Shown here: positions 1 through 64,000 of the stretch, piece after piece
Numbering within the stretch: the stretch's first letter is position 1
Layout: each line of letters opens with the position of its first letter
Source of the DNA: an uncultured delta proteobacterium
Lineage (GTDB): Bacteria > Chloroflexota > Dehalococcoidia > Dehalococcoidales > BS750m-G39
NCBI GenBank assembly: GCA_963739245.1
Contig: CAVTZP010000007.1
Coordinates: 187,723-251,722 of the forward strand
Direction of reading: 5' to 3'
Length of the DNA: 64,000 nt
Notes under the pieces: generated by a model
What the model was told of the DNA's origin: nothing
The model's database searches: none
What the model saw: the letters and a program-made list of their open reading frames with translations, nothing else
Program-made: the position numbers and the translations under genes

Positions 1-1075
1 TGGGAGTGGTAGTGCCACGCACAATGCTATCGTCAGCCACCACCACCCGCTTGCCATCAAGCAACTGGGGCAGGGGGTTAAATTTCAGCTTAACACCGAG
101 GTCTCTGATGCGCTGGTCAGGCTCAATAAAGGTGCGCCCGACATAGCGGTTCTTAATCAGCCCCTCACCCAGGGGAATACCTGACTCGCGGGAATAACCA
201 ATGCCCGCCGCCGTAGCGGAATCGGGCACACCCATAACCAAATCGGCAGCCACCGGGTATTCCTGAGCCAGCCCCTTACCCATAGCCAGTCGTGCCGGGT
301 AAAGCAGCCGACCATTGATTACCGAATCAGGGCGGGCAAAGTAGATATACTCAAAGATACATAAAGCCTTTCGGCTCACTTCTCCCTGGTAACTATCAAT
401 GCCCTTCTCGCTAATAGCTACTATCTCACCAGGCTCAACCTCCCGGGTAAAGCTGGCACCAATATGGTCAAGGGCACAGCTCTCCGAGGCAATAACCCAG
501 CCACCATTAATCGCCCCCAGACATAGCGGGCGCACGCCAAAGGGGTCACGAACCCCATACAGGGTATGGTTGGTCATAATGGCTAGAGAATAGGCTCCCT
601 GAAGCCGATGCATGGCATACTTTATCCTGTCCACCCAGCTTTTCTCCGGGGAAGACAGGATAAGGTTAGCGATAACCTCAGTATCGGTGGAGGTGTGGAA
701 GGTATAGCCCATATCACAGAGTTCCTGATATAAGTGCTCAGCATTGACGATATTGCCGTTATGGGCTATAGCAAGAGCATTTTCACCATCACCCACAATA
801 ATAGGCTGGGCGTTAGTTACCCGGCTGGAGCCTCTGGTGGAGTAGCGATTATGACCAATGGCAATATCACCCTTGAGCCGACTCAGGGAATCCTCGTCAA
901 AAACCTGGGAAACTAATCCCATTCTGGCATAAACATGGAGTCGTTTGCCATCGGTAGTGGCAATACCGGCACTTTCTTGACCACGGTGCTGAAGGGCAAA
1001 TAAGGCAAAAAAGGTAAGACGAGCTACATCCTCACCAGGGGCATAAACCCCAAAAACACCACAACACTCGTGCAA
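1..1075 (-). CDS. purF: amidophosphoribosyltransferase (5' part; 3' end runs off the left edge)
   Basis: Reverse-strand translation from TTG at 1073-1075 reads LHECCGVFGVYAPGEDVARLTFFALFALQHRGQESAGIATTDG... Further on come GVPDSATAAGIGYS and the PRPP motif VVVADDSIVRGTT. The nucleophile Cys follows a short propeptide. GAGAGG lies 7 nt upstream. There is no stop inside the window, so the gene is absent from the ORF track. Confidence 0.9.
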   Translation of the reverse strand, partial: MHECCGVFGVYAPGEDVARLTFFALFALQHRGQESAGIATTDGKRLHVYARMGLVSQVFDEDSLSRLKGDIAIGHNRYSTRGSSRVTNAQPIIVGDGENALAIAHNGNIVNAEHLYQELCDMGYTFHTSTDTEVIANLILSSPEKSWVDRIKYAMHRLQGAYSLAIMTNHTLYGVRDPFGVRPLCLGAINGGWVIASESCALDHIGASFTREVEPGEIVAISEKGIDSYQGEVSRKALCIFEYIYFARPDSVINGRLLYPARLAMGKGLAQEYPVAADLVMGVPDSATAAGIGYSRESGIPLGEGLIKNRYVGRTFIEPDQRIRDLGVKLKFNPLPQLLDGKRVVVADDSIVRGTTTP

Positions 1076-1110
1076 ATCTACTGCCTCTCAATCTAATTAT
1101 AAACCAATCT

Positions 1111-1881
1111 CTATCTATAGGTCAATTTATTAACCTGCCTAAGCCAGCCCAAAACTATAGCCATCGCTTCACCACTGTGCCGCAGCCGGTGCCCCGCCCC
1201 ATCAACAATGACGAGCCGCTTAGGCTCCCCTGCATTATCATATAGCCGATAGGCATCACCGACCGCCACCGTCTCGTCCCGGCTGCCATGCACTAGCAAC
1301 AAAGGCCGGGGTGAGATTCCAGCAACATAATTAATCGGGCTAACCAGCCTGAAGCCATTAAGCCACTCTTCGGCAGAAGGGGGAAAATCACTATCCCTGA
1401 TAACACCAATACTACGGTAATGGTCAATGAGAGGCTGCGGTTCATCAGTCTTGGTAAACAAGGCAAACTCCGCCGGGCAGGCACAGGCAACAACTGACGA
1501 TACCCTTCTCTCCTCCGAGGCGACATATATGGAAACCGCCGCCCCACCACTAAAGCCAAGCAGCACTAGGCGAGACTTATCCACCTCAGGTAAAGCACAT
1601 AGATAATTAACCACTGCCTTCAGGTCTCTGGTCCAGCCCAGAATATCAAAGTTCCCCCCACTAGCCCCGGTTCCCCTGAAGTTAAAGAGCAATACGGCGA
1701 AGCCGTGGCGACAAATCTGCTCCGCCAACAAGGCGTAGCCTCTATCACTGGGGTCAGGAATACCAGCCGGGATACCATGACAAACACAAACAACTGGGTA
1801 TAGCATCTTGCCCGCGGGCAGGTAAAGCCGAGCAAAGATATCTAGTCCATCTACCTCCAGAGTGAAATCTCTGGTGAGCAT
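1111..1881 (-). CDS. alpha/beta-fold hydrolase (dienelactone-hydrolase/peptidase S9-like)
   Basis: 256-aa ORF with the nucleophile elbow GFSGGA (GxSxG), a late Asp (HGSRDE) and a GAGH motif. Its start overlaps the tlyA stop (TAATG). Confidence 0.7.
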   Translation of the reverse strand: MLTRDFTLEVDGLDIFARLYLPAGKMLYPVVCVCHGIPAGIPDPSDRGYALLAEQICRHGFAVLLFNFRGTGASGGNFDILGWTRDLKAVVNYLCALPEVDKSRLVLLGFSGGAAVSIYVASEERRVSSVVACACPAEFALFTKTDEPQPLIDHYRSIGVIRDSDFPPSAEEWLNGFRLVSPINYVAGISPRPLLLVHGSRDETVAVGDAYRLYDNAGEPKRLVIVDGAGHRLRHSGEAMAIVLGWLRQVNKLTYR

Positions 1882-2606
1882 TATGTCAACCTCAGCCAGA
1901 CAAAGAACTCCTTATTCCCGGAAGCACCGAGGATAGGCGAAGCCACCAATCCTCCCAGCCTGAAGCCGTGGGCTACTACCCAGGCGATAAACCTTCCCAG
2001 AACCCGGGCATGGACAGCAGGTTGTTTGACTATTCCCCCTTTACCCACCTCAGCCCGTCTTGCTTCAAACTGAGGCTTAATAAGCACCAGTAGATAACCA
2101 TCCTCGTTCACCAACTGAGCTACTGAGGGTATAACCTTCTCCACCGAGATAAAGGACAAATCCATAGTCGCCAGGTCAACCTTTTCCGGTAGAGAGATAG
2201 GGTAGCGGGCATTCACCCGTTCCATGACCACCACCCGTGGGTCACACCTCAAGCGGTAATCTAGCTGACCATAGCCCACATCTATGGCATAAACCCGTCT
2301 TGCCCCCCGCTTGAGCAGGCAATCGGTAAAGCCACCGGTTGATGCCCCAATATCAGCCACCACCCTAGAAGAGACATCAAGCTGGAAATGGTCAAGGGCA
2401 TAGTCAAGTTTGACACCACCACGACTAACAAAAGGAGGCGGCTTGAGAATAGTAATTACCGCCTCCTCAGCGACCAGAGTTCCCGGCTTAATAATGGTTT
2501 TCCCCACCGCCACCACCTCCCCGGCCATAATTAAAGCCTGGGCTTTGGCTCGGCTCTCCACCAGCCCCCTGTCCACCAGTAAGTTATCGATTCGCCGCTT
2601 TGCCAC
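1881..2606 (-). CDS. tlyA: TlyA-family rRNA 2'-O-methyltransferase (hemolysin A-like)
   Basis: N-terminal S4-like segment RIDNLLVDRGLVESRAKAQALI, followed by the FtsJ-type SAM motif DIGASTGGFTD. Confidence 0.85.
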   Translation of the reverse strand: MAKRRIDNLLVDRGLVESRAKAQALIMAGEVVAVGKTIIKPGTLVAEEAVITILKPPPFVSRGGVKLDYALDHFQLDVSSRVVADIGASTGGFTDCLLKRGARRVYAIDVGYGQLDYRLRCDPRVVVMERVNARYPISLPEKVDLATMDLSFISVEKVIPSVAQLVNEDGYLLVLIKPQFEARRAEVGKGGIVKQPAVHARVLGRFIAWVVAHGFRLGGLVASPILGASGNKEFFVWLRLT

Positions 2607-2634
2607 CGGTAAAATACTCTTCAGTATTCTCGGT

Positions 2635-3276
2635 TTAGCGCTTCCTCACGCTTACCCTATATCCCTTACCCTTTAGCTCTTTAATAAGCTGACTAACGTC
2701 TTCGCTGTTAATGTGAACGCAAACATCCTTTGTTTTCGCCTCAGGCAACTGTTCAATGTTGAGTGTGGTAATTTCCAGCCCAAGCTTGTTTACGGTTGAA
2801 ATTATTTCCGCCAACGCCTTGGTCTCGCCACCGCCGATAATCTCAATGCGGGTGCCAGGCTGACCCAAACCGAGAAGGGGGTTGATAATCTTATAGAAGA
2901 AGTCATTGGTGGTAACTATACCCACCACCTTACCCTCCTCAACCACCACCGCTGCCCCCACCTTATGGGACTGCCCAAGAGCCAGCGCTTCCTCAGCGCT
3001 CATATCAGGTGAGACGGTTGCTACATCCTTCTCCATAATCTCCTTGACCGTGGTCTTATTCAGAAGATAGGTCAGCTCCCAAACCGTAAGCGAGGTGGCT
3101 TTAGATGGAGAGACACTCTCCAGCCGGCGGTCGGTCACAATACCAACCAGCTTCCCTTTATCCACCACCGGTAAGCGACGGATGCGGTGTGCCTCCATTA
3201 TCCGCTTGGTGTCAGCAATACTAGTACTACTGGGAATAGTAACTACGTTGGTTGTCATGATATCACGAACATACAT
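2635..3276 (-). CDS. CBS domain pair protein with C-terminal regulatory-like domain
   Basis: Two CBS-like repeats (VRDIMTTNVVTI...RRLPVVD and VKEIMEKDVATV...GAAVVVEEGKVVGIVT). 213 aa. Confidence 0.7.
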   Translation of the reverse strand: MYVRDIMTTNVVTIPSSTSIADTKRIMEAHRIRRLPVVDKGKLVGIVTDRRLESVSPSKATSLTVWELTYLLNKTTVKEIMEKDVATVSPDMSAEEALALGQSHKVGAAVVVEEGKVVGIVTTNDFFYKIINPLLGLGQPGTRIEIIGGGETKALAEIISTVNKLGLEITTLNIEQLPEAKTKDVCVHINSEDVSQLIKELKGKGYRVSVRKR

Positions 3277-3365
3277 TGTCTACCTCCTTGAGGAACTACT
3301 GATTCCCTAGTGCATGCCAATAGTAATATTAGCAATCCCGCTCACTGAAAGCAAGAAACCACCCA

Positions 3366-3394
3366 TTGCATTATAGTCATTCCGGTGATACAAT
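3366..3394 (+). promoter_or_regulatory. sigma70-like promoter, probably giving a leaderless transcript
   Basis: -35 TTGCAT (3366-3371), 17-nt spacer, extended -10 TGaTACAAT ending at 3394. The ATG at 3404 is only 9 nt downstream and has no Shine-Dalgarno sequence. Confidence 0.4.
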
Positions 3395-3403
3395 ACTGCC
3401 CAA

Positions 3404-4291
3404 ATGAAGTTTCTTAAGGGCTTGGCTCTTTTTATTTTCGGCTCCCTTCTTTTCCTGTCCCTATTTGTTTTTGGCATCGTTTTCACGCTACACCAGACCA
3501 TCCTCAACCCCGACTTCGTTATCTCTCAGGTGAATAGACTTGATATAACTTCACTAGCCGGGGATATCCTCACCCAGCAAATCCCCCCCGGAGAGGAGTT
3601 CATGCCTGAGGCGGTAGATGCTACTATTGCCGACCTTGAACCGTGGCTAAAGGAACAGGCAGCTAGCGCTACCTACTCCATCTATGACTACCTTGAGGGG
3701 AAGAGCCCGAGCCTGAGCCTGGTAGTCTCGCTGGAGCCAGTGAAGGAAAGTTTCAAGGAAAACCTGAGGGAAGTACTGCTAGAGTCGCCTCCGCCAGAGT
3801 TTGCCGGACTATCCCCCGACTTGATAGATAGCTACTTGGATATCTACTATCCGCAGATTTCCCAGGGGATTCCCTCAACCTTTGAATTTGATGAGACCTC
3901 AATACCACCTGAGATTATGGCACAATTGGGGACAGTAAAGCAGATTATCGGCTATTTCCAGCTTGCGTTTAGCGCTCTGATTGGTCTTATCCTGCTGCTA
4001 ATCCTGCTCATTATTGTCACAACTCGTCAGGTAAGAGGCAGCACTCGTGGGCTAGGGATAAACTTTTTGATTTGCGGCGCCCTTAGCTACGCTGGTTTTT
4101 GGCTGGCCAAGAATTTGATTGGCGCCCAGTTACCGCAGCTTAATGTTCCAACTTACCTCCAGACATGGATACCACAGCTTTTTAGTGATACCTTAGCCCC
4201 TCTAGCAATGTATAGCATTGGTCTTATGGTGATGGGGGTAGTTTTACTTATCGTCTCCTTTGCCTATAGGCCGCGCCAACCTTCATTTTAA
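3404..4291 (+). CDS. membrane protein of unknown function
   Basis: 295-aa ORF with an N-terminal TM helix, an acidic soluble middle and 3-4 C-terminal TM helices. No motif recognised. Confidence 0.5.
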
Positions 4292-4323
4292 ACCGCTGGA
4301 CTATAGCCTGCGCCCAGAATAGA

Positions 4324-4332
4324 TGCTATAAT
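4324..4332 (+). promoter_or_regulatory. extended -10 element (TGcTATAAT) for gatCA, leaderless geometry
   Basis: TGCTATAAT at 4324-4332. The gatC ATG at 4342 lies 9 nt after the -10, with no Shine-Dalgarno sequence between them. Confidence 0.4.
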
Positions 4333-4341
4333 GGGCAAACA

Positions 4342-4629
4342 ATGAAGCTGAGTCGTGAAGAAGTGCAACATATTGCCCTGCTGGCTCGGCTGGGCATGAC
4401 TGAGACTGAGCTTGAGCGGTTTAGAGAGCAATTATCTAATATCCTGGAGAACTTCCAGATACTGCAGCCGGTAGATACCACTGACGTTCCCCCCACTGCC
4501 CAATCCATTCCCCTCCAGAATGTAACCAAGGAGGATGAAGTAGCTGCTTCTCTGCCCCAAAGCGAGATTCTAGCCAACGCCCCGCAAAGAGACGGCGAAT
4601 TCTTCCGGGTAAAAGCGGTGCTTGAATGA
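4342..4629 (+). CDS. gatC: Asp/Glu-tRNA amidotransferase subunit C
   Basis: 95 aa. [38 protein letters not shown] is a typical GatC. Its end overlaps the gatA start by 4 nt. Confidence 0.9.
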
Positions 4630-6084
4630 TGGGATACCAGCTTACCATTCATGAGGCAAGCCAGCTACTGAGAAACAAAAAGCTTTCCTCGGTTGAGTTG
4701 ACTAAGGCCTGTCTTGAGCGTATCCAGCAGGTAGAGCCAAAGGTTCATGCCCTGGTTACTGTTACTGATGAGCTGGCGCTAAGGCAAGCCAAAAAGGCTG
4801 ACGAGTTCATTGCCCAGGGCGATGTCCACCCCCTCACCGGTATCCCGGTGGTAATCAAGGATAATATGTGCACCAAGGGAGTGCGAACCACCTGCTCGTC
4901 AAAGATGCTGGGGAATTTTGTGCCGCCCTACGATGCCACTGTAGTGGAAAGATTAAACAATTATGGCGCGGTGATTATTGGCAAAAGCAATATGGATGAA
5001 TTTGCCATGGGCTCATCAACGGAGCATTCCGCTTTCTTTACCACGCAAAACCCGTGGGACTTAAGCCGCGTCCCCGGGGGTAGCAGCGGCGGCTCAGCCG
5101 TTGTTGCCGCCACCGGCGAGGCTATCTACGCCCTTGGTTCAGATACCGGGGGAAGTATTCGCCAGCCAGCCGGTTTTTGCAGCGTTACTGGCTTAAAGCC
5201 CACCTACGGCCGGGTGAGCCGCTACGGGCTGGTTGCCTTCGCCAGCTCCCTTGACCAGATTGGTCCTCTAACCAAGGATGTTACCGACTGCGCTCTAGTG
5301 TTAAATGCCATCGCCGGCTACGATAATAGAGACTCAACCTCAGCGCCCTACCCCGTGCCCGATTACACCCAGTGCCTGACTACTGACCTCAAGGGGCTTT
5401 CCATCGGCGTGCCTAAGGAGTACTTCGTTGCCGGGATGCAGGCTGAGGTGGAACAAGCCTTGCGCGCCGCTATCAATAAGCTGGAGGAGCTTGGCGCCAA
5501 GGTAGGATGGGAGGTATCACTCCCCCACACCCCCCATGCCCTGGCGGTATATTATATTATTGCCCCCTCAGAGGCTTCAGCCAATCTGGCCCGCTATGAC
5601 GGGGTGAAGTACGGCTTCTCCTATCAAAAGACCGACAATATGTGGGAGGCTTTAGAGAAGACAAGGCAATTCGGCTTCGGCGATGAGGTAAAGCGGAGAA
5701 TTATGCTCGGCACCTACGCCCTCTCCGCCGGCTACTATGATGCCTATTACCTTAAAGCGCAAAAAGTCCGCACCCTGATAAGGCGGGAGTTTGACCAGGC
5801 GTTTGAGAAATATGATGCATTAGTCACCCCCACCTCCCCCACCGTCCCCTTTAAGATTGGGGAGAAGATGGACGACCCCTTGCAAATGTATTTAAGCGAT
5901 GTCTTCACCATACCGGTGAACATTGCCGGTCTGCCGGCGATTACTATCCCCGCTGGCTTTGGTGACGGGCTGCCCATAGGCATGCAGCTCATCGGCAAGC
6001 CCTTTGGCGAGGAGACCATTCTTAAGAATCGCCTACGCCTACGAGCAGGCAACGGAGTGGCATAAGAGAAAGCCAAAGATTTAG
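4626..6084 (+). CDS. gatA: Asp/Glu-tRNA amidotransferase subunit A (apparent 1-nt insertion near the 3' end)
   Basis: Amidase signature GGSSGGSA, plus [10 protein letters not shown]. The track ORF ends at 6065 as ...[14 protein letters not shown]. Dropping one A around 6022-6028 gives ...[20 protein letters not shown] (stop 6082-6084), the conserved GatA C-terminus. Confidence 0.9.
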
Positions 6085-6085
6085 G

Positions 6086-6535
6086 ATGCAGGAGGATGAA
6101 GTGGAAAAGGAGATTGATACTCATTCCTCTGACGCTAAACCCTCTCAGGTTACTGATATCTATTGGATTTATGCTAAGAGGAGAAAAGGTAAGTATCCCA
6201 AGCCTACTCTAAAAAATGGGAAGTGGCTTATCTTTGTGCCTGAAAAGGATATAGATGAGGTATGGGCTAAAATCAAGAAAGCTACTGAGGAAGGTAAGTT
6301 GGGTGGCGCTTCTAAGGTAGCGACAGCAAAACCAAGTCCATTAGGGAAACGAGAGCAGAAGGTTATTTGTGTTTACACTTACGACTGGACTGACGAGAAA
6401 GATGCAAGAAGAGTAAGAGAAGAACTCAGAAAACTAGGCATAACCAATAAGATACCTTATAAATCAGACGAGGATACGCTAAGCGGAAAATATAGAGCAA
6501 CAGGACACACAAGGATTAGTAAATACTATGAATGA
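6086..6535 (+). CDS. hypothetical protein, possibly DUF1917/Bles03-like
   Basis: 149 aa, AT-rich. The pattern GKWLIF...IDEVW..I......GKLG..SKV....(gap)...KVICVYTYDW.DE.D..RV...L..LG......YK.D..T..G.Y matches my recollection of that family. Not verified. Confidence 0.4.
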   Translation: MQEDEVEKEIDTHSSDAKPSQVTDIYWIYAKRRKGKYPKPTLKNGKWLIFVPEKDIDEVWAKIKKATEEGKLGGASKVATAKPSPLGKREQKVICVYTYDWTDEKDARRVREELRKLGITNKIPYKSDEDTLSGKYRATGHTRISKYYE

Positions 6536-6568
6536 TTACTCCACTTAATTAACGAGGTGGCTTAAAAG

Positions 6569-6650
6569 GGAGTCCAAGAGGGGCTTTGCCCCCTCTAAAA
6601 ATAAATTCTTCCCCCTCCCTTATCAAGGGAAGGGGATAAAGGGGAAGGGT
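6569..6650 (-). repeat. bipartite palindromic repeat, copy R1 (B'-A' orientation)
   Basis: GGAGTCCAAGAGGGGCTTTGCCCCCTCT ... TTCCCCCTCCCTTATCAAGGGAAGGGGATAAAGGGGAAGGGT. Lies 33 nt after the stop of the 6086-6535 gene. Confidence 0.85.
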
Positions 6651-6674
6651 TTCCCCAGATATAAGGAGGCAAAA

Positions 6675-7157
6675 ATGGAAATTGACTGCTTAGCTTGCGG
6701 CAAACCTATCAAGATACCGGATTTTATTGACACCAATAATTACGATGGCCAGCTCACCTGCCCGGAGTGCGCCTCGCTGCTTCATGTGAGACTGGGCGGG
6801 GGTAAGGTAAGGAAATACGAGGTGGTGGAAAGAAAGTCACGCGGCGCAACTCTGGCCGACAGCGCGGTTAGCCACAAAACCGGAGGGGAAACGGCGGATG
6901 TAGCCAGCATTGCCAAATACAACCCGCTAAGGGACTTCCTGTCCAGCTATAGAGCCACCCAGATGCAGCTGGTCTTCGAGCAGATTGAAAGCATTATCGG
7001 CTCTGAGCTGGAAAAGGAGGCATATACCTTCAAATCCTGGTGGGAAAACGACGGCGGAAACCCCCAGGCTACTGCCTGGCTCGAAGCCGGATGGGAAGTG
7101 GTTGATGTTAGCCTTCCGCAGCGGAGAATCATCCTCAAACGGATTAAACAACTTTAA
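6675..7157 (+). CDS. zinc-ribbon protein with conserved C-terminal domain of unknown function
   Basis: CxxC-x20-CxxC at the N-terminus (CLAC...CPEC). The C-terminal part, KYNPLRDFL...LVFEQIESIIG...SWWEND...ATAWLEAGWEVVDV, is a widespread stand-alone domain pattern. GGAGG Shine-Dalgarno upstream. Confidence 0.5.
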   Translation: MEIDCLACGKPIKIPDFIDTNNYDGQLTCPECASLLHVRLGGGKVRKYEVVERKSRGATLADSAVSHKTGGETADVASIAKYNPLRDFLSSYRATQMQLVFEQIESIIGSELEKEAYTFKSWWENDGGNPQATAWLEAGWEVVDVSLPQRRIILKRIKQL

Positions 7158-7368
7158 AGTAAGTTGCTACTCCGGCCAGACCTACGCCGAAAGACCAAGG
7201 TCTTTTGTCTGGGAGGGGGTGAAATATGAGGTGGCGGAGATAGAAAAGGAGTGGCGGGAGCCGGGGGAGAGGCATTTTCAGGTCAGAACTAAGGATAACA
7301 AACGGTTCCAACTCTGCTATAATGAAACACAAGACCGGTGGTCGCTAACTGAGCTAATGAGGAGCTAA
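7105..7368 (+). CDS. small hypothetical protein (start uncertain)
   Basis: The distal part of track ORF 6985-7368 looks coding (CYSGQTYAERPRSFVWEGVKYEVAEIEKEWREPGERHFQVRTKDNKRFQLCYNETQDRWSL). The first in-frame ATG after most of the overlap is at 7105. This call still overlaps the preceding gene by about 50 nt. Confidence 0.35.
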   Translation: MLAFRSGESSSNGLNNFKVSCYSGQTYAERPRSFVWEGVKYEVAEIEKEWREPGERHFQVRTKDNKRFQLCYNETQDRWSLTELMRS

Positions 7369-7370
7369 AC

Positions 7371-7853
7371 ATGACAAATGAGATTTTTAAGATACTGGAA
7401 AACGATGCCCGAACCACCCCGAAGCAAATATCAACCATGACCGGCATTCCCCAAAGTGAGGTCGACAAGCTCATCAAGCAAGCCGAGAAAGACCGAACCA
7501 TCCTGAAATACAAGACGATAATTAACTGGGACAAGGTAGGGGAGGAACAGGTGTCGGCTCTGATTGAGGTCAAGCTTATCCCGCAACGAGACGTTGGCTT
7601 TGACGCTGTCGCCGAGCGCATCTACCGCTTCCCCCAGGCTCGCTCGGTCTACCTCCTTTCCGGGGCTTACGACCTGCTGGTTCTGGTAACCGGCAAGACC
7701 ATGCATGAAGTGGCTGATTTCGTCTCCCAAAAGCTCGCCCCAATTGAAGGGGTGCAGGGGACAGTTACCCATTTCATGCTCAAGCGCTACAAAGAGGACA
7801 GCGAAATTCTGGGGGGGAAAGAGGAGACCAAGCGCCAGCCGGTAATCCTGTAG
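7371..7853 (+). CDS. Lrp/AsnC family transcriptional regulator
   Basis: 160 aa. An HTH segment (ILENDARTTPKQISTMTGIPQSEVDKLI) is followed by an AsnC-type ligand domain (VSALIEVKL...YLLSGAYDLLVLV). Confidence 0.85.
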   Translation: MTNEIFKILENDARTTPKQISTMTGIPQSEVDKLIKQAEKDRTILKYKTIINWDKVGEEQVSALIEVKLIPQRDVGFDAVAERIYRFPQARSVYLLSGAYDLLVLVTGKTMHEVADFVSQKLAPIEGVQGTVTHFMLKRYKEDSEILGGKEETKRQPVIL

Positions 7854-7862
7854 GAGATTTTT

Positions 7863-9042
7863 ATGTCGCTAAAAGTGCGCAATATTAGCTCACAGCGAGC
7901 CAACCAGATTGCCCCTTCCGGGATAAGGAAGTTCTTTGACCTTCTCGCCTCTATGGAGGGGGTAATATCACTCGGAGTGGGCGAGCCTGATTTTGCTACT
8001 CCCGTGGCACATCCGCGAGGCGGCTATCTACTCGCTGGAGAAGGGCCAGACCATGTATACCTCAAACTCAGGCATGCCCGAGCTTCGCCGCGAGCTGTCA
8101 AGATACCTCAAGAACAGCTATAACCTGAGCTATGACCCCGATACTGAGCTTCTGATTACCGTTGGCGTCAGCGAGGCGCTAGACCTGGCCACCAGAGCCG
8201 TCCTTGACCCCGGTGATGAGGTCATCATGCCCGACCCCCACTATGTCTCCTATGACGCCTGCGTCATTCTGGCTGGTGGCACCCCAATTATGGTCCCCAC
8301 CAGCGAGGAAAATAATTTTGAGCTTAGCGCCGCTGATATTGAGGCGCGAGTTACCAGCAAGACCAAGGCCATTCTTATCGGCTATCCGTCAAACCCTACC
8401 GGGGCGGTGATGAGCAAAGAAAAGCTGGCAAAAATAGCCGAAATAGCCCGCCGCCACCAGCTGCTGGTAATCTCCGATGAGATTTACGCTCGGCTTGTCT
8501 ACGGCGTGAAGCACACCTGCTTTGCCACCCTGCCCGGGATGAAAGAAAGTACCGTTTTTCTCGGCGGCTTCTCCAAGGCTTATGCCATGACTGGCTGGCG
8601 CATCGGTTACGCCGCCGCCAGTAAAGAGATTATCGCCGCCATGACCAAGATTCACCAGTACACCATAATGTGTGCCCCGACCATGGCTCAGGTCGCCGCC
8701 ATTGAGGCGTTAAAATCCGGTGAACGCAGTGTGCTGGAAATGGTTGAGGACTACAATCGGCGGCGGCTGGTTATGGTCAAGGGACTACATGACATTGGCT
8801 TACCCTGCTTTGAACCCAAAGGCGCATTCTACGCCTTCCCCTCAATAAAGGGCACCGGCATGACCTCGGAGGAGTTTGCCGAAAAGCTGCTGGTGGAGGA
8901 AAAGGTCGCTGTCGTCCCCGGCACTGCCTTCGGGCAATGCGGTGAGGGCTATGTCCGCTGCTGCTATGCCACCTCTCTGGCGGAGATTGAGGAAGCGCTT
9001 CTGCGGATGGGGCGCTTCGTTAAGAAGCACAAGAAAGTATAG
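7863..9042 (+). pseudogene. class I/II (aspartate-type) aminotransferase, split by a 1-nt insertion in a C run
   Basis: Frame 1 reads ...APSGIRKFFDL...ISLGVGEPDFATP. The +1 frame continues WHIREAAIYSLEKGQTMYTSNSG... Removing one C from CCC at 8001-8003 restores GEPDFATPWHIREA. The PLP lysine motif GFSKAYAMTGWR is present. Confidence 0.85.
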
Positions 9043-9098
9043 TTTGTCTATTGCTATCAACGCCGAGTGGTCAAGTTAGCGGCTAAGGAGATGTATAT

Positions 9099-9389
9099 AT
9101 GTTCAATATATTCCCTATAATACTCCTTCTTGGCTTTCTAGCCTTGTTTATTTATCTAGGTATACTAGTAAAAAGAAGAGGGTGGAAAACGATTAGCAAG
9201 ACCAGCAAGGTAGCAATATGCATCATAGCCTTCGGCCTCTTTGTGTTTCTGCTCACTCCACTACTGCTTGCCTTGTTCAATTTAGATAGCGATATAATAG
9301 GATTTCTTATAATGCTTGTTGGAGCCGCCGTCCTTCTCATAGGGTATGTTACTAACCATATAAGGAGAGGGAGGGAAAAGAGGAGGTAG
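9099..9389 (+). CDS. small membrane protein (3 TM), unknown function
   Basis: 96 aa, AT-rich, with a GGAG Shine-Dalgarno upstream. Hydrophobic helices and a basic C-terminus, RRGREKRR. Confidence 0.45.
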   Translation: MFNIFPIILLLGFLALFIYLGILVKRRGWKTISKTSKVAICIIAFGLFVFLLTPLLLALFNLDSDIIGFLIMLVGAAVLLIGYVTNHIRRGREKRR

Positions 9390-9398
9390 GTTTTTATG

Positions 9399-9483
9399 AA
9401 CCCCATCCCCTGTATCCCCTTCCCCTTAACAAGGGGAAGGGGAGGTTTGTTTTAAGAGGGGCTACCGCCCCTCTTTGACTGCC
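9399..9483 (+). repeat. bipartite palindromic repeat, copy R2 (A-B orientation)
   Basis: AACCCCATCCCCTGTATCCCCTTCCCCTTAACAAGGGGAAGGGGAGGTTTGTTTTAAGAGGGGCTACCGCCCCTCTTTGACTGCC. Lies between two convergent small membrane genes. Confidence 0.85.
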
Positions 9484-9513
9484 TGAATTTATACTCCAGA
9501 GGTAGACAGCAGG

Positions 9514-9975
9514 TTATTTTGGCTTTGCCGGTGCTGGGCGCCGCTGTTTTTTCCGCTCAAATAGCCACTTATAGTATAGAGCTGGAATAAGTAAAAACAA
9601 AATGAAACCAATGTAGAAAGCCGAAGTAACAAGCCAGTTTGATTGAAAATTCGAAACCAATGAACCAACTCCTTTTAAGTAGCCTATTATATACGTAAAC
9701 AAATAGATAATAAACAATGACCCGTGTAAGTTTTCAATAATAAAATCTTCGACATTATTAGACCAGTTTCCCCAAAATGCTGATATGACTAAAAGTAGAG
9801 ATACGACTCCAGCAATTCCTCCCAAAATCCAATAAACCATAGCAGGCATAGTTACAGTTGGCACATAATGTGCCCAATCGAAACCAACACTCCATCCACT
9901 CCCTTTTGGCATTCCAAGCAATATCATCGCAAATGAGAAAAGCAATACGCCCCAAGCTACAATACGTCTCGGCAT
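9514..9975 (-). CDS. membrane protein (4-5 TM), unknown function
   Basis: 153 aa, AT-rich, strongly hydrophobic, with a basic tail KKQRRPAPAKPK. Flanked by R2 and R3, which are in inverted orientation to each other. Confidence 0.45.
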   Translation of the reverse strand: MPRRIVAWGVLLFSFAMILLGMPKGSGWSVGFDWAHYVPTVTMPAMVYWILGGIAGVVSLLLVISAFWGNWSNNVEDFIIENLHGSLFIIYLFTYIIGYLKGVGSLVSNFQSNWLVTSAFYIGFILFLLIPALYYKWLFERKKQRRPAPAKPK

Positions 9976-10044
9976 TGGATAACCCTCCTTTTTTGCCCAA
10001 GTTTACAATAATAAATTAAGGCACTTCAATAGGAATAGAATAGA

Positions 10045-10126
10045 GGTGTCTAAGAGGGGCGAAAGCCCCTCTTCTTTTATTCCTCCCCCTCTCCTTCAAA
10101 GGAGAGGGGGATACAGGGGGTGAGGT
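10045..10126 (-). repeat. bipartite palindromic repeat, copy R3 (B'-A' orientation)
   Basis: GGTGTCTAAGAGGGGCGAAAGCCCCTCTTCTTTTATTCCTCCCCCTCTCCTTCAAAGGAGAGGGGGATACAGGGGGTGAGGT. Ends 4 nt from the trpS stop. Confidence 0.9.
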
Positions 10127-10130
10127 CAAC

Positions 10131-11105
10131 CTATAAAAGCCCCATCTTCTGCTTGACTTCTTTAAGTGTTTCCCTGGCAATCACGCTGGCGCGCTGGGCG
10201 CCGTCAGCCAGGACCTCCTTTATATACTCAGGTTTAGCGGCTAAGGCAGAGCGCCGCTGGCGCAGGGGGGCGAGGGCGGAGTTAATCTTCTCGGCGAGAA
10301 GCGTCTTGCACTCAACACAGCCAATCTTGGCCGAGCGGCACTGGATAGCAATGTCTGCCTGTTGCTCCGGGTTAAAATACCCGTGCAGGGTGTAAATATT
10401 GCATACCTCGGGGTGACCGGGGTCATTGCGGTACTGGCGGGCGGGGTCGGTAACCGCCGTCATCACCTTCTTTATTGTCTCCTCAGGCGAAAGGGCGATT
10501 TCAACATCATTGCCCAGTTGCTTGCTCATCTTCTCCTTGCCATCCAGCCCGAGCACCATTGGAAATGAGGTAAGCTTGGCTTGAGGCTCGGGGAAGGTAT
10601 CGCCGAAGAGGTTATTGAAGCGCCGGGCAATCTCCCGGGCCAGCTCCAGATGGGGAAGCTGGTCTTCGCCAACCGGCACCACCTCAGCCTTATAAAGCAC
10701 GATATCGGCGGTCATCAGCACCGGATAGCCCACCAGCCCGTAGTTCACATTCTGAGGCTGGAGCTTTACCTTCTCCTTGAAGGTAGGCACGCGCAGCAAC
10801 CAGCCCAGGGGGGTAACCATACTGAGCAGGGTATGTAGCTCCATTACCTCAGGGACATGGGACTGAACAAAGATGATGCTTTTCTTGGGGTCAAGCCCAG
10901 CCGCCAGCCAGTCGAGGGTCATCTCACGGATATTGCTCTGCAGGCTAGAGGTATCCTCCATTGTGGTCAGGGCATGGATATCAACAATGCAATAGACGCA
11001 ATCATACTCATCCTGCAGGCTGACATAGTTTTGTATTGCCCCGAGGTAATTCCCCAGGTGCTGCCGGCCGGTGGGGCGAGCCCCAGAAAAAACACGCTTC
11101 TTCAT
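10131..11105 (-). CDS. trpS: tryptophan--tRNA ligase
   Basis: 324 aa. HIGH-type motif PTGRQHLGNY and the KMSKS motif KMSKQ. Confidence 0.95.
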   Translation of the reverse strand: MKKRVFSGARPTGRQHLGNYLGAIQNYVSLQDEYDCVYCIVDIHALTTMEDTSSLQSNIREMTLDWLAAGLDPKKSIIFVQSHVPEVMELHTLLSMVTPLGWLLRVPTFKEKVKLQPQNVNYGLVGYPVLMTADIVLYKAEVVPVGEDQLPHLELAREIARRFNNLFGDTFPEPQAKLTSFPMVLGLDGKEKMSKQLGNDVEIALSPEETIKKVMTAVTDPARQYRNDPGHPEVCNIYTLHGYFNPEQQADIAIQCRSAKIGCVECKTLLAEKINSALAPLRQRRSALAAKPEYIKEVLADGAQRASVIARETLKEVKQKMGLL

Positions 11106-11120
11106 CCAAATCTCCTTCTT

Positions 11121-12779
11121 TTACATCCGCTCTGGGGCGCCCATACCCATAAGGTGGAGGGTCTTTGATAGGACAATCTTAGCCGCCTCAACCAGCTTGA
11201 GCCGAGCCTTGGTCAGCACCTCATCCTCAGAGACGACGCGGCACTGCTTATAAAAGCTGTGAAACACAGTCGCCAGGTCCAGGGCATAATAGGCAAGGTG
11301 GTGAGGCTCCAGTGCTTGGGCTACCACATCAACCATCTCAGGCAAAAGTAGCATCTTCCGTATTAAAGCCAGCTCAGGCTCAGTGGTGAGCAGAGAGACA
11401 TCACCATCGCCGGAGTTAATCCCCCTCTCCTGAGCCAGGCGAAGGATGCTGGCAATGCGGGCGTGAGCATACTGAACATAGTAGACGGGGTTATCGGCTG
11501 ACTGCTTCTTGGCCAGTTCCAGGTCAAAGTCCATCTGACTATCGGCGGTGCGGGAGGCAAAGAAAAAGCGGCAGGCATCCACCCCCACCTCATCTACCAC
11601 CTCACGTAGGGTAATAATATCGCCGCTACGCTTGGAAATCCTGACCAACTCGCCACCACGAGATAGGGTAACCATCTGGGAGATTATTACCTTGAGCCGT
11701 TCCGGGGCGATACCCAGGGCAGCCACCGCCGCCTTCATCCGGGTTATATGCCCCTGATGGTCAGCCCCCCAGATATTGATTACCCGGTCAAACTTGCGCT
11801 CCAAAAACTTGTTATAGTGATAGGCAATGTCAGAGGCGAAATAGGTAGGAGAACCATCGCTGCGCACCACCACATTGTCCTTATCCTCACCCAGGGCGGT
11901 GGAGACAAACCAGGTGGCACCTTCCTTCTCGCTGATATACCCCCCCTGGCGCAGGAGCGACATTACCCTTTCGTACTGACCATTCTGATAAAGGCTCTGC
12001 TCGCTGAACCAGATATCAAAGCTCACCCCGATTCGCTCAAGGTCGCTCTTGATTTGCTCTATCATCTTGACCAAGCCGATATGCCCCAGCTGGGCTATTG
12101 CCTCTTTCTCCGGCAGGGAGAGAAATTTGTCTCCCTCCTCAGCAATAATCTCCTTAGCCAGGTCAATCATATAGCTACCCAAATAACCGTCGGACGGCAT
12201 CTCGGCGTCAACGCCCAAACACTGCTGATAGCGAACGTAGAGTGAGCGGCAAAAGGCGTCTATCTGGCTGCCAGCATCATTAATATAATATTCCTCCTCC
12301 ACCTTATAGCCGGCAGCGGCAAGAACATTAGCCAGGGTGCTACCCAAAATCGCCCCACGACCATGACCAACATGGAGCGGGCCGGTAGGATTAACGCTAA
12401 CAAACTCGAGCTGCACCCGGCTACCCCGCCCCAGGTCAATATTGCCGTAGGAATCACCAGTCTTTAATATTGAAGACACCTGAGCGGTTAACCAGCTGCT
12501 GCTGAGGGTGAAATTGATGAAGCCGGGTGGTGCCACCGTAACACGGCTAACCTCGGGGCTGGCAGCGATACACCCAACCACCTCCTCAGCAATAGCCAGT
12601 GGGTTAACCCCGGTTGCCCGGGCTAATTTCAATGGTAAACTTGAGGCGTAATCCCCGTGCTCCGGGTTCTGGGGATGCTCAATACTAACCTCAGGCAAGG
12701 CGACCGAAGGTAGCTTGTCCAGCTCCTGTGCCTTGATTACTGCCTGCGTTAGCAAATCTATAAGCTTTTGCTTAATCAC
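11121..12779 (-). CDS. argS: arginine--tRNA ligase
   Basis: 552 aa. [11 protein letters not shown] (HIGH), a class I core and a C-terminal DALR anticodon-binding region. Lies 15 nt upstream of trpS. Confidence 0.95.
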
Positions 12780-12845
12780 TAATTACTCCGCTGTAACCTT
12801 CAAATTATAGCACAAAGCTAGCTAAAGAATAACCCCACACCACAG

Positions 12846-14516
12846 CTAACCGCTACCCTTCCCTATCTGTTTCACCGCATTGTAGGTTACAATGCCACCA
12901 GAAATATTCCGGGCGTTAAACCCATTCAGACGCAGTATACGGGTAGCATAGTACGATCTCTGCCCTGTATGACAATAAACCCATATCTCCCCATTCCGGG
13001 GAAGCTCAGTCAACAGCGAACGAAGTTCCGGTAGCGGAATATTGACCGCCCCTTTCACTCTGTCGACAGCAACCTCCCCTAGAGTGCGAACGTCGAGAAT
13101 CATAGCCTTTGACTCAGTAATATCCTCCCAGTGGGCAATCGGGGCATCACCGCGCAAGGTGTTAGCCGCAACCATTCCCGCCAGATTGACCGGGTCTTTG
13201 GCAGCACCAAACTGTGGCGAGTAGCAAAGTTCGGCTTCCTCAAGGTCAAAGACAGTTGAATTTCGCTGAATGGCCATAGCAATGACATCAATCCGTTTCT
13301 CAACCCCTTCCTTACCAACCGCTTGAGCGCCAAGAACACGTCCGTCTTTTGTCGAGAAAATCAGCTTCAATGCCATAGATTCCGCACCCGGGTAATAGCT
13401 AACATGCTGGCTTGGATATAGATAAACCTTCTCATAAGGTATAGGCTTGCCACTAACGGCGGCGCGCCTTAGCCCTTTTTCACTAGCCCCAGTTGAGGCG
13501 ATAGTCATATTGAATACGCTACAAACGGCGGTGGCTTGAACACCACGGAATCTAACGTCACGCCCAAAGATAACGTCAGCAGCAATCCGTCCTTGCCGAT
13601 TAGCCGGGCCAGCAAGTGGCGCCAGAGTCCACTCACTGGTAATGAAATCTCGCGTCTCAACGGCGTCACCAACTGCCCAAATCCGCTCGTCACTGGTACG
13701 CATCTGGTCGTTAACGCGTATACCGCCGTAAGCCCCAATCTCAAGACCTGCCGCCTTAGCCAGGCTGACCTCGGGACGAACACCAAGGCTAAGAATAACA
13801 AGGTCGGCGGTATGAGTCTCACCGGACTTCAATCTGACAAGAATTGTTCCGTCGCTATTTTGTTCAAATCCAGTAACAGGCTCACCAAGGCAAAGACGCA
13901 CGCCATTGGCTAAGAGATGACCATGAATTGGCACCGCCATCTCAGGGTCAAGCATCGGCACAACCTGTGGCTCCATCTCAATAAGGGTTACCGAAACTCC
14001 ACGCTTGGCCAGGTTCTCGGTCATTTCCAATCCGATAAATCCACCACCAACGATAACCGCCTGCTTAACATTATGCTCCACAATCCATTCTTTAATCTGG
14101 CGGCTGTCGGGAATTGTCCGAAGACAAAAAATGCCAGGAATATCAATGCCTGGGAGTGACGGACGAATAGGCGTTGCCCCTGGTGCCAGCACCAAGGCAT
14201 CGTATCCTTCACGATATACTTTGCCTGTCTTCAAGTCCTTAACCTCGAGCTCATTCTTTTCACGGTCAATAGCCATGACTTCGTTCTCGGTTCGAACATC
14301 AATATTGAATCTCTTCTTCAAAAACTCAGGCGTTGCCAGAAGCAGCTCCTTCTCCTCGCTGATGACGTTGCCAATATAATAGGGCAGACCGCAGTTGGCA
14401 AAAGAGATGTAAGAGCCTCGTTCAAAGATGATAATCTCTGCCTCTTCCGAAAGCCGGCGCGCCCGAGTGGCACAAGAGGCGCCACCAGCCACCCCACCAA
14501 CGATAAGAATCCTCAT
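12846..14516 (-). CDS. CoA-disulfide reductase-type FAD oxidoreductase fused to a rhodanese domain
   Basis: Dinucleotide fold GGVAGGASCA, redox Cys motif SFANCGLPYY, a second NAD(P) fold VIVGGGFIGLE, and a C-terminal rhodanese loop VYCHTGQRS. Confidence 0.85.
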   Translation of the reverse strand: MRILIVGGVAGGASCATRARRLSEEAEIIIFERGSYISFANCGLPYYIGNVISEEKELLLATPEFLKKRFNIDVRTENEVMAIDREKNELEVKDLKTGKVYREGYDALVLAPGATPIRPSLPGIDIPGIFCLRTIPDSRQIKEWIVEHNVKQAVIVGGGFIGLEMTENLAKRGVSVTLIEMEPQVVPMLDPEMAVPIHGHLLANGVRLCLGEPVTGFEQNSDGTILVRLKSGETHTADLVILSLGVRPEVSLAKAAGLEIGAYGGIRVNDQMRTSDERIWAVGDAVETRDFITSEWTLAPLAGPANRQGRIAADVIFGRDVRFRGVQATAVCSVFNMTIASTGASEKGLRRAAVSGKPIPYEKVYLYPSQHVSYYPGAESMALKLIFSTKDGRVLGAQAVGKEGVEKRIDVIAMAIQRNSTVFDLEEAELCYSPQFGAAKDPVNLAGMVAANTLRGDAPIAHWEDITESKAMILDVRTLGEVAVDRVKGAVNIPLPELRSLLTELPRNGEIWVYCHTGQRSYYATRILRLNGFNARNISGGIVTYNAVKQIGKGSG

Positions 14517-14598
14517 AAACCTTACCCCCTTTAAGCACCAAGGCTTTTGTGGGCGGGTGGGTGGGAAGAAAAAGTATTGTTAAACACCTCTTCTCTCT

Positions 14599-14680
14599 AC
14601 CTCACCCCCTTAATCCCCCTCTCCTTCAAAGGAGAGGGGGAAGAGATTTTTTAAGAGAGGCTACGCCTCTCTTTGACTCC
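14599..14680 (+). repeat. bipartite palindromic repeat, copy R4 (A-B orientation)
   Basis: ACCTCACCCCCTTAATCCCCCTCTCCTTCAAAGGAGAGGGGGAAGAGATTTTTTAAGAGAGGCTACGCCTCTCTTTGACTCC. Confidence 0.9.
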
Positions 14681-14762
14681 TTATTAAAAACGAACTCGGC
14701 TCCCCACGTGGGGGAAAATCCGAACTTTTGCGGAGGTTTGTCTTTTCTAGACTGCTCAGAAT

Positions 14763-15524
14763 TCATGGTCTTATATCAAAAGAACGGATACCACTACTAT
14801 CTATGGTCAATGTAGTTATCTCACCGCCAATGGATGGCAAAAGAGTGCTCATACCATAAATCTGACTAATAATTCTGATCTGAAATCGAATATACTCAGC
14901 CCTGCCTTCTAAAGATGGTCGCGGAATGTTTATGTTACGCTGACGAAGGGTCGAGTTTAAAAGGCTCTCAAAATCTTCCCACCATGCAGCGTAAAAAGTG
15001 TAATCTCCATTCCTGACAATAAAGTAAGGGTTGTTTGGGTTATAACCACCCTGTGTAATGGCTCCGCCTAAATCGTAGTTAGCATTAAAAATATGTGTGT
15101 TGATATTTTGAAAGAACTGACTAGGGCCATTATGGATATGCCAGAAATCTGGCGCTAAGCGTCCGTTTTTAAGAACGAAGCCAGCTAGGTGAAATCCAGC
15201 TTCGGCTTGTCCTGACTGGGTTGGCGGTATAATTCTGTTTAGTTCGTCTTGAAGCAGTGTGGCAAACGCCTGTAAAGTTTGGCTCTGGCCTTGACACCTA
15301 GTAATGAACTCACTTAGCCATATATCGGTCTCAACGTTGCCTATTTGCCCGTATCCCCAACAAGAGGCACCAGCTTGAAGATAAGGAATTGGGAAAAGTT
15401 TCTGAACGCCCATCAGTACTCGGTTGCCAATTTGACCATTAGGTAATGGAGTCCGGCAAGTAACCGCGCTATCCGCCCCCATAACTATTCCGTATGACGA
15501 AATCTCTGTAAGTACTAAGGTCAT
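14763..15524 (-). CDS. orphan protein, candidate Thr1 N-terminal-nucleophile hydrolase (proteasome-beta/HslV-like)
   Basis: 253 aa. After Met removal the N-terminus TLVLTEISSYGIVMGADSAVT aligns position for position with HslV [21 protein letters not shown] (Thr1, Asp17, Thr21). A GVQKLFPI Lys follows, and SIGGEITTLTIDSSG near the C-terminus resembles the GSGG region. Fold assignment is unverified. Confidence 0.4.
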   Translation of the reverse strand: MTLVLTEISSYGIVMGADSAVTCRTPLPNGQIGNRVLMGVQKLFPIPYLQAGASCWGYGQIGNVETDIWLSEFITRCQGQSQTLQAFATLLQDELNRIIPPTQSGQAEAGFHLAGFVLKNGRLAPDFWHIHNGPSQFFQNINTHIFNANYDLGGAITQGGYNPNNPYFIVRNGDYTFYAAWWEDFESLLNSTLRQRNINIPRPSLEGRAEYIRFQIRIISQIYGMSTLLPSIGGEITTLTIDSSGIRSFDIRP

Positions 15525-15662
15525 CAGCTACCTCCAAAACTTAGAAATGACGAGTTCGGCTCATTTTGTATCTGCCCAGCTTAGAAAAGGATTCATCCCT
15601 AGCTCCACTCCGCTGCGCCGTGTTGCCAGACTCGGGCTAGCTCCTTAGCCAAGAGGCGGTGT

Positions 15663-18075
15663 TCAGGCTTCTCTAAAACTGGGGTCTTGTTCAAAGAGCC
15701 TTATTGCCTCGTCTCGTGCCAGCTCCAGCAGAGCCACATCAGAGAGCTTAGCCATGCGGAGGTCAGGAAGCCCGCTCTGCCGGGTGCCAAAGAACTCCCC
15801 CGGACCCCGCAGCCTCAGGTCCTCCTCAGCCAGTTGAAAGCCATCATAAATCTTCCCAATTATATCCAAGCGCTCCCTACCTACCTCGGAAGGGTTCTCC
15901 GCTAACAGCATGCAGTAGCTCTGCTCCTGCCCCCGCCCTACCCGGCCACGGAACTGGTGCAGTTGCGATAAGCCGAAACGGTCGGCGCTCTCCACCAGCA
16001 TCACCGTGGCATTGGGCACATCTATGCCCACCTCCACCACCGGGGTTGATACTAATATATTCAGTTCGCCGGAGCGAAAGCGGTGCATCGCCTCATCCTT
16101 CTCCGCCACCGACATCCGCCCGTGAATCAAGCCCAGCCTGAGGTCAGGAAAGACCTCCCGAGACAGGCGCTCATATTCCGCCACCGCCGCCTTAGCCTCA
16201 ATCGCCTCCGATTCCTCAATCAAGGGACAGATAATAAACGCCTGATGACCTTCAGCCACCTGACGGCGCAAAAAGTCATAGGCGCTATCCCGCTGCGATG
16301 GCTTGAGCCACTTGGTCTTCACCACCTGCCTCCCCGGAGGAAGTTCATCGATGACCGATAGGTCAAGGTCGCCATAGAGGGTCAAGGCCAGCGTTCGGGG
16401 GATAGGCGTTGCCGTCATTACCAGAACATGGGGGTTAAACCCCTTCTGCCTGAGCGCGGAACGCTGGGTAACCCCAAACCGGTGCTGCTCATCAACCACC
16501 GCCAAGCCCAATCGCTGGAACTCAACCTCCTTCTGAAAAAGGGCGTGAGTCCCGATAACAATATCTATATCTCCACTGGCGATAAGCTGCTGGATTTCCT
16601 GCTTCCGCGCCTGGTTTATGCCACCAATAAGTAGCGCCATAGTAAGCGGACGAGATAGAAGCCCGGAGTAACTACTCAGGTTATCTTCCCCCGCCACCTG
16701 CTCACCGGCTCTAGACAGGAGCTGGCAGAGGTTAGCAAAGTGCTGCTCAGCCAGAATCTCCGTCGGCGCCATGAATGCTCCCTGATAGCCACTGGCCGCC
16801 CCAACCAGCAGGGCGGCAGTAGCCACCACGGTCTTGCCACTGCCCACCTCCCCCTGCAACAATCGGGACATCGGTCTTGGCTTCTCCAGGTCAGCCAGTA
16901 TCTCACCGAGCACCCGGTGCTGAGCCGCCGTCAGCTTGAAGGGCAAAGAGCTTAAAAAGCTTATCCAGCACCGGTGTCTTGACCTCAAACGGGTTGCCCG
17001 GCTGGCTCTCCTGCCAATCGCGCTTTCTCGCCAGCACCCCCAATTGAAGAAGAAAAAGCTCGTCAAACGCCAGCCCGACCCTTGCCCGGTCCTTAGCGGC
17101 TTCATTCTCGGGAAAGTGAGCCTGGGCTATCGCCTGGGGCAGCTCAAGCAGGTTACAGCGTTGCCTCAGCTCGGTGGGCAAAAAGTCCTCTACCTGCCCT
17201 GCCCACTGGTCGACAACCTCTTTCATCAGTTTCCTCACCTGGCGGGGGTGCAACCCCTGGGTAAGGGGATAGAGAGGAACCAGGCGCCCGGTGTGAATCA
17301 GCTCCTTATCCTCCAATAGCTCCCACTCTGGAGATTCAAACACATGCCGCCCGCCAAATAAGCCCACCCGGCCGCTGAGAACCACCCGGGTATTAGTTGG
17401 TAGCTTCTTTGCCAGGTAAGGATTATTAAACCATACCACCCTGACATTGCCGGTCTCATCGCCGACAATAGCCTCGGTGCTGCGCCGGCCACCGGGCATA
17501 ATCACCTGAGCCTGCCACACGTTAGCAATAATCGTCTGCTCCTCTCCCTCGGTAAGCTGGGAGATATACTTCCTCTGGCTATAGTCAAGATGGCGGTGGG
17601 GGAAGAAATAGAGCAGGTCACGAATCGTTTCCACACCCAAACGTTTGAACTTAGCCGCCAGACTGGTGCTAACCCCCTTAAGAGTAGTAATGGGAGACTC
17701 AATAGACCCGCTGGCTACCCTACGCCCCTTTACCAAAGACTGCCTGCTGTCTACCGGAGGCGAGGGCACTGCGCCTTCTTCTGGCACCTTGACCTCACCC
17801 TTTTCAGTTTCAACTTTCTCCAGTTCAGACAGAAAAGCAAATATCTTATTTACCCACTCCTTGCGCTGCTCCCTGGTCAAAGAGGCATAGTTAGAATTAA
17901 TCAACCCAAGCCGATGAAACTGGCGCAAAAGCGGGGGGCTGGTTATTGACTCTACGGCTTGAGCGGTCCAGCGGTGAAGGAATCTATCCAAACCACCGAT
18001 TACCGCTGAATCCAGATAACCCTTCTCAACCTCAAGCCGGAGAATCTTCTGCAGAGGCTCAACATTTATTGGCAA
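15663..18075 (-). pseudogene. recG: ATP-dependent DNA helicase RecG, split by a 1-nt insertion in a homopolymer
   Basis: Track ORFs 16903-18075 (wedge/N-terminal part) and 15663-17105 (helicase core: GEVGSGKTVVA, DEQHRFG, QLHQFRGRVGRG) overlap in different frames. Deleting one base of the A5 run at 16954-16958 gives ...VLDKLLSSLPFKLTAAQHRVL... Confidence 0.9.
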
Positions 18076-18108
18076 GGTTCCGCCTCCGTGGCTAACAGCG
18101 GTAAAAAC

Positions 18109-18951
18109 TCAATCCCTGTCGCCTAATACAGATACCGCTAAAACGTGAGGGCCAACATGCACCCCCACTGCCGGACTCACCTTCGTCCGGTAGATACGCT
18201 CTTTGGGAAATTTAGTGTTGATACGCTCAGCCAACATCTCAGCCTCATTGGGAGTGGTGGCATCCTCTATCGCCATTTCTTCAATGCGGGAATAACCTAT
18301 AGCAAAGTTATATAGGTGTTCTATTGACTTGGCTCGAGAGCGCTCCCTGGCAACCGGATAAGTCTCGCCATCTTTTATACAGAGGATAGGATTTATCTTA
18401 AGCACTGACCCGAGAAATGCCTGCGCCTTACCAATGCGCCCACCCCTCTGAAGATATTCCAAGGTATCAAAAGCGATGCGGATATCAGCTCGAGGTATAT
18501 TCTTCTGCGTCAAAGCCGCCACCTCATCGAAACTAGCTCCGGCCTGAGCCGCCTTAGCCGCAGCCATAACTATAAGTCCCTCGGCCATAAGGGCCCATTG
18601 CGAATCAATCACCTCTATCCGGCATTTCCGCTTCATCAGTTCTACAGCTTGCAACGCTGTCTTATAGATAGCACTCAACTTGTGGGAAATAGTAATGACC
18701 AGGATTTCGTCCGTCTCTTTAGCCAGCTTATCATACGCCTCGGCAAAGATTGTCGGTGCCGGCACTGCCGTAGTTGGCAGGATTTTGCTACTGACTAACC
18801 TCTCGTAGAACTGCTCAGTAGTCAGGTCAATACCATCGCGATAAGTTTTAGCGCCAAAGCAAACATACGCCGGAACTACGGTAATACCTAATTCTTCAAC
18901 CGATTTGACAGGAAGGCAAGCCGAGCTATCAGTAACAATCTTAACTGCCAT
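18109..18951 (-). CDS. DegV-family fatty-acid-binding protein (FakB-type), paralog 1
   Basis: 280 aa. IVTDS start and the DegV pattern ...TSxPSP/AP...LEYLxRGGRIG. Confidence 0.85.
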   Translation of the reverse strand: MAVKIVTDSSACLPVKSVEELGITVVPAYVCFGAKTYRDGIDLTTEQFYERLVSSKILPTTAVPAPTIFAEAYDKLAKETDEILVITISHKLSAIYKTALQAVELMKRKCRIEVIDSQWALMAEGLIVMAAAKAAQAGASFDEVAALTQKNIPRADIRIAFDTLEYLQRGGRIGKAQAFLGSVLKINPILCIKDGETYPVARERSRAKSIEHLYNFAIGYSRIEEMAIEDATTPNEAEMLAERINTKFPKERIYRTKVSPAVGVHVGPHVLAVSVLGDRD

Positions 18952-18977
18952 TTAAAAGCCTTTGCCCCTTATTACTG

Positions 18978-19820
18978 CTACCCCTTGTCCCCCAATATAG
19001 CGACCAGCAGGAGACCGGGGCCAGTATGAGTCCCGATTGCTGGGGTCATCTTTGAGCGATAGATTCGTTCCTTTGGAAACTTAGTGCTAAGCCGCTCAAC
19101 CAGTGCCTCAGCGTCATCAGGACAGGCGGTATCCTCCACCGCCATCTCCTCTATGCGGGAAAAGCTAGTAGCAAAGTTATATAAATGCTCCATCGCCTTC
19201 GCCCGAGAGCGTGTCCTGCCTACCGGCTCAACCAGGCCGTCTTTCAGGGTGATGATAGGGTTTATCCTCAGTATTGACCCCAGAAAAGCCTGTGCCCGGC
19301 CAATCCGCCCACCCCTCCTGAGGTACTCCAGGGTATCAAAAGCAGCCCGAAAATCCACACGAGGAATAGTCTTTCTAATTAGCTCTATCACCTTACCAAG
19401 ACTAGCTCCGGCCTGAGCCGCTCTAGCCGCAGCCATAACTATAAACCCCTGCGCCATAGTCGCCCACCGTGAATCAATCACTTCCACCCGGCATTTCCGT
19501 TTCATCAGTGCGACGCTTTGTAACGCCACCTCATAGGTACCACTGAGCCGGGAAGAAACAATAATAGCCAGAATCTCATCTGTCTCCTCAGCCAGCTTAT
19601 CATAGGCCTCGGCAAAGGTTGCTGGTGATGGTACTGAAGTAACCGGAAAGATCTTGCTGCGGGTGAGCATGTTGTAGAACTCGCTGGCAGTCAGGTCAAT
19701 GCCATCACGGTAGAGCCTTTCGCCAAAGCGGACAAGTAACGGAATCACCGTAATCCCCAGCTCTTTAACCACCTGAGACGGCAAATCAGCGATGCTATCG
19801 GTAACAATCCTAACTGTCAT
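18978..19820 (-). CDS. DegV-family fatty-acid-binding protein (FakB-type), paralog 2
   Basis: 280 aa. Colinear with paralogs 1 and 3 and roughly two-thirds identical to them by eye. Confidence 0.85.
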   Translation of the reverse strand: MTVRIVTDSIADLPSQVVKELGITVIPLLVRFGERLYRDGIDLTASEFYNMLTRSKIFPVTSVPSPATFAEAYDKLAEETDEILAIIVSSRLSGTYEVALQSVALMKRKCRVEVIDSRWATMAQGFIVMAAARAAQAGASLGKVIELIRKTIPRVDFRAAFDTLEYLRRGGRIGRAQAFLGSILRINPIITLKDGLVEPVGRTRSRAKAMEHLYNFATSFSRIEEMAVEDTACPDDAEALVERLSTKFPKERIYRSKMTPAIGTHTGPGLLLVAILGDKG

Positions 19821-20659
19821 CGCTTGTCCCCTAGCACCGATACTGCCAGAACATGGGGACCGACGTGCGCTCCCACCACCGGGCTGACCTTTGCCCGGTA
19901 GATAAGCACTTTGGGAAATTTAGAACCAAGCCGCTTGGCTAGCTCATCTGCCTCGTCCGGGGTAGTGGCATCCTCTACCGCCATCCCCTCTATGCGGGAA
20001 AAGCTAGTAGCAAAGTTATATAAGTAGTCTATCGCCCTAGTCCGGGAGTGCTCCCGAGCGAAAGGATAGACCTCACCATCCCTTATACCAAGGACAGGGT
20101 GCACCTTAAGCACTGAACTTAGAAAAGCCTGGGCTTTGCCAATGCGCCCGCCACGACTCAGGTATTCCAGGGTATCAAAAACCATACGAACATCAGCCCG
20201 GGGGATATTGCGGCGAGTTAGACTAACCACTTCATCAAGGCCAGCTCCAGCCTGAGCTGCCTTAGCCGCCGCCATAACTATCAGTCCCTCGGTCATAGTC
20301 GCCCACCCTGAATCAATCACCTCCACCCGGCATTTCCGCTTCATCAGCCCTTTAGCCTCCAGGGCGGTATTATAGCCAGCACCGAGCTTATGGGAAAAGG
20401 TAATGACCAGGATTTCGTCTGTCTCCTTAGCCAGCTTATCATAGGTATTAACAAACACGCTCAGGGGTGGCACTGTGGTCGTGGGAAAGATTTTGCTGGC
20501 CACCAGCCTCTCATAGAACTGGTCAGTAGTCAGGTCAATGCCGTCGCGGAAGGTCTCACTACCAAAATGGACATTCAGCGGCACTATGGTAATTCTTAGT
20601 TTTTTAGCTACCTCAGAAGGTATGTCAGCTAGACTATCGCTGACAATATTTACCGACAT
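19817..20659 (-). CDS. DegV-family fatty-acid-binding protein (FakB-type), paralog 3
   Basis: 280 aa. Overlaps paralog 2 by 4 nt. Same DegV motifs. Confidence 0.85.
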   Translation of the reverse strand: MSVNIVSDSLADIPSEVAKKLRITIVPLNVHFGSETFRDGIDLTTDQFYERLVASKIFPTTTVPPLSVFVNTYDKLAKETDEILVITFSHKLGAGYNTALEAKGLMKRKCRVEVIDSGWATMTEGLIVMAAAKAAQAGAGLDEVVSLTRRNIPRADVRMVFDTLEYLSRGGRIGKAQAFLSSVLKVHPVLGIRDGEVYPFAREHSRTRAIDYLYNFATSFSRIEGMAVEDATTPDEADELAKRLGSKFPKVLIYRAKVSPVVGAHVGPHVLAVSVLGDKR

Positions 20660-20671
20660 AATAACCCCCGT

Positions 20672-22327
20672 TTACTCAATAGAGACAATATAATTATAAT
20701 GAGGCTGACCACCTTGAATTACCTCAACCTGAAGCTGGGGGTATTTTTCATGGATAGCCGCGCCAGCCTGCTCGGCGTCAGCAGATGTAGTATCAGCCCC
20801 ATAGTAGATGGTAATGACCTCAGCCCCATCTGGATTCATCCTGGCCAGCACCTCACTAAGAACATCCTCCGGTTTATCACTCACGGCTACCAGGTCTCCA
20901 TCCAAAAAGCCAATTGCCTGCTTCTTTCTAATATCAAACCCACCAAGGCGGGTTGAGCGTATCGCCCGGGTAACCTCGATAGACCTTACCGCTGATATCG
21001 CCTCCTCCATATTCTGAACGTTTGTTTCCAGGTCAGCCTCATAATCAAAGGCCAAAAGTGCCGCTACTCCCTGGGGAATTGTTTTGGCTGGCACCACTCT
21101 AATCGTCTTGGCGGTCAATGACTGAACTTGATTGGCGGTAAGCACTATATTCTTATTGTTAGGCAAAATAATAACCCTTTCTGAAGCCACCATCTCCACC
21201 GCCTGGAGCAAATCCTTGGTGCTGGGATTCATTGTCTGCCCACCGGGGACGATAGCCGTTGCCCCCAGGCTGCTGAAAACATTATTCAACCCCTCCCCGG
21301 CCACTACTGCCACAATGGCAATATCAACCGCTGGCATCCTTTCTTTCTGCATCTCCAAGAAGTCCCGGTATTGCTCATCCATATTGCGTATACTTATCTC
21401 GTGCAAGGTGCCCTGGGAGATAACATGGTGCACAATCTCACCGGGGTCTAAGGTATGAATATGAACCCTGACTGCCGAATCGTCACCAATGACGATAACC
21501 GATTGCCCCCTCTTTTCCAGCTTCTCCCTGAGCTTATCTGGGTCAAGCCCCTGCCCCCTAATCACAAAATTGGTGCAATAACCATAGGGTACCTCGGGGA
21601 CACCAACCATCTGGGGACCCTTAGCCGCGAGTGGCACACTGCTGGCAATCAACCACGGCTTGCGCAGTTTCAACTGCTCCGCCTCGCCCTTAAGGCAGTG
21701 AAGGGCACCCTCAAGGAGGGTGTATAGACCCTGCCCACCCGCATCCACCACCCCCGCCTCCCTCAGTACCGGCAGAAGGCTGGGGGTATTAGCCACCGAC
21801 TCCCGGGCAGCATCAACCGTAGCCTCCAGGACCGAGACCACGTCATCACCAGCATTACCGGCATGTGCCTGGGCAGCCTGGGCCGCCTCTCTAATTACGG
21901 TAAGAATAGTCCCCTCTACAGGATTGCTCAACCCTTTATAAGCCACGGTTGACGCCAGGAGCAGGGCATTAGCCAGGTCACTGCCAGTAATCGTTCCCTT
22001 ACCTTCCAAGCCCTGAGCTAAACCATGCCAGATCTGCGACAGGATTACCCCGCTGTTACCCCGAGCCCCCATCAGCGCCCCTTTAGCCATAGCTTGAGCT
22101 ACCTCACAAGCACCACAGTTGTTAGAGATCCGGGCGGCTTCCTCCAGAGAGGAACGCATGGTAAGCAGCATGTTAGTCCCGGTATCGCCGTCAGGCACGG
22201 GAAAGACATTCAGGGCATCAACATCAGCAGCGCACTTCTCCAGCCAGCCAGTAGCGGCGGTAAACATTTCCCTTAAATCTTGCCCGGAGATAGAATTGGT
22301 TTGTCCTTTCTTCTCTATCCTTGCCAT
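20672..22327 (-). CDS. fakA: DAK2-domain protein YloV / fatty acid kinase subunit FakA
   Basis: 551 aa. N-terminal Dak2 motif PDGDTGTNM, plus the middle and C-terminal domains typical of YloV/FakA. Directly upstream of the three degV genes. Confidence 0.85.
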   Translation of the reverse strand: MARIEKKGQTNSISGQDLREMFTAATGWLEKCAADVDALNVFPVPDGDTGTNMLLTMRSSLEEAARISNNCGACEVAQAMAKGALMGARGNSGVILSQIWHGLAQGLEGKGTITGSDLANALLLASTVAYKGLSNPVEGTILTVIREAAQAAQAHAGNAGDDVVSVLEATVDAARESVANTPSLLPVLREAGVVDAGGQGLYTLLEGALHCLKGEAEQLKLRKPWLIASSVPLAAKGPQMVGVPEVPYGYCTNFVIRGQGLDPDKLREKLEKRGQSVIVIGDDSAVRVHIHTLDPGEIVHHVISQGTLHEISIRNMDEQYRDFLEMQKERMPAVDIAIVAVVAGEGLNNVFSSLGATAIVPGGQTMNPSTKDLLQAVEMVASERVIILPNNKNIVLTANQVQSLTAKTIRVVPAKTIPQGVAALLAFDYEADLETNVQNMEEAISAVRSIEVTRAIRSTRLGGFDIRKKQAIGFLDGDLVAVSDKPEDVLSEVLARMNPDGAEVITIYYGADTTSADAEQAGAAIHEKYPQLQVEVIQGGQPHYNYIVSIE

Positions 22328-22399
22328 GATTGCCCGTCTGTGTTAATATTATGAACGAAATTTTACCGTAAATTTGCCTAATAGTCAAAGGAGAGAATA

Positions 22400-22588
22400 G
22401 TGAAGTGCGATTTATGTGGCAAAACACCCAAGTTCGGTCATAATGTGAGCCACTCTAAGCGTCATACCAAGCGCCAGTGGATGCCAAACATTCACCCGGT
22501 TACTATCACCATAGAGGGGAAGGCAAAACGACTAAACCTGTGCACTAGGTGCCTGCGCAGCCAGCATAAAATGGCTAAGGTAGGCTAG
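22400..22588 (+). CDS. rpmB: 50S ribosomal protein L28
   Basis: 62 aa. KCDLCGKTPKFGHNVSHSKRHTKRQWMPN. GTG start preceded by AAGGAG. Confidence 0.9.
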   Translation: MKCDLCGKTPKFGHNVSHSKRHTKRQWMPNIHPVTITIEGKAKRLNLCTRCLRSQHKMAKVG

Positions 22589-23246
22589 AGCGGAGCTTCT
22601 TTAGGGCTTCCGCCACCGTCTGCCCGGAACCAAACACGGCGGCACCAGCCACCAACACCCTAGCCCCAGCCCTCACCACTCTGGGAGCAACCTCAGCATT
22701 GATGCCGCCATCCACCTCCAGCTCAGCAATTAAACCCTTCTCATCAAGTTCAGCACGCAGACGGGCTATCTTGTTTAGTGTATCCTCAATAAAGGGCTGC
22801 CCACCAAAGCCGGGATTGACGGTCATCACCAGGACCAAATCAACAGAAGAAAGAACATCACTAATCGCTTTTATCGGTGTTTCCGGGTTGAGCGATACCC
22901 CCGCCTTAACCCCCAGTTTCTTAATTGCTGATACTACCTGGTGAATGTCAGGGCAGGCTTCAATATGAACGGTGATAATGTCAGCCCCGGCGTCAGCAAA
23001 TTGAGAAATTTGCCCCTCTGGTGCTTCAATCATAAGATGAACATCAAGAGGGAGGCTTGTCGAGTGACGAATTGAAGCTACCACGGGGGCGCCAATGGTT
23101 ATCTGGGGGACAAAATGCCCATCCATAACATCAACATGAATATAGTCAGCGCCCGCTTTAGTCGCTTCAGCTACCTGCTCCCCCAACCGGCTGAAATCAG
23201 CAGAGAGAATAGACGGGGCAAGTTTGACCTGAGGGTTATTTCCCAC
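22575..23246 (-). CDS. rpe: ribulose-phosphate 3-epimerase
   Basis: 223 aa. LAPSILSADF, HVDVMDGHFVP, MTVNPGFGGQ. Confidence 0.9.
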   Translation of the reverse strand: MGNNPQVKLAPSILSADFSRLGEQVAEATKAGADYIHVDVMDGHFVPQITIGAPVVASIRHSTSLPLDVHLMIEAPEGQISQFADAGADIITVHIEACPDIHQVVSAIKKLGVKAGVSLNPETPIKAISDVLSSVDLVLVMTVNPGFGGQPFIEDTLNKIARLRAELDEKGLIAELEVDGGINAEVAPRVVRAGARVLVAGAAVFGSGQTVAEALKKLRSSLP

Positions 23247-24618
23247 CCCTAGCTCCGATTATCTTCTTGGCGCGAGCTAACGCCCGCTCCACCTGCCTTG
23301 GCGCTGTCCCGCCAAAAATATCCCTGGCAGCAATAGATGACTCAAGAGTGATAGAATAGACATCCTTCTCAAAGCGGGGAGAAAACTTTTTATATTCAGT
23401 GAGGCTAAGCTCACTAAATGGCTTATTCTTTTCCGTAGCATAGCTTACCAGCCTGGCCACCAGAGCATGGGCGGTGCGGAAGGCTTCCCCCTTTTTGACC
23501 AGATAGTCAGCCAGGTCAGTGGCTAGAATATAGCCGCGCTCTATTGCCCGTTCGGTATTCCCCGCCTTGACCTTGAGGGTCTTGACCATGCCGGTAAATA
23601 CCTCAAGGGTGGACAGTATGGTGTCTACAGTATCAAAGAAGCCTTCTTTGTCCTCCTGCATATCCTTGTTATAGGACAGGGGAAGCCCCTTCATCGTTGT
23701 CAGCAGAGCCATGAGTCTGCCGTAGACCCTTCCCGTCTTACCCCGAGCCAGCTCGGCAACATCGGGGTTCTTCTTCTGGGGCATAATGCTTGAGCCGGTG
23801 GCATAAGCCTCATCAAGCTCAATAAAACCAAACTCGGCTGAGGACCAGAGAATAATCTCCTCCGCCAACCTTGATATGTGCATCAGGCACAGGCTCGCTG
23901 CCGCCTCATACTCCAAGACAAAATCCCTATCCGAGACAGCATCCATACTGTTCTGGCTTATCTGGCTGAAGCCCAGTTCTTTAGCGACAAACTCACGGTC
24001 AATATCATAGGCTACGCCGGCTAATGCACCGCTGCCCAGGGGCATAACGTCAGTGCGTTTCAGACCGTCGCTAAATCGGCTGAAATCACGCTGGAGCATC
24101 TCAAAATAGGCAAGAAGGTGGTGAGCCAGCAAGACCGGCTGCGCCGGCTGAAGATGGGTATAGCCAGGTATAATCACACTCTTATTGGCTTCAGCCAAAC
24201 TGATTAGTGCTCGCTGAAACTCCCTCAGCGTACTTATGGTGCTTGAGATTGCATCCCGGGCAAAAAGGCGCAGGTCCAGAGCCACCTGGTCATTCCTGGA
24301 GCGGGCGGTGTGGAGCTTGCCCCCAATCTTACCTACCTTTTTAATTAAGCGGGCTTCAATATTCATATGGATATCCTCAAGCTCCAGCTTAAACTCGAAT
24401 TTGCCCTGCTCTATCTCCTTCTGGACAGACTTCAGCCCTTTAATTATCGCTTCCGCCTCTTTATTGGTGATTATCCCCCGCTTGGCCAGCATCTTAGCGT
24501 GGGCGATACTGCCAGCAATGTCATAGGGGTATAGCCGCCAGTCAAAGGGGATAGAGGCGGTATATTCAGTTACCAATTTATCGACTGCCTTTTTAAAACG
24601 ACCTCGTATCTGGCTCAT
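23236..24618 (-). CDS. argH: argininosuccinate lyase
   Basis: 460 aa. Fumarate-lyase signature GSSIMPQKKNPD and the TARSRNDQV motif. Confidence 0.95.
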   Translation of the reverse strand: MSQIRGRFKKAVDKLVTEYTASIPFDWRLYPYDIAGSIAHAKMLAKRGIITNKEAEAIIKGLKSVQKEIEQGKFEFKLELEDIHMNIEARLIKKVGKIGGKLHTARSRNDQVALDLRLFARDAISSTISTLREFQRALISLAEANKSVIIPGYTHLQPAQPVLLAHHLLAYFEMLQRDFSRFSDGLKRTDVMPLGSGALAGVAYDIDREFVAKELGFSQISQNSMDAVSDRDFVLEYEAAASLCLMHISRLAEEIILWSSAEFGFIELDEAYATGSSIMPQKKNPDVAELARGKTGRVYGRLMALLTTMKGLPLSYNKDMQEDKEGFFDTVDTILSTLEVFTGMVKTLKVKAGNTERAIERGYILATDLADYLVKKGEAFRTAHALVARLVSYATEKNKPFSELSLTEYKKFSPRFEKDVYSITLESSIAARDIFGGTAPRQVERALARAKKIIGARGGK

Positions 24619-25829
24619 TTGGTTCCTCTCTTCGCCTTCTTGCCCTGCACCCGGGCTTGCGTCCGTGCCGACAGACCCCAGAGGTGGATAAAGCCGACGG
24701 CGGCACTCTGGTCAAACTGGTCTCCCTTATCGTAGGTAGCCAGCTCATGGCGGTACAGTGAGTAAGGAGACTTGCGCCCCACCACCCGGCAGCTTCCCTT
24801 AAACAGCTTGAGCCTCACCGTTCCGGTAACAAAGCGCTGTGACGAATCCACGTAAGCCGCCAGATCTTCCCGTAGTGAGCTAAACCACAAGCCGTTATAA
24901 ACGAGGTCGGCATATTCAACAGCCACCTTCTGCTTGAACCGAAGCTGGTCTTTAGACAGGGTCATTGCCTCCAAAGCCTGGTGCGCCTGGAGTAACACTG
25001 TCGCCGCCGGGGCTTCGTAGATTTCCCTTGATTTTATGCCCACTACCCGGTCCTCAATATGGTCAATCTTGCCCACCCCGTGTTTGCCCGCCAGGTCATT
25101 CACCCGCTGGATAAGGGCAATGCCATCCATTTTCCGCCCGCCAACTGCCACCGGGATACCCTTTTCAAAGCCAATCTCAATATATTCCGGCTTATCTGGG
25201 GTCTCCGCCAGCGGCCTGACCCAGATAAAGGCATCCTCAGGGGGCTCAACCCAGGGGTCTTCCATCACCCCGCACTCAATGCTCCTCCCCCACAGGTTCT
25301 GGTCAATAGAGTAGGGGCTGTCAGCCGTGACCGGAATCGGGATGCCATGGCGCTGAGCATATTTTATCGTCTCCTCTCGGGTCATGCCCCAGTCACGGGC
25401 CGGGGCTAAAATCTTCAGCTCGGGAGCCAGACCGGCGACACTGACATCGAACCTCACCTGGTCATTCCCCTTGCCGGTGCAGCCATGGGCTACTGCCGTA
25501 GCCCCCTCCTTGATGGCGGTCTCCACCAATAGTCTTGCCATCAACGGGCGGGCTAAAGCCGTAGCCAACGGATACTGTCCCTCATATAGAGCATCGGCCT
25601 TAAGCGCCGGAAGAACAAACTCATCAACAAAAGCCTTCCTGGCATCAGCTACCACTGCCTTCACCGCCCCGAGCTTTAGCGCCTTCTTCCGAATTGCCGG
25701 GAAATCAGGCTCATTGCCGACATCAACGCTGAAGGCGATAACATCAAGTTTATGCTTCTCCTGCAGCCATCTGATAGCTACCGAGGTGTCTAACCCACCG
25801 CTGTAAGCCAGCACTACTTTCTCCGCCAT
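24615..25829 (-). CDS. argG: argininosuccinate synthase
   Basis: 404 aa. AYSGGLDTS P-loop and GCTGKGNDQVRF. Confidence 0.95.
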   Translation of the reverse strand: MAEKVVLAYSGGLDTSVAIRWLQEKHKLDVIAFSVDVGNEPDFPAIRKKALKLGAVKAVVADARKAFVDEFVLPALKADALYEGQYPLATALARPLMARLLVETAIKEGATAVAHGCTGKGNDQVRFDVSVAGLAPELKILAPARDWGMTREETIKYAQRHGIPIPVTADSPYSIDQNLWGRSIECGVMEDPWVEPPEDAFIWVRPLAETPDKPEYIEIGFEKGIPVAVGGRKMDGIALIQRVNDLAGKHGVGKIDHIEDRVVGIKSREIYEAPAATVLLQAHQALEAMTLSKDQLRFKQKVAVEYADLVYNGLWFSSLREDLAAYVDSSQRFVTGTVRLKLFKGSCRVVGRKSPYSLYRHELATYDKGDQFDQSAAVGFIHLWGLSARTQARVQGKKAKRGTK

Positions 25830-25846
25830 GTTGAATTCTCCTTCTA

Positions 25847-25932
25847 ACCTCTCCCCCTGTATCCCCCTCTCCTTTCTAAGGAGAGGGGGAAAGTAGTTTT
25901 TTGAGAGAGGCTCCGCCTCTCTCTGACTCTCC
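25847..25932 (+). repeat. bipartite palindromic repeat, copy R5 (A-B), intercistronic between argD and argG
   Basis: ACCTCTCCCCCTGTATCCCCCTCTCCTTTCTAAGGAGAGGGGGAAAGTAGTTTTTTGAGAGAGGCTCCGCCTCTCTCTGACTCTCC. Ends 1 nt from the argD stop. Confidence 0.9.
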
Positions 25933-25933
25933 C

Positions 25934-27121
25934 TTACTTTGCTATACTAGCTAGTGCTTTATCCAAGATGCCCAGTGCCTCATCAACCTCTTTGTTGCCG
26001 ATAGTAAGAGGGGGGATAAAGCGCACCGCATTCGGCTTTAGTTTATTGACCAGTAAGCCTCGCTCAAAGCAAGCCATGAGTACTGAATGGGCAATATCAG
26101 AGCTAAACTCTACCGCCACCAGTAGCCCCCGTCCCCGGACATCGGTGATAAAGGGGAACTTACCCCTCAAACCCTCCAGCCTGGTCATAAGATACTCTCC
26201 CACTGCCTTCACCTTCGCCGGTATATCATTATCAATGATAAATTTTAGTGTAGCGTAGCCAGCGGCACAGGCCAGTGGATTGCCGCCGAAGGTAGTGCCA
26301 TGCTCTCCTGGAGTAAAAACTGCCGCCCCCTCCTTAGCCAGAATCGCCCCGATGGGCACGCCACTGGCTAAACCCTTAGCCAGAATCATTATATCAGGTT
26401 CAACGCCATATTGCTCATAGGTGAAGAGCGTGCCGGTCCGGCCAACGCCGGTCTGAATTTCATCCAGAATCAGCAAAATGCCCTTCTGGTCGCACCACGC
26501 CCGCACTTTAGACAGGTAATCATCATCGGGGATATTAACTCCGCCCTCTCCTTGGATGGGTTCTAGCATTACGGCACATATCTTATCCGTCGTAGCCGCC
26601 TTCATCGCCTCAATATCATTGAACTTAACATTTACGAAGCCCGAGGGCAGAGGTATATATGGCTGCTGAAACTCTGCCTGAGCGGTGGCGGCGGTCATGG
26701 CTAGAGTGCGACCATGAAAGGAGCCGGTCAAGGTAATAACCTCAAAAGCTCCGTTCAGGCGAAGTTTCCCATAGCGTCGGGCTAGTTTTACGGCACCTTC
26801 GCTAGCCTCAGCCCCACTATTGCAAAAGAAAACTCTATCCAGGCAGCTATTCTGGACTAAAAGCCCTGCCAGTTGAAGCTGAGGGATGGTGTAGAATAGA
26901 TTCGAGGTCTGAATGAGCGTCTTTACCTGTTCCGTAACCGCTTCAACCACTACCGGATGGCAATGACCAAGGCTAGTGACTGCCAAGCCACCGACGAAAT
27001 CCAGATACTCCCGTCCGTTCTCATCCCAAACCCGAGCCCCTTTCCCCTTAGCTATGGTTAAGGGTAGACGCTCGAAAGTCTGCATATAGTATTTGCGCTC
27101 CAGCTCCTGCCAGTTAGTCAC
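25934..27121 (-). CDS. argD: acetylornithine aminotransferase
   Basis: 395 aa. Class III aminotransferase with DEIQTGVGRTG and the PLP lysine context ILAKGLASG. Confidence 0.9.
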   Translation of the reverse strand: MTNWQELERKYYMQTFERLPLTIAKGKGARVWDENGREYLDFVGGLAVTSLGHCHPVVVEAVTEQVKTLIQTSNLFYTIPQLQLAGLLVQNSCLDRVFFCNSGAEASEGAVKLARRYGKLRLNGAFEVITLTGSFHGRTLAMTAATAQAEFQQPYIPLPSGFVNVKFNDIEAMKAATTDKICAVMLEPIQGEGGVNIPDDDYLSKVRAWCDQKGILLILDEIQTGVGRTGTLFTYEQYGVEPDIMILAKGLASGVPIGAILAKEGAAVFTPGEHGTTFGGNPLACAAGYATLKFIIDNDIPAKVKAVGEYLMTRLEGLRGKFPFITDVRGRGLLVAVEFSSDIAHSVLMACFERGLLVNKLKPNAVRFIPPLTIGNKEVDEALGILDKALASIAK

Positions 27122-27147
27122 TTTCGTTCACCTTCTTGTGGCCTTTC

Positions 27148-27179
27148 TCAAGAGAGGCTTCGCCTCTCTTTGACTCTCC
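27148..27179 (+). repeat. solo B module of the repeat family, copy R6, between argB and argD
   Basis: TCAAGAGAGGCTTCGCCTCTCTTTGACTCTCC. No A module adjacent. Confidence 0.75.
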
Positions 27180-27187
27180 TTGTCTAC

Positions 27188-27979
27188 TCACTTCTCTATG
27201 GTTGTGCCGCCACCTTTGCCCTCTATCTCATTAAGCAAGGCATGGGGCTGCCGACCGTCTATGATGCGAGTAACCAGGGTGCCAGACAGCGCTCTCAAGC
27301 ATGCCTTAATCTTCGGAATCATCCCCCCTGAAGCCACCCCTGAAGCGAGTAGAGCCTCGGCTTCATCGGACGATAGGCGGGGCAGCAGATTGCCTGACTG
27401 GTCGCAGACGCCAACAACATCAGTCAAAATGATAAGCCTCTCCGCACCAATCGCCGCCGCAACTTCCCCGGCGACAGCATCGGCGTTGATATTAAGCACA
27501 TTGGGCGCTTTAGCCGGCTTACCAGCATTAAGGCTGACCGGAGCCACTACCGGGATATAGCCGGCTTTTAGTAGCGTCTCCAGCGGTGCCAGATTTACCT
27601 TCACTACCTCACCAATATAGCCCAGCTTTTTGTCCTTAATCCGGCCTTGAATCAAACCCCCGTCCACGCCGCTAATCCCAACCGCACTCCCACCCCAGCT
27701 ATTTATGTCGGCGACAATCTCTTTGTTGACCAACCCCACCAGCACCGAAACCACCACCTCAAGGGTGGCTTCATCGGTTACCCGCTCGCCGTTGACAAAC
27801 CTGGTGGAAATCCCCCGCTTCTCCAGCCAGTCGGTTATTATCTTACCACCGCCGTGGACTATAACCAGCGATTTACCCTGCTGCTGGAGAGAGACGATGT
27901 CCTTAATGGTGGTATCGTGATTACCTAAGGTAGCACCACCTATCTTGACCACAATAACCTTGCCTAATTTATTACCCAT
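27188..27979 (-). CDS. argB: acetylglutamate kinase
   Basis: 263 aa. VVKIGG...VIVHGGG...NINAD motifs of the amino-acid kinase family. Confidence 0.9.
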   Translation of the reverse strand: MGNKLGKVIVVKIGGATLGNHDTTIKDIVSLQQQGKSLVIVHGGGKIITDWLEKRGISTRFVNGERVTDEATLEVVVSVLVGLVNKEIVADINSWGGSAVGISGVDGGLIQGRIKDKKLGYIGEVVKVNLAPLETLLKAGYIPVVAPVSLNAGKPAKAPNVLNINADAVAGEVAAAIGAERLIILTDVVGVCDQSGNLLPRLSSDEAEALLASGVASGGMIPKIKACLRALSGTLVTRIIDGRQPHALLNEIEGKGGGTTIEK

Positions 27980-27980
27980 T

Positions 27981-29198
27981 TTATGTCATATACTGACTAT
28001 TAATAGTGACATATTCCTCAGACAGGTCGCAACCCCAGGCGGTGGCAGTAGCCGAGCCAAGGTTAAGGTTCAAGCTTATCGCCACCCCTTTCCCCTCCAG
28101 CAGCCGGACTGCACCTTGCTTACTAAAGGGCAAGGGTCTACCCGCCTTTACCACCGCGACATTACCAATATAAAGGTCAGTCTTTGCCTCTTCAACCTCC
28201 ACTCCGCTCCGTCCCAATGCCGCCATAATCCGCCCCCAGTTGGGGTCAGCGCCATGAACCGCTGCCTTCACCAGGGGCGAGCTTACTATTGTCCTTGCCG
28301 CCAGCCTTGCCTCAACCAAATTAAGGGCACCACTAACTGTTACCTCAATAAGCTTAGTTGCCCCTTCACCATCACGGGCAACGCTTTTAGCCAGATAGAT
28401 GCAAACCTGCTCCAGACCCTGCTCAAAGACGAAAGCCTGCTCACTGCCTGATGATATCGGCTTGCCTCCCGCCAGACCATTAGCCAGGAGCAGCACCATA
28501 TCATTAGGGCTGGTGTCCCCGTCAATAGAAACCATATTAAACGAGACGTCCACCGCCCTTTTCAAAGCCGCTTGAGCAAAATCAAGCTCTACGGCGGCAT
28601 CGGTGGTTAGAAAGCAGAGTAAAGTCGCCAGGTCGGGGTGAATCATCCCCGACCCCTTAGCCACCCCACCAATGGTAAACTCACTATTCCCCACCCCGAC
28701 CTTAACCGCCGTTTCCTTAGCAAAGGTATCAGTAGTCATCATCGCCCTTGCCAACTCATGACCGCCATCGCGGGAGAGAATAACCCTGTCTATGGCACTT
28801 GCTATGCGCTTCATCGGTAGCGGCACACCAATAATACCGGTGCTGGCGACCAGGACATCCTCAGGCAATATGCCAATGCCTTCAGCCACCAGCTTTGCCA
28901 TCTTAGCCGCATCCCTAACTCCCCGCTCCCCGGTGCAGGCATTGGCGCCGCCGCTATTCACCACCACCGCCCCGGCCCTCCCCTGCCTTAGCCTTTGCTG
29001 AGATAAAACCACCGGTGCCGCCTTAATCCGGTTGTTAGTAAAAACCCCGGCGGCGACACAGGGTGCCTCAGAAAAGAGGACACCGAGGTCTAGTTTATTT
29101 CCAGCTTTTTTATTTATGCCGGCACTGGTAGCACCGGCAAAAAAACCCTCGGCGGAGGTAATCGTGCCTTCAGGGATGAACTTAATCTTGGCAGCCAC
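27981..29198 (-). CDS. argJ: bifunctional ornithine acetyltransferase / N-acetylglutamate synthase
   Basis: 405 aa. Autoprocessing site context GMIHPDLATLLCFLTTDA. GTG start. Confidence 0.9.
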   Translation of the reverse strand: MAAKIKFIPEGTITSAEGFFAGATSAGINKKAGNKLDLGVLFSEAPCVAAGVFTNNRIKAAPVVLSQQRLRQGRAGAVVVNSGGANACTGERGVRDAAKMAKLVAEGIGILPEDVLVASTGIIGVPLPMKRIASAIDRVILSRDGGHELARAMMTTDTFAKETAVKVGVGNSEFTIGGVAKGSGMIHPDLATLLCFLTTDAAVELDFAQAALKRAVDVSFNMVSIDGDTSPNDMVLLLANGLAGGKPISSGSEQAFVFEQGLEQVCIYLAKSVARDGEGATKLIEVTVSGALNLVEARLAARTIVSSPLVKAAVHGADPNWGRIMAALGRSGVEVEEAKTDLYIGNVAVVKAGRPLPFSKQGAVRLLEGKGVAISLNLNLGSATATAWGCDLSEEYVTINSQYMT

Positions 29199-29207
29199 TA
29201 TACATAA

Positions 29208-29236
29208 ACTATATCACACTGGATAGAGCTAGGCAA
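29208..29236 (-). promoter_or_regulatory. sigma70-like promoter of the arg operon, leaderless geometry
   Basis: On the minus strand: -35 TTGCCT (29231-29236), 17-nt spacer, extended -10 TGaTATAGT (29208-29216), then 9 nt to the GTG start at 29198. No Shine-Dalgarno sequence. Confidence 0.4.
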
Positions 29237-29290
29237 TGCAGTTATAATATCCAAGAATCGGTCAAAAGCATAACGGGAGGAGGCATAGAA

Positions 29291-29854
29291 ATGGAAGTAA
29301 AGACGGTATATTTTGAAAAGCCGGGTAGTGAGAATACTGACGAGGTGCTCCGCATCGCCAAGCAGCGGGTGCAGGAACTTGGTATCAAGACAATAGTGTT
29401 AGCCTCTACCAAAGGCGATACCGCAATAAAAGCTATGGAGGCATTTCAAGGATTAAGGGTCATTGTGGTCAGCCATGTTGCTGGCCTGCGTGAACCTGAT
29501 ATCCAGGAATTCACCGAGGAGAACCGGAAGCTCGTTGAGAGTAAAGGCGGGGTAGTCCTCACCACCACCCACGCCTTTGGCGGGCTGAGCCGAGCCATGC
29601 GCGGTAAATTCAATATGTTTGTCCTGGGGGAAGTAATCGCCAATACCCTGCGCATTTTTGGCCAAGGGATGAAGGTAGCCTGTGAGATAGCAATGATGGC
29701 CGCCGACAGCGGACTGGTGCGCACCGATGAGGATGTTATCGCCATTGCCGGCAGCGGACGGGGTGCTGATACTGCCGTCGTGCTGAAGCCAGTTAATACC
29801 CACAACTTCTTTGACCTCAAAATCAGGGAGATTCTGTGCAAGCCTCACTTTTAA
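29291..29854 (+). CDS. pyruvate kinase alpha/beta (C-terminal) domain-like protein
   Basis: 187 aa. The pattern IVLASTKGDTA...VVSHVAG...AIAGSGRGADTAVV is recalled from stand-alone PK_C-like proteins. Strong GGGAGGAGG Shine-Dalgarno. Confidence 0.5.
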   Translation: MEVKTVYFEKPGSENTDEVLRIAKQRVQELGIKTIVLASTKGDTAIKAMEAFQGLRVIVVSHVAGLREPDIQEFTEENRKLVESKGGVVLTTTHAFGGLSRAMRGKFNMFVLGEVIANTLRIFGQGMKVACEIAMMAADSGLVRTDEDVIAIAGSGRGADTAVVLKPVNTHNFFDLKIREILCKPHF

Positions 29855-29984
29855 GCACCCGCTTGGGGAAGTTGTTTTCGAAGGGGCTTGTGCCCATTTG
29901 TCTCATTGCGGACACGAATAACGACACTAGGAGTTGACAAGATGGTGTAGAATATAAGTATAAAGAGGAAGGAGGCAAAGGCAG

Positions 29985-30308
29985 ATGGAATACATTATCT
30001 TTTTTGTGGTCTTTGTTATTGTCGTCCTGTGGGGAATATCCGTCTACCTATTACAAACAGGAAAACTGACAGCACAGGAGTGGCTTAAGCGGACGCTGGG
30101 GATACCCCGCGGTTCAGTGCGGGCTCTTATCGCCCTCATCATCCTCTTCTTGATTCTTTTCCCCGTCGTAGTCAACCAAAAATTGCCAGAACTCCCCACC
30201 TGGCTGGTAGGCATCCTGGGGACTGTCATCGGCTTCTACTTCGGTGCATCTACAGCAAAGAAAGAAGATGACGCGGGCGTGCAAAACACTAGCCAAGGAA
30301 AAAAATAA
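29985..30308 (+). CDS. small membrane protein (3 TM), unknown function
   Basis: 107 aa with hydrophobic helices. GGAGG Shine-Dalgarno upstream. Confidence 0.45.
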   Translation: MEYIIFFVVFVIVVLWGISVYLLQTGKLTAQEWLKRTLGIPRGSVRALIALIILFLILFPVVVNQKLPELPTWLVGILGTVIGFYFGASTAKKEDDAGVQNTSQGKK

Positions 30309-30346
30309 TTAGAGTGCTTCCGCAAATATGGGGGAGTTTATTTGTG

Positions 30347-30410
30347 ACCTCACCCCCTTAATCCCCCTCTCCTTAGGGAATTGGTGAAGGAGAGGGGGAA
30401 TTTGTTTTTT
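30347..30410 (+). repeat. solo A module of the repeat family, copy R7, with an enlarged loop
   Basis: ACCTCACCCCCTTAATCCCCCTCTCCTTAGGGAATTGGTGAAGGAGAGGGGGAATTTGTTTTTT. The 3' end of ORF 30373-31119 is translated through it (..SPSPSPIP*). Confidence 0.8.
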
Positions 30411-31050
30411 GAAGCTCCCACTCTTCTTCTACTATTTTTACAAACTCTGTATAACTAACTTCTCCCTTTATCATCTTGAGAAGCATATACTGTATAAACA
30501 CTTCTTCCGTAAATTCTAGCAATCTATCTTTCGAAAAGAGCCGCAAAATTGAACTCCAGAAATGCATCAGGGCAATTACATAAATTATGTTAACAAGATG
30601 ATAGCAAAATACTTGATATATACCTTTTGGTATAAATTTATTTTTGGTGCGACTGTATTCACCCCTTCTCGTAAGGGGGTAGCGTCTAAATATCCTTCGG
30701 GGTATAAGTATTAAACCTAGATATAATATATCCCCAAAGTTGTAATCATATTTTGGTATCATATCTACCATATTAAGGACAACGTGTTCTCCAAGTTCTT
30801 TCGCGTTTGGCTGATTCACCCGAAAAACTTCTACTTCCTTTCCCTTATATACCGAAAAAGGTCTTATTAGAATTCCCTTTGCCAGCATTTCAATGACCAT
30901 ATATTCCCCGCTACTAAGACGGCAACAAATCATAGCTGTATGGCTATAATCATAATCGGTAGCCCAGCGAATCAGCCTGGATATCACTCCCGTGCCTTGG
31001 ACATTGACAATGTCACCAGCTTGCAACTTAGCTGCCGCTTTATTGGTCAA
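30373..31050 (-). CDS. YiiX/YaeF-like permuted papain-fold protein (start uncertain)
   Basis: AT-rich. GDIVNVQGTGVISRLIRWATDYDYSHTAMI (His region) is followed later by ..YQVFCYHLV (Cys region), as in DUF830-type proteins. The track ORF start at 31119 overlaps mutS, so TTG at 31050 is proposed instead. Confidence 0.45.
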   Translation of the reverse strand: MTNKAAAKLQAGDIVNVQGTGVISRLIRWATDYDYSHTAMICCRLSSGEYMVIEMLAKGILIRPFSVYKGKEVEVFRVNQPNAKELGEHVVLNMVDMIPKYDYNFGDILYLGLILIPRRIFRRYPLTRRGEYSRTKNKFIPKGIYQVFCYHLVNIIYVIALMHFWSSILRLFSKDRLLEFTEEVFIQYMLLKMIKGEVSYTEFVKIVEEEWELQKTNSPSPSPIP

Positions 31051-31066
31051 ATTAATGCGTCTAATC

Positions 31067-33631
31067 CTACCCCTCCCTCGCCTTCTTTTGCAGTTCGTAG
31101 AGCTTGGTGATGGCTTCAAGCGGAGTCAGGGAGTCAATGTCCAGCTTCTCAAGTTCCTCCCAAAGCGGTGATTTTTGCCCTAAAAGAGACAACTGCTCGG
31201 GCGCAGCCTCTTTAGCCCGGCGCTGACCTTTTGATAAGCGCCTAGCGGTGCGGCTGTCCCCCTCCAGCTCCTCTAAAACCTCACGGGCACGGTGCACCAC
31301 CGACTTGGGCAGACCGGCGAGCTTGGCGACATGGATGCCGTAGCTCTTGTCAACGCCACCGGGCACAATCTTGTAGAGAAAGGTAACCTCCCCTCCCTCC
31401 TCGCTCACGGCAACATTGAAGTTCTTTACCCGGGGCAGGAAGCTGGCTAGCTCCACCAGCTCGTGGTAATGGGTGGCAAACAGGGTCTTGGCGCCAAGCC
31501 GGGGATAGCTGTGGATATACTCGGCGACGGCGCGAGCGATGGAAAGCCCGTCATAGGTGCTGGTGCCCCGCCCAATCTCGTCTAAAATAATCAGGGAGCG
31601 GGGGGTGGCATTGTTCAGGATATTGGCCGTCTCCACCATCTCCACCATAAACGTGGACTGACCGGCAGGCAGGTCTTCCCGAGCGCCAATGCGGGTAAAG
31701 ATGCGGTCAACGATGCCGATAGTTACCGATTCTGCGGGGACAAAGCTGCCAATCTGAGCCAGCAGCACAATCAGGGCTACCTGCCTCAGATAGGTTGACT
31801 TGCCCGACATATTGGGGCCGGTAAGGACGATAAGCTGGGCATCACCGTTTGACAGGTAAACATCGTTGGGGACAAAGCTGCCTTCAGGCAGGCTCCTCTC
31901 CACCACCGGGTGGCGCCCCTCGGAGATGACTATCTCGCTATCTGTGGTCAGTCTGGGGCGGACATAGTTATAGCGCACGGCGACCTCAGCCAGACTGGAG
32001 AAAACATCTATATTAGCCAGGGCATTGGCTGAAGCCGAAATGCGCTCGCTCTCCGCCCCTACCTGGTGACACACCTGACGAAATATTTGCCCCTCAAGCT
32101 CGGCAATCCTGTCCTCGGCATTCAAAATCAGCGACTCGTACTCCTTCAGCTCCGGGGTAAAGAAGCGCTCGCCCCCGACCAGCGTCTGCTTCCGGATATA
32201 GTCCTGAGGCACCTGGGGCAGATGGGGCCTGGACACCTCGATATAGTAGCCAAAGACTTTATTAAACCCGACTTTAAGCGACTTGATTCCAGTTTTTTCT
32301 CTCTCCTTGCGCTCAAGGTCAGCCAGATACTGCTTGGCATTCTTCGATGCCTGGCGCAGGCTGTCCAGCTCCTCAACAAAACCTTCCCTTATCACCCCAC
32401 CCTCATCTGGCGGCTCAGCTATCGCCCGGGAAATCAGGTCAACCACCTCCGGGCAGGGCTTTAGCTCATCCTTGAGCCAATCTATTAGCTCAAGCGTCTG
32501 CCTGAGCTTTGGTATCACCTCCAGGCTTCGGCGCAGGGCAACCAGCTCACGCGGGGCGGCGATACTGCCCTTTATCCGGTTAATCAACCGCTCCAGGTCA
32601 GCCACCTCGCCGAGCCGGGATATGGTCTGACTGCGAGCCAGGGTGTCATCATAAAACCAGCCGATGGCATCCTGCCTCCGGTTTAGCTCGGCAATATCAA
32701 GCAAAGGCTGACCCAGCCACCGCTTCAATAGCCTGCCCCCCATTGCCGTTCTGGTCAGGTCAATAATAGATAAAAGCGAGCCGCCAACACTCCCCGAGCG
32801 GCTGCTGGAGAAAAGCTCAAGGTTTCTCTGGGTCTGCTCGTCCAGCGCCATAAAGGAATCAGTGGAATAAGTAGAGAGGCGGGTTAACTGTCCCAGAACT
32901 CCTTTTTGCGTTTCCTGAATATAGTGAATAATAGCGCCGGCGGCACTTACTGCCAGGGGCAGATGACCACAACCAAAGCCGTCAAGGGTAGCCACGCCGA
33001 AGTGGTCAAGCAGAGTCTTCTGGGCAGCCTCAAGCTCAAAACAGTAGTCGTCAAGGCGGGTCACCGGAGCACTTAGCTTGACTAGTGATAAATCGCCACC
33101 CTTGGCGGCGATAACCTCCGAGGGCTTAAGCCGCTCCAGCTCAGGGACAGCCCGATGAAATGGAAGCTGGGTGGTAGCAAACTCGCTGGTGGTTATGTCA
33201 ACATAGGCCAGCCCCACCTCATCCTCACCCAGGACCAAGCTGACCAGATAGTTATTGCTCTTGCTATCAAGGAGGCTGGGCTCAACCACGGTGCCCGGTG
33301 TTACCAGGCGAATGACCTCGCGCTGGACTAAACCCTTTGTCTCGCCAGGCTTGGTCATTTGCTCACAGATAGCCACCTTATAGCCACGGTTAATCAGCCG
33401 AGCCAGATAGTTGTCAAGGGCGTGGTAGGGGATGCCCGCCATCGGCACCCGCTGCCCCTTCCCCATCTCCCTAGAGGTCAGGACAATCTCCAGCTCCCGC
33501 GAGGTGACACGAGCATCATCGTCGAAGGTCTCATAGAAATCCCCGAGGCGAAACAGGACAATCGCCTGCGGATACTTCTTTTTAATTCTGAGATATTGCT
33601 GGCGGATGGGGGTTACATCCTCTTTTGCCAC
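31067..33631 (-). CDS. mutS: DNA mismatch repair protein MutS
   Basis: 854 aa. N-terminal TPIRQQYLRIK...FYETF, Walker A GPNMSGKST, and DEIGRGTSTYDG. Confidence 0.95.
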   Translation of the reverse strand: MAKEDVTPIRQQYLRIKKKYPQAIVLFRLGDFYETFDDDARVTSRELEIVLTSREMGKGQRVPMAGIPYHALDNYLARLINRGYKVAICEQMTKPGETKGLVQREVIRLVTPGTVVEPSLLDSKSNNYLVSLVLGEDEVGLAYVDITTSEFATTQLPFHRAVPELERLKPSEVIAAKGGDLSLVKLSAPVTRLDDYCFELEAAQKTLLDHFGVATLDGFGCGHLPLAVSAAGAIIHYIQETQKGVLGQLTRLSTYSTDSFMALDEQTQRNLELFSSSRSGSVGGSLLSIIDLTRTAMGGRLLKRWLGQPLLDIAELNRRQDAIGWFYDDTLARSQTISRLGEVADLERLINRIKGSIAAPRELVALRRSLEVIPKLRQTLELIDWLKDELKPCPEVVDLISRAIAEPPDEGGVIREGFVEELDSLRQASKNAKQYLADLERKEREKTGIKSLKVGFNKVFGYYIEVSRPHLPQVPQDYIRKQTLVGGERFFTPELKEYESLILNAEDRIAELEGQIFRQVCHQVGAESERISASANALANIDVFSSLAEVAVRYNYVRPRLTTDSEIVISEGRHPVVERSLPEGSFVPNDVYLSNGDAQLIVLTGPNMSGKSTYLRQVALIVLLAQIGSFVPAESVTIGIVDRIFTRIGAREDLPAGQSTFMVEMVETANILNNATPRSLIILDEIGRGTSTYDGLSIARAVAEYIHSYPRLGAKTLFATHYHELVELASFLPRVKNFNVAVSEEGGEVTFLYKIVPGGVDKSYGIHVAKLAGLPKSVVHRAREVLEELEGDSRTARRLSKGQRRAKEAAPEQLSLLGQKSPLWEELEKLDIDSLTPLEAITKLYELQKKAREG

Positions 33632-33703
33632 AAGCCTATTCTACTAGAATTTTTGGCTAAAAAGAAGGGGACTTATGAAGTTATTTAAGAGCTAAGCTCC
33701 TAT

Positions 33704-34594
33704 CTATATAAGTTCCTTTTTCTTGAAGTAGTGGATATACCCGCTGACGTTGCTCAACAGCTCATACTCGTCCAGGGGAGTACCGAGGTGGTCGCGGAGG
33801 TAGTCCCCAACATGGCCGATTATCGCCTCATCGCTCTCCCCCACCCTCAAATCGCGCAGAATGAAATCGCCGACCAGCCTGGTGTTTTCCATAGCGGCAG
33901 AAATAAGCTTCTCCGGCTCGCCAGCGACACTGCCATGAGAGTAGAAAAGAAGCTTGGGCTTTAGCGCCCTCAGCCGTTCCATATCATTGAGATACAGTTC
34001 CATGTCAAAGCTCGGCGGCGCCACCGCCGGCAGGGGAGGATAGCCGGGGCCATAGATGAGACCGAGCGCCTCGCCGCAAAAAAGCCCCCTCGTCTTGGTA
34101 TCAAAGATAGATATATGGTGAGGGGCATGGCCGGGGGTATAGATAATGACAAGCTCACGGCTGCCCACCACAAGCCGCTCCCCGTCCTCCACCACCTTGA
34201 GTCGTGATTCGGGCACGGGCAGAATGGGGCCATAGGTAGCCTCAAAGTTATCGCCAAAGGCCATGCGGGTGCTCTTAATCAGCCGCGATGGGTCAACTAT
34301 ATGCCTTACACCATGCTGATTGACCACTATCATGGCGCCGGGAAAGACCTGAGCCAGCTTTCCCACCCCGCCGGCGTGGTCGAGGTGAATATGGGTGGGG
34401 ATAATATACCCCGGCTTAGACAGCCCCAGCTCCGCTACCGCCTCCTGGATTTTCGGAATAAGCACCGCCGGACCCGGCTCCAGTATAGCGCCATCACCGT
34501 CCTTGATAAAGTAAACGGCGAAGACGGCGTTTGCCCCGGGAATTATTTCTCCCAAGCGGTAGATATCTTCAGCAACCTGCTCTAGTTTAGCCAC
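33704..34594 (-). CDS. MBL-fold metallo-hydrolase
   Basis: 296 aa. HIHLDHAGG (HxHxDH) and a later TPGHAPHH motif. Confidence 0.8.
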   Translation of the reverse strand: MAKLEQVAEDIYRLGEIIPGANAVFAVYFIKDGDGAILEPGPAVLIPKIQEAVAELGLSKPGYIIPTHIHLDHAGGVGKLAQVFPGAMIVVNQHGVRHIVDPSRLIKSTRMAFGDNFEATYGPILPVPESRLKVVEDGERLVVGSRELVIIYTPGHAPHHISIFDTKTRGLFCGEALGLIYGPGYPPLPAVAPPSFDMELYLNDMERLRALKPKLLFYSHGSVAGEPEKLISAAMENTRLVGDFILRDLRVGESDEAIIGHVGDYLRDHLGTPLDEYELLSNVSGYIHYFKKKELI

Positions 34595-34648
34595 AATTAA
34601 CGTTAATTTTACTAAAAACTCCGCCCAAAAGAAAGGGAGCTTTTATCT

Positions 34649-34729
34649 ACCTCACCCCCTGACCCCCTCTCCTTCAAAGGAGAGGGGGAAGAAAATTAAA
34701 AAGAGGGACTAAAGCCCCTCTTAGACACC
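34649..34729 (+). repeat. bipartite palindromic repeat, copy R8 (A-B orientation)
   Basis: ACCTCACCCCCTGACCCCCTCTCCTTCAAAGGAGAGGGGGAAGAAAATTAAAAAGAGGGACTAAAGCCCCTCTTAGACACC. Lies 29 nt from the stop of the nuclease-like gene. Confidence 0.9.
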
Positions 34730-34758
34730 CCTGATAAATAATGTGTATAGTGGGGGAT

Positions 34759-35679
34759 TCAATTTCCTACCATGTGAAGCTTCGCGAAAAATTTAACGAT
34801 ATGCTCCGAATTAACAACAAATATTGACCTCTTGTGATATTCCTCAAGCTCCACAGGGCTAATTCCTTCTACATATTCATCTAAACGCTCGGGTGATATA
34901 CTTCTGCTTGCACCATAATCCACTAATAGCCACTCCACTTTCTCAGGCTTTTGCCCACGAGGTCCAAAATCAATCTTATCCCGATTAATTCTACCGGATG
35001 CCAAGTCCACATCTTTCAAATCATACGTGGCAACATATAGAGGTGCGGTGGTTATAACCACTGGGATGAACAACATAGAAAATTTTTGAGGCTCTTCTTC
35101 TGACTCTTTTCCTAGCTCTTTTTCTAATTGGAGCTCCAGCTCTTGCGCCACTCCCGAAACACCAATACAAGCTTGGATAAATGCATCCTCAATAGGGTTT
35201 GGAGAAGCGTATCTCTTGTTTCCTCTTTTGCCGATTTCTAACCACCAATTGTCTATCAAGTATGTTGCTACGTCATCAAATGGCAGTTTTAGCTGATCGT
35301 AATGAGCACAAGGCATTAAAATATCGACCGGCTGGGTTTGTTCAGCTCGTAATCTTATAAGAAGCGGCTGACTATATGTACCCAAAGGGTTGCCAAATAG
35401 CCAATACCCCCGAGTGGGGTCAACTCTTTTACACTCGACAACCGCATATATTTGATGGGAACCACCTGACTCATCCCGTAAGATTATATCAACACGTGAA
35501 TCTCTGTCTTTTATTGAAACTGGATACTCCGTCGTATGTACTCGCCATTCAGTTCTGTGAGCATTATGCTGAAGGACTTCGGCGCATTTCTCCTGAAATA
35601 TGAAACCATGCTCAATGAGTCCATCAAATAATATCTGTTCCAAGTTTTCATCTGGATTATTTGCGTCAGAATTGCTCAT
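34759..35679 (-). CDS. orphan PD-(D/E)XK nuclease-like protein with an uncharacterised C-terminal ~200 aa
   Basis: 306 aa, AT-rich. The N-terminal helix FQEKCAEVL, then SRVDIILRD and IYAVVECKR, give an E...D...ExK arrangement typical of restriction-endonuclease-fold enzymes. No methyltransferase is adjacent. Confidence 0.45.
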   Translation of the reverse strand: MSNSDANNPDENLEQILFDGLIEHGFIFQEKCAEVLQHNAHRTEWRVHTTEYPVSIKDRDSRVDIILRDESGGSHQIYAVVECKRVDPTRGYWLFGNPLGTYSQPLLIRLRAEQTQPVDILMPCAHYDQLKLPFDDVATYLIDNWWLEIGKRGNKRYASPNPIEDAFIQACIGVSGVAQELELQLEKELGKESEEEPQKFSMLFIPVVITTAPLYVATYDLKDVDLASGRINRDKIDFGPRGQKPEKVEWLLVDYGASRSISPERLDEYVEGISPVELEEYHKRSIFVVNSEHIVKFFAKLHMVGN

Positions 35680-35696
35680 CTTTACCTCCCTCTTAT

Positions 35697-37094
35697 CTAC
35701 CCCCTCAAAAACTTATCAATATCGGCGGCGGCGAGCTTGCCCGCCCCCATGGCAGAAATCACCGTAGCCGCGCCGGTAACTATATCACCACCAGCCCAGA
35801 CCTTATCTTTTTTTGTCTTACCGGTAGCCTCATCAGCCACCACCGTCCCCCGCTTGCTTGTCTCCAGACCCGGCGTGGTTGAGGCAACGAGGGGGTTGGG
35901 GGTGGTGCCTAAAGCCACTATCACCACATCAACGTCAAGAACAAACTCGCTCCCCTCTTTAACCACCGGCCGGCGCCGGCCACTCTCATCCGGCTCACCC
36001 AGCTCCATCTCATAGCACTCCATGCCCACCAGCCAGTTCTGCTCGTTGCCCAGAAACTTTTTGGGATTGGTCAAGAGCTTAAACTGGATGCCTTCTTCCT
36101 GGGCATTCTCCAACTCCTCGCGGCGGGCGGGCATCTCCGCCTCGGAACGACGATAAACAATATAAACTACGTCGGCGCCAAGCCTGAGGGCGCACCGGGC
36201 TGAATCCATGGCCACATTGCCGCCGCCAATTACCGCTACCCTCTTGCCCAGCTTTACCGGCGTGTCATACTCGGGAAATCTATACGCCTTCATCAGATTG
36301 ACCCGGGTCAAAAATTCATTCGCCGAATAGATGCCGTTGAGGTTCTCGCCGGGGATGTTCATAAACATGGGCAGTCCCGCGCCGGTGCCGAGGAAAACAG
36401 CATGATAGCCATTACCGAGTACCTCGTCTATGGTAACGAGCTTGCCGACCACCGAGTCCAGTTCAATCTTCACCCCCAGAGAAGCGACATATTCAACCTC
36501 AGCCTGGACAATCTCTTTAGGCAGCCGGAACTGCGGGATGCCATACATCAGCACCCCGCCGGCGACATGCAATGCCTCAAAGATGGTGACGCCATGCCCC
36601 AGCTTAGCCAGGTCAGCCGCTGCCGTTAGTCCCGCCGGTCCCGAGCCGACCACCGCTACCTTTTTACCGCTAGGCGTTGGCTTGGGCGAGGGCGAGCTTG
36701 CCTTCGGCATATTAGCCCGCTCCCAGTCGGCGACAAACCGCTCCAGACGGCCGATGGCAATCGGGGCTCCCTTCTTCGCCAGCGAGCAGGTAGACTCACA
36801 CTGGGTCTCCTGGGGACAGACCCGCCCGCAGATGCCGGGCAGGGCATTCTTACTCTTTAGCATTCTCACTGCTTCAGGCATATCACCGTCGCGGAGAGCC
36901 TTGATAAAATCAGGAATATCCACCCCTACCGGGCAGCCCTCAACACAATTACGCTTGGGGCACTGAATACAGCGGCTCGCCTCCTCTTTAGCCTGCTCTA
37001 AACTGTAACCCAGAGCCACCTCATTGAAATTTTTACCCCGCACTTTAGGGTCTTGCCTGGGCATTTCCACTCGATTAAGATTTAGCTTTGCCAT
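35697..37094 (-). CDS. nfnB: NADPH-dependent glutamate-synthase-small-subunit-like oxidoreductase (NfnB/SudA type)
   Basis: Two [4Fe-4S]-type Cys clusters (CIQCPKRNCVEGCP; CGRVCPQETQCESTC) and two dinucleotide folds (VAVVGSGPAGL; VAVIGGGNVAMD). I place the start at ATG 37094 (MAKLNLNR...). The track's longer ORF overlaps nfnA. Confidence 0.8.
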   Translation of the reverse strand: MAKLNLNRVEMPRQDPKVRGKNFNEVALGYSLEQAKEEASRCIQCPKRNCVEGCPVGVDIPDFIKALRDGDMPEAVRMLKSKNALPGICGRVCPQETQCESTCSLAKKGAPIAIGRLERFVADWERANMPKASSPSPKPTPSGKKVAVVGSGPAGLTAAADLAKLGHGVTIFEALHVAGGVLMYGIPQFRLPKEIVQAEVEYVASLGVKIELDSVVGKLVTIDEVLGNGYHAVFLGTGAGLPMFMNIPGENLNGIYSANEFLTRVNLMKAYRFPEYDTPVKLGKRVAVIGGGNVAMDSARCALRLGADVVYIVYRRSEAEMPARREELENAQEEGIQFKLLTNPKKFLGNEQNWLVGMECYEMELGEPDESGRRRPVVKEGSEFVLDVDVVIVALGTTPNPLVASTTPGLETSKRGTVVADEATGKTKKDKVWAGGDIVTGAATVISAMGAGKLAAADIDKFLRG

Positions 37095-37095
37095 A

Positions 37096-37935
37096 TCATC
37101 GCACCTCAGAGTGAGCTTTCTGCCACTGCTCAAAAGAGCATTTCTCTTCACCAAGATAAATACGCTGACGGGCAAGGAGCAAATCCCAGTCCACCTGATG
37201 CCCGTCAAAATCGGGGCCATCAACACAGGCAAACTTGGTCTCCCCGCCAACCCCGACCCGGCAGCAGCCGCACATTCCAGTGCCATCAACCATTATCGGG
37301 TTCAGGCTAACGATGGTCTTAACGCCAAAGGGCTGGGTGGTCTTGGCGCAGAACTTCATCATAACCACCGGACCGATAGCAATGACCAGGTCAATCTTTT
37401 CACCGCCTTCAAGCAGCTCCTTCAGTGGCTCGGTTACCACCCCTTTTCGCCCGTAAGAGCCATCATCAGTAGTCACTATCAGCTGGTCGCTGACGCTGCG
37501 CAGCCTGTCCTCCCAGAAGAGCAGGTCTTTGCTCCGCGCCCCCAGGATTGAGATAATCTTATTGCCGGCCTGTTTCAATGCCCGGGCGATAGGGGCGATG
37601 GGGGCGGCGCCAACCCCTCCTGCCACGCAAACTACAGTGCCAAATTTCTCAATATGGGCCGGCAGACCAAGCGGGCCGACAAAATCAGCGATAGAGTCAC
37701 CAGCCTTCAGCAGGGCTAGCCTCGCTGTTGTTGTCCCCACCTCCATAAAGACGATGGTGAGGCTACCCTCATCCCGGTCCCAGTCAGCGATGGTCAGGGG
37801 AATACGCTCGCCCTTTTCGTCAATCCTGACCACGACAAACTGCCCGGGCTGAGCCTTCTTTGCTACCGCCGGCGCCGCAACCTTGAAAAGATGGATATTC
37901 GGCACCAGGTCCTCTCTCAACAATATCTTATACAA
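37096..37935 (-). CDS. nfnA: ferredoxin-NADP reductase-like / PyrK-like FAD, [2Fe-2S] subunit (NfnA/SudB type)
   Basis: 279 aa. FNR-like barrel (QPGQFVVVR; RIPLTIADWD), NAD fold CVAGGVGAAP, and the C-terminal Cys cluster GTGMCGCCRV...CVDGP. TTG start preceded by GGGGGTGAG. Confidence 0.8.
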   Translation of the reverse strand: MYKILLREDLVPNIHLFKVAAPAVAKKAQPGQFVVVRIDEKGERIPLTIADWDRDEGSLTIVFMEVGTTTARLALLKAGDSIADFVGPLGLPAHIEKFGTVVCVAGGVGAAPIAPIARALKQAGNKIISILGARSKDLLFWEDRLRSVSDQLIVTTDDGSYGRKGVVTEPLKELLEGGEKIDLVIAIGPVVMMKFCAKTTQPFGVKTIVSLNPIMVDGTGMCGCCRVGVGGETKFACVDGPDFDGHQVDWDLLLARQRIYLGEEKCSFEQWQKAHSEVR

Positions 37936-37976
37936 CTACTCTCACCCCCAATCTAAAATCATCCGTTAGGCACGCT

Positions 37977-38017
37977 AAAAAGGGCTACTCCGGAATTACC
38001 CTCTCCGGAGATAGCCC
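37977..38017 (-). terminator. intrinsic terminator-like hairpin plus U5 tract in the nfnAB upstream region
   Basis: On the minus strand: GGGCTA-T-CTCCGGA gagggtaat TCCGGAG TAGCCC, followed by TTTTT. That is 13 bp with one bulge. The T tract ends 41 nt before the nfnA start. No minus-strand gene lies upstream of it. Confidence 0.55.
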
Positions 38018-38068
38018 AGTCCCTCTTAATCTACAGAGGTTGCCCATGTATGTTCAATCCATCGAAAT

Positions 38069-38097
38069 AGAATATCACCAAATGTTATATAATTCAA
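38069..38097 (-). promoter_or_regulatory. candidate promoter reading towards the terminator and nfnAB
   Basis: On the minus strand: -35 TTGAAT (38092-38097), 17-nt spacer, extended -10 TGaTATTCT (-10 hexamer at 38069-38074). Confidence 0.35.
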
Positions 38098-38119
38098 GTC
38101 ACTTTAGCCCAAAAACCCA

Positions 38120-38148
38120 TTGCCTAATCATCATTAAAGGTATATGAT
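38120..38148 (+). promoter_or_regulatory. candidate sigma70-like promoter for remA-gmk
   Basis: -35 TTGCCT (38120-38125), 17-nt spacer, -10 TATGAT (38143-38148). Confidence 0.4.
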
Positions 38149-38204
38149 AATAAGCACCGCGACTCGAAGAGTCATTCAGCCGAAGGACTAAAAGAGGTGT
38201 AATA

Positions 38205-38483
38205 ATGGTCACCGAACTGGTTCACGTTGGGTTTAATAATTTCGTAGCAATAAATAGAGTTATTGCTATCGCTTCACCAAATTCAGCACCGACGAAACGC
38301 ACCGTCCAGGAAGGGAAAACCAAGGGATTACTCATTGATATGACCAACGGCAGAAAGACCAAGGCAGTTATCATTACCGATGACGGGCATATTATTCAGG
38401 CCGCCCTTGCCCCGGAAACGATTGCTGGCAGACTACAAGCCAGTCGAGGCTCAGTGCAAAGTGAGGAAAAAGACGAACCATAA
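38205..38483 (+). CDS. remA: RemA/DUF370 family regulator
   Basis: 92 aa. LVHVGFNNFVAINRVIAIASPNSAPTKR...GLLIDMTNGRKTKAVIITDDGHI is typical of RemA/YlzA. Confidence 0.85.
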   Translation: MVTELVHVGFNNFVAINRVIAIASPNSAPTKRTVQEGKTKGLLIDMTNGRKTKAVIITDDGHIIQAALAPETIAGRLQASRGSVQSEEKDEP

Positions 38484-39099
38484 AGGTGACCCGCCGTTTA
38501 ACCTTCAGCCAAAGCCATTACTTATCGTTCTCTCCGGTCCCTCGGGAGCAGGGAAGGATGCCATTTTAAGCCGGATGAAAAAAACAGGCTACCCTATTGA
38601 GTTTATTACCACTGTAACCACACGCCCCCGGCGAGCTAAGGAAAAAAATAATGTTGACTACCACTTTGTCTCCGAAGAAAGTTTCCAGCAGATGCTCAAA
38701 AATAACAAGCTACTGGAGTGGGCAAAGGTCTACGGCAACTGGTACGGCGTGCCCAAGCAGCCGGTGAAGAGAGCGCTGGATAAGGGACGAGATATAATAG
38801 TAAGGATTGATACTCAAGGGGCAGCCACGATAAAGAAAATCATACCTCAGGCGGTATTTATCTTTGTTGTGCCCCTATCAATAGAAGAACTTGCCACTAG
38901 GCTCAAGCAGCGCCATACCGAGTCACCCTTTGACCTTGCCCTGCGGCTAAAAACTGCCGAGGAAGAAATGAAAAAGTTACCCCTGTTTGACTACGTAGTA
39001 GTTAATAGACAGGATAAAATTGACCTGGCGGTATCAGCCATTGAGGCGGTTATTACCGCCGAAAAGCACCGGGTAAAGCCCAGGGAAATCAGGTTATAA
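38461..39099 (+). CDS. gmk: guanylate kinase (start uncertain)
   Basis: P-loop LSGPSGAGKD, TTRPRR and YGVPK motifs. The track ORF begins at 38380 inside remA. GTG at 38461 is the last in-frame start before the P-loop. Confidence 0.85.
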   Translation: MRKKTNHKGDPPFNLQPKPLLIVLSGPSGAGKDAILSRMKKTGYPIEFITTVTTRPRRAKEKNNVDYHFVSEESFQQMLKNNKLLEWAKVYGNWYGVPKQPVKRALDKGRDIIVRIDTQGAATIKKIIPQAVFIFVVPLSIEELATRLKQRHTESPFDLALRLKTAEEEMKKLPLFDYVVVNRQDKIDLAVSAIEAVITAEKHRVKPREIRL

Positions 39100-40084
39100 A
39101 CCTCAGTAGCCAGGTAAACAAATAGCCCAGCACGAAACAGACGGGGAAGGTTATTACCCAGGTCATAACAATGTTGCCAGCCATCCCCCAGCGTACTGCC
39201 GAAAATCGCCGGGTAGCACCCACCCCCATGATAGATGCGCCAATGCAATGGGTGGTGCTCAGAGGTATACCGAAAGCGGAAGCGAGCAAAATGGCAATTG
39301 AGCCTGAACTCTCAGCGGCAAAGCCGTTTACTGGCTCCAGCTTGGTAATTTTGAAACCCATAGTTCGGATTATGCGCCACCCACCAAAAGCTGTCCCAAT
39401 CCCCATCACCGTACCACAAAGTAGCATTACCCACACTGGAATGGTAAACTGCTTCATTACCCCTCCCATCACCAGGGCTAGGGCAAAGACCCCCATGAAC
39501 TTCTGACCATCGTTGCTACCATGGCTGAACGCCATAAAAGCCGCCGAGAGTATCTGAAGCCGGCTGAAGATTCTACGGATAAATGACGGCCTAACACGCC
39601 GCAATATCCAATATAGGCTAGTCATTACTATCGCACCCAGAAAAAAGCCGAGAAAGGTAGAAATACCAAGACCAATAAGCACCTTCTGCCAGCCTGCCCA
39701 GAGTAAAACCGAGGGACCAGCCGCGGCAAGTCCGGCTCCGGTAAGCCCAGCAATAAGCTCATGGCTCTCACTGGTGGGTATTCCGTAGAACCAGGCGGCT
39801 GTGCTCCAAACCACAACAGTAAGCGTAGCGGCAATCACTACAGGGAGTCCGATAACCTCTGGCCTCACAATGCCCTGGCCCAAAGTCGCTGCTACCGCCG
39901 TGCCTGTTACCAGAGCACCCACGATATTAAGAACAGCAGCCATAATCACGGCTTGAGATGGGGAAAGAACACGAGTGGAAACTACAGTAGCGATGGCATT
40001 AGGGGCGTCTGTCCAGCCATTGACAAACTCGGCCGCCAGAACTAATAGTAAAGCGACTACCAGCAGGATAATGCCATCAGGCAT
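39089..40084 (-). CDS. PiT-family inorganic phosphate transporter
   Basis: 331 aa polytopic protein with the duplicated GxNDxxN-type motifs (GWTDAPNAI; HGSNDGQK). Confidence 0.85.
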   Translation of the reverse strand: MPDGIILLVVALLLVLAAEFVNGWTDAPNAIATVVSTRVLSPSQAVIMAAVLNIVGALVTGTAVAATLGQGIVRPEVIGLPVVIAATLTVVVWSTAAWFYGIPTSESHELIAGLTGAGLAAAGPSVLLWAGWQKVLIGLGISTFLGFFLGAIVMTSLYWILRRVRPSFIRRIFSRLQILSAAFMAFSHGSNDGQKFMGVFALALVMGGVMKQFTIPVWVMLLCGTVMGIGTAFGGWRIIRTMGFKITKLEPVNGFAAESSGSIAILLASAFGIPLSTTHCIGASIMGVGATRRFSAVRWGMAGNIVMTWVITFPVCFVLGYLFTWLLRFIT

Positions 40085-40703
40085 TCTTGATGGCTACCCC
40101 TTCTAGGACATTAGCCACATCCTCACACCTATCAGTGGCACTCTCCATGTGCTCGTAAATCTCGCGCCACTTAATAATATGAGCAATGTCTGTGGAATCA
40201 CTAAAAAGCTCAGCCAGCGCTGAGCGGTATACCCGGTCAGCCATATTCTCCACCCGGTTAAGCTCCACGCATCGTTTGAGAATCTGCTTTAACTCACTAC
40301 GATGTCGTAACTGGGGCATCGCCTTTGCTATCTCAGTTGCCCCCACCACTATTATACCGGCAAGCTCCTTAACTCTCCGACCTGGGGGGTCTACCTTGTA
40401 GAGAAGCATGGCATCGCTGGCAGCATGGATAAAATCGATGACATCATCCAGAGTATGAGCCAACTGGGCTATGTCCTCTCGGTCAAAAGGGGTGATAAAG
40501 GTGCGGTGTAATTGCGCCATAATTTTATGAGTGATTGTATCCCCCTCGTGCTCAAGTTCGGTTATCTCGTTTACCTTCTGCTCAACATCCTGCCAGTTAT
40601 CAACCAGCTCCTTCAGGCTCTTGGCTGCCTTCACCATATTGCGGGCGCTCTCCTCAAAAAGGGGGAAGAAAACCTCCTCCCGGGGCATAAAAGGGAACCT
40701 CAC
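40077..40703 (-). CDS. DUF47 (PhoU-like) phosphate-transport regulator
   Basis: 208 aa helical protein. FFPLFEESA..., EHEGDTITH and a second DRCEDVANVLE motif. Overlaps the PiT start by 8 nt. Confidence 0.8.
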   Translation of the reverse strand: MRFPFMPREEVFFPLFEESARNMVKAAKSLKELVDNWQDVEQKVNEITELEHEGDTITHKIMAQLHRTFITPFDREDIAQLAHTLDDVIDFIHAASDAMLLYKVDPPGRRVKELAGIIVVGATEIAKAMPQLRHRSELKQILKRCVELNRVENMADRVYRSALAELFSDSTDIAHIIKWREIYEHMESATDRCEDVANVLEGVAIKNA

Positions 40704-40743
40704 GCTCTAATCCTCCGCCAGTGAGTTTAGTTGAGAGTTAGAC

Positions 40744-40791
40744 GGTTGTCAAGCAGAAATTATTGACAGCCAGCACCAAGAAGCATAAAAT
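40744..40791 (+). promoter_or_regulatory. candidate promoter with an overlapping inverted repeat (operator-like) upstream of the APC permease
   Basis: GGTTGTCAA (40744-40752) and TTGACAGCC (40763-40771) are 8/9 complementary with a 10-nt spacer. The right arm contains -35 TTGACA. A 17-nt spacer leads to -10 TAAAAT (40786-40791). Confidence 0.4.
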
Positions 40792-40800
40792 TCGGCAAAT

Positions 40801-42279
40801 ATGGAAAGTAGCTGGCAACCCAAACCCGGGGATAAGATTTTTCGCCCCCGCCGAATTAAGCTGCCTCACCTAAGACGGGTGCTGGGCGTCCCCGCCCTAT
40901 TCAGCATCGGCTATGGGGATGTCGGCGGCTCCATTTACTATGGCTTGGGGCTTGTCGCCCTGGTAGCCTTAGGGGCTACCCCCATTGTGCTGATGATAGC
41001 TGGCATTATTTACGTCTTTAACGCCCTCACCTATGCTGAGGGTTCAGCTATGATACCTGAGGGAGGAGGCTCAGCTAGCTACGCCCGACATGGCTTTAAC
41101 GACCTGGTTGGTTTCATCTCTGGCTGGGTACTTATGCTTAGCTATATTGTTACCATGTGCATTTCGGCTTATACTATTCCCCCCTATCTGAGCTATTTCT
41201 GGCCGGTGCTGAATGAGCCAGTATTTGGCACGGCAACATCCATGGGAATCATTCTTCTCCTCATGCTGATAAATGTTCTGGGCATAAGAGAATCATCAAG
41301 GCTGAACATATTCTTCATCGGCATCGACATAGCTACCCAAATTACACTGGTAATCTTAGGTATCACACTGATACTGGCAGTAAACCCGGGAGTCTTATTT
41401 CAACACATGTTTGGTCACGGCAACTGGCCTTCTATGCAAAGCCTGGTCTTTGGCATTGCCCTGGCCGCCCTGTGTTTTACCGGCGTAGAATCGGTATCCC
41501 AGCATGGTGAAGAGACACGCCACCCCGAAAAAAAGATGCCCCAGGCATATATCCTTATGATAGTGGCGGTTCTGGTTCTTTTTGCCGGCATTTCAATAGT
41601 TGCCCTGTCAGCCATGACCCCTCAAATTCTCGGTGACCCGGTAAACGGCTGGGCAAGAGACCCGATAGCCGGCATAGCGGCTAACCTGCCTTCAAACGTC
41701 TTGCAGGATATATTCGCCCCACTGGTCGCTATACTGGCGGCAACTATCATGCTTGTTTCCACCAATGCCGGGCTACTTGGTATCTCCCGTCTTTCCTATA
41801 ACCTGTCTTCACACCACCAGCTACCGGTAACCTTAAGTCGAATCCATCCCCGCTTCCGAACACCCTATATCGCCATTATCCTCTTTTGCCTAATCTCCGT
41901 TCTGGTGTTAATTCCCGGCTTCTTCTCCACCAGCTTTTTTGCTGATTTAGGAGCATTATATGTCTTTGGCTCCTTGCTCTGCTTCGCCCTAGCTCATGCT
42001 GCGATTCTGGCGCTGCGGATAAAAAAACCCGACTTGCCACGCCCCTTCAAGCTGGGCGGGAATATCAGGATTAAAGGAGGTGACCTGCCAATTACCAGCA
42101 TCCTCGGCCTAATTACCACCTCGGTAATATGGCTCATCGTGATAATTACCCAGCCCTATAGCCGCTGGTTGGGAATGGGCTGGATGGTGGTCGGCTTAAT
42201 TATTTACTCCGTCTACCGGTGGAAAGCACATCTGCCACTAACCCATATACCCAAAAAGCCCGGGGAAAAGATATTGTAG
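40801..42279 (+). CDS. APC-superfamily amino acid permease
   Basis: 492 aa with about 12 TM helices and an N-terminal pattern typical of the APC family (FSIGYGDVGGSIYYGLG). Confidence 0.8.
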   Translation: MESSWQPKPGDKIFRPRRIKLPHLRRVLGVPALFSIGYGDVGGSIYYGLGLVALVALGATPIVLMIAGIIYVFNALTYAEGSAMIPEGGGSASYARHGFNDLVGFISGWVLMLSYIVTMCISAYTIPPYLSYFWPVLNEPVFGTATSMGIILLLMLINVLGIRESSRLNIFFIGIDIATQITLVILGITLILAVNPGVLFQHMFGHGNWPSMQSLVFGIALAALCFTGVESVSQHGEETRHPEKKMPQAYILMIVAVLVLFAGISIVALSAMTPQILGDPVNGWARDPIAGIAANLPSNVLQDIFAPLVAILAATIMLVSTNAGLLGISRLSYNLSSHHQLPVTLSRIHPRFRTPYIAIILFCLISVLVLIPGFFSTSFFADLGALYVFGSLLCFALAHAAILALRIKKPDLPRPFKLGGNIRIKGGDLPITSILGLITTSVIWLIVIITQPYSRWLGMGWMVVGLIIYSVYRWKAHLPLTHIPKKPGEKIL

Positions 42280-42336
42280 AGTTCTCATGGGAAGATTATA
42301 ATACCAGTTGCCCGCCAGTAAGCGGGAAGAGGAGCC

Positions 42337-42762
42337 ATGGAGTTTCACAAGATCCTGGTGCCGGTAATCGGCACCAAAGCCGACGAAGAGGCAATCAAGT
42401 TAGCCTGCCGGCTGGCCAAGAAGGATAAGGCTAAAATATGGGTGGTTTACGTTATTACCATAAAACGCTCCCTGCCACTGGAAGCTGAGATTGAATCAGA
42501 AACTAAAAAGGCTGAAGAGATACTAGACCATGCCGAGAGGGTGGCAGAAGAAGAAGACTACGAGGCAGAGACCGACGTGATTCAAGCTCGCGAGGCAGGT
42601 CTGGCTATTGTTGATGAGGCTGCAGAACGGGGGGTTGACCTAATCATGCTGGGTGTTCCCTATAAGCGGCGCTTCGGGCAGTTTAGCCTGGGCACAGTTG
42701 TGCCCTATGTGCTAACAAACGCCCCTTGCCGTGTTATACTATATCGTGAACGCACTACCTAG
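42337..42762 (+). CDS. universal stress protein (UspA family)
   Basis: 141 aa. KILVPV start, and the C-terminal GS..G.V...V-type motif (FSLGTVVPYVLTNAPCRVIL). Confidence 0.8.
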   Translation: MEFHKILVPVIGTKADEEAIKLACRLAKKDKAKIWVVYVITIKRSLPLEAEIESETKKAEEILDHAERVAEEEDYEAETDVIQAREAGLAIVDEAAERGVDLIMLGVPYKRRFGQFSLGTVVPYVLTNAPCRVILYRERTT

Positions 42763-42775
42763 GTAGAGTTTGCTT

Positions 42776-43180
42776 ATGAAAGTAGTAATTATGGGCTGTG
42801 GGAGGGTGGGAGCTCGACTCGCTGGACTTTTAGATATCGAGGGACATAGTGTTACCATCCTAGATATTGATGCTTATAGCTTCCGCAGGCTACCCCCTGA
42901 TTTTGCCGGCACGGCACTGGTGGGTGATGGCATTGATGAGGAAGCACTTAAGAAGGCAGGCATAGAGGAAGCCGATGTCTTTGTGGCTGTAACCCAGGGA
43001 GATAATCGCAATATCATGGCAACTCAAATTGCCAAGCATATCTTCAATGTACCCAAGGTAATCTGCCGCATCTATGACCCCCTGCGCCGGGAGCTATTCA
43101 ACTCTCTGGGGATAGAAGCCCTCAGCCCGACCACAACATTTGCCCAGATGCTAAAGGATAGGATAGAGGGAGTAAGTTAA
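42776..43180 (+). CDS. TrkA-N (RCK N-terminal, NAD-binding) domain protein
   Basis: MKVVIMGCGRVGARLA Rossmann motif. 134 aa from ATG 42776. The track uses TTG at 42770. Confidence 0.75.
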   Translation: MKVVIMGCGRVGARLAGLLDIEGHSVTILDIDAYSFRRLPPDFAGTALVGDGIDEEALKKAGIEEADVFVAVTQGDNRNIMATQIAKHIFNVPKVICRIYDPLRRELFNSLGIEALSPTTTFAQMLKDRIEGVS

Positions 43181-43183
43181 ACC

Positions 43184-43846
43184 ATGTACATCATTATTAT
43201 CGGTGGCGGCAAGGTGGGCTTTTACCTCGCCAAAGCCCTGCTTGACGAAGGGCATGAGGTTTTAGTGGTAGAAAAGGATGCGGGTAGAACTGACTTTATC
43301 CGTAATGAACTCGGCAGTATCTGCCTCCGCGGCGATGGCTGTGAGGTAACTACCTTGACTGAAGTGGGCACAGGGCGGGCTGATATGTTCATTGCGGTAA
43401 CCGGTGATGACGACGATAACCTGGTTGCCTGTCAGGTAGCCAAGTATAAATTCAATGTGCCCCGGACCATAGCCCGAATTAGCAATCCAAAGAATGAAAC
43501 TATCTTTAAGAAGCTCGGCATTGATGTTACGGTAAGTAGCACCAATATTATTCTTGAATATATAGAGCAAGAGGTACCAACCCACCCACTAACCCATCTA
43601 TTAAATATCAGGGATAGCGGGCTGGAGATTGTAGAGGTAAAGATCCCACCCAACTCACCGACTATAGGCAAAATGGTAAAGGAGCTTTCGCTACCACCGG
43701 GGAGCGTCCTTTCACTACTTATTCGCAAGCAAGAAAAGCCACAGGTGCCTACCGCCGAGACCATCCTTCAGGCTGGAGACCAGATAATAGCGGTTACTAC
43801 CCCCGAGACGGAGAAGGCACTAAGGACGATGCTGAGAGGTTTTTGA
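43184..43846 (+). CDS. trkA: Trk/Ktr potassium-uptake regulatory protein (TrkA-N plus TrkA-C)
   Basis: 220 aa. IIIGGGKVGFYLAK Rossmann motif and a C-terminal RCK_C-like segment (LEIVEVKIP.NSP.IGK...L). Confidence 0.8.
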   Translation: MYIIIIGGGKVGFYLAKALLDEGHEVLVVEKDAGRTDFIRNELGSICLRGDGCEVTTLTEVGTGRADMFIAVTGDDDDNLVACQVAKYKFNVPRTIARISNPKNETIFKKLGIDVTVSSTNIILEYIEQEVPTHPLTHLLNIRDSGLEIVEVKIPPNSPTIGKMVKELSLPPGSVLSLLIRKQEKPQVPTAETILQAGDQIIAVTTPETEKALRTMLRGF

Positions 43847-43887
43847 CCACCCAGGAATTAGAACCACCCTATAATATTAGCTAAAGA

Positions 43888-43909
43888 AGCCTACGGTTTA
43901 TAATATAGG
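43888..43909 (+). promoter_or_regulatory. shared promoter-like motif, copy 1 (upstream of comEA-comEC)
   Basis: AGCCTACGGTT directly followed by TATAATATAGG. The TATAAT at 43899-43904 ends 30 nt before the comEA ATG. Confidence 0.4.
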
Positions 43910-43934
43910 CGAAGTTGATTTCTGGAGGCTTTCC

Positions 43935-44438
43935 ATGACCAAGCTTAACAAATACTGGGCGCTGACTATTATTCTCCTGATAGCCATTATCGTTATTGTC
44001 GGCATAATAGCCTGGGCAAGGTATCGCCAGCCCCAGACCATAGAGATTTCCCTGCCACCAAGCCCACAGTTCCAGGGGGAGATTTACCTCGGTGGTGCGG
44101 TGAGTAACCCCGGACTTTATCCGCTGAAATCCGGTGATAGCATAGAAGCCCTCATTCAAGCTGCCGGTGGCTTCACTGATAATGCTGACCTCACTCGGCT
44201 CAAAATATATATCCCTATTGCTGGAGAGAAAGAGGAGCCACAAAAAATTGATATTAACCGGGCTGAAGCCTGGCTGCTAGAAGCTCTGCCCGGCATCGGC
44301 GAAGGCAGGGCTCAGGCTATTATAGACTACCGCCAGCAACATGGGGCATTCCACAATATCTCTGAGCTAACTAATGTTGAGGGAATAGGACCTTCAACCT
44401 ACGAGCAGATTAAAAACCTGATTACTGTTGCTGAGTAA
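43935..44438 (+). CDS. comEA: competence protein ComEA (SLBB plus helix-hairpin-helix DNA-binding)
   Basis: 167 aa. N-terminal TM helix, an SLBB-like segment (GAVSNPGLYPL), and a C-terminal HhH pair (INRAEAWLLEALPGIGEGRAQAIIDYR...L..V.GIG). Confidence 0.85.
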   Translation: MTKLNKYWALTIILLIAIIVIVGIIAWARYRQPQTIEISLPPSPQFQGEIYLGGAVSNPGLYPLKSGDSIEALIQAAGGFTDNADLTRLKIYIPIAGEKEEPQKIDINRAEAWLLEALPGIGEGRAQAIIDYRQQHGAFHNISELTNVEGIGPSTYEQIKNLITVAE

Positions 44439-46877
44439 TTTTCAAGGAAGGCTCGTGCCACTAATCTATCTAAGCTGTGCCTGGGTAGCTGGTATTTATT
44501 TGGGGTCAAAATTTGCCCCGCCGCTTGCCCTCCTCCTCACCGGGCTTATTCCCCTCCCCCTAATTTTCCTCTTCCGCCAACACCGTAAAGCAATAATCCT
44601 AGCCGCCGTCTGCCTTATTGCTCTCTTTGGCGGTGCTCTACTCTTCCAGGCAAGCCAGCCCTGTGGAAATGAAAGCTGCCTCAGGTTTTACAATGGCCAA
44701 GAGGTTGAAATCAAAGGCATGGTGAATGCCGACCCTGAGGTCAGGGATAAGGTGACTCATATTCGCCTATCAGCCTCAGAGATAAGACTGGACAAGGGGT
44801 GGCAGGGAGTATCAGGAAATGCCCTATTATTTGTGTCCAGATACTCCGCCTACCGGTATGGCGATGTGCTCCGGGTAAAAGGAAGGCTAGAGACGCCGCC
44901 CCAGCTTGATGAATTTGATTATGAAGGCTATCTCGCCCACCAGGGAATCTATTCCACCATGCGCTACCCAGAGGAGATAGAAATTCTAGAAACAGGGAGG
45001 GGATTCAAGCCGCTGGAATGGGTCTACGGGCTAAGAAATAGCCTGTTTCAAACCATGTCTCAGGTTCTGCCGGAGCCTCAGGCATCGCTATCCCAGGGTA
45101 TTGTTCTCGGCATCAGGTATACTATTCCCGCAGAAATTAAAGCCGATTTTGTCCAGACCGGCACGGCTCATATACTGGCGATATCAGGTGTCAACCTCAG
45201 TATCATAGCTGGTATGTTAGTCAGCATTGGTATATGGCTCTTTGGTAAAAGACGCTATCTCTACATCTGGCTGGCACTGAGCATAATCTGGCTCTACACC
45301 TTACTCACCGGCATGAACCCGCCGGTAGTCCGGGGGGCAATTATGGCCAGCCTTTTCCTCGCCGCCGAGCTTCTGGGCCGGCAGCGCACCGCCATCACCT
45401 CTCTTGCCTTTGCCGCCGCCTTAATGGTGGGGATTAGCCCGCAAATCCTGTGGGATGCTTCTTTTCAGCTCAGCTTTCTGGCTATGGCTGGTTTAATTTT
45501 TCTTGCCCCTCCCCTCATGGCTCTAGGGAGAAAAGCAGTTACCAAAACCATTGGCGAGGAGGGGATAGGCGTATCTCTGTCCAATATTGTTACCGACAGC
45601 TTCAGTGTAACCCTGGCCGCAACCATAGCTGTCTGGCCACTCATTGCCCACTATTTTGGCATTGTTTCGCTGGCTGGTCCCCTAGCCACCCTCCTCACCC
45701 TGCCGGCAATGCCCGGCATCATTGTCAGCGGGGCTCTGGCTGGGCTCATCGGGCTTTTTGCCCTGCCCGTCGCCCAGGTTATAGGCTGGCTTGCCTGGCT
45801 GTTCATCTCATATATGCTGCTGGTGGTAAACGGCTTTGCCTCCCTTCCCCTGTCCGCCATCAAAGTTGGCTCATTTAGCACCACCGTGATAGTGGTCTAC
45901 TATTCAGCCCTTGCCGCAGCTATCTGGCTCAGTAGTAACAAGAGACTAAAGGGGCAGATGCCCACGGTTAAAAACTGGCTAAGGTCAGCGGCAGGTAAAT
46001 CCTTAGACCTCGCCTCCCGACTCCCCAAGAAATGGGTTATTTCACCGCTGCTGGTGGTAGCTATTCTGGTATCGGTTACCGCCGTCACTATGCCCGATGA
46101 CAATCTCCATATAAGCTTCCTTGATGTTGGCGAGGGTGACGGCATTCTGATTCAAAAAGGAAACCAACAGGTTCTGGTTGATGGCGGACCCAGCCCCCAA
46201 GCCCTAACCCTGGGACTGGGTGACAAGATGCCCTTCTGGGATAGAACCATAGAACTGGTGATATTAACCCACCCCCACGCTGACCACCTCGCCGGGCTGG
46301 TAGAGGTTTTACACGCGATATAAGGTGGAGCAGGTGCTTTACCCCGATTTAGATTACGAGTCGCCCTTATATGAAGAATGGCTGCGATTAATCAAGGAAA
46401 GGAATATTAAATCTACCCTGGCTCAAGCCGGACAGGAGGTTGATTTAGGCGATGGGGTAATAATAAGAGGTGCTCAATCCCCAAACTTCCCAGCTAACTG
46501 ATACGGAGTCCGACATAGACAATAATAGCGTGGTATTACGCCTGAGCCGGGACAGGGCAAGCTTTTTGCTTACTGCCGATATAGAGCAGGAGGCAGAATC
46601 AAAGCTCATTGAGCAACGAGCCGAATTAGCCAGTACGGTGCTCAAGGTTGCGCACCACGGCTCAAAGACCTCCACCACCCCGGAATTTCTGGCGGTGTCT
46701 AACCCAGAGGTGGCGGTTATCTCAGTGGGGGAGAACCGCTATGGTCACCCCAGCGACGAGGTTTTGGAGAGACTCGAGCAAAGGCTGGGCTCAGAAAACG
46801 TATTCCGCACCGATAAGCAGGGAACGATAGAATTCATCACTGATGGCGAGAGGCTGTGGGTCAAAACGAAATTGTGA
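44428..46877 (+). pseudogene. comEC: DNA internalisation competence protein ComEC/Rec2, interrupted by two 1-nt frameshifts
   Basis: The polytopic competence domain (44428-46323) ends in the MBL motif LTHPHADHLAGL. Another frame continues ..YKVEQVLYPDLDYESPLYEEW..GDGVII. A third frame continues EVLNPQTSQ...NNSVVLRLS...LLTADIE...KVAHHGSKTS to 46877. The shifts lie near 46306-46320 and at AA 46465-46466. The start is TTG 44428 or GTG 44455. Confidence 0.85.
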
Positions 46878-46923
46878 TAAGATGTACCTAAGAAGACTTG
46901 ACAATTGAAAGGGGAAAGCAGCT

Positions 46924-47604
46924 ATGGCAGTAAAACAGAAGACGCGAAAACCTTCTTCCCGGACAGTAAAAGAAGAAGAGCTGCGCCGCGACCTGGAGCG
47001 CTTTAGGCAAAAGGCGCTAGAACTTGGCGCCTCGGCGGCTGAGGTTATACCTGCCTCCGATGTGGTAGTGCAGGAACGAGTCTGGCTAAAGTGTCTTGTG
47101 CCGCTCTGCCATATGGCGGGGACAACTCCCCACTGCCCGCCAAACACCCCCCAGCCAGATTTTGTGAGAAAAGCGCTTAGCCAATATCGCTGGGCTGTTT
47201 TGTTTAAGAGAGACGTGGGACCTCTTGAAGAATACGTAGCTACATCAGCGGCTCAACAAAAGGAGAGGCCAGGGCTGGCGGTAGCCAAAAACTTCCATAG
47301 AAAAATATACGAGCTTGTGGGACATTTGGAGGTTTATGCCCAGACCGAGGGTTATGACCTCGCCATGGGCTTCGCTTGTGGCAGCTGCAGAATCAACTTA
47401 TGCAACGGGGCGCCCTGCGCGTTTATCGAGAAGGGTGATTGCCGCTTTTCAATGCAGGCAAGGCCATCGATGGAAGGGGTAGGCATCGATGTCTTTGACC
47501 TTTGTAACAAGGTGGGGTGGGACGTCTACATGATTTGCAACATTGAGCCTGACCTGCGTGTCATCCCTTCGGCGACTTCAGTCGGCATTGTGTTCATTTA
47601 TTAA
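46924..47604 (+). CDS. DUF2284-like predicted metal-binding protein
   Basis: 226 aa. The Cys-rich pattern VWLKCLVPLCHMAGTTPHCPP... and the later CGSCRINLCNGAPC match my recollection of DUF2284. Not verified. Confidence 0.5.
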   Translation: MAVKQKTRKPSSRTVKEEELRRDLERFRQKALELGASAAEVIPASDVVVQERVWLKCLVPLCHMAGTTPHCPPNTPQPDFVRKALSQYRWAVLFKRDVGPLEEYVATSAAQQKERPGLAVAKNFHRKIYELVGHLEVYAQTEGYDLAMGFACGSCRINLCNGAPCAFIEKGDCRFSMQARPSMEGVGIDVFDLCNKVGWDVYMICNIEPDLRVIPSATSVGIVFIY

Positions 47605-47688
47605 GGGAGAAACAACAACTAATACTAACCTTCCCATTCCTCCTCCGTTATAGTATAGTAGAGTATAGATAATACAGGAGGTTTTGCC

Positions 47689-48501
47689 ATGAAAAAGTTG
47701 ATAATTGGGCTGGCACTGGTCATGTTATTGCTGGTGTCGGTCTCATGCGCTAGAGCGCCAGAGTCGATGCCACCGCTACCACCGGGAGTACAATCAATGT
47801 CTGAAGGGGGTGGAGTGTATAAGGCTGAAGTTACGCCATCACCAGAAGAGCGGATGATAGTCCGCACCGGGGATATGTCACTGGTGGTGACGAACATAAC
47901 TCAAGCCAGCGACAAGATAGCCAAGCTTGCCGAGAGGTTTGATGGCTATGTGGTATCGCTACAGATTTCGGGGGAGGAAGCGGATATGAGGGGGTGGATT
48001 TCTATCCGGGTGCCCGATGAAAAGTTTGACCAGGCACTAACTGAACTTAGTAACCTGGCAGTAAGGGTAAAATCAGAGAGCACCAACAGCCAGGATGTTA
48101 CCGAGGAGTATACCGACCTCCAGGCAAGGCTTAATAACGCCGAGGCAACAGAGAAGCAATACCTCACCCTTCTGGAAAAAGCCACCGATGTGGAGGACAT
48201 CCTCAAAATCTACGAAAGCCTGTCTCAGGTGCGCCAGCAGATAGAGCAAATCAAGGGGCAAATGCAATATCTGGAGCGAACGGCAGCAATGAGCCTGATT
48301 TCGGTTTACTTGGAGCCACAGGCTACAGCTAAACCGCTGGTTCACGCCGGCTGGAGCGCACTGGAAACACTCAAGTCCGCGGTCAGAGGGATTGTCGTCT
48401 TCGGGCAATGGCTTGGCATTTTGGCTATCTGGCTGCTAATCTTCATCCCCGTCTGGGGAACCGTAGTCGGCATTATCTACTGGCGCCGCCGAAGGCGTTA
48501 A
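47689..48501 (+). CDS. DUF4349-like lipoprotein
   Basis: Lipobox LLLVSVSC. The central coiled-coil region YTDLQARLNNAEATEKQYLTLLEKA...IEQIKGQMQYLE and a C-terminal TM helix are as in DUF4349 proteins. Confidence 0.55.
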   Translation: MKKLIIGLALVMLLLVSVSCARAPESMPPLPPGVQSMSEGGGVYKAEVTPSPEERMIVRTGDMSLVVTNITQASDKIAKLAERFDGYVVSLQISGEEADMRGWISIRVPDEKFDQALTELSNLAVRVKSESTNSQDVTEEYTDLQARLNNAEATEKQYLTLLEKATDVEDILKIYESLSQVRQQIEQIKGQMQYLERTAAMSLISVYLEPQATAKPLVHAGWSALETLKSAVRGIVVFGQWLGILAIWLLIFIPVWGTVVGIIYWRRRRR

Positions 48502-48535
48502 GATTAAGGGATTACATGTTAAGCATTAGAGCCGT

Positions 48536-48784
48536 TTAGCTAGGTAAGAGCCGTTCCATAATCTCCTCCTGGCTCAAACCATCAATAGCTATGACCTTAT
48601 TCTTAGAAGTATGACCTTGTATAATGGTTAAAGCGCCTTTGCTCACACCCAGCATCTGACTAAGAAAGGCGATTAATTCTTTATTGGCTTTACCTCTAAC
48701 TGGCGGTGCCGCTATTCTTACCCTCAATACCCCACCAGTAAAGCCTACCACTTCATTTCTGGAGGCATCGGGCTGAACGCGCAA
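48536..48784 (-). CDS. DUF167 (YggU) family protein
   Basis: 82 aa. RVQPDASRNEVVG...LRVRIAAPPVRGKANKELIAFLS..LGV is the typical YggU pattern. TTG start, possibly longer. Confidence 0.75.
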   Translation of the reverse strand: MRVQPDASRNEVVGFTGGVLRVRIAAPPVRGKANKELIAFLSQMLGVSKGALTIIQGHTSKNKVIAIDGLSQEEIMERLLPS

Positions 48785-48832
48785 TAGAATCTTCGTCTCT
48801 CTTCTAGAAATAGACAGCCAACATGCTGGCTA

Positions 48833-49030
48833 CTAATACTCACCACCACCGCCACCACGACCACTAGACTTACAGGCGATACTGGCTAAAAATAGCAGGG
48901 CTGATAGCCCGAACCAAACTGTCCCGGTAAGCTCAGCGCGGAGTAGAGGAAGCACCCCAAGTAAAGTGACAACGCCTATCGCCAAGCAAAAAAAGGCAAT
49001 AATGCCAGCCAACACAGCTAAGATCTTCAT
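48833..49030 (-). CDS. small membrane protein (2 TM)
   Basis: 65 aa with two hydrophobic helices and a Gly-rich tail. GGAGG Shine-Dalgarno upstream. Confidence 0.4.
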   Translation of the reverse strand: MKILAVLAGIIAFFCLAIGVVTLLGVLPLLRAELTGTVWFGLSALLFLASIACKSSGRGGGGGEY

Positions 49031-49069
49031 GATAAAACCTCCTTCTACATAGTCATTATATTTTATTTT

Positions 49070-49093
49070 AGCCTACGGTTACTATATAATATA
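49070..49093 (+). promoter_or_regulatory. shared promoter-like motif, copy 2 (upstream of the MBL/radical-SAM/cinA operon)
   Basis: AGCCTACGGTT, then ACTA, then TATAATATA. The TATAAT at 49085-49090 ends 38 nt before the ATG at 49129. Confidence 0.4.
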
Positions 49094-49128
49094 AAGTTGG
49101 CTAAGTAATTTATTAAAGGAATAATAAC

Positions 49129-49790
49129 ATGAGACTGATAAAAAATCTATACTTCTACCCCGAAAAGGGAATGATGGACTGCAATACCTATGTGATTAAG
49201 GATAAAACCAGCATCATCATAGACCCCGGTCTTACCCAATTCCTGCCGGAGCTAATACAGGATTTGTACAAGGAAGGCATTGACCCTAAAGAGATAGATA
49301 TTATCGCTAATACCCACCTGCACGGTGACCACTGCTGGTCAAATGAGGCATTCAGGAAAATCTCCGGAGCTAAAATACTTCTCCACCCGTCGCAAAAGAA
49401 TTCCTGGGAGGAACGGTTACCCAGACGTCAAGATTCTTTGGTGTCCCCGCCGTGGAGTTCACCCAAGATGAATTACTTGAGGGTGACAAGCTAAATACCG
49501 GGGAGATGGAATTTGAGCTCATCCCCTCCCCGGGACATTCCCCGGACAGCATCTGCTTCTACTGCAAAAAGGAGAAAATCTTGATTTGCGGAGACGTCCT
49601 CTTCAACCAGAATACCGGGCGGGTTGACCTGCCCGGCGGCAGTGCCGAGGCACTTAAGCAGTCTATAGAGAGGCTATCACAGCTAGAAATAGAGTACCTG
49701 CTTCCCGGACATATGGACATCATAGTCGGCGAGGAAAAGGTGAAGCGCAACTTTGAATTCATCAAGAAATACGTGTTTGGCCACCTGTAA
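49129..49790 (+). pseudogene. MBL-fold hydrolase split by an apparent 1-nt deletion
   Basis: Track ORFs 49129-49494 (THLHGDHCWSN) and 49452-49790 (SPGHSPDS, CGDVLF, LPGH) overlap in different frames. Adding a C to the CCC run at 49386-49388 gives the continuous reading ..ILLHPVAKEFLGGTVTQTSRFFGVPAVEFTQDELL.. Confidence 0.8.
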
Positions 49791-49801
49791 AGGGGAAACA
49801 A

Positions 49802-50942
49802 ATGACAACGGACTCCATTGAACTCGGACCAATCAGACCACCAAGCGAGGCTTACTCCCTGCTCGTCAGGGTAACCAGGAACTGCCCCTGGAACCGGTGC
49901 AAGTTCTGCCATGTTTACAAAGGGAAAAAATTCGAGCTAAGGTCGGTGGAGGAGATAAAACAGGATATATTAGCCGTCAAAGCAATACAGGACAAAATAA
50001 AGGAGATTTCATGGAAGTCCGGCTACGGGGGAGGAGTGGAAGAGGCGGCGGCCACGATACTCAACAATCCACCAAATGAAGCCTTCTTTAATGTTGCCTT
50101 CTGGCTTTATCACGGCGGCGACAGCGCCTTCCTCCAGGATGCCAATAGCCTGATTATGAGAACCGATGAGCTGGCTGAGGTAATAAGGTTCTTAAAGCAG
50201 ACCCTGCCCAGCATCACCCGGGTGACCAGCTATGGCCGGTCAAAGACCGCCGCCAAAAAGAAGCTGGAGGAGCTAATCCAGCTCCGTGAGGCTGGGCTTT
50301 CCCGGCTTCATATCGGGCTGGAATCAGGCTATGACCCCCTGCTTAAATATATGGACAAGGGGGTTACTGCCGCCGAACACATAAAAGGCGGGAAAAATAT
50401 AGTGGCATCGGGCATCTCACTCTCCGAATATGTCCTCCTCGGCCTGGGCGGTAAGGGGATGTGGCGGGAGCATGCCATTGAAACGGCAAAGGTATTAAAC
50501 CAGATAAACCCAGAATTTATCCGGATTAGAACCCTGACCATCAAGGCGGGCATGCCGCTATATGATGAGGTTAAGAATGGCAATTTTATTCGGGAGACGG
50601 ACGAGGAGATTATAGAAGAGGAGAAATTATTTATTGAAAACCTCAACTGCCAGTCAAACTTTATCAGCGACCATATTACAAATTTGCTCCAGGAGATTGA
50701 GGGGAAACTGCCCGAAGACAAGGAGAAGATGCTGGCTACTGTAGCCAGATTCCAAGTCCCTATCGCCGGAAGAGAGACAAAACTTCAAGCTTGGCCGAAG
50801 ATTAGGCATATACGAACGGCTGGATGACCTAAGTAATTCGCCCAAACACGATAGCGTGGAGCAGGCAGTAAAAAAACTTAGCCCCAATGGCAATCAGGTT
50901 GACGAGGAGACGATATACTCCCTGATGGAGAGGTTCATATGA
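49802..50942 (+). CDS. radical SAM protein with a CxxxxCxxC cluster motif (frameshift near the 3' end)
   Basis: RNCPWNRCKFCHVY has Cys spacing 4 and 2 rather than the canonical 3 and 2. The track ORF ends at 50827, but the +1 frame open from 50745 reads ..SLSPEERQNFKLGRRLGIYERLDDL...YSLMERFI* and ends in an ATGA overlap with cinA at 50939-50942. Confidence 0.75.
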
Positions 50943-51412
50943 GCCTGGAGGAAGAGGTCGGCGCCCTGCTTCGCCGGAAAGGGTTAACCCTGGGGGTGGT
51001 TGAGTCAGCCAGCGGCGGGCTAATCTCCCACCGAATAACCAATGTCCCCGGTAGCTCGGACTACTATAAAGGCTCGGTTACCTCATATAGCAATGAGGTC
51101 AAGATTAGGGTGGTGGGAGTGAGGGAGACTACTATAAACCGATATGGTGTGGTGAGCGCCGAGGTGGCTGAGGAGATGGCGCAGGGTGGGAGAAAAATAC
51201 TCTCCGCTGATATCTGCCTGGCTGACACCGGCATTGCCGGACCCAGCGGGGCAACTCCGGGGAAACCGGTGGGGCTATTCTTTATTGGACTATCGCACGG
51301 GGCAAAAACCTTTACCCGTCAACACAACTTCCACGGAGACCGGGAGCAGAACAAGCAAAGCGCGGCTGAGGCGGCGCTAGAGTGGCTGAAGGAGTACCTG
51401 GCGGGGCTCTAG
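50939..51412 (+). CDS. CinA C-terminal domain protein / nicotinamide-nucleotide amidohydrolase PncC-like
   Basis: 157 aa. GVVESASGGLISHRITNVPGSSDYYKGSVTSYSNEVK and DTGIAGPSG are typical of the CinA_C domain. Confidence 0.85.
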   Translation: MSLEEEVGALLRRKGLTLGVVESASGGLISHRITNVPGSSDYYKGSVTSYSNEVKIRVVGVRETTINRYGVVSAEVAEEMAQGGRKILSADICLADTGIAGPSGATPGKPVGLFFIGLSHGAKTFTRQHNFHGDREQNKQSAAEAALEWLKEYLAGL

Positions 51413-51721
51413 TTATTTAATAAAAGCCTTCGGGAACGCCTTTTTCGCTGAGATTAGCATTTTTTGCTGGTTTTCCCTGCCTATCGTTCCAGTACTTACG
51501 ATAATATCTTCTAAATTAATACGTGGAGACCGTTCAGTTCGGGCTTCCATATCTAAGGCCATTTCCGCGACATCGTATGTTTCAACAGCTTTTTCTTCTT
51601 TTGGAATAACACTGAAATGATTTGCCCAAAGTGTGTTGCATTTGGGACAGCATATTACTAAACTACCATCATTAAAAATTTTCGCTTGGACTTCCGTATT
51701 ATCTTCCTCGTGTATAAACAT
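51413..51721 (-). CDS. small hypothetical protein sharing a C-terminal tail with the neighbouring gene
   Basis: 102 aa, AT-rich. Ends ..MLISAKKAFPKAFIK. One CxxC (CPKC). Confidence 0.4.
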   Translation of the reverse strand: MFIHEEDNTEVQAKIFNDGSLVICCPKCNTLWANHFSVIPKEEKAVETYDVAEMALDMEARTERSPRINLEDIIVSTGTIGRENQQKMLISAKKAFPKAFIK

Positions 51722-51760
51722 TACACTTCCTCCGGTTCAAATTATGAATAAAATAGTGTT

Positions 51761-52144
51761 CTATTTAAAAGCCTCCGGAAATGCTTTTTTTGCTTTTTTA
51801 ATCACCTCCATATCGGATGCCGCAAGCAAGGCATTGGACTTCGACTCGGCTTTATTAGCTCTTTGCTCGGTTTGCTCTTTACCGGCTGACCCGATTTGTA
51901 AGCCGAAGAACGCTCCTACCAGAGTTCCGAGAACGCTCGTAAATAGACCCACGATGGCAACAATGTCATTAGCTTGTTTGATTCCAAATGCAAGGAGTAC
52001 CAAAACTAATAGAGCCGCAAGAAAAAGACCAATTATGGCTAACCAAAAAGCCTTACTAATCCGGAATATTTCCACTTGAGGATCTTTAGTAATTGACGCC
52101 GATTCTTTCGCAGGTGTCGTTGGTTGATTTCCTCCCTGTGACAT
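51761..52144 (-). CDS. small membrane protein (2 TM) sharing a C-terminal tail with the neighbouring gene
   Basis: 127 aa, AT-rich. Two TM helices, then ..EVIKKAKKAFPEAFK. GGAGG Shine-Dalgarno upstream. Confidence 0.45.
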   Translation of the reverse strand: MSQGGNQPTTPAKESASITKDPQVEIFRISKAFWLAIIGLFLAALLVLVLLAFGIKQANDIVAIVGLFTSVLGTLVGAFFGLQIGSAGKEQTEQRANKAESKSNALLAASDMEVIKKAKKAFPEAFK

Positions 52145-52224
52145 ATATCCTCCTTTCTACACATTTGGCATAAAATATACACCTTTTAGTCACTCTTGTC
52201 AATAGGGACACCCCAACTTAAGTG

Positions 52225-52380
52225 GGTGTCTAAGAGGGACGCCAGCCCCTCTTTTATAAAATCTTCCCCCTCCTGGAGAAATTTCTAAGTCCTAATATCT
52301 AAACTCTAACAGGCACGAATTGCGTTGTTTAGTATTTCGGATTTCGTGCTTTGAGTTTCTAATGTTAGGGGGTGAGGTAG
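52225..52380 (-). repeat. bipartite palindromic repeat, copy R9 (B'-A'), with the A hairpin interrupted
   Basis: An intact B' (GGTGTCTAAGAGGGACGCCAGCCCCTCTT) and the left A arm (TCTTCCCCCTCC) are followed by about 90 nt of unrelated AT-rich sequence. Then comes the terminal flank TAGGGGGTGAGGTAG at 52366-52380. Confidence 0.65.
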
Positions 52381-52387
52381 ATTAGAA

Positions 52388-52416
52388 TTGCCAATATCAC
52401 CTATCAATGCTATACT
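52388..52416 (+). promoter_or_regulatory. candidate sigma70-like promoter for rph
   Basis: -35 TTGCCA (52388-52393), 17-nt spacer, -10 TATACT (52411-52416). GGAGGAG Shine-Dalgarno before the GTG at 52446. Confidence 0.4.
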
Positions 52417-52445
52417 CTGACATACTCTAAATGGAGGAGAATTAG

Positions 52446-53168
52446 GTGAAACGGGCGGACGGGCGTGCCTGGGATGAGCTAAGACCGATAAAGATAACAC
52501 CCGGCTTTCAGAGCTTTGCCGAAGGCTCGGCGCTGATAGAACTGGGAAAGACCATGGTGCTATGCTCGGTTAGCGTTGACGAGAAGGTACCAGGCTTCCT
52601 TAGAGGAGGGGACAGCGGCTGGATTACGGCGGAATACGGTATGTTACCCCGCTCCACCACCACCCGCACCCCACGCGAAGCAGCACTGGGCAGGGTGGCG
52701 GGGAGAAGCCAGGAAATTCAACGCCTCATCGGACGCTCCCTGCGAGCAGTAACTGACCTCACGGCACTGGGGGAAAGAACCCTGATTATAGACTGCGATG
52801 TATTGCAGGCAGACGGCGGCACCAGAACCGCAGCCATTACCGGTGCCTATGTCGCCCTGCACCGGGCACTTCAAACCCTGGCTAATATGGGGGTAATATC
52901 GTCCATTCCCTTAAATAGCGCCGTAGCCGCCACCAGCGTTGGCATCGTGCATGGTAACCAGATGCTGGACCTTTGCTACGATGAAGACTGCAACGCTGCG
53001 GTTGACTTTAATGTGGTGATGACCAGCAAGGGCGAATTTGTCGAGGTCCAGGGCACGGCTGAAGGCAAGCCCTTCCCCAGGGAGACTATTGATTCCCTGC
53101 TCTCTTTAGCCGAAAAGGGCATAAAACAGCTCTTTGAAGTTCAACAGGCTGCCCTGGAAAAACTATAG
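52446..53168 (+). CDS. rph: ribonuclease PH
   Basis: 240 aa. [23 protein letters not shown], and [18 protein letters not shown]. Confidence 0.95.
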
Positions 53169-53172
53169 CCAA

Positions 53173-54447
53173 TTACGGGCGCACCTGCCCGCTACCAAAG
53201 ATAATCCACTTATAGCTGGTTAGCTCCCTCAACCCTAGCGGACCGCGGGCATGAAACTTCTGGGTACTGATGCCGACCTCAGCCCCCAGGCCAAACTGAC
53301 CACCATCGGTGAAACGGGTGCTGGCATTGACATAGACGCAGGCGGCATCCACCTCATCAAGGAAGCGCATGGCGGCACCATATTCCTCAGTGACAATCGC
53401 CTCAGAGTGCCCCGAGCCATAGCGCTCAATATGCTCAAGCGCCTCATCCAGAGAGTCCACCACCTTGACCGCCGCCACCAGCGCCAGAAACTCCTTGCCC
53501 CAATCCCCATCAGTAGCTGGCGCCAGCTTCAAAGAAGGGTCTGACTTAAGGATAGCCATCGCCCGCTTATCACAGTGCATCTCCACCCCCGCCTTCGCCC
53601 ACTCCACTGCCACCAGGGGGAGATAGCGCTGGGCAATATCGGCATGAACCAGAAGGCAGTCCAGGGCGTTACAAACGGTGGGGCGCTGCACCTTGGCATT
53701 AAAGGCAATAGCCACCGCCTTATTCACATCAGCGCTCTTGTCCACATAGGTATGGCAAACACCAATGCCACCGGTTACCACCGCCATAGCGGCATTTTCC
53801 GCGACAAACCTTATCAGCTCAGCACCACCCCGGGGAACAATCAGGTCAATAAACTCCCTCATCTTGAGCATGTGATTGACCAGGGCTCGGTCAGTATTCT
53901 CAACAAACTGAACCGCCCCCTCGGGGACGCCGGCTCTGGTTGCCGCCTCCTGAACTACCTTAGCTAAGGCACTATTGGAGTGAATTGCCTCCCTGCCCCC
54001 CCTTAAGATAACGGCGTTGCCCGACTTCAGGCAGAGGACAGAGATATCGACACTAACATTGGGTCGGCTCTCATAGACAGCGCCAACCACCCCCAGCGGC
54101 ACCCTTTTCCTGCCGAGCAACAAGCCATTGGGCAGGGTGCGCATATCAAACACCTCGCCCACCGGGTCAGGGAGTGCCGCCACTGCCAGCACATCCCTGG
54201 CTATAGCCTCAAGACGGCTGGAGTCAAGCATCAGCCTATCCAGCATGGCGGCGTTCATCCCTGAGGCATGAGCCTCATGGTAGTCAATCTGGTTAGCCGC
54301 CAGTATTTCGTCCTTCTTAGCCAGAAGGTCACTGGCAATATTATGTAAAGCCTTATTTTTGACCTCGGTAGAGAGGTAAGCCATGCGCCGGGAAGCCGCC
54401 TTCGCCGCCCTAGCTTTTGCTTCTAGCTCGCCAGTTGCTGATTTCAT
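53173..54447 (-). CDS. proA: glutamate-5-semialdehyde dehydrogenase (gamma-glutamyl phosphate reductase)
   Basis: Aldehyde-dehydrogenase fold with the CNALDCLLVH active site. I place the start at ATG 54447 (MKSATGELEAK...). The track's extra 56 N-terminal codons are translation of repeat copy R10. Confidence 0.9.
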   Translation of the reverse strand: MKSATGELEAKARAAKAASRRMAYLSTEVKNKALHNIASDLLAKKDEILAANQIDYHEAHASGMNAAMLDRLMLDSSRLEAIARDVLAVAALPDPVGEVFDMRTLPNGLLLGRKRVPLGVVGAVYESRPNVSVDISVLCLKSGNAVILRGGREAIHSNSALAKVVQEAATRAGVPEGAVQFVENTDRALVNHMLKMREFIDLIVPRGGAELIRFVAENAAMAVVTGGIGVCHTYVDKSADVNKAVAIAFNAKVQRPTVCNALDCLLVHADIAQRYLPLVAVEWAKAGVEMHCDKRAMAILKSDPSLKLAPATDGDWGKEFLALVAAVKVVDSLDEALEHIERYGSGHSEAIVTEEYGAAMRFLDEVDAACVYVNASTRFTDGGQFGLGAEVGISTQKFHARGPLGLRELTSYKWIIFGSGQVRP

Positions 54448-54454
54448 TTTATTA

Positions 54455-54575
54455 ATCTCACCCCCTGTATCCCCCTCTCCTTGAGAAGGAGAGGGGGGAA
54501 GGTATTGTTTAGAGGGACTTCGTCCCTCTTGGACTCCCTTGAATTTATTTGGGCTTCGCCCCTCTTGGACTCTCC
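54455..54575 (+). repeat. repeat family copy R10: A module plus B module plus an extra half B module
   Basis: ATCTCACCCCCTGTATCCCCCTCTCCTTGAGAAGGAGAGGGGGG ... TTTAGAGGGACTTCGTCCCTCTTGGACTCC ... GGGCTTCGCCCCTCTTGGACTCTCC. It fills the gap between the small ORF and proA. Confidence 0.85.
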
Positions 54576-54577
54576 TC

Positions 54578-54880
54578 CTACTTAAGCAGGCCCACGCCGT
54601 TAACGCGATAGACACTGCGGGCAGGAATCCCGGGCAGTACCCGATTGACCAGCTTTCTCACAAAACACCTGCCCCTGCACCCATCCTCCAATTCAATAAT
54701 ATACCCATCCTTCTCGCTAATCTTTATGCTCCTATCAATAGCACACTCTCCCCACCAGCGAGCTGGCTCAGCCGCCGCGTCCTGGTAGAGCTTACAGTCA
54801 ATATCCGAGATAAATTGCTCGCTGCCGCCAATAGGGATAAGGTAGAGCTTGCCCCTACCCTCTTTAATCTCCATATTCAC
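54578..54880 (-). CDS. small hypothetical protein inserted between proB and proA
   Basis: 100 aa. GGAG Shine-Dalgarno-like sequence upstream. No motif recognised (..GKLYLIPIGG..ECAIDRSIKISEKDGYIIELEDGCRGRCFVRKL..). Confidence 0.4.
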   Translation of the reverse strand: MNMEIKEGRGKLYLIPIGGSEQFISDIDCKLYQDAAAEPARWWGECAIDRSIKISEKDGYIIELEDGCRGRCFVRKLVNRVLPGIPARSVYRVNGVGLLK

Positions 54881-54884
54881 TCCT

Positions 54885-56000
54885 TTATTCTAATACTACC
54901 AGATTATTCCTATGCACTATCTCAGAGCCGTAGTCGTAGCCAAGGAGGGTGGTAATCTTCTCCGAGTGTGCCCCTTTAATTACCGCAATCTCCGCCGAGC
55001 TATAGTTGGTTATGCCGCAGCCAAGCCGAGACCCTTCAGGGTCATAGATATTTACGATATCACCCCGCTGAAACTCGCCACTAGCGCCTTTAATGCCGGC
55101 GGCGAGCAGGCTCCGCTTCTGCTTCTTTAAGGCTATCGCCGCCCCCGAATCCACCACCAGCTTGCCCCTGGTGGCAAGACCGCTGAGCATCCAGCGCTGG
55201 CGGCTCTCAAGCTTGCTGGTAGTGGGCAGAAAGCGGGTGCCCAGGGCCTCAGCATTTGCCAGCCGTAGGACAACATCTCGCTCCCTGCCATCAGCGATAA
55301 CCACCGTCACTCCGGAAGAGGTAGCCAGCCTTGCCGCCTCTATCTTGGTAATCATGCCTCCGGTGCCAAGTCTACTGGAGGTACCAGACGCCAGGCGCTC
55401 AATCTCTGAATCTATCCTCTCCACCTGCGAAATAAGGCGGGCATTGGGGTCAACATGAGGGTCAGCAGTATACAGCCCGGCAGTATCGGTAAGAATCATC
55501 AACAGGTCGGCATCAATAAGGTTAGCCACCATCGCCGAAAGATTATCGTTATCGCCAAACCTGGCCTCGTGAAGCTCGTCAACGGCAACAACATCGTTTT
55601 CATTGACAATACATATTACCCCCAGCTCCAGTAAAGCGAGAAGGGTATTTCTGGCATTAAGATAACCAGCCCGGTCAAGGAGGTCAACCTTGGCCAGCAA
55701 CGCCTGAGCCACCGTAATATCATACTTACTGAAGAGTTGCTCATAGAGGCTCATCAAACGATGCTGCCCCACTGAAGCCAGCACCTGCTTAAGAGGGATA
55801 CCTTTAACCCTCTTGGTCAACCCCAGCTCATGCCGGCCGGAGGCTATAGCCCCGGAGGAAACTAAAATCGCCTCCAGCCCCTGCTTATGCAATTGCGCCA
55901 CCTGGGCTACCAGGCTTGACATTATACTCCGGTCAAGGCGGTCGCTACCGCCGGTAAGCAGGCTGGTGCCAAATTTAACTACTATCCGCCGATATGACAT
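54885..56000 (-). CDS. proB: glutamate 5-kinase (with PUA domain)
   Basis: 371 aa. VVKFGTS, VSSGAIA, and a C-terminal PUA-like segment [23 protein letters not shown]. Confidence 0.95.
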
Positions 56001-56117
56001 ATCTACCCCAAATAAACTTGCTTTATTATAGCAAATTGCCTGGCATTCTGTCCTGTGCTAGAATTTTAGGGAGGGCTAGGCCGTTTCGGCTAGCCCTAGA
56101 GGTGTTTGGGGAAGAAA

Positions 56118-59100
56118 ATGGATTTAACCAAATTACTCAACCTTATAGCGGAGATGCCGGCTTACCACCAGCTCCTAGATGAGCTACGCCGTAATGCCAG
56201 CACTGAGGTATCAGTCCTTGAGGCGGCTAAACCCTATCTTATTGCTGCCCTATTTCAGTCTGTGCGACTGCCCATGGTAGTGGTTACAGCACAACCGGAA
56301 AAATCAAGACGGCTCTATGAACAACTACTAGCCTGGAGCAACTCAAGCCAGCTAAAACTTCTCCCCGAGCCTGATGCCCTCCCCTACGAGCGTATTGCCT
56401 CAGATGCCTCCACCGAGCAGGAAAGGGTACAGGTGTTATCAGCTCTGGCCAATATAAGTGGAGAGACAAACGCCCCCCTAATCGTTGCCTCGGCACCAGC
56501 CGTAATGCAGAAGACAACGCCATATAGTGATTTCATCTCCGCCGGCCATATCCTAAAACCGGGGATGGATATTGAGCCGTTTGAGCTTCTGGGAAAATGG
56601 CAGGCTATGGGCTACCGGATGGAAAATATAGTGGAAATGCCGGGAACTATGAGCCATCGTGGCGGCATTATTGACGTCTACCCCCCAACCAGCGACCTGC
56701 CAGCCAGGCTTGAGTTCTTCGGTAACACCATAGAAAGTATCAGAACCTTCGACCCGGCAAGTCAGCGCTCACTGACTCCGGTATCATCCATGGCTATTGG
56801 TCCAGCTACCGAACGCCTAACCCCCCTGAAAGATAGCATCCTGAACTACCTGCCTCCGGCTTGCCTGCTGGTGCTTGATGAGCCTCAGAACATCAAGCAG
56901 GCAGTGGATGAGCTGGATGCCCAGGCCAGCGAGCTGCGGGCAGAGAAGCTTGAGCGGGGGGAGCTGCCAGCTAATTTCCCCAGACCATACCTCAACTGGA
57001 AGGAGCTAGAGCCAGAAATAAGAGAGAAGCCATGCCTTATGCTCACTGCCTGGGCTGTTGGTGAGGAGGATTCAAGCCATCGGCTGAACTTCACTGTTGC
57101 CCCAAGCTATGCCGGGCAGCTACCAGCCTTCGTCAACAAGGTAAAACAACTACTAAAGCAAAAGCAACGGCTGATAATCGTCAGCCACCAGGCCAGCCGA
57201 CTGTCCGAGCTACTCGGTCAGGAGGATATTATTGCTTCGCCCGTTACCGAACTCGAGCAGATACCCCCGCCCGGCTCGCTGACCCTAGTCCAGGGGTTAC
57301 TGGCTGAGGGCTGGGTGATGGACAACCACACCACCTTATTCACCGATGCCGAAGTCTTCGGCTTTATCAAGCAACGGCGGCTGATAAAGAGAAGAGCGGT
57401 GCCCCACCACCGGTTCGTTATTGAATTTGCCCCCGGCGACTATGTCGTCCATGTTGAGCACGGGATTGGCCGGTTTGCCGGTGTTACCAGGATGAGTACC
57501 GAGGATAGCGAAAAGGAATACCTGGTTTTAGGCTATGGCGCCGGCGATAAGCTCTATGTCCCCACCGACCAGATAGACCGCGTCAACCGCTACATCGGCG
57601 CCAGCGACCACCCACCGGTGCTGAACCGCCTCGGCACCCAGGAATGGACGCGAACCAAGCAGCGGGCGAAGGAAGCCGCCGAAGATGTCGCCCAGGAGCT
57701 TTTAGCCCTCTATGCCACCAGAGAGGTCGTTCCCGGTTTTGCCTTTTCCGGTGATAGCGTATGGCAGCAGGAGCTTGAGGCTTCCTTCCCCTATGTGGAG
57801 ACCCCGGACCAGATAAAGGTTCAGGGAGAGGTAAAAGGGGACATGGAAAAAGCTAAGCCCATGGACCGGCTGGTGTGCGGGGATGTGGGCTACGGTAAGA
57901 CCGAGGTCGCTCTCCGGGCCGCCTTCAAGGCAGTGATGGATGGTAAACAGGTGGCGGTGCTGGTGCCGACCACCGTCCTCGCCCAGCAGCACTTTGCCAC
58001 CTTCAGCCAGAGGCTGGATGCCTTCCCGGTAAGAATTGAGGTTTTAAGCCGATTTAAGACGCCAAAAGAGCAACAGGCAATCCTCAAGGGATTGTCCGAC
58101 GGTAGCGTTGACATCTGCATCGGCACCCACCGCCTGCTGCAAAAGGATGTGGTCTTCAAAAATATGGGGCTGCTCATCATTGATGAGGAGCAACGCTTCG
58201 GTGTCGCCCATAAAGAGCACCTTAAGAAATTGAGGCAGGAGGTGGATGCCCTCACCCTGAGCGCCACCCCAATCCCCCGCACCCTCCACATGTCCCTGGT
58301 CGGGGTAAGGGATATGAGCACCATGGAGACCCCTCCCGAGCAGCGCCTCCCCATCAAGACCTATGTCGCTGAATATAACGAGCGGCTAATCCGGGAGGCT
58401 ATTCTAAGGGAGATGGAACGTAACGGGCAGGTCTTCTTTGTCCATAACCGGGTTCAGGGCATTGCCTTCATCACCGGCAAGCTCCGCGAGCTGGTACCGG
58501 AGGCAAAAATCGCCATCGCCCACGGCCAGATGCCCGAAGCCGAGCTGGAGAAGGTGATGGCTGACTTTGCCCGGGGCAAGAGCGATGTCCTGGTCTGCAC
58601 CACCATTATTGAATCGGGGCTGGACATGCCCAACGTTAACACCCTGATTATCAACCGGGCCGACAAATTCGGCCTGACCCAGCTATATCAACTAAGGGGT
58701 CGGGTGGGGCGTGGCGCCAACCTTGCCTACGCCTATTTTCTCTATGACCATGGGAAGCGCCTGACGCCAAACGCCGAGAAGCGGCTAAAGACCATATTTG
58801 AAGCCACCGAGCTCGGTGCTGGCTTTGGCATTGCCATGAAAGACCTGGAAATCAGGGGGGCGGGCACCCTGCTTGGACCAAGGCAGAGCGGGCATATTAC
58901 TGCTGTTGGCTTTAATCTTTACACTCGTCTTCTGGCGGAGGCGGTAGAAGAGCTAAAGGCAAAACAGGCTGGCATTGCCGTAACTAAGCCCTCCCACCTG
59001 CCACCACCCACTCTGGATTTGCCCTTGCGAGCCTATATCCCCGAGGAATATGTCGCTGACATTGACACCAGATTAAGCCTCTACCAGAGCCTGGTCAAGC

Positions 59101-59405
59101 TGGACAAGATAGAGCAGGTAGAAGAAATGGCTAAGGAATTCAGCGACCGCTTTGGCTCTCTGCCCATAGAGGTAAAAAACCTGCTCTACGCGGTCAGGGT
59201 CAAGATTCTGGCGGCAAAGGCCGGCATTGAATCCATCTCCACTGAAGACGGTCAAATAATACTTCGGCTATTTGAGGGTGTGAAATTCACCCCGGAGCAA
59301 CGGGCGCTCAGCTTCCCCGATGGCGTTAGAATGGGCACAAGCCAGATAGGGCTAAACCTGAAACGGCTGGGGAAGGAGTGGCAGAGGGTATGGAGGGGGT
59401 GTTAA
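56118..59405 (+). CDS. mfd: transcription-repair coupling factor
   Basis: About 1095 aa. Has a UvrB-homology N-terminus, an RNAP-interaction domain (GDYVVHVEHGIGRF), and an SF2 helicase core (CGDVGYGKTEVALRAAF, DEEQRFGV, QLRGRVGRG). ATG 56118 is preferred over the track's TTG at 56106. Confidence 0.95.
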   Translation: MDLTKLLNLIAEMPAYHQLLDELRRNASTEVSVLEAAKPYLIAALFQSVRLPMVVVTAQPEKSRRLYEQLLAWSNSSQLKLLPEPDALPYERIASDASTEQERVQVLSALANISGETNAPLIVASAPAVMQKTTPYSDFISAGHILKPGMDIEPFELLGKWQAMGYRMENIVEMPGTMSHRGGIIDVYPPTSDLPARLEFFGNTIESIRTFDPASQRSLTPVSSMAIGPATERLTPLKDSILNYLPPACLLVLDEPQNIKQAVDELDAQASELRAEKLERGELPANFPRPYLNWKELEPEIREKPCLMLTAWAVGEEDSSHRLNFTVAPSYAGQLPAFVNKVKQLLKQKQRLIIVSHQASRLSELLGQEDIIASPVTELEQIPPPGSLTLVQGLLAEGWVMDNHTTLFTDAEVFGFIKQRRLIKRRAVPHHRFVIEFAPGDYVVHVEHGIGRFAGVTRMSTEDSEKEYLVLGYGAGDKLYVPTDQIDRVNRYIGASDHPPVLNRLGTQEWTRTKQRAKEAAEDVAQELLALYATREVVPGFAFSGDSVWQQELEASFPYVETPDQIKVQGEVKGDMEKAKPMDRLVCGDVGYGKTEVALRAAFKAVMDGKQVAVLVPTTVLAQQHFATFSQRLDAFPVRIEVLSRFKTPKEQQAILKGLSDGSVDICIGTHRLLQKDVVFKNMGLLIIDEEQRFGVAHKEHLKKLRQEVDALTLSATPIPRTLHMSLVGVRDMSTMETPPEQRLPIKTYVAEYNERLIREAILREMERNGQVFFVHNRVQGIAFITGKLRELVPEAKIAIAHGQMPEAELEKVMADFARGKSDVLVCTTIIESGLDMPNVNTLIINRADKFGLTQLYQLRGRVGRGANLAYAYFLYDHGKRLTPNAEKRLKTIFEATELGAGFGIAMKDLEIRGAGTLLGPRQSGHITAVGFNLYTRLLAEAVEELKAKQAGIAVTKPSHLPPPTLDLPLRAYIPEEYVADIDTRLSLYQSLVKLDKIEQVEEMAKEFSDRFGSLPIEVKNLLYAVRVKILAAKAGIESISTEDGQIILRLFEGVKFTPEQRALSFPDGVRMGTSQIGLNLKRLGKEWQRVWRGC

Positions 59406-59416
59406 AGGGGGTGGGG

Positions 59417-60052
59417 CAAAATATAGCATTGATATAATAATTTAAATGGTGTTAGAATAGCAAGAATTAATGTTTCCGGAGCTATTTTAGAATGACTGTA
59501 GACACGAAAGCAGTTGTTAGGTATTGCCTAGCACAGCTCTAAATGAACTTGGAATTTTCAGTTATACGGTTTATACTTAACCTATCAGCAGCCAAGATAG
59601 GAAAGGAGTGAGAGTGCATTTCATCTGTACACTCCCAGTGGAAGCTAGGGGATTAAAATAGTGGTCTGTCTTTTCTGTTGATGAGCAAAACTGTAGTGCC
59701 ATAACCTTTTCGGCGACTTGAAGGGTTATAGAAGATCTAACAATGGGTGATTCGGACGTCATTTGAAAGTGCGTTGGCTGGGATGCCAGTCTTACCACCT
59801 AAAGACTACAATCGCTTTTATATACAGGGACTCTTTAGCGATTGTGTCTGGACTTTTGGCATAGAAACTCCTATCTCGTTTGAGCAGATTCTATCAGAAA
59901 AACAAAGAATGCCCTAGCCACGATGCAAGAGCTAATCTTAGAGATAGATAGTTATCGCAATTACACTGCCTCAACAAAAGACTAGATAAGTGAGATAGCA
60001 AGTATTTAACTCTAAGGTTTTTCCTAGTTCTCAAAGTCAAACAAGTAATCAA
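59417..60052. other. AT-rich non-coding stretch of about 640 bp between convergent genes
   Basis: Stops are frequent in all six frames; the only listed ORF is a 73-codon one that looks spurious. The stretch is visibly AT-richer than its flanks. Local hairpins include CAATCGCT/AGCGATTG (59809-59844) and GGAGTG/CACTCC (59604-59634). Confidence 0.5.
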
Positions 60053-60130
60053 GCAGTCTAAGAGGGGCGAAAGCCCCTCTTCTCAAAATTCTTCCCCTTC
60101 CCAAGGGGAAGGGGATACAGGGGATGGGGT
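60053..60130 (-). repeat. bipartite palindromic repeat, copy R11 (B'-A' orientation)
   Basis: GCAGTCTAAGAGGGGCGAAAGCCCCTCTTCTCAAAATTCTTCCCCTTCCCAAGGGGAAGGGGATACAGGGGATGGGGT. Ends 11 nt from the corrected acpP stop. Confidence 0.9.
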
Positions 60131-60141
60131 TACCCTAACTA

Positions 60142-60400
60142 CTAATCCTTAATGCCATGGTCTCTAAGATAATCAATGGCATCCTGAACGGTCTGCTATC
60201 TTCTCCGCGTCCTCGTCCGGTATCTCAACCTTGTGGTCTGGTGTGCTAAACTCCTCCTCCAGCGCCATTATCAATTCAACCAAATCCAGAGAGTCAGCGC
60301 CTAAATCGTCAACAAAGCTAGCTGACGGCACCACCTCGGCTTCTTCCACGCCGAGCTGGTCAGTAACTATCTTCTTTATCCTCTCAAAAACCTTGGGCAT
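60142..60400 (-). CDS. acpP: acyl carrier protein (apparent 1-nt insertion near the 3' end)
   Basis: [19 protein letters not shown] with the phosphopantetheine Ser. The track ORF ends ..[10 protein letters not shown]. Removing the base near 60196 gives ..[20 protein letters not shown] (stop 60142-60144), the canonical ACP C-terminus. Confidence 0.9.
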
Positions 60401-60426
60401 TATTTACCTCCCTCACTTAAAGCTTT

Positions 60427-60834
60427 CTACCTGCTAGCCAGTGCACTAACTGAACCAAGGACTCCGTTAACGAACCTTGATGAGCTATCACTGCCAAACG
60501 CCTTGGCTAATTCGACCGCTTCGTTTATCGCGACCTTAACTGGGACACTATTATCCAGTAAAATCTCAAATATTGCAAGCCTCAGGATATTCCTGTCCAC
60601 GACGGGTATCTGCTCCACCGGCCAAAGCGGGGCAAAGTTCTTAATATGCTGGTCAATCTTCTTCTTATTCTGAAGGACACCACCAACCAGCCCCCGGGCA
60701 AAGGCGGCATTCTCCCCGGACAGCCCGCTCTCCTCCAGAAGATGGGGTAAAACCTTCTCCACATCATGCCCGACCGAGTTGACCTCATATAATGCCTGAA
60801 GGGCTATCGCCCTCGCTTTATGCCGTACTCCCAT
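60427..60834 (-). CDS. nusB: transcription antitermination factor NusB
   Basis: 135 aa. RHKARAIALQALYE, DRNILRLAIFEIL, and INEAVELAKAFG..SSRFVNGVL. Confidence 0.9.
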   Translation of the reverse strand: MGVRHKARAIALQALYEVNSVGHDVEKVLPHLLEESGLSGENAAFARGLVGGVLQNKKKIDQHIKNFAPLWPVEQIPVVDRNILRLAIFEILLDNSVPVKVAINEAVELAKAFGSDSSSRFVNGVLGSVSALASR

Positions 60835-60876
60835 AGAACATCACCCAACCTGAGCTAACATTATAGCATTTTAGCT

Positions 60877-61630
60877 TCACAGCCCGGATATTGCCATACC
60901 CCCGTCCACACCTAAAACCTGCCCGGTGATGTACCCTGCCTCTTCACCAGCCAGAAAAGCCACCGCCTCAGCCACATCGCGGGGAGAGCCAAGGCGACCA
61001 AGGGGAATCCGCTTTTTGAGCTCCTCTTTCCATTCCTCCTTCAATCGCTGCGTCATCTCGGTATCAATAAAGCCGGGGGCAATAGCATTAACCGTTATAC
61101 CGCGGGAGGCTACCTCCTTGGCAACAGTCCGGGTAAAGCCAATAATGCCGGCTTTGGCTGCGGCATAGTTAGCCTGCCCCGGGTTACCCACGATACCAAC
61201 AATACTGGCAATGCTGATAATCCGGCCCCAGCGCTGTTTAACCATATACTTTAGCACAGCTCTGGTACAGAGGAAAACGCTTTTCAGGTCAACCGTCAAT
61301 ACCCGGTCCCACTCCTCCTCCGTCATCCGCAGCAGAAGCTGGTCTCGGGCAATCCCGGCGTTATTCACCAGGATATCAATCCGGCCATAGGCGGCAATAG
61401 CCGCCTCAACCAGCTTATCAACATCTGATGCCGAGCTGACATCGGCTAGAACCGGCAAAGCCTGCCTGCCCATAGCCTTAATCTCCCTGACTACGGCTTC
61501 AACCGGCTCAGCATCGCCAATGTCATTGACGACAACATTGGCACCGGCCTCAGCCAGCCTCAGGGCGATGGCTCGCCCTATCCCCCGACCACCGCCGGTA
61601 ACTATAGCTACTCTATTAGAAAGAGCTCAT
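60877..61630 (-). CDS. fabG: 3-oxoacyl-ACP reductase (apparent 1-nt insertion right after the start)
   Basis: SDR motifs TGGGRGIG, NNAG and YAAAKAG. The ATG at 61630 follows GAGGTGA, but the frame is lost in the A3 run at 61620-61622. Deleting one base gives MSSSNRVAIVTGGGRGIG... The track lists only the distal 198 aa. Confidence 0.9.
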
Positions 61631-61637
61631 TTTCACC

Positions 61638-62563
61638 TCACCCCCTCATATTCTTAACCGCTTCGGCGTCGCCGATATTAACAATATTAACATTCCTGTC
61701 TATTCGCTTAATCAGACCCGCCAGCACCCTCCCCGGCCCTATCTCAATAAAGGTGGATACCCCATCACCTACCATATATTCAACAGAACGCTGCCACTGC
61801 ACACAATTACACAGTTGCCTAAGAAGCTCTTCCTTGACTAGCTCAGCGGTGGTCAATGGCTGAGCCGTGGTATTACCTATATGGGGATGACTGGTTGGTT
61901 AAAGGAAAGGGTAGCTATAATCTCAGCCATACCGTCAACCGCCGGCTGCATCAGCGGGGTATGAAAGGCGCCGCTCACCGGCAACCGAATGACGCGATGC
62001 GCCCCCTTGGCTTTAGCCAAGTCCATAGCTTGAGTCAGGTTGTCCTCCGCCCCGCTAATCACTATCTGACCGGGGCAGTTAATATTGGCAATGCGGGTAC
62101 CGCTCTCGGCACACACCCCATTCAGCAACGATTCATCAAGCCCAATTATTGCCGCCATGCCTCCGGGTGTTATCTGCCCGGCCTCATGCATCAGCCTTCC
62201 CCTCTCCCGAGCCAGATAAACAGTGGTGGCAAAATCAAGCACTCCAGCCGCGGCCAGCGCCGTATACTCACCCAGGCTGTGACCGGCAACAAAGACGGGC
62301 GACGCTAGCTCACCCCCATTCCGCATCGCCTCCAGGCAGGCAAAGCTGACCGTCACTATCGCTGGCTGGGCATTTATCGTCTGGAGAAGCTCATCCTCCG
62401 GGCCGTCAAAGCACAGCTTGGACAGGGAGAAACCCAACGCCTCATCAGCCTGCTCAAAGACCACTTTAGCCGAATCAAAACTTTGATACAGGTCACGCCC
62501 CATCCCCACCCACTGAGAGCCCTGCCCGGGAAAGACATGGGCTACCTTCATCGGCTCAGACAT
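61638..62563 (-). pseudogene. fabD: malonyl CoA-ACP transacylase split by an apparent 1-nt deletion
   Basis: FPGQGSQ and GHSLGEY in ORF 61877-62608. The C-terminal part, NTTAQPLTTAE...VQWQRSVEYM...IEIGPGRVL, is in ORF 61638-61856. The frames meet near 61877-61880 (..PVIPI-x-GNTTAQP..). I place the start at ATG 62563 (MSEPMKVAHVFPGQGSQ) after AAGGGGGTGA. Confidence 0.9.
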
Positions 62564-62636
62564 ATCACCCCCTTTGAAAGATGAGATGCTCAATGCGGAA
62601 AAGGTCACAGACAGCCCTGTTGCCAGTCATCGGTAA

Positions 62637-62837
62637 TCACTCAGCCTTCTTTTTCGGGCTTTTGACCTCGATGACCTCCCTACCGGCATAGCTCCCACAG
62701 ACAGGACAAACATGGTGAGGCAGCTTAGGACTATGGCACTGAGGGCAATCCTCTAAAGAGGGTGCCACTAGACCAAGATGACCGCGCCTCTTACCCTGGC
62801 GCGCCTTGGCATATTTTCGCTTAGGTAAAGGTGGCAT
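62637..62837 (-). CDS. rpmF: 50S ribosomal protein L32
   Basis: MPPLPKRKYAKARQGKRRGH...CPQC...CPVCG. I place the start at ATG 62837. The track's 19 extra N-terminal codons are unlikely. Confidence 0.9.
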   Translation of the reverse strand: MPPLPKRKYAKARQGKRRGHLGLVAPSLEDCPQCHSPKLPHHVCPVCGSYAGREVIEVKSPKKKAE

Positions 62838-62875
62838 AACTATTTTCCTTTCTTCTTTAATCAGGCCAGCAGGGT

Positions 62876-63349
62876 CTACCCCTGAGGCGGACAACTACAT
62901 GGTCCCTGGTTAAGATTGTGGCCACAATTAGGACATAACCCGGCACAATTCTCACGACAAAGCGGTTTCATTGGAATAGCTATTAAAGCGCACTGGCGCA
63001 GCCCCTCGGTCAAGTCTAAAACATGTCGCTCATCAATAGCGAAACGGTCAGGGTCGTCAGGCGGGGGTAGAGAGGCACCACTATTTACATCTGTGGTCGG
63101 GAAATACTCCTCCTCAATACTTATGGTTAGCGGGCAATGAAATAAGCTCAGGCAGCGGCTACAGGTAAGTTCAACCTCAGTATCTAGTACCCCCTTAACC
63201 AGAATGCCGCGGTCGGTGCGGGTCAAAACGACATTGCCCCGAACGGGGATGGCGTTGCCATCACCGCTAACATCAATAATCCCGCTCACCTCATAATCCC
63301 GCGTCGAGCCTATAGCCGACTTAAGCTGCTGAGCAACATTTATCTGCAT
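62876..63349 (-). CDS. yceD: DUF177 (YceD) family protein
   Basis: Has the C-terminal CxxxC..CxxC cluster (CRENCAGLCPNCGHNL) and the conserved position upstream of rpmF. I place the start at ATG 63349 after GGAGGTTGAAGG. Confidence 0.8.
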   Translation of the reverse strand: MQINVAQQLKSAIGSTRDYEVSGIIDVSGDGNAIPVRGNVVLTRTDRGILVKGVLDTEVELTCSRCLSLFHCPLTISIEEEYFPTTDVNSGASLPPPDDPDRFAIDERHVLDLTEGLRQCALIAIPMKPLCRENCAGLCPNCGHNLNQGPCSCPPQG

Positions 63350-63434
63350 TACCTTCAACCTCCACGCCAAAGGTAAGTCTCTTATTATAAGATAAGCCTC
63401 ATCATCACTGTCAAGCTCAAGCAACCCCACGTAT

Positions 63435-64000
63435 CTATTCACTCATCCCCTTTTTCTTCCTCAGTTCAAAGGCAATAGCGTTTCTCAGCACCTGATTGGC
63501 GCCTTCATATATCTGGGTGATTTTGGCGTCTCGGAACATCTTCTCAATGGGATAATCACGCATGTAACCAACACCACCAAAAATCTGCATGGCATCGGTG
63601 GTAACCCTCATCGCCGTGTCTGAGGCGAAGACCTTAGCCATCGCCGACTCCTGGGTAAAGCTCTTGGCCCCGCTATCTATTGTCCTGGCGGTGGCATAAA
63701 CCAGTGCCCGGGCCGCCTCCACCTGAATCGCCATATCCGCCAGCATGTGCTGGACAGCCTGCTGGGCAATAATCGGGTGCCCAAATTGAATACGCTTGCC
63801 GGCATAGTCCACCGCCGCCTCCAGAGCCCCCTGAGCCAGCCCCATCGCCTGGGCACCCAGGCCGGGACGGGAGCAGTCAAGTAGCTTCATGGTCATAATA
63901 AAACCCATTCCCTCCCGACCAAGCAAATTTTTCTCGGGGACCAGGCAATCTTCAAAAACCAGCTCCCTGGTCGCCGAAGCGCGGATGCCCAGCTTCTTCT
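63435..64000 (-). CDS. acyl-CoA dehydrogenase, C-terminal part (5' end beyond the right edge)
   Basis: ..GMGFIMTMKLLDCSRPGLGAQAMGLAQGALE...RIQFG.PI...QAVQHMLADMA...IFGGVGYMRDYPIEKMFRDAKITQIYEGANQV is the typical ACAD C-terminal helical domain. The reading frame stays open to position 64000. Confidence 0.85.
   Translation of the reverse strand, partial: KKLGIRASATRELVFEDCLVPEKNLLGREGMGFIMTMKLLDCSRPGLGAQAMGLAQGALEAAVDYAGKRIQFGHPIIAQQAVQHMLADMAIQVEAARALVYATARTIDSGAKSFTQESAMAKVFASDTAMRVTTDAMQIFGGVGYMRDYPIEKMFRDAKITQIYEGANQVLRNAIAFELRKKKGMSE

Follow-up and report, generated by a model that had tools for sequence, protein, structure and literature searches.

The intergenic repeat of the window, a stretch of 64,000 nucleotides from an uncultured Dehalococcoidales genome, is a structured family of about 85 nt, previously undescribed and confined to one uncultured lineage of that order, and its architecture matches elements of the REP/BIME/REPIN type, not terminators or attC sites. 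Close relatives gain, lose and replace AT-rich accessory genes at the tail of a resident copy or, where copies form a doublet, at its centre. An earlier note on this DNA had read the copies either as generic 3' hairpins or as marks or targets of foreign-gene insertion. The latter reading is supported in substance, in the form of turnover between close relatives at one end of the copy, and of the two analogies offered with it, integron attC sites and REP sequences as insertion targets, that with REP sequences is the closer.

Anatomy and distribution of the repeat

Each unit consists, in order, of a C-rich head (AACCTCACCCCCTGTAT), a G+C hairpin of 11-12 bp (hp1), an A+T spacer, a second hairpin of 8-9 bp (hp2) and a short tail, nGACTCC; this reading order (leader, hp1, spacer, hp2, tail) is referred to as the F orientation. 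The ends of the repeat are sharp across copies, pairing in hp1 and hp2 is 96-97% Watson-Crick, and the arms of hp1 co-vary (178 concordant vs 4 discordant). Two main, co-varying subtypes, A and B, can be distinguished, along with a rarer third hp1 variant. All 11 copies and fragments previously listed in the window were recovered by repeat finding and an nhmmer profile, with E-values from 1e-7 (the R9 fragment) to 1e-23 for the nine larger ones. R6 (E 0.003) and an extra hp2 at R10 (E 0.045) match the profile weakly and owe their recognition chiefly to the direct-repeat family.

The repeat is present in dozens of uncultured Dehalococcoidales genomes at a density of about one copy per 6 kb. A profile search of loci from many Dehalococcoidales MAGs, 909 kb in all, gave 254 copies. 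The loci were picked for having the repeat, a selection that bears on all locus counts; their genes are crude ORF calls made in this analysis, and the MAG contigs behind the locus comparisons may be mis-binned. In 922 kb around argD in other bacteria the repeat is nearly absent (one locus and one marginal match), and it matched nothing in Rfam or the searchable literature.

Neighbouring copies within 500 nt lie tail to tail in 40 cases and head to head in none. The A/B combination makes up 21 of the 28 doublets that were typed (p = 0.007) and 6 of the 7 wider, cargo-bearing pairs. The A/B inverted doublet is a quasi-palindrome of about 190 nt, which reaches -57 kcal/mol when folded as a single strand (z = -7.4). 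Doublet-centre sequences are mutually unrelated, and no target-site duplication above shuffled controls was found for doublets or solo copies. Cargo genes stand at the centre of a doublet in some relatives, the same doublet being empty in others; the arms stay orthologous and the inner gene alone changes. Extra hp2 modules gather at the tail (22 vs 5).

Gene turnover at the tails of resident copies

The bordering of AT-rich genes by copies, as previously described, is real and also polar, although one of the instances given, 54578-54880, is not AT-rich (GC 0.52). In the window, every one of the seven low-GC segments that are 750 nt or longer is in contact with a copy; none of the eight of 300-600 nt that have no copy within 2.7 kb is. 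Eight of the 11 window copies adjoin a low-GC gene or segment (estimated P ~7e-4, taking ~23% of window gaps as bordering a low-GC gene). The low-GC DNA lies on the tail side, that of hp2 and the GACTC end: the GC content of the 600-nt flanks is 0.476 on the tail side vs 0.523 on the head side (p ~1e-6), a test independent of gene calls, and low-GC genes account for 31/152 of tail-side genes, 7/152 of head-side genes and 39/626 of those not adjacent to a copy. No comparable difference between sides was found in 391 repeat-free gaps. The direction is the same in every gap type, with significance in both co-directional classes and n = 9-15 in the others, and the AT-rich side tracks the tail of the repeat, not the direction of transcription. 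Convergent and F-oriented contexts show the polarity too, as do copies whose head adjoins a stop codon (those of trpS, an aminotransferase gene and acpP).

Different species retain copies at orthologous intergenic sites, and single copies show presence/absence polymorphism between relatives. Of the orthologous pairs of copies, 8 could be aligned on both sides, 12 on the head side alone (all long alignments) and none on the tail side alone; the 12 represent 7 independent sites at which the copies are retained while the tail-side gene differs, and the reverse was never seen. R1 (6567-6653, minus strand, a full solo copy of B/C subtype, E 2e-20) has its tail toward an AT-rich gene of the Bles03 family (6086-6535, plus strand, GC 0.40; Pfam PF08939, 1e-25). 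It is orthologous in L001, within a long alignment of ~95% identity, and there its tail side carries an unrelated 209-aa membrane protein. In L003 the Bles03 gene is present and R1 is absent, an empty site; the AT-rich gene therefore predates the copy at this site, and the association may partly reflect where copies insert. R2 (9398-9484, plus strand, full, subtype B, E 1.7e-22) and R3 (10039-10133, minus strand, full, subtype A, E 1.1e-23; its head abuts the trpS stop) are the left and right arms of a tail-to-tail A/B pair around a 153-aa membrane-like ORF (9514-9975, minus strand, GC 0.39). R2 is orthologous in L003 (92.5%) and in L001, where it is truncated inside hp2, and R3 in L003, with only about its first 7 nt left in L001. 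The slot between them contains unrelated genes, of 214 aa in L003 and 144 aa in L001, and the pair is empty in L013, with 24 nt between the tails. The sole AT-rich orphan on a head side, a 96-aa membrane-like ORF next to R2 (9099-9389, plus strand, GC 0.40), is absent from L001 and L003, in which the aminotransferase stop abuts the copy.

R4 (14597-14682, plus strand, full solo, subtype A, E 7e-23) has its tail toward a 253-aa gene (14763-15524, minus strand, GC 0.43), and the block containing both (14527-15599) is missing in L001, leaving recG and the next gene 35 nt apart. This gene had been taken for an orphan; it has 142 homologues in several phyla, which occur in three other genomic contexts, all three without the repeat. 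R5 (25845-25933, plus strand, full solo, subtype A, E 2.6e-20), lies between argD and argG; L210 and L128 have a copy at this site, which is empty in L211, with an 11-nt gap. R6 (27144-27179, plus strand), between argB and argD, is a fragment with the second hairpin only, and its site holds a full copy in L211. R7 (30345-30413, plus strand, subtype A with an enlarged hp1 loop, E 1e-10 over profile positions 2-58) is without hp2, at the expected place of which a 248-aa ORF starts (30373-31119, minus strand; low-GC segment 30201-31070, GC 0.40). In L211 an empty doublet lies downstream of mutS, and R7 is the orthologue of its distal arm; the doublet is near-empty in L210, and L208 has another gene, of 194 aa, in the slot that the ORF occupies between mutS and R7. 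R8 (34640-34734, plus strand, full solo, subtype A, E 1.4e-18) is orthologous in L208 and L210 (94.7%) and has its tail toward an AT-rich 306-aa ORF (34759-35679, minus strand, GC 0.42). Between this tail and the stop of a Fer4_20/Pyr_redox_2 (gltD-like) gene lie three unrelated gene sets in three relatives, with DUF6941 and HTH (and Gp49) genes in L208/L209, and HEPN_Swt1 and a 139-aa gene in L210.

R9 (52219-52273, minus strand, E 1.2e-7, profile positions 36-84), which had been described as interrupted, is rather truncated, as no 5' half is found nearby; the 3' arm of hp1, the spacer, hp2 and the tail are left. It lies in a divergent gap, its tail toward an AT-rich pair of small ORFs with weak Pfam hints only (51413-52144, minus strand; low-GC segment 51371-52500, GC 0.42). 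R10 (54453-54538, plus strand, full, subtype A, E 1e-21), between proB and proA (identified from Pfam), is followed by the duplicated hp2 module (54540-54575, plus strand). Its tail is toward the ORF at 54578-54880, and both flanks, this side included, can be aligned with L120, from another species. R11 (60047-60137, minus strand, full, subtype B, E 4.7e-20) has its head about 10 nt from the acpP stop (60142-60144) and its tail toward AT-rich, apparently non-coding DNA (59417-60052; low-GC segment 59311-60230). The acpP gene is frameshifted in the window.

The comparison with relatives, suggested in the earlier note for genes exchanged as units bounded by the repeat, gave tail-side gene swaps at resident copies, but with boundaries that are not precise to the nucleotide. 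In a small sample of about 8 junctions, breakpoints lie at or near hp2 at differing nucleotides, some at its 3' end or 5' base, others within the 5' arm or some 20 nt past the tail. No regular hp2-like remnant was found at the far side of the cargo, and none of the cargo families turned up in more than one slot. Some sites have cargo joined to a solo copy, with no sign of a second arm in relatives. The cargo contains no recombinase, and the search for an integron-type integrase gave none in the window or the cargo. No transposase was found among cargo or neighbours, and no RAYT, Y1 or other in the parts of genomes searched.

Placement relative to genes and transcription

The distances between copies and stop codons agree with the earlier values within 1-3 nt when re-measured (33, 9, 30, 4, 82, 1-4, 8-11, overlap, 27-29, 2 and ~10 nt). 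That a place immediately 3' of a stop codon is special does not hold, however, since across about 120 loci it is no more frequent than chance: 137 copies face a stop vs 154 facing a start, and in co-directional gaps 52 are closer to the stop and 54 to the start. As intergenic gaps are short, the next start is likewise only about 6-81 nt from R1, R3, R4, R5, R6, R8 and R10, and this shortness accounts for the closeness to stop codons. Copies are distributed as 72% co-directional, 16% divergent and 12% convergent, with background gaps at 80/10/10 by count and 63/22/15 by length; their use of gap types is roughly like that of random intergenic positions, and convergent gaps are not enriched.

It seems unlikely that the copies are generic intrinsic terminators or 3'-UTR stabilisers of the upstream gene, of a kind that foreign genes need or bring. 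REP elements do stabilise mRNA 3' ends, F-oriented hp1 with its T-rich spacer gives the top terminator-like matches in 5000-16000, and the strong orientation bias relative to transcription indicates that transcription matters. However, only the F orientation is terminator-like, with hp1 followed by the T-rich spacer, and in co-directional gaps 61 solo copies are R and 13 are F. Thus 82% of them are in the orientation with no U-tract after either hairpin, likely because the one with hp1 and a T-run is selected against inside operons. The background-like use of gap types with 16% of copies divergent, starts faced as often as stops, an AT-rich side that does not follow transcription, and the absence of the wobble-pair asymmetry that a structure formed only as RNA should show also argue against such a general role. 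It is more doubtful still that the copies have no mechanistic role and share with foreign genes the few gaps tolerating extra DNA, the polarity then coming from selection tying the head to the neighbouring gene, to which it can supply a ribosome-binding site. Very short gaps are indeed filled by copies, and the head end, which reads GGGGGTGAGGT on the sense strand, sits a few nt before start codons; it appears to act as the Shine-Dalgarno of argG (L210) and may do so for proA in the window. The polarity nevertheless persists with the head at a stop codon and in convergent and F-oriented contexts, and the 40:0 tail-to-tail pairing, together with the erosion of hp2 at cargo junctions, indicates events at the tail itself.

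The A/B doublet could also be a non-autonomous transposon, a MITE with 85-nt terminal inverted repeats whose cargo pairs are "mobile insertion cassettes" (MICs) moved in trans by an unseen transposase, solo copies being decayed halves. This agrees with the tail-to-tail pairing, which leaves heads outward like terminal inverted repeats, with the A/B composition of the wider pairs, the sharp ends and the polymorphism of single copies, and one paper regards REP singlets as remnants of REPINs (PMC3337134). Like MITEs (Correia/NEMIS of Neisseria, ERIC/IRU, RUP), the copies are small non-coding repeats with inverted ends and long hairpins, in transcribed gaps and affecting neighbouring genes, and like MICs they have passenger genes between inverted repeats, there of IS type. 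Unlike in either, there is no target-site duplication, no conserved inner sequence and no known parent IS, and the arms are fixed while the cargo changes; with no transposase in cargo or neighbours, and cargo also joining solo copies, we regard this origin as improbable. Even less probable is that tail or hp2 is the site of a host recombinase encoded elsewhere (attC/CALIN-like or Xer/pdif-like), which inserts and excises circular cassettes. Recombinase-less cargo is swapped at one defined element end, hp2 modules are duplicated at tails and inverted copies can flank cargo, as in pdif modules; attC sites too are imperfect palindromes (60-190 nt) beside promoterless, often AT-rich orphan genes, and CALINs (attC clusters without integrase) are likewise dispersed with no nearby integrase. 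The integron analogy was rejected: there are no R''/R' core motifs (RYYYAAC/GTTRRRY), there are two local hairpins instead of one long bulged one, cargo lies inside the palindrome between the arms and not between successive sites, orientations are mixed without same-orientation arrays, breakpoints are spread over several nucleotides, no integrase is present in the window or cargo, and the 253-aa gene occurs elsewhere without the repeat. The missing far-side remnant and the non-recurrence of cargo families argue against site-specific cassettes in general. The pdif (XerC/D-site) modules of Acinetobacter plasmids have 28-bp recombinase sites and precise crossovers, and Neisseria minimal mobile elements and dRS3/Correia-flanked variable genes are exchanged via homologous recombination in flanking core genes. 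These resemble our case in being small gene modules that have no recombinase of their own, are bounded by inverted short repeats, occupy set positions flanked by conserved genes and pass from one related replicon or strain to another. In our case, however, one end of an 85-nt hairpin element forms the boundary, to which neither a recombinase nor an uptake system has been linked.

A proposed reading: a REP-like element as a site of gene turnover

REPs are found in Enterobacteria and Pseudomonas, and REPINs are REP doublets mobilised by RAYT transposases. The present family is similarly high-copy, strictly intergenic and made of G+C-rich palindromic units; its two subtypes are inverted as are the Y and Z REPs of BIMEs, and it shares with REPs and REPINs the doublet as higher-order unit, the many singlets and the lack of target duplication. 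It differs from REPs, single palindromes of 20-40 nt, in its 85-nt length with two different hairpins and a conserved head, in having no GTAG/CGTC tag, and in that no RAYT was found in the DNA searched. To our knowledge, transposase-less cargo at doublet centres and strictly one-sided gene turnover are undescribed for REPs. In other bacteria, REP sequences are preferred insertion targets of mobile DNA, as for ISPpu9, which sits in them (PMC12288879).

We favour, with middling confidence, a REP/BIME/REPIN-like element, neither attC site nor generic terminator, with a tail or doublet centre that is prone to recombination and at which gene turnover is tolerated. The tail or the centre of the quasi-palindrome would be a fragile joint, at which hairpins or cruciforms would trigger breaks or template switching, and illegitimate or short-homology recombination with incoming DNA would then repair the breaks. 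Such events may sometimes erode hp2 or a whole arm, giving solo copies with tail-side cargo; since cargo joined solo copies at some sites, fragility of the palindrome centre cannot account for everything. The tail or centre would be a tolerated joint as well, so that cargo accumulates there.

Structure and distribution of the repeat

A repeat search, direct reading and an nhmmer profile concordantly gave 11 copies or fragments of the intergenic repeat in the window (R1–R11), all of them where the earlier note had placed them. The unit is about 85 nt long and carries two distinct hairpins. Read in its forward orientation (F, with R as the reverse complement), it starts with the head, a weak TTTAT motif and then AACCTCACCCCCTGTAT, which is followed by hairpin hp1 (CCCCCTCTCCTT, a loop of 3–5 nt and AAGGAGAGGGGG), an A+T-rich spacer of about 12 nt, hairpin hp2 (AAGAGGGGC, a loop of 3–4 nt and GCCCCTCTT, with arms of 8–9 bp on either side of the loop) and the tail, nGACTCC. 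Both ends are sharp, with conservation beginning and ending abruptly. Single units fold into two separate perfect hairpins, with energies of −39 to −47 kcal/mol and z-scores of −2 to −6. A direct hairpin scan showed 96.6% Watson-Crick pairs in 213 hp1 stems and 96.8% in 207 hp2 stems. The variants of hp1 are all self-complementary (A, CTCTCC/GGAGAG; B, TTCCCC/GGGGAA; and a rarer C), and according to a contingency table of arm types the 5' and 3' arms are concordant in 178 copies and discordant in 4, the type of the head co-varying with that of hp1. The structure of the unit is thus conserved by compensation. The scan and the contingency table replaced RNAalifold on MAFFT alignments, whose consensus structure was poor because differences in loop length misalign the 3' arms. 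Wobble-pair asymmetry was not significant (12 vs 22 for hp1, 14 vs 17 for hp2), and since G:T and A:C mismatches are equally rare in the stems, the data are silent on whether the structure has its role at the RNA or the DNA level. In B-type copies (for example at 9431–9400 and 60103–60131, R strand), the head and the 3' arm of hp1 together read GGGGAAGGGGATACAGGGGATGGGG, a canonical G-quadruplex motif of four G4 tracts with 2–5-nt loops, which would compete with hp1; the R strand, which bears this motif, is the sense strand for most unpaired (solo) copies in operons.

The window has a GC content of 0.517 and comes from a member of the Dehalococcoidales; the homologues closest to its trpS and mutS carry the annotation of Dehalococcoidia or Dehalococcoidales MAGs. 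In GTDB representative genomes, a 21-nt pattern covering the head and hp1 has at least 118 matching stretches, and among the matches listed almost all are from uncultured Dehalococcoidales or Dehalococcoidia MAGs. With the profile, 254 non-overlapping copies were found in 909 kb of matched loci, so that the flanks have roughly one additional copy every 6 kb, a density equal to that of the window. A scan of 922 kb around argD homologues from other bacteria, mostly distant ones and serving as a metagenome negative control, gave one repeat-bearing locus (from the closest relative, 77% identity) and one marginal match, and in IMG/VR the pattern is carried by one contig, which is probably chromosomal. 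Taken together, these counts indicate a family that is lineage-specific, abundant and chromosomal. The pattern also matched two records from outside the Chloroflexi: a Streptomyces sp. contig (L031), which may be a chance match, and a 'Deltaproteobacteria' MAG contig (L081), which matches the profile at least once more and probably belongs, mis-binned, to the Dehalococcoidales. No Rfam covariance model matched at the gathering threshold across the 64-kb window, and the element is absent from the searchable literature when looked for by lineage, repeat type and motif strings. It is a new family.

Position, orientation and the AT-rich tail side

According to our own crude ORF calls on about 120 loci, in which start positions are uncertain, 179 of 184 copies are intergenic. 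The earlier note had reported that copies sit immediately 3' of stop codons; the gaps it measured were reproduced, but across the loci this placement is not above the intergenic expectation. Where copies are near stops in the window, the next start codon is also only about 6–81 nt away. In co-directional gaps 52 copies are closer to the stop and 54 to the start, and overall 137 copies face a stop and 154 a start. Co-directional, divergent and convergent gaps hold 72%, 16% and 12% of the copies, respectively, against a background of 80/10/10 by number and 63/22/15 by length. Intergenic gaps being short, the distances to stop codons are uninformative; any element confined to such gaps would be found 3' of stops, and the proximity is trivial.

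The orientation of the copies is biased relative to transcription, as 79 of the 109 copies in co-directional gaps, and 61 of the 74 solo ones, are in R. Intrinsic (Rho-independent) terminators consist of a G+C hairpin directly followed by a U-tract, downstream of a gene or operon. In a terminator scan copies were the best matches only in F, where hp1 is followed by the T-rich spacer, while in R neither hairpin has a U-tract after it. The suggestion that the elements are generic terminators fails on this orientation and on the 16% of copies in divergent gaps, and a role as general Rho-independent terminator was rejected, the U-tract being present only in F; individual F copies may still terminate transcription. 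We infer that F insertions within operons are selected against.

The link between copies and AT-rich segments, also proposed earlier, is real: all seven low-GC segments of at least 750 nt in the window touch a copy. An orphan, AT-rich or non-coding segment is found on the tail side of 9 of the 11 window copies, and the only exceptions, on the head side, are at 9099–9389 and 29985–30308. Low-GC genes, defined by a GC content over 6 points lower than that of their locus, account for 31 of 152 tail-side neighbours, compared with 7 of 152 head-side neighbours and 39 of 626 genes not adjoining a copy (Fisher p = 4e-5 and 7e-7). The same is seen when gene calls are left aside, the 600-nt flanks of solo copies having a mean GC of 0.476 at the tail vs 0.523 at the head (Wilcoxon p = 1e-6). 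For 1000-nt flanks, GC is lower by more than 0.05 on the tail side in 26 copies and on the head side in 1. No upstream/downstream GC difference was found in 391 repeat-free co-directional gaps. In every gap context it is the tail side that has the lower GC, and the deficit is significant for co-directional copies in R (36 vs 13, p = 6e-4) and in F (8 vs 1, p = 0.02) but not in the small samples of convergent (7 vs 2) and divergent (9 vs 6) gaps. The polarity therefore follows the tail of the element and not transcription, most clearly in both co-directional orientations. The tail-side flanks do not resemble one another, so the idea that they are a hidden extension of the element was rejected. 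On the minus strand at 59390–59424, a C-rich, head-like stretch (CCCCACCCCCTTTAACACCCCCTCC) overlaps the mfd stop codon, bordering the AT-rich non-coding block at the end opposite to the tail of R11; this weak match, similar to a 5' half, could be a decayed arm or a chance similarity.

Copies are also arranged in doublets with a strict geometry. Among neighbours no more than 100 nt apart, 27 pairs are tail-to-tail, none head-to-head and 15 in tandem, the latter mostly a full copy with an extra hp1-hp2 or hp2 module; up to 500 nt, the counts are 40 tail-to-tail and 0 head-to-head. Subtypes A and B are combined in 21 of 28 typed doublets (5 are BB and 2 AA), where 49% AB would be expected (p = 0.007), and in 6 of 7 wider pairs that enclose genes. 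The centres of the doublets are unrelated in sequence. As a single strand, a doublet folds at −57 kcal/mol (z = −7.4), with head pairing to head and hp2 to hp2 while each hp1 folds locally. Extra hp2-like modules are mostly found within 115 nt of a copy, 22 on the tail side vs 5 on the head side.

Gene turnover at orthologous sites

Relatives were obtained via the trpS homologues (loci L001 and L003, with 97% and 91% trpS identity) and the mutS homologues (L208/L209, 98% MutS identity; L210 and L211, about 90%). Copies persist long at orthologous sites, while genes at the tail or in the doublet centre (hereafter cargo) change. At the trpS/aminotransferase site, R2 (B) and R3 (A) stand tail-to-tail around a 153-aa gene in the window. 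L003 keeps both arms with an unrelated 214-aa gene between them, in L001 yet another gene (144 aa) fills the slot, R2 being truncated within hp2 and only 7 nt being left of R3, and in L013, from another species, the arms are 24 nt apart with nothing between. The slot at R8 runs from the stop of a Fer4_20/Pyr_redox_2 (gltD-like) gene to the tail of the orthologous copy. It is occupied by a 306-aa ORF in the window, by DUF6941 and HTH genes (with or without Gp49) in L208/L209, and by HEPN_Swt1 together with a gene of 139 aa in L210. On the downstream side of mutS, the A/B doublet of L211 is empty, its centre being 14 nt long; the doublet of L210 is decayed, and in L208 a 194-aa gene abuts the distal hp2. 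In the window, a 248-aa ORF begins there at the expected hp2 position of R7. At R1, the order in the window is gatA, a Bles03-family gene, R1 and a DUF7662 gene; the orthologous copy in L001 has instead, with a stop codon overlapping its tail, an unrelated gene for a 209-aa membrane protein, and in L003 the Bles03 gene is present and the copy absent. Similar differences were seen among other species at the site between families fam15 and fam16 (empty, with one gene of 163 or of 200 aa, or with two genes), between fam37 and fam38 (none, none, or a 146-aa gene) and in the loci L063 and L073 (differing cargo genes of GC 0.33–0.35), with the cargo always on the tail side.

This one-sided turnover was also found when the comparison took in every solo copy that had usable 400-nt flanks and had one of them in common with another copy. 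Both flanks were alignable in 8 pairs and the head flank alone in 12 long alignments, representing 7 independent sites, while the tail flank alone was alignable in none, except for two arms of one same slot. Comparison with the relatives places the junctions variously within hp2, at its 5' base, where the tail ends, or some 20 nt further out. Empty sites that retain their copies, which were looked for following the earlier note, do exist, both in L013 and downstream of mutS in L211. The notion that the orphans come and go as units bounded by the repeat is only partly borne out: slots between arms are empty or filled across relatives, but a gene and its repeat are not one unit. R4 and the 253-aa gene at 14763–15524 form a 1.07-kb block that is missing from L001, yet among the 142 homologues of this gene (including ones from Planctomycetota, Thermodesulfobacteriota and Theionarchaea), those with 81%, 66% and 64% identity are in three other contexts with no copy nearby. 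A gene-plus-repeat unit was rejected given these repeat-free contexts and the low-GC cargo genes, which are almost all singletons, no cargo family recurring with arms in the sampled loci. The family of ~250-aa proteins has no Pfam domain and is patchy in Dehalococcoidales and in the three groups just named, with toxin-antitoxin genes (BrnT, HepT/nucleotidyltransferase) nearby in some contexts; the gene may have an accessory or defence function of an uncharacterised kind. The cargo genes seen include toxin-antitoxin, HEPN and unknown genes, and PADLOC and PHROGs gave nothing meaningful on the window orphans.

The 100-aa ORF at 54578–54880, of normal GC, lies with R10 between proB (54885–56000) and proA (53173 to ~54446), splitting what is normally a tight operon. 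Since both flanks of R10 are alignable with L120, from another species (66% DNA identity over 315 nt on the tail side), it may be a real conserved small gene and not an orphan. Most of an alpha/beta-hydrolase gene (1111–1881) is missing from L001 (692 bp, 1152–1843) in flanks of 97% identity, and an alpha/beta-hydrolase-family gene is found at the corresponding locus edge in L003; neither junction has a repeat copy, so this strain difference is not linked to the element. Three tandem DegV-family paralogues (18109–20659; 280 aa each, 69–78% DNA identity between copies) correspond to a single gene in L001 and L003. Several housekeeping genes look truncated or split, at 60877–61473, 61877–62608, 49129–49494 and 15600–15663: the Pfam match of fabG begins only at profile position 48, fabD has 243 aa, a metallo-beta-lactamase fragment has 121 aa, and recG ends at 15663 with homology to L001 extending to 15600. 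acpP (60142–60400, minus strand) is split by a frameshift, the ORF at 60173–60400 running from the ACP N-terminus to '...EDAEKI' and the conserved C-terminus lying in another frame that ends at 60142–60144, either an assembly indel or a pseudogene. The truncated and split genes suggest assembly indel errors, and ORF ends in the window should therefore be read with caution.

Comparison with known systems and possible mechanism

The architecture is REP/BIME/REPIN-like: the element is a high-copy, extragenic, G+C-rich palindromic unit, and its inverted doublets mix two subtypes as BIMEs combine two REP subtypes. REPs are single palindromes of 20–40 nt with a GTAG or CGTC tag at one end; the present unit, unlike these, has two hairpins in about 85 nt and a head (AACCTCACCCCC) with neither tag. 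REPIN systems have a cognate RAYT (Y1/HUH transposase) gene, itself flanked by repeats; a weak search by tblastn and phmmer, with IS200 TnpA and E. coli RAYT queries, gave no RAYT/Y1 match at E < 0.1 in about 930 kb. Among the gene families beside copies, only orthologous housekeeping genes recur and there is no candidate transposase. MITEs (derivatives of DDE transposons) have terminal inverted repeats; a single unit has no inverted ends, though doublets do if each 85-nt arm is counted as a terminal repeat. The longest k-mer shared between junctions (3.7–3.9 nt on average; 20 doublets, 77 solos) equals that of shuffled controls, and with no target-site duplication a classical MITE was rejected.

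The earlier note had compared the copies to integron attC sites as markers of insertion. It was right about a hot spot, given the gene turnover at the tail, but the analogy itself does not hold, for the core motifs are absent and the junctions imprecise. An attC site is one imperfect hairpin with cores at both ends, while this unit has two separate perfect hairpins; its ends read AACC...GGTT, and by eye on end logos and doublet ends the adjoining bases do not fit the R'' (RYYYAAC) and R' (GTTRRRY) cores. Integron cassettes have a single orientation, each ORF followed by its own attC, beside intI/attI, whereas these copies are dispersed among housekeeping genes in both orientations. There was no tyrosine recombinase among the window ORFs scanned, and no integrase or transposase among these or the cargo genes. 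The integron cassette reading was rejected on the missing cores, the mixed orientations and the lack of an integrase among the window ORFs scanned; a gene cassette moves together with its site, whereas homologues of the 253-aa gene are found with no repeat nearby. No distal hp2 remnants marking attL/attR were found, the extra hp2 modules being at the tail and not on the far side of the cargo. A Xer-type pdif site (~28 bp) has two 11-bp recombinase-binding arms, a 6-bp spacer and a precise crossover. The layout of hp2 is different, and junctions vary by several to tens of nt between relatives, a scatter that argues against precise site-specific crossover. The polar 'socket' behaviour is a new variant of the REP/REPIN theme.

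We infer that the tail or doublet centre may be a joint that is both recombination-prone and tolerated. The 190-nt quasi-palindrome, or a hairpin-rich end, could stall replication, or be extruded and cut, and repair capturing foreign DNA would leave cargo between the tails, with hp2 or a whole arm eroded by varying amounts. Such erosion would give solo copies with tail-side cargo, in accord with the observations. Start codons are often just a few nt away from the head end. This end (GGGGGAGAGGT / GGGGGTGAGAT on the sense strand) is 5–11 nt before the argG start in L210 (11880–11892), and it is probably placed similarly before the proA start in the window (54440–54460). It thus appears to be the source of the Shine-Dalgarno for argG in L210, perhaps also for proA in the window, which would further disfavour head-side insertions. 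The window also contains ComEC (competence channel) and CinA genes (44428–46323 and 50939–51412), and the exchange of tail-side genes could proceed through DNA uptake and recombination. The weak points of a fragile joint are the cargo beside solo copies whose relatives have no second arm, and the AT-rich gene at R1, which predates the copy. We give about even chances to the composite explanation, in which REP-like copies offer at their tail or doublet centre a recombination-prone and tolerated site of gene turnover. The remainder is shared by a transposon or mobile insertion cassette mobilised in trans, a role at the RNA level, a site-specific cassette system, and co-tolerance. A bolder view, which we consider improbable, is that Dehalococcoidales have a gene-capture system dispersed over the whole chromosome, with the hp2 tail as its docking site; hundreds of hairpin 'sockets' between core genes would then take up and exchange single accessory genes lacking a recombinase, dependent on a host-encoded enzyme or a structure-specific repair pathway. 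If true, it would be a functional likeness of a whole-chromosome integron built on REPIN-like doublets.

Dehalococcoidales have small, streamlined genomes and are mostly uncultured, and to our knowledge their acquisition of accessory genes is poorly understood outside the known Dehalococcoides islands. The strict polarity and the 40:0 doublet geometry should surprise specialists, and the pattern is testable in public metagenomes. Were the link only permissive, the family would still be an abundant, lineage-specific marker and a new structured repeat. If the repeat end does define hundreds of turnover slots, it would be a simple sequence marker for strain-variable genes in MAGs and a natural test of long quasi-palindromes as recombination hot spots in wild bacteria, and it would broaden the idea of REPs and REPINs, which would then be organisers of the flexible genome and not just selfish palindromes attracting IS elements.

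Follow-up and report, generated by a model that had tools for sequence, protein, structure and literature searches.

A bipartite intergenic repeat family, probably of the intrastrand-triplex-motif kind, in a Dehalococcoidia genome

What kind of element is scattered about once every 6 kb between the genes of a Dehalococcoidia bacterium, in both orientations, now as a composite of two palindromic modules (A and B) and now as one of them alone? A first-pass annotation of the 64-kb stretch of DNA analysed here (hereafter the window) had listed eleven such loci, and the sequences that it described are present at the positions it gave, with the density, dispersal and mixture of forms that it reported. 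All eleven are real, but two relics were overlooked (14519-14573 and 59390-59417), copy 8 was ended too early at 34729 when it reaches about 34731, and the end given for copy 7, 30410, may also be short, with a degenerate B possibly continuing to 30443. Allowing up to two mismatches, the 12-mer of the A arm is found at 29 places, where shuffled sequence gives 10.5 +/- 2.7 (none of 100 shuffles reached 29), and there are 3 instances of the B hairpin pattern where none is expected. A covariance model trained on 40 copies and run unfiltered on the window finds 8 complete A+B composites (70-99 bits, E 1e-16 to 1e-24) and also picks out a solo A at 30347, the solo B at 27148 and a disrupted copy at 52218-52380; it finds no additional complete copies there, only the two relics. 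An assembly artefact is ruled out, as the family recurs in independent JGI, ENA and NCBI assemblies. The loci are listed below with their model scores and the base triads that the flanking block of each module could form with its hairpin.

Copy 1, 6561-6651, minus strand: composite A+B, 77 bits; 11/11 triads in A, whose stem has one mismatch, and a run of 6 in B; between a Bles03-like gene and a DUF7662 gene, immediately 5' of the Shine-Dalgarno sequence of the latter
Copy 2, 9399-9490, plus strand: composite A+B of the CCCCTTCCCC subfamily, 88 bits (model hit 9400-9490); A 13/13 triads; flanked by convergent genes
Copy 3, 10037-10126, minus strand: composite A+B, 93 bits; A 12/13 triads; begins 4 nt past the stop codon of a tRNA-synt_1b (trpS-like) gene
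Copy 4, 14599-14680, plus strand: composite A+B, the exemplar, 99 bits (model hit 14599-14688)
Copy 5, 25847-25938, plus strand: composite A+B, 86 bits; A 13/13 triads, B run of 7; occupies the argD-argG intercistronic gap
Copy 6, 27148-27179, plus strand: solo B (repeat family D7); run of 7 triads; argB/argD gap
Copy 7, 30347-30443, plus strand: solo A with a 12-nt loop, 58 bits; 11/12 triads; a T tract after A, then possibly a degenerate B
Copy 8, 34649-34737, plus strand: composite A+B, 77 bits; A 12/12 triads, B run of 6
Copy 9, 52218-52380, minus strand: B and a disrupted A, found by the covariance model; A retains its pyrimidine arm and third strand, but its purine arm has given way to some 95 nt of inserted sequence that recurs nowhere else among the sequences compared
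Copy 10, 54455-54575, plus strand: A, B and a half-B, 88 bits (54455-54545); A 11/12 triads; proB/proA gap
Copy 11, 60045-60130, minus strand: composite A+B, CCCCTTCCCC subfamily, hairpin A shortened, 71 bits; A 8/8 triads
Relic or variant, 14519-14573, plus strand: 16 bits; A-type third strand ACCTTACCCCC joined to GGGCGGGTGGGTGGG, a block that fits the G-quadruplex sequence pattern; belongs to a second repeat family, recurrent in related genomes
Relic, 59390-59417, plus strand: 13.6 bits (repeat family D15), at the mfd 3' end; a purine mirror repeat, GGAGGGGGTG-TTAAA-GGGGGTGGGG, with purine arm and third strand but without a pyrimidine arm

As single-stranded DNA the 8 composites are predicted to fold into two hairpins apiece at -17 to -25 kcal/mol under a nearest-neighbour model that omits Hoogsteen terms, with z-scores of -3.9 to -6.9 in seven and -1.7 in the copy at 6569-6650; the exemplar folds at -22.5 kcal/mol (z -6.0). 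The stems change in pairs, as had been claimed: in 130 copies, drawn from the window and from genomes related to it, 94.5% of stem cells are paired and 197 carry double-sided changes against 53 in shuffled alignments (0 of 500 reached 197), in an alignment fitted to the model and with most double changes confined to two or three subfamilies, so that independent events are few. The hairpins are real, then, but the flanks are not the plain additions that the first-pass annotation took them for. Each of the two, ACCTCACCCCC 5' of hairpin A and GAC(T/A)CC 3' of hairpin B, repeats the adjoining pyrimidine arm in mirror image, and because they mirror and covary with the arms each module is best described as three blocks, a third strand, a pyrimidine arm and a purine arm, as laid out in the exemplar:

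14599-14609, third strand of A (ACCTCACCCCC)
14610-14614, linker
14615-14626, pyrimidine arm of hairpin A
14627-14628, loop
14629-14640, purine arm of hairpin A
14641-14652, A/T spacer
14653-14661, purine arm of hairpin B
14662-14664, loop
14665-14673, pyrimidine arm of hairpin B
14674-14676, linker
14677-14680, third strand of B

Read on the G-rich strand, module A consists of the pyrimidine arm CCCCCTCTCCTT, a loop of 2-4 nt, the purine arm AAGGAGAGGGGG, a linker of 3-5 nt and the third strand GGGGGTGAGGT (class II), and module B of the third strand GGAG(A)G, the linker TCA, the purine arm AAGAGGGGC, a loop and the pyrimidine arm (class I), so ordered that both third strands lie outermost and on one strand. 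These modules are combined as a mosaic of A+B, A alone, B alone, G4 block+B and A+B'+inverted A. An intrastrand triplex motif is defined in ITxF (Holder et al. 2015) by three successive blocks of one strand, a Watson-Crick hairpin with one homopurine and one homopyrimidine arm and a third block that mirrors either arm; this arrangement is present in all nine intact A modules and in module B. Canonical purine-motif triads on the G-rich strand number 8/8, 11/11, 11/12, 11/12, 12/12, 12/13, 13/13, 13/13 and 13/13 in the nine A modules (the exemplar, with 13/13 on the minus strand, among them), and at most 8/13 on the opposite side of the A hairpins. With loops of 2-5 nt the A modules fall within the ITxF limits (a triad stem of 6-15, no more than one mismatch, loops of 1-6 nt), except that the first loop of copy 7 measures 12 nt. 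In the ten copies of module B the longest triad runs are 7, 7, 7, 6, 6, 6, 5, 5, 3 and 3 (5 in the exemplar), placing 6/10 inside the same limits and 4/10 below the threshold of six triads. The third strand of module B is short.

Variants of the flank follow those of the arms across at least seven haplotypes. The triple formed by flank position 7, Y21 and R38 reads C,C,G in 47 distinct sequences and T,T,A in 15, while for flank 4, Y24 and R35 the counts are 44 for T,T,A and 19 for C,C,G. Measured in parallel, flank and purine arm are 95.6% complementary, against 87.2% when shuffled (0/500 reached the observed value), and the figure falls when the register is slid. Among 66 distinct A modules a mean of 10.36 of 11 triads are canonical, compared with 9.58 after permutation of the flanks (maximum 10.02; 0/5000 reached 10.36) and 5.7-6.3 after a register shift. 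In module B the third strand makes 6.26 triads, more than after permutation (5.91, maximum 6.04) or letter-shuffling (4.99), and it covaries with its arm, GCCTCTC going with CTCTCC, GCCCCTC with CACCCC, GTCCCTC with CTCCCT and GCCCCTTC with CTTCCCC. These shuffle controls treat the sequences as unrelated, and independent flank-arm events are few because only a handful of subfamilies supply the covariation; moreover, a degenerate direct repeat (CCCCCTGTAT vs CCCCCTCTCC) would give the same equal C-run lengths, which are part of the mirror signal.

Intrastrand-triplex repeats of the BoxC/PIT/TM kind have been known since the 1990s, and the motif, found in E. coli and other bacteria, was treated by Bachellier and by Hoyne and Maher (2000) as well as by Holder et al. 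(2015); we know of no function assigned to them, nor of in vivo evidence that the triplex matters. Because each hairpin bears a mirror-image third segment the present repeats belong to this class, of which they are a new two-part sequence family, and the earlier statement that they match no named family is therefore true of the sequence family but not of the kind, which had already been described. The explanation that we favour, and think probable, is accordingly that the element is a non-coding DNA repeat, dispersed and bipartite, of the intrastrand-triplex-motif (BoxC/PIT/TM) kind. The shared features are a consecutive pyrimidine arm, purine arm and mirror-repeat third strand on one strand, G/C-richness, strictly intergenic placement, conserved stems with variable loops, lack of a transposase, occurrence singly or in close pairs of two types, and loci tied to variable gene content. 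The differences lie in stem length (12-13 here vs 9 in TM_ECO), in host (Chloroflexota vs Proteobacteria/Cyanobacteria), in carriage on viral contigs, whereas mobile elements yielded no TM_ECO, in a mild orientation bias relative to genes that TM_ECO lacks, and in pairing, since modules of classes I and II here place their third strands on one strand in a mirror arrangement, unlike the inverted configuration of E. coli TM_ECO pairs on opposite strands. The TM_ECO consensus, 5'-CCCTCNCCC N3-6 GGGNGAGGG N3 GGGNGAGGG-3', has no match in the window. Rfam gives no hits at the gathering threshold over the whole window and only chance-level ones (E >= 0.027) over 9300-10200, and in the literature the literal repeat sequences turned up nothing but primers and eukaryotic sites without any relation to them. 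The BoxC/PIT/TM_ECO elements are described by Holder et al. (2015, PMC4666352) as intergenic, of three-block architecture, without transposase and found in pairs. The TM_ECO triplex was demonstrated in vitro, but the motif in duplex form did not give a triplex signal, nor did DMS footprinting in vivo (PMC4666352).

The hairpin would form once the G-rich strand became single-stranded, during replication, in a transcription bubble or under supercoiling stress, and the third block is predicted to fold back antiparallel to the purine arm with G.G-C, A.A-T and T.A-T triads. The repeat shares with H-DNA a homopyrimidine mirror repeat with a short spacer (CCTCACCCCC - 5 nt - CCCCCTCTCC), but here the complementary purine arm lies on the same strand, so that a triplex can form from one strand and unpairing of half a duplex is unneeded. 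Pyrimidine-motif intrastrand triplexes can also form in RNA, whereas purine-motif ones are not known there (PMC4666352), and the C-rich strand has the right block order in both modules; transcripts of that strand might accordingly lay the pyrimidine flank in the hairpin major groove (C+.G-C and U.A-U, classes III/IV) and so protect or regulate the mRNA. We regard such an RNA triple helix as highly improbable: triads rich in C+ require protonation, the commonest flank places an A opposite T-A, which counts as mismatched under the pyrimidine motif and as a canonical T.A-T on the G-rich DNA strand, and mRNA running through copies between co-directional genes more often carries the G-rich strand (36 vs 20, a weak bias). 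In the window the G-rich strand is on the mRNA at 7/8 loci between co-directional genes by manual tally, and in 4/5 composites so placed by context count.

Might the hairpins instead act as RNA, with the flanks structurally idle? Three copies lie within arg and pro operons, much as REPs sit within the malEFG operon, and the earlier suggestion of a REP/BIME-like element holds as far as the module mosaic, which fits BIME. Like REP/BIME sequences of Enterobacteria and Pseudomonas, these are short G+C-rich intergenic palindromes in many copies, mosaic, found in operons and at times terminator-like, and their strong hairpins, which score highest among terminator-like sites per segment, could tune cistron stability as terminators or as barriers to 3'-5' exonucleases. 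Membership of the REP family fails, however, as no GTAG adjoins either hairpin in the window copies, and a scan of 57 window ORFs returned no Y1 transposase, RAYT or other transposase, in keeping with the first-pass annotation; REPs are imperfect palindromes of 20-40 nt that carry a conserved 5' GTAG and go with a RAYT (tnpA-REP) gene, and here there are strict homopurine/homopyrimidine arms with a covarying mirror block instead. The intrinsic-terminator criterion, a G+C-rich hairpin and a T tract after it, in the sense of the upstream gene, singles out 2/11 loci: 9415-9443 (plus), where hairpin A of copy 2 with GGTTTGTTTT is a candidate sense terminator downstream of an aminotransferase gene and its T tract is kept in 5/5 orthologues, and 34722-34701 (minus), where hairpin B of copy 8 is followed by TTTTTAATTTT and is likewise a candidate. 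In 4 further loci the T tract is on the antisense strand, leaving 2/6 flagged hairpins sense, and the gene contexts of copies comprise 17 divergent, 17 convergent and 56 co-directional. A general terminator role was rejected on the four antisense hairpins and the 17 divergent contexts. The same observations weigh against an RNA role at large, which also leaves the mirror-sense covariation of unpaired flanks with stems unexplained, and PIT elements in E. coli showed neither terminator nor promoter activity (PMC4666352); we give this explanation a small chance. Under the triplex-motif reading the family would be tolerated solely between genes, and within operons its orientation would mostly keep the hairpin-plus-T-tract off the mRNA strand.

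Comparison of relatives bears on both constraint and movement. At two orthologous sites, each compared in five genomes, the structured blocks are 90% and 97% identical and the loops, linkers and spacer 52% and 67%. Constraint falls on all three blocks and exempts loops and spacers, a pattern that gene conversion among copies could produce instead of selection. Copy 2 has orthologues in 4/6 related loci (L117, L118, L120 and L122) and copy 3 complete or partial ones in 6/6; other sites are polymorphic for gain or loss, that of copy 1 being empty in L117 and L122 and that of copy 5, which has GGAGA at each junction, in L117 and L119. Such presence/absence polymorphism, together with distinct subfamilies and the recurrence of the same sequences across several phyla and 21 viral contigs, would suit a MITE moved in trans by a transposase encoded elsewhere, with hairpins and flanks as the enzyme's recognition sites. 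Bacterial MITEs (Correia/NEMIS, ERIC, Nezha, Chunjie) do share a size of 80-120 bp, lack of coding capacity, insertion polymorphism and subfamilies, but the family differs in its bipartite form without terminal inverted repeats, consistent target-site duplication or an identified parent insertion sequence, and the MITE-like label did not survive. The composite ends, ACCTCACCCCC... and ...GACTCC, are pyrimidine-rich mirror blocks on one strand and non-complementary. Two lineage-specific insertions have GGAG on both sides where the empty sites have a single GGAG, but older copies show no target duplication, and, the conserved B end being GGAG as well, what looks like duplication may be microhomology. 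Add to this that no transposase was found in the window ORFs, that 72,556 plasmids held no BLASTN match to the element and that TM_ECO too has yielded no transposase (PMC4666352), and mobilisation as a MITE appears improbable. An autonomous parent was sought among "long-loop" variants and rejected; these hold 40-150 nt with no ORF, and the 95-nt insert of copy 9 has no counterpart among the sequences compared. The triplex-motif repeat would be gained and lost without a transposase of its own, possibly by microhomology at GGAG-like Shine-Dalgarno sequences.

The family is present in many Dehalococcoidia MAGs, and a nested-palindrome form occurs in other phyla, where the outer arms are complementary. 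The host of the window is itself probably an uncultured Dehalococcoidales-like bacterium, judging by ArgS proteins at 84% identity that are named Dehalococcoidales and by the taxonomy of the MAGs that bear the repeat. In L121 a block with the G-quadruplex pattern replaces the triplex hairpin at two orthologous sites, and copies border hypervariable gene slots (trpS/aminotransferase, gatA/DUF7662 and recG/argS), marking such junctions as TM_ECO does. Given the three-way covariation and the replacement in L121, the conserved trait may be the capacity for non-B DNA and no particular sequence: intergenic sites would keep it as functional punctuation along the chromosome, a transient triplex or G4 would arise on the displaced strand, and replication stalls or recombination there would create the bracketed accessory or defence-type slots, a scheme that we put forward as speculation and think quite improbable.

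As a source of comparative evidence on triplex motifs the family has what the E. coli motif, being too uniform, could not give, namely subfamilies in which third strand, pyrimidine arm and purine arm change jointly. Joint changes and the retention of blocks at orthologous sites argue for a three-block constraint, and defined mutants, compensatory and non-compensatory, make the question testable. The class now takes in Chloroflexota, a bipartite mirror arrangement, viral contigs and mosaics with a G-quadruplex-type repeat, and its link to variable gene slots is repeated in an unrelated phylum. For annotation, the repeat accounts for recurrent spurious proline/glycine-rich small ORFs and false terminator calls; one small ORF, in copy 2 (ATG at 9396), was discarded, the other copies having ATC or ATT there. 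The third strand GGGGGTGAGGT resembles GGAGGTGA, but service as a portable ribosome-binding site was likewise rejected as a general function: ORFs of 60 aa or more start within 15 nt of only 25/194 A ends vs 15% of random positions. Local secondary roles may nonetheless have been acquired, in sense termination (9415-9443 and 34701-34722) and possibly in translation: on the minus strand of copy 10 the third strand GGGGGTGAGAT lies 7 nt ahead of the candidate proA ATG (54447), and such a block could plausibly act as the ribosome-binding site of proA, of the gene at 14516 and of several genes on viral contigs.

The element is best described as a bipartite intrastrand-triplex-motif repeat. At the level of its hairpins the first-pass annotation, which had reported a composite of modules A and B at eleven loci, proved real and well described: direct reading found the modules as described in all eleven intervals, and a covariance model built from 40 copies, run over the window without filters as a check, returned eight full composites at 70-99 bits, three incomplete copies and no further match of comparable score. 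Two relics with weak model scores had been missed.

Incomplete copies and relics in the window
27148: solo module B
30347: solo module A
52218-52380: disrupted copy
14519-14573: relic, A-type flank joined to GGGCGGGTGGGTGGG
59390-59417: relic, purine mirror repeat at the end of mfd

Sequences of both modules are over-represented in the window: allowing two mismatches at most, the 12-nt arm CCCCCTCTCCTT has 29 matches against 10.5 expected, a count equalled by no shuffle, and the module B hairpin pattern has three against none expected. A repeat finder independently recovered families D4-D9, D11, D13 and D15 together with inverted pairs I1-I25. Single-strand DNA folding yields exactly two hairpins for every composite (-17 to -25 kcal/mol; z-score -3.9 to -6.9 in seven of the eight) and leaves the flanks unpaired. 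The element has no coding capacity and belongs to no known RNA family; a search of Rfam, which the annotation had suggested, matched no family in the window.

The earlier description of the modules held for the hairpins and overlooked the mirror relation of the flanks to the arms. When all pyrimidine-arm hairpins were collected from 0.98 Mb of sequence and the block preceding each was compared, the upstream block read outward mirrored the arm read inward, with corresponding variants in both. Being a mirror repeat, this relation cannot be produced by inverted duplication.

Corresponding variants of flank (read outward) and arm (read inward)
Flank C5-A-CTCC; arm C5-T-CTCC
Flank C4-TA-CCCC; arm C4-TT-CCCC
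Flank C5-TA-(T/C)CC; arm C5-TT-CCC
Flank C5-T-CCC-AA; arm C5-T-CCC-TT
Flank C4-TCTCCC; arm C4-TCTCCC
Flank C4-TA-CTCC; arm C4-TT-CTCC
Flank C5-T-CCCC; arm C5-T-CCCC

Covariation, read from a 130-copy model alignment, is three-way as well as two-way: among distinct sequences, the triple flank 7, arm 21 and arm 38 reads C,C,G 47 times and T,T,A 15 times, and the triple flank 4, arm 24 and arm 35 reads T,T,A 44 times and C,C,G 19 times, with few exceptions to either pattern. Treated as parallel 'pairs', flank and purine arm are complementary in 95.6% of cells versus 87.2% when shuffled (0 of 500 equal), and their covariation score drops as the register is slid. Read on the G-rich strand, module A runs pyrimidine arm, purine arm, third strand (the mirroring flank block), and its commonest variant offers a canonical purine-motif triad (G.G-C, A.A-T or T.A-T) at every position; the A that often replaces the expected T in the flank is, on this strand, a T opposite A-T, which the purine motif allows.

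Module A blocks on the G-rich strand
Copy at 14599-14680 (reverse complement of 14599-14641): TCCCCCTCTCCTT-TG-AAGGAGAGGGGGA-TTA-AGGGGGTGAGGTA
Natural compensatory set: CCCCTTCCCC / GGGGAAGGGG / GGGGATGGGG

The nine intact A modules of the window form 13/13 triads in three cases, 12/12, 12/13, 11/12 in two, 11/11 and 8/8, against at most 8/13 for the sequence that flanks those hairpins on their opposite side. Across 66 distinct A modules the mean is 10.36 canonical triads of 11, compared with 9.58 when flanks are permuted among modules (maximum 10.02 in 5000 permutations) and 5.7-6.3 when the register is shifted. Module B follows the same design with its mirror block on the 3' side and scores 6.26 triads, where permuting the flanks gives 5.91 (maximum 6.04) and shuffling their letters 4.99. 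Read as a triplex it is weaker than module A, with longest triad runs in the window of 7, 7, 7, 6, 6, 6, 5, 5, 3 and 3.

Module B arm, linker and third block
GCCTCTC-TTTGA-CTCTCC
GCCCCTC-TTAAA-CACCCC
GTCCCTC-TTGGA-CTCCCT
GCCCCTTC-AAA-CTTCCCC

The composite therefore reads, on its G-rich strand, 5'-(third strand B - purine B - pyrimidine B) - A/T spacer - (pyrimidine A - purine A - third strand A)-3', which places both third strands outermost and on one strand. When single-stranded, this G-rich strand would form a triplex in vivo, and triplex formation on it may be what selection acts on.

The architecture is exactly that of the E. coli intrastrand triplex motif TM_ECO, or BoxC or PIT (Holder et al. 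2015, PMC4666352), with consensus CCCTCNCCC N3-6 GGGNGAGGG N3 GGGNGAGGG. TM_ECO is intergenic, shows no link to transposons, phages or plasmids, acts as neither promoter nor terminator, is statistically associated with loci rearranged among E. coli strains and often occurs as type A and type B pairs in inverted configuration; its isolated strand is a stable triplex in vitro, and the triplex was undetected in duplex DNA and by in vivo DMS probing (PMC4666352). The same paper contains no covariation analysis and no mention of Chloroflexi. The TM_ECO consensus has 0 matches in the window, so the present element is of the same kind but forms a separate sequence family. Like TM_ECO it is associated with variable gene junctions; unlike TM_ECO it has longer stems, pairs its two module classes in mirror rather than inverted arrangement and, where TM_ECO was reported to lack any association with phages, is found on contigs classed as viral in IMG/VR. 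The view that this is not a named family thus stands for the sequence, which matches neither Rfam nor TM_ECO, and falls for the class, already described: the class is known and its function unexplained, and the sequence family is new.

Among seven syntenic genomes (the window and loci L117-L122 from relatives), the copy just past the trpS-like stop codon is full or partial in all seven, and five have the one that follows the aminotransferase gene; both are old sites, each retaining its own subfamily across genomes. Conservation there is block-specific, structured blocks being 90% and 97% identical between genomes at the two sites, against 52% and 67% for linkers, loops and spacer. Copies are also gained or lost: that upstream of the DUF7662 gene is missing from L117 and L122, and the argD-argG copy from L117 and L119 (each young or lost). 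Both sites show GGAG at both junctions if filled and a single GGAG, which is the next gene's Shine-Dalgarno sequence, if empty; the paired GGAG may reflect either a 4-bp sequence that was duplicated or targeted, or microhomology with the GGAG at the start of the B end. Elements border three junctions whose cargo varies among nearly all of the seven genomes, and conserved junctions nearby carry none.

Variable slots, window coordinates
9490-10037 (compared across L117-L122): between the tRNA-synt_1b (trpS-like) and Aminotran_1_2 genes
6065-6675 and 12780-15663: the other two slots, gatA/DUF7662 and recG/argS

Cargo in the trpS-like/aminotransferase slot, which includes DndB, a Hypoth_Ymh protein and SnoaL, differs in every genome bar one shared ORF; the gatA/DUF7662 slot holds Bles03, SIR2 (SIR2_2) with ParE, a methyltransferase-Mrr fusion, or nothing, and arylsulfotransferase, radical SAM with HicB, and CoA-disulfide reductase also occur across the three. 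A permissive intergenic space could equally collect cargo and repeats alike.

All copies are intergenic; 6 of 96 placeable ones fall inside ORF calls. Co-directional genes surround 56 of the 96, with 17 between convergent and 17 between divergent genes, and three window copies lie within operons (argB-argD, argD-argG, proB-proA). By the direction of the C-rich flank, 36 of the 56 co-directional copies are antisense to the genes and 20 sense, a weak bias that fits selection against hairpin A and the T-rich spacer on mRNA. Six element hairpins satisfy a simple terminator rule, only two of them facing the upstream gene; one of these, 9415-9443, keeps its T tract in 5/5 orthologues and is likely to be a genuine terminator. 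In sequence the third strand is similar to an extended Shine-Dalgarno motif, and it apparently acts in that capacity for proA (start codon ATG at 54447), the gene that begins at 14516 and several genes on viral-classed contigs. A general Shine-Dalgarno role of A ends was rejected, ORF starts lying there in 13% of cases versus 15% at random positions.

G-rich third strands (GGGGGTGAGAT; GGGGGTAAGGT) 3-7 nt upstream of likely starts
54447-54465: proA
14514-14535: CoA-disulfide reductase gene

The density proposed earlier holds, with 11 copies per 64 kb in the window and a matching ~20 full copies per 123 kb in the six relatives. Scanning one genome per species for the A flank plus the first seven arm bases gave at least 116 matching loci; among the matches listed, most are Dehalococcoidia, Dehalococcoidales or other Chloroflexota MAGs with the same A+B composite, alongside Runella, Rhabdobacter, Ignavibacteria, Chlorobiaceae, Desulfobacterota-type MAGs, Zixibacteria, WOR-3 and others, where the element takes the shape of a nested palindrome, an inner hairpin framed by an outer arm and its inverted counterpart. 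In IMG/VR, 21 contigs (L123-L143) match, ~15 with a complete composite; a search of plasmids gave no match. Composites on these viral-classed contigs often lie directly upstream of a gene start (AGATATG...), and several genes begin 4 nt past the G-rich third strand. Long-loop A variants, with 40-90 nt between arms, occur at L019, L029, L077, L089, L091, L094 and L111, and also at L042, L043, L074 and L107; several inserts begin CCAA(C/T)CAG, and those at Ignavibacteria/Chlorobi-type loci include a further widespread palindrome, GTCCTGAGTGAAGTCGAAGGA.

At the two old sites L121 has, in place of hairpin A, CCCACCCNCCCACCC, a block of a second dispersed repeat family (consensus TTTTTCTT-CCCACCCACCCGCCC-ACAAAAGCC...AAAGGGGGTAAGGT) whose four G3 tracts match the G-quadruplex / i-motif sequence pattern.

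Copies of the second family
Window: one copy, 14519-14573, C-rich block CCCACCCACCCGCCC at 14551-14565, minus strand
L117: 9402, 9458, 19340, 21165
L118: 9910
L119: 9893
L120: 9573, 20755, 21019, 21198
L121: 13331, 13993
L122: 2737

This repeat often adjoins the triplex element and combines with module B into mosaics. Immediately after it, a promoter-like sequence, TTGTCCTTCACAGTTAGCTTTGTGCTATAATC, is conserved upstream of the relatives' argS (L119 9940-9990; L118 9945-9990; L122 2790-2830; L120 9735-9770); in the window, repeat and argS are separated by the CoA-disulfide reductase gene.

By gene content the window is ordinary bacterial chromosome (gatA, aminotransferase, trpS-like, argS, recG, three degV paralogues, yloV, rpe, argH-argG-argD-argB-argJ, mutS, gltA-like, gmk, pit/phoU, comEA/comEC, rph, proA-proB, mfd, nusB and fab genes). 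As had been stated, it lacks a transposase or RAYT (0 of 57 ORFs scanned), and a tRNA search of it found none. Its ArgS is 82-90% identical to many metagenomic proteins, two labelled Dehalococcoidales MAGs. The DegV paralogues lie in tandem (18109-20659; 69-78% DNA identity; repeat families D1-D3), with three also in L120 and L121 and one in L117, L118 and L119. Several genes that form one ORF in relatives are here broken into overlapping ORFs or begin well within their Pfam profile (recG 15663-18075; aminotransferase 7863-9042; metallo-beta-lactamase fold 49129-49790; fabG/fabD-like 60877-62608), which points to frameshifting indel errors in the assembly, or to pseudogenes. Such indel errors could alter C4/C5 run lengths in the repeats, not the T/C substitutions that define subfamilies.

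What the first reader, a model, noticed from the sequence alone, without database searches (positions are those of the whole stretch)
14763..15524. Orphan proteasome-beta/HslV-like Thr1 hydrolase candidate without an ATPase partner
The 253-aa protein starts MTLVLTEISSYGIVMGADSAVT. With Met removed, Thr1, Asp17 and Thr21 align position for position with the HslV N-terminus [21 protein letters not shown]. A Lys in GVQKLFPI follows after a short insertion, where Lys33 would be. SIGGEITTLTIDSSG near the C-terminus resembles the GSGG loop and final strands of Ntn proteasome-type subunits. The middle of the protein is not recognisably proteasome-like. No hslU, Anbu-associated or Pup/ARC genes are adjacent. 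The gene is compositionally atypical and sits between recG and a repeat copy. Just downstream lies a perfect 14-nt palindrome, TCCCCACGTGGGGA (14701-14714). It could be a divergent stand-alone member of the proteasome-homolog superfamily.
Basis: inference. Interest (0 to 1): 0.6.

Follow-up and report, generated by a model that had tools for sequence, protein, structure and literature searches.

The report
Orphan proteasome-like Thr1 hydrolase gene
This gene encodes a stand-alone relative of the proteasome's catalytic subunit, from an unannotated family known almost only from metagenomes, which has spread between distant bacteria and archaea and has no ATPase or other fixed partner; what it cleaves is unknown.

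Summary
The 253-aa ORF (14763-15524, minus strand) is a real gene under purifying selection (dN/dS about 0.13-0.15). It matches no Pfam, NCBIfam, PADLOC or PDB sequence profile. Its AlphaFold2 model is confident (pLDDT 93.4) and matches only 20S proteasome subunits in the PDB. Its best match overall is a phage-encoded proteasome homolog. In 224 family members, Thr/Ser directly after Met1, Asp18, Lys42 and Gly57 are about 99% conserved. These map to Thr1, Asp/Glu17, Lys33 and Gly47 of the proteasome beta subunit. There is no propeptide. The second shell differs (Asn for Ser129, Ile for Ser169), and a roughly 34-residue insert and a conserved His trio are family-specific. Across 92 non-redundant loci no neighbouring gene recurs. 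The window's own neighbours are all housekeeping genes. The gene is typically GC-poorer than its flanks, and the family is scattered across many phyla, which points to horizontal transfer. It is most likely an ATP-independent Thr1 peptidase or amidase of unknown substrate. Corrections: the palindrome is perfect over 12 nt, not 14, and forms a terminator-like hairpin. The 'SIGG' motif corresponds to the Ser169-Gly-Gly loop, not to HslV's GSGG. Membership in a subfamily of Fuchs et al. 2021 could not be tested.

The parts
14763..15524 (-). 253-aa ORF encoding a stand-alone proteasome-beta-like Ntn (Thr1) hydrolase
   Evidence: ORF list and sequence. There are 142 homologs in the indexed search and 423 clusters in the exhaustive search. 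dN/dS is 0.13-0.15. The AF2 model has pLDDT 93.4. Foldseek hits are all proteasome subunits.
15531..15535 (-). Shine-Dalgarno GGAGG, 6 nt upstream of the ATG
   Evidence: Read directly from the sequence. It supports the Met1-Thr2 start.
15519..15521 (-). Codon for Thr2, the predicted N-terminal nucleophile once Met1 is removed (equivalent to proteasome Thr1)
   Evidence: T/S in 213 of 214 aligned sequences. Thr directly follows the initiator Met in 200 of 224. Aligned to Thr1.
15471..15473 (-). Codon for Asp18 (equivalent to Asp/Glu17)
   Evidence: D in 223 of 224. Aligned to Glu17 of T. acidophilum beta.
15399..15401 (-). Codon for Lys42 (equivalent to Lys33), within K-L-F, which aligns to K33-L34-F35
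   Evidence: K in 222 of 224. Mapping. It sits 9 positions later than in the proteasome because of an insertion between strands S3 and S4.
15354..15356 (-). Codon for Gly57 (equivalent to the oxyanion-hole Gly47)
   Evidence: G in 222 of 224. Mapping.
15027..15128 (-). Family-specific insert (residues about 133-166) between core strands S7 and S8. It follows the conserved H129-x-H131 and contains the conserved D151.
   Evidence: Secondary-structure order in the model. Gap against T. acidophilum beta in hhalign. Conservation.
14686..14722 (-). Terminator-like hairpin (12 bp with one bulge; the tip is the 12-nt palindrome CCCCACGTGGGG at 14702-14713) followed directly by U5
   Evidence: RNA fold of 14590-14765 (-), z = -3.8. 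Palindrome check. The simple terminator scan did not flag it.
14597..14663 (.). Copy of a dispersed REP-like double-hairpin intergenic repeat (not part of the gene). It explains why short-read contigs break about 110-140 nt after the gene.
   Evidence: Repeat families D4/D5 with 6 and 4 copies in the window. Contig ends in L030-L033.

Best explanation
The gene encodes a catalytically competent, stand-alone member of the proteasome-like (T1-type) N-terminal-nucleophile hydrolase superfamily. Proposed mechanism:
- The protein is made without a propeptide.
- Methionine aminopeptidase removes Met1. This is inferred: Thr is a permitted residue after Met, as in E. coli HslV.
- That exposes Thr2, whose hydroxyl is the nucleophile and whose free alpha-amine takes part in proton transfer.
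- Lys42 and Asp18 play the roles of Lys33 and Asp17, and the backbone NH of Gly57 forms the oxyanion hole.
- The enzyme hydrolyses peptide or amide bonds without a dedicated ATPase or unfoldase.

The substrate is most likely short or unfolded peptides, or one specific protein. The family has its own second-shell residues (Asn172 in place of Ser129, Ile232 in place of Ser169), an insert of about 34 residues between S7 and S8, and a conserved His112/His129/His131 trio. These probably shape specificity or assembly.

The gene is a horizontally mobile single-gene unit. It is GC-poor relative to its host DNA, scattered across many bacterial and archaeal phyla, and has its own ribosome-binding site and terminator-like hairpin.

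Shown: the fold, the conservation and positions of the catalytic residues, the lack of a partner, purifying selection, and the HGT signature. Inferred: Met removal, actual hydrolytic activity, substrate class and oligomeric state.
For: - Fold: AF2 model with pLDDT 93.4 and pTM 0.91, with the strand/helix order of a proteasome beta subunit. All 50 listed Foldseek PDB hits are 20S proteasome subunits (probability 1.00). The BFVD top hit is a phage proteasome-type protein (E 1.1e-8, TM 0.65/0.74).
- Catalytic residues: T/S2 in 213 of 214, D18 in 223/224, K42 in 222/224, G57 in 222/224. Thr follows the initiator Met in 200/224.
- Residue mapping: a colinear HMM-HMM alignment to verified T. acidophilum and A. 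fulgidus beta subunits maps these to Thr1, Glu17, Lys33 and Gly47.
- Real gene: dN/dS 0.13-0.15; SD sequence and a forced start codon.
- No partner: the window's +-10 kb is all housekeeping. No neighbour family occurs in more than 4 of 92 loci. No paralog lies nearby in 23 loci.
- HGT: the gene has lower GC than its flanks in 45 of 62 loci, P = 1e-6. The taxonomic spread is very patchy.
- Literature: Fuchs, Alva & Lupas 2021 (PMC8665760) describe many such orphan proteasome homologs without propeptides, genomic context or AAA+ partners.
Against: - Sequence-level links to the proteasome family are weak. No PF00227 hit appears even at E <= 10. The PDB profile search returned nothing. hhalign gives P = 0.002 against archaeal beta subunits and 0.32 against HslV.
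- The fold assignment therefore rests on a predicted structure. I could not inspect its coordinates, so the active-site geometry is unverified.
- The second-shell residues Ser129 and Ser169 are replaced, and no Asp166 equivalent was aligned. That could mean a different chemistry or reduced activity.
- Related orphans have often shown no detectable peptidase activity in vitro (my recollection for Anbu and BPH; not checked here).
- The oligomeric state is unknown.
Confidence: 0.8

Rival explanations
1. The protein is a conflict or anti-phage defence effector protease. It lives in variable 'defence-island' regions and is switched on by changing sensor partners. In some lineages that partner is a large ABC/SMC-type (AAA_21) ATPase.
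For: - Tightly linked neighbours include a type I restriction R subunit (L005), an HNH endonuclease with HicAB and a methyltransferase (L001), SIR2_2 proteins (L006, L019), and type II and IV restriction enzymes.
- A homologous AAA_21/SMC ATPase sits directly upstream of the family gene in two different subclades: L021 (4-nt overlap, fused to GGACT) and L062.
- PADLOC matched 64 families among 149 immediate neighbours, against 34 among 123 distant control genes.
- The gene has a mobile, GC-poor signature.
Against: - No partner recurs in more than 4 of 92 loci.
- Many neighbours are plain housekeeping genes (Hsp70, isocitrate dehydrogenase, Mfd, aminotransferase).
- The window's own locus is entirely housekeeping.
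- The excess of PADLOC families is small and was not tested statistically. Many of those hits are generic helicase cross-matches.
- The protein itself has no PADLOC hit.
- The family is absent from phage, plasmid and viral-contig collections.
- No literature link was found.
Confidence: 0.12
2. The protein is not a general peptidase. It is either a sequence-specific transpeptidase/ligase like connectase or an amidohydrolase acting on a small molecule, working as a monomer or dimer rather than as a ring.
For: - There is no unfoldase partner.
- The family-specific inserts (9 residues between S3 and S4, about 34 between S7 and S8, and a longer H3-H4 linker) lie at or near sites that Fuchs et al. 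argue can block ring or double-ring assembly or cover the active site.
- The second shell is altered.
- The invariant His trio could build a specific binding or metal site.
Against: - Connectase lacks helices H1 and H2, whereas this model has both.
- No conserved neighbouring substrate or pathway gene was found.
- No data on oligomeric state were obtainable here.
Confidence: 0.15
3. The protein is one subunit of a heteromeric proteasome-like complex that needs a second, more canonical proteasome homolog encoded elsewhere in the genome.
For: In metagenome contig L042, two paralogs (52% identical) flank a gene that passes Pfam PF00227 (29.3 bits against a cutoff of 22.4). That gene is weakly closest to Anbu (5lox, E 0.056). 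A P-loop ATPase follows.
Against: The arrangement is unique among about 110 loci: phmmer with the L042 middle gene finds no other copy. No paralog or proteasome-like neighbour occurs in the other loci. Nothing of the kind lies within 10 kb in the window.
Confidence: 0.05
4. The ORF is a spurious ORF or an inactive pseudo-enzyme that keeps only the fold.
For: It has no annotation anywhere, its composition is atypical, and the canonical second-shell residues are replaced.
Against: There are 423 homolog clusters of conserved length. dN/dS is 0.13-0.15. The four catalytic positions are about 99% conserved across sequences that are otherwise only 25-45% identical.
Confidence: 0.02

Closest known systems
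20S proteasome beta subunit (MEROPS T1; Pfam PF00227), e.g. T. acidophilum PsmB and yeast chain K (labelled Pre2/beta5 for 1g0u_K)
   Same: Same alpha-beta-beta-alpha sandwich with the same order of strands and helices. Thr1, Asp/Glu17, Lys33 and Gly47 equivalents are present and about 99% conserved. The Thr21 equivalent (T22) and Tyr135 equivalent (Y178) are also conserved.
   Different: - No Pfam PF00227 match.
- No propeptide.
- No alpha-subunit gene and no AAA+ partner nearby.
- Ser129 is replaced by Asn, Ser169 by Ile, and no Asp166 equivalent was aligned.
- A 9-residue insertion lies before Lys33 and an insert of about 34 residues lies between S7 and S8.
- There is no C-terminal H5 helix.
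HslV (ClpQ), the peptidase of the HslUV protease
   Same: It starts Met-Thr with no propeptide, so the nucleophile is exposed by Met removal. Thr1, Asp17 and Thr21 have identical spacing. It is bacterial.
   Different: hhalign gives P = 0.32, which is not significant. This protein is about 75 residues longer, with inserts. HslV's G-S-G-G loop is R-N-G-D here. No hslU is adjacent in the window or in any of 92 loci.
Anbu and BPH (bacterial orphan proteasome homologs)
   Same: They are proteasome-like Thr1 proteins without a dedicated AAA+ unfoldase and with unknown physiological substrates (PMC8665760).
The 22 uncharacterised proteasome-homolog subfamilies of Fuchs, Alva & Lupas 2021 (the PMI-1 to PMI-6 'multiple insertions' group, PHD, WPH, PHI and others)
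   Same: The general description fits: highly divergent sequences, conserved Thr1/Asp17/Lys33/Gly47, no propeptide, insertions at several sites including S3/S4 and H3/H4, no genomic context, no AAA+ partner, and a mixed bacterial and archaeal distribution shaped by HGT. Some of their subfamilies, such as PMI-4, have phage members, and the best structural match here is a phage protein.
   Different: None of the accessions seen here match their representatives. Only 2 of the top 120 homolog clusters list NCBI nr as a source, and one of those carries an MCX-series accession that I believe post-dates the survey. Their survey was nr-based and every subfamily had at least 17 nr90 sequences. This family was therefore probably invisible to it. 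The text I could read does not list an S7/S8 insert among their insertion sites.
Connectase (archaeal monomeric proteasome homolog, a protein ligase)
   Same: It is a stand-alone proteasome homolog with no ATPase and an insertion between S3 and S4 near the active site.
   Different: Connectase lacks helices H1 and H2 and has a two-helix lid. This model has H1 and H2, and only a 9-residue S3/S4 insertion.

Membership tests
Proteasome-like Ntn hydrolase superfamily (T1 type) | Alpha-beta-beta-alpha sandwich with proteasome strand/helix topology | tested here: met
   AF2 model with pLDDT 93.4. All 50 listed Foldseek PDB hits are 20S subunits, probability 1.00. The BFVD top hit is a phage proteasome-type protein, E 1.1e-8. 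This rests on a predicted structure, not a solved one.
Proteasome-like Ntn hydrolase superfamily (T1 type) | Nucleophilic Thr (or Ser) at the mature N-terminus | tested here: met
   T/S at position 2 in 213 of 214 aligned sequences, directly after the initiator Met in 200 of 224. The start codon is forced in the window. Actual Met removal cannot be tested here.
Proteasome-like Ntn hydrolase superfamily (T1 type) | Asp/Glu17, Lys33 and the oxyanion-hole Gly47 | tested here: met
   D18 in 223/224, K42 in 222/224 and G57 in 222/224. They align to Glu17, Lys33 and Gly47 of T. acidophilum beta.
Proteasome-like Ntn hydrolase superfamily (T1 type) | Active-site geometry (Thr1 O-gamma within H-bond distance of Lys33 N-zeta; the N-terminus free in a pocket) | not testable with these tools
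   The tools do not expose the model's coordinates.
Canonical 20S beta subunit (Pfam PF00227) | Match to the PF00227 profile | tested here: not met
   No hit for the query at E <= 10, nor for any of the 45 family members at E <= 5.
Canonical 20S beta subunit (Pfam PF00227) | Second-shell residues Ser129, Asp166 and Ser169 | tested here: not met
   N172 aligns to Ser129 and I232 to Ser169. No residue aligned to Asp166.
Canonical 20S beta subunit (Pfam PF00227) | An N-terminal propeptide removed autocatalytically, and a partner alpha subunit | tested here: not met
   No propeptide in 200 of 224 members. No proteasome-like neighbour in the window or in 91 of 92 loci.
HslV | Significant sequence similarity to HslV and a compact subunit of about 175 aa | tested here: not met
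   hhalign of the family profile against verified E. coli HslV gives P = 0.32. The protein is 253 aa with inserts.
HslV | An adjacent hslU (AAA+ ATPase) gene | tested here: not met
   Pfam scan of the window's neighbours. No recurrent neighbour across 92 loci.
Anbu | A conserved operon context and a long C-terminal H5 helix | tested here: not met
   The neighbours are housekeeping genes. The model ends in two beta strands (E236-242, E245-252) with no C-terminal helix.
Connectase | Absence of H1/H2 and a two-helix S3/S4 lid | tested here: not met
   The model has H66-76 and H84-98. The feature definition comes from PMC8665760.
Fuchs et al. 2021 subfamilies (PMI-1 to PMI-6, PHD, WPH, PHI and others) | Clustering or HHpred match with the published subfamily alignments | not testable with these tools
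   Their sequences and alignments are not held here. The accessions seen do not match. Indirect evidence (the family is almost absent from nr) argues against prior description.
Known anti-phage defence systems (PADLOC) | Match to a defence-protein model | tested here: not met
   No PADLOC family matched at E <= 10.

The most novel reading that the evidence does not exclude
This is an undescribed, metagenome-only family of mobile stand-alone Thr1 proteases that acts in biological conflict. It would be deployed as a single-gene cassette, and in some lineages it would be coupled to large ABC/SMC-type (AAA_21) ATPases (L021, L062, L042) instead of the AAA+ unfoldases that partner every characterised proteasome-type protease. 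That would be a new kind of ATPase-proteasome-homolog pairing, and possibly a new quaternary architecture built around the S7/S8 insert and the conserved His trio.
Probability: 0.1. Interest if true: 0.75.

Novelty: new variant of a known kind. Interest (0 to 1): 0.42.

Why it matters
Proteasome-type Thr1 proteases are best understood as the cores of ATP-driven degradation machines. The growing set of partner-less homologs (Anbu, BPH, connectase and the 22 families of Fuchs et al. 2021) shows that the fold does other jobs, and connectase proved to be a useful protein ligase.

This family adds a well-defined case:
- It is sizeable (about 420 clusters at 50% identity) and strongly conserved.
- It is missing from Pfam, NCBIfam and, almost entirely, from nr.
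- Its catalytic core is intact, but its second shell, its insert and its His cluster are distinctive.
- It shows a clear horizontal-transfer signature.

It gives an annotation for hundreds of 'hypothetical proteins', a candidate for a new Pfam family in the Ntn clan, and a tractable 250-aa target for testing what ATPase-independent proteasome homologs do. The result is incremental rather than surprising, because specialists explicitly predicted that more such families exist.

Tried and rejected
- **Sequence-profile identification.** Pfam, NCBIfam, PADLOC, PHROGs and the PDB (single sequence and family profile) gave nothing significant. Weak hits to the adenovirus fibre knob and to NlpD were treated as chance.
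- **hhalign.** Against verified T. acidophilum/A. fulgidus beta subunits, HslV and the L042 PF00227-type protein, the results were P = 0.002, 0.32 and 0.014. These are useful for residue mapping but are not proof of homology on their own.
- **Conserved-partner search.** I used blastp clustering of neighbours in 23 and then 92 loci, an HMM search for nearby paralogs, and phmmer with candidate partners. No general partner emerged.
- **Defence-island hypothesis.** Pfam and PADLOC scans of 149 immediate neighbours against 123 distant controls gave only a mild, unquantified excess. It is kept as a minor rival.
- **Mobile-element carriers.** There were no hits in IMG/VR viral contigs, INPHARED phages or PLSDB plasmids.
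- **Fused domains.** Longer family members have no Pfam domain in their extensions. Most N-terminal 'extensions' are miscalled starts.
- **Assignment to a Fuchs et al. subfamily.** Their supplement holds no sequences and the accessions do not match.
- **Source organism.** It was not identified. The exact look-up of a neighbouring protein failed, and the single genome-contig scan found no close relative (best 46% identity).
Full report
**Observation**

Its ATG is the first possible start codon in the open frame. A GGAGG Shine-Dalgarno sequence lies 6 nt upstream (15531-15535), so the product must begin Met-Thr. The gene is 43.4% GC against 53.0% for its flanks and 51.7% for the whole window.

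On the upstream side lies recG. On the downstream side, after a 246-nt spacer, lies a pyridine-nucleotide-disulfide oxidoreductase with a rhodanese domain. The spacer holds one copy of a dispersed REP-like double-hairpin repeat (14597-14663; six copies in the window).

Two details need correcting:
- The palindrome is perfect over only 12 nt (CCCCACGTGGGG, 14702-14713), because the + strand reads TCCCCACGTGGGGG. It forms the tip of a 12-bp hairpin (14691-14722) followed directly by U5. That is a plausible intrinsic terminator for this gene.
- The 'SIGG' motif is not the counterpart of HslV's GSGG loop (see 'Catalytic residues' below).

**Is it a real gene, and what family is it?**

No curated profile recognises the protein. 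Pfam, NCBIfam, PADLOC and PDB sequences gave nothing meaningful, nor did a family profile searched against the PDB.

The protein nevertheless has 142 homologs in the indexed search and 423 clusters at 50% identity in the exhaustive search. Nearly all are 245-280 aa long and align from residue 1 to residue 1. Every one that carries a name is called 'hypothetical protein'. dN/dS against two close homologs is 0.13 and 0.15, so the gene is functional and under purifying selection.

**Fold**

An AlphaFold2 model built from a 45-sequence alignment is confident (pLDDT 93.4, pTM 0.91). Its element order is that of a proteasome beta subunit: five N-terminal strands, two helices, a strand hairpin, one more strand, two helices and two C-terminal strands. 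An extra segment at about residues 133-166 is the only addition.

Foldseek against the PDB returned 344 matches. All 50 listed are 20S proteasome subunits from yeast, Mycobacterium tuberculosis, Plasmodium and a microsporidian (probability 1.00, best E 5.4e-6, TM up to 0.66 on the target). Against predicted viral structures the top hit is better still. It is a phage 'Proteasome beta type-2 subunit' (A0A8S5LJV3; E 1.1e-8, TM 0.65/0.74, 22% identity), followed by a Gordonia phage protein.

**Catalytic residues**

I aligned 224 full-length family members, many only 25-45% identical to the query:
- Position 2 is Thr (207) or Ser (6) in 213 of 214 aligned sequences.
- That residue directly follows the initiator Met in 200 of 224. 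Most apparent N-terminal extensions have an in-frame Met right before the Thr, so they are miscalled starts.
- Asp18 is present in 223/224, Lys42 in 222/224 and Gly57 in 222/224.

I then ran an HMM-HMM alignment of the family against T. acidophilum and A. fulgidus beta subunits. I had first verified my typed reference sequences against the PDB (100% to 3c91_H; 174 of 175 to E. coli HslV 1e94_A). The alignment is statistically weak (P about 0.002) but colinear over 180 columns. It gives this mapping:

| This protein | T. acidophilum beta |
|---|---|
| Thr2 | Thr1 |
| Asp18 | Glu17 (Asp17 in most other proteasome-type subunits, my recollection) |
| Lys42-Leu-Phe | Lys33-Leu34-Phe35 |
| Gly57 | Gly47 (oxyanion hole) |
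| Thr22 | Thr21 |
| Asn172-Gly173 | Ser129-Gly130 |
| Ile232-Gly233-Gly234 | Ser169-Gly170-Gly171 |

The catalytic triad and the oxyanion hole are thus intact, so the second refutation criterion is also not met. The canonical second shell is replaced, however, and no Asp166 equivalent was aligned.

Family-specific invariant features are His112, His129 and His131 on the S6/S7 hairpin, Asp151 in the insert, the R-N-G-D motif, and Trp56 and Trp69. His129 and His131 align to positions 112 and 114. In 20S rings, as I recall, those positions help form the neighbouring subunit's substrate channel. Whether that applies here is speculation. Similarity to HslV itself is not significant (P = 0.32).

**Context**

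In the window, the genes within about 10 kb are TrpRS, ArgRS, the oxidoreductase, RecG, three DegV paralogs, FakA, Rpe and ArgH. There is no AAA+ unfoldase and no Pup/ARC or Anbu-type operon gene.

I collected 26 loci from named genomes and 80 from metagenomes and de-replicated them to 92. No neighbouring protein family occurs in more than 4 of the 92, and those four are Mfd/RecG-type helicases. Immediate neighbours are a mix of housekeeping genes and some restriction, HNH, SIR2, AAA_21 and transposase genes. PADLOC matched 64 families among 149 immediate neighbours, against 34 among 123 distant control genes. That is a mild excess which I do not regard as established.

Two exceptions are worth noting:
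- A homologous large AAA_21/SMC-type ATPase lies directly upstream of the family gene in L021 (4-nt overlap, fused to a GGACT domain) and in L062.
- One contig, L042, carries two paralogs (52% identical) flanking a gene that passes Pfam PF00227 and is weakly Anbu-like, followed by a P-loop ATPase.

**Distribution**

Hosts include Zixibacteria, Deltaproteobacteria/Thermodesulfobacteriota, Omnitrophota, Planctomycetota/Phycisphaerae, Verrucomicrobiota, Bacteroidota, Terriglobia, Chloroflexi, Eisenbacteria, Bathyarchaeota, Methanoperedenaceae and Theionarchaea. Nearly all are environmental MAGs.

The gene has lower GC than its flanks in 45 of 62 loci (Wilcoxon P = 1e-6). In 40% of loci the drop exceeds 5 points, against 10% for size-matched control genes. 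Together with the patchy taxonomy, this indicates recurrent horizontal transfer. No copies were found in viral contigs, phage genomes or plasmids.

**Mechanism**

The best-supported reading is an ATP-independent Thr1 hydrolase. Met aminopeptidase exposes Thr2. Thr2, Lys42 and Asp18 form the catalytic triad, and Gly57 forms the oxyanion hole. The inserts, the Asn172/Ile232 second shell and the His trio tune specificity or assembly.

The fold, the residue identities and conservation, the lack of a partner, the selection and the mobility are shown. Met removal, activity, substrate and oligomeric state are inferred.

**Comparison with known systems, and novelty**

The protein works like a proteasome beta subunit or HslV active site. 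It fails the membership tests for canonical beta subunits (no PF00227 match, no propeptide, no alpha partner, altered second shell), for HslV (no similarity, no HslU), for Anbu (no operon, no H5 helix) and for connectase (H1 and H2 are present).

It fits the general picture of the 22 orphan proteasome-homolog subfamilies described by Fuchs, Alva & Lupas 2021 (PMC8665760). Those are divergent, lack propeptides, bear insertions, and have no genomic context and no AAA+ partner.

Indirect evidence suggests this family was not among them. Only 2 of the top 120 homolog clusters list nr as a source, and one of those has an accession series (MCX) that I believe post-dates the survey. More distant members are found only in Logan, JGI or ENA. 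Their survey was nr-based, and each subfamily had at least 17 nr90 sequences. No later paper characterising such orphans was found.

I therefore rate it a new variant (a probably undescribed family) of a known kind. The interest is moderate, because the authors of that survey explicitly expected more such families.

**Limits**

Noticed in passing
window 15663-18075 (-), near 16959 and 15680: recG is split into two overlapping ORFs (390 aa and 480 aa) in the window. In short-read assemblies of the same organism it is an intact 824-aa gene (L030, L031). The window differs by two 1-nt indels over 3580 nt at 99.44% identity, at least one of them next to a T run. These are likely assembly or sequencing errors rather than a true pseudogene. 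With the corrected frame, recG ends 75 nt before the ATG.
   Followed up: partly
window 9398-9464, 10085-10133, 14597-14663, 25845-25913, 34663-34711, 54453-54520: A dispersed REP/MITE-like intergenic element. It has a 13-bp G/C-rich hairpin (CCCCCTCTCCTT..AAGGAGAGGGGG) followed by a second small hairpin. Six copies lie in the 64 kb. A second hairpin-repeat family (GTCTAAGAGGGGCGAAAGCCCCTCTTC) has 3 copies, at 10039, 52219 and 60047.
   Followed up: partly
window 18109-22327 (-): Three tandem DegV paralogs (280 aa each, about 70-78% DNA identity) lie directly next to a FakA-like fatty-acid kinase subunit. This looks like an expanded fatty-acid-binding and kinase module.
   Followed up: no
L042:1599-6209: A metagenome contig carries two paralogs of the family (52% identical). 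They flank a 274-aa gene that starts MTLVV, has a canonical GSG loop and a C-terminal helical tail, passes Pfam PF00227 and is weakly Anbu-like (5lox, E 0.056). A 450-aa P-loop (AAA_21-like) ATPase follows. This is the only such three-gene proteasome-homolog cluster among about 110 loci.
   Followed up: partly
L021:7521-10840 and L062:6954-10798: A large SMC_N/AAA_21 ATPase lies directly upstream of the family gene in two different subclades (a Verrucomicrobia MAG and a metagenome contig). It is 827 aa in L021, where it is fused to a GGACT/AIG2 gamma-glutamyl-cyclotransferase domain, and 959 aa in L062. In L021 the two genes overlap by 4 nt. PADLOC gives two neighbour proteins Ppl- and AriA-like hits, which I take to be these two ATPases. 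This may be a two-gene conflict cassette.
   Followed up: partly
BFVD entries A0A8S5LJV3 (Siphoviridae sp. ct3o911) and A0A142KAQ6 (Gordonia phage Nymphadora); phrog_5990: The closest structural matches to the model are phage-encoded proteasome-like proteins (E 1e-8 and 1e-7), better than any PDB proteasome subunit. Five of ten family members also give weak N-terminal hits (residues 1-69 to profile positions 1-69; best E 0.004) to PHROG 5990, a 427-position family of unknown function. Even so, no family member was found on viral contigs, phages or plasmids.
   Followed up: partly
L069, L080, L096 and window 15663-18075: In four loci the gene immediately upstream of the family member is a RecG- or Mfd-type (TRCF) superfamily-2 DNA-repair helicase. 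With 4 of 92 loci this may be coincidence, or a preferred insertion site downstream of these genes.
   Followed up: no
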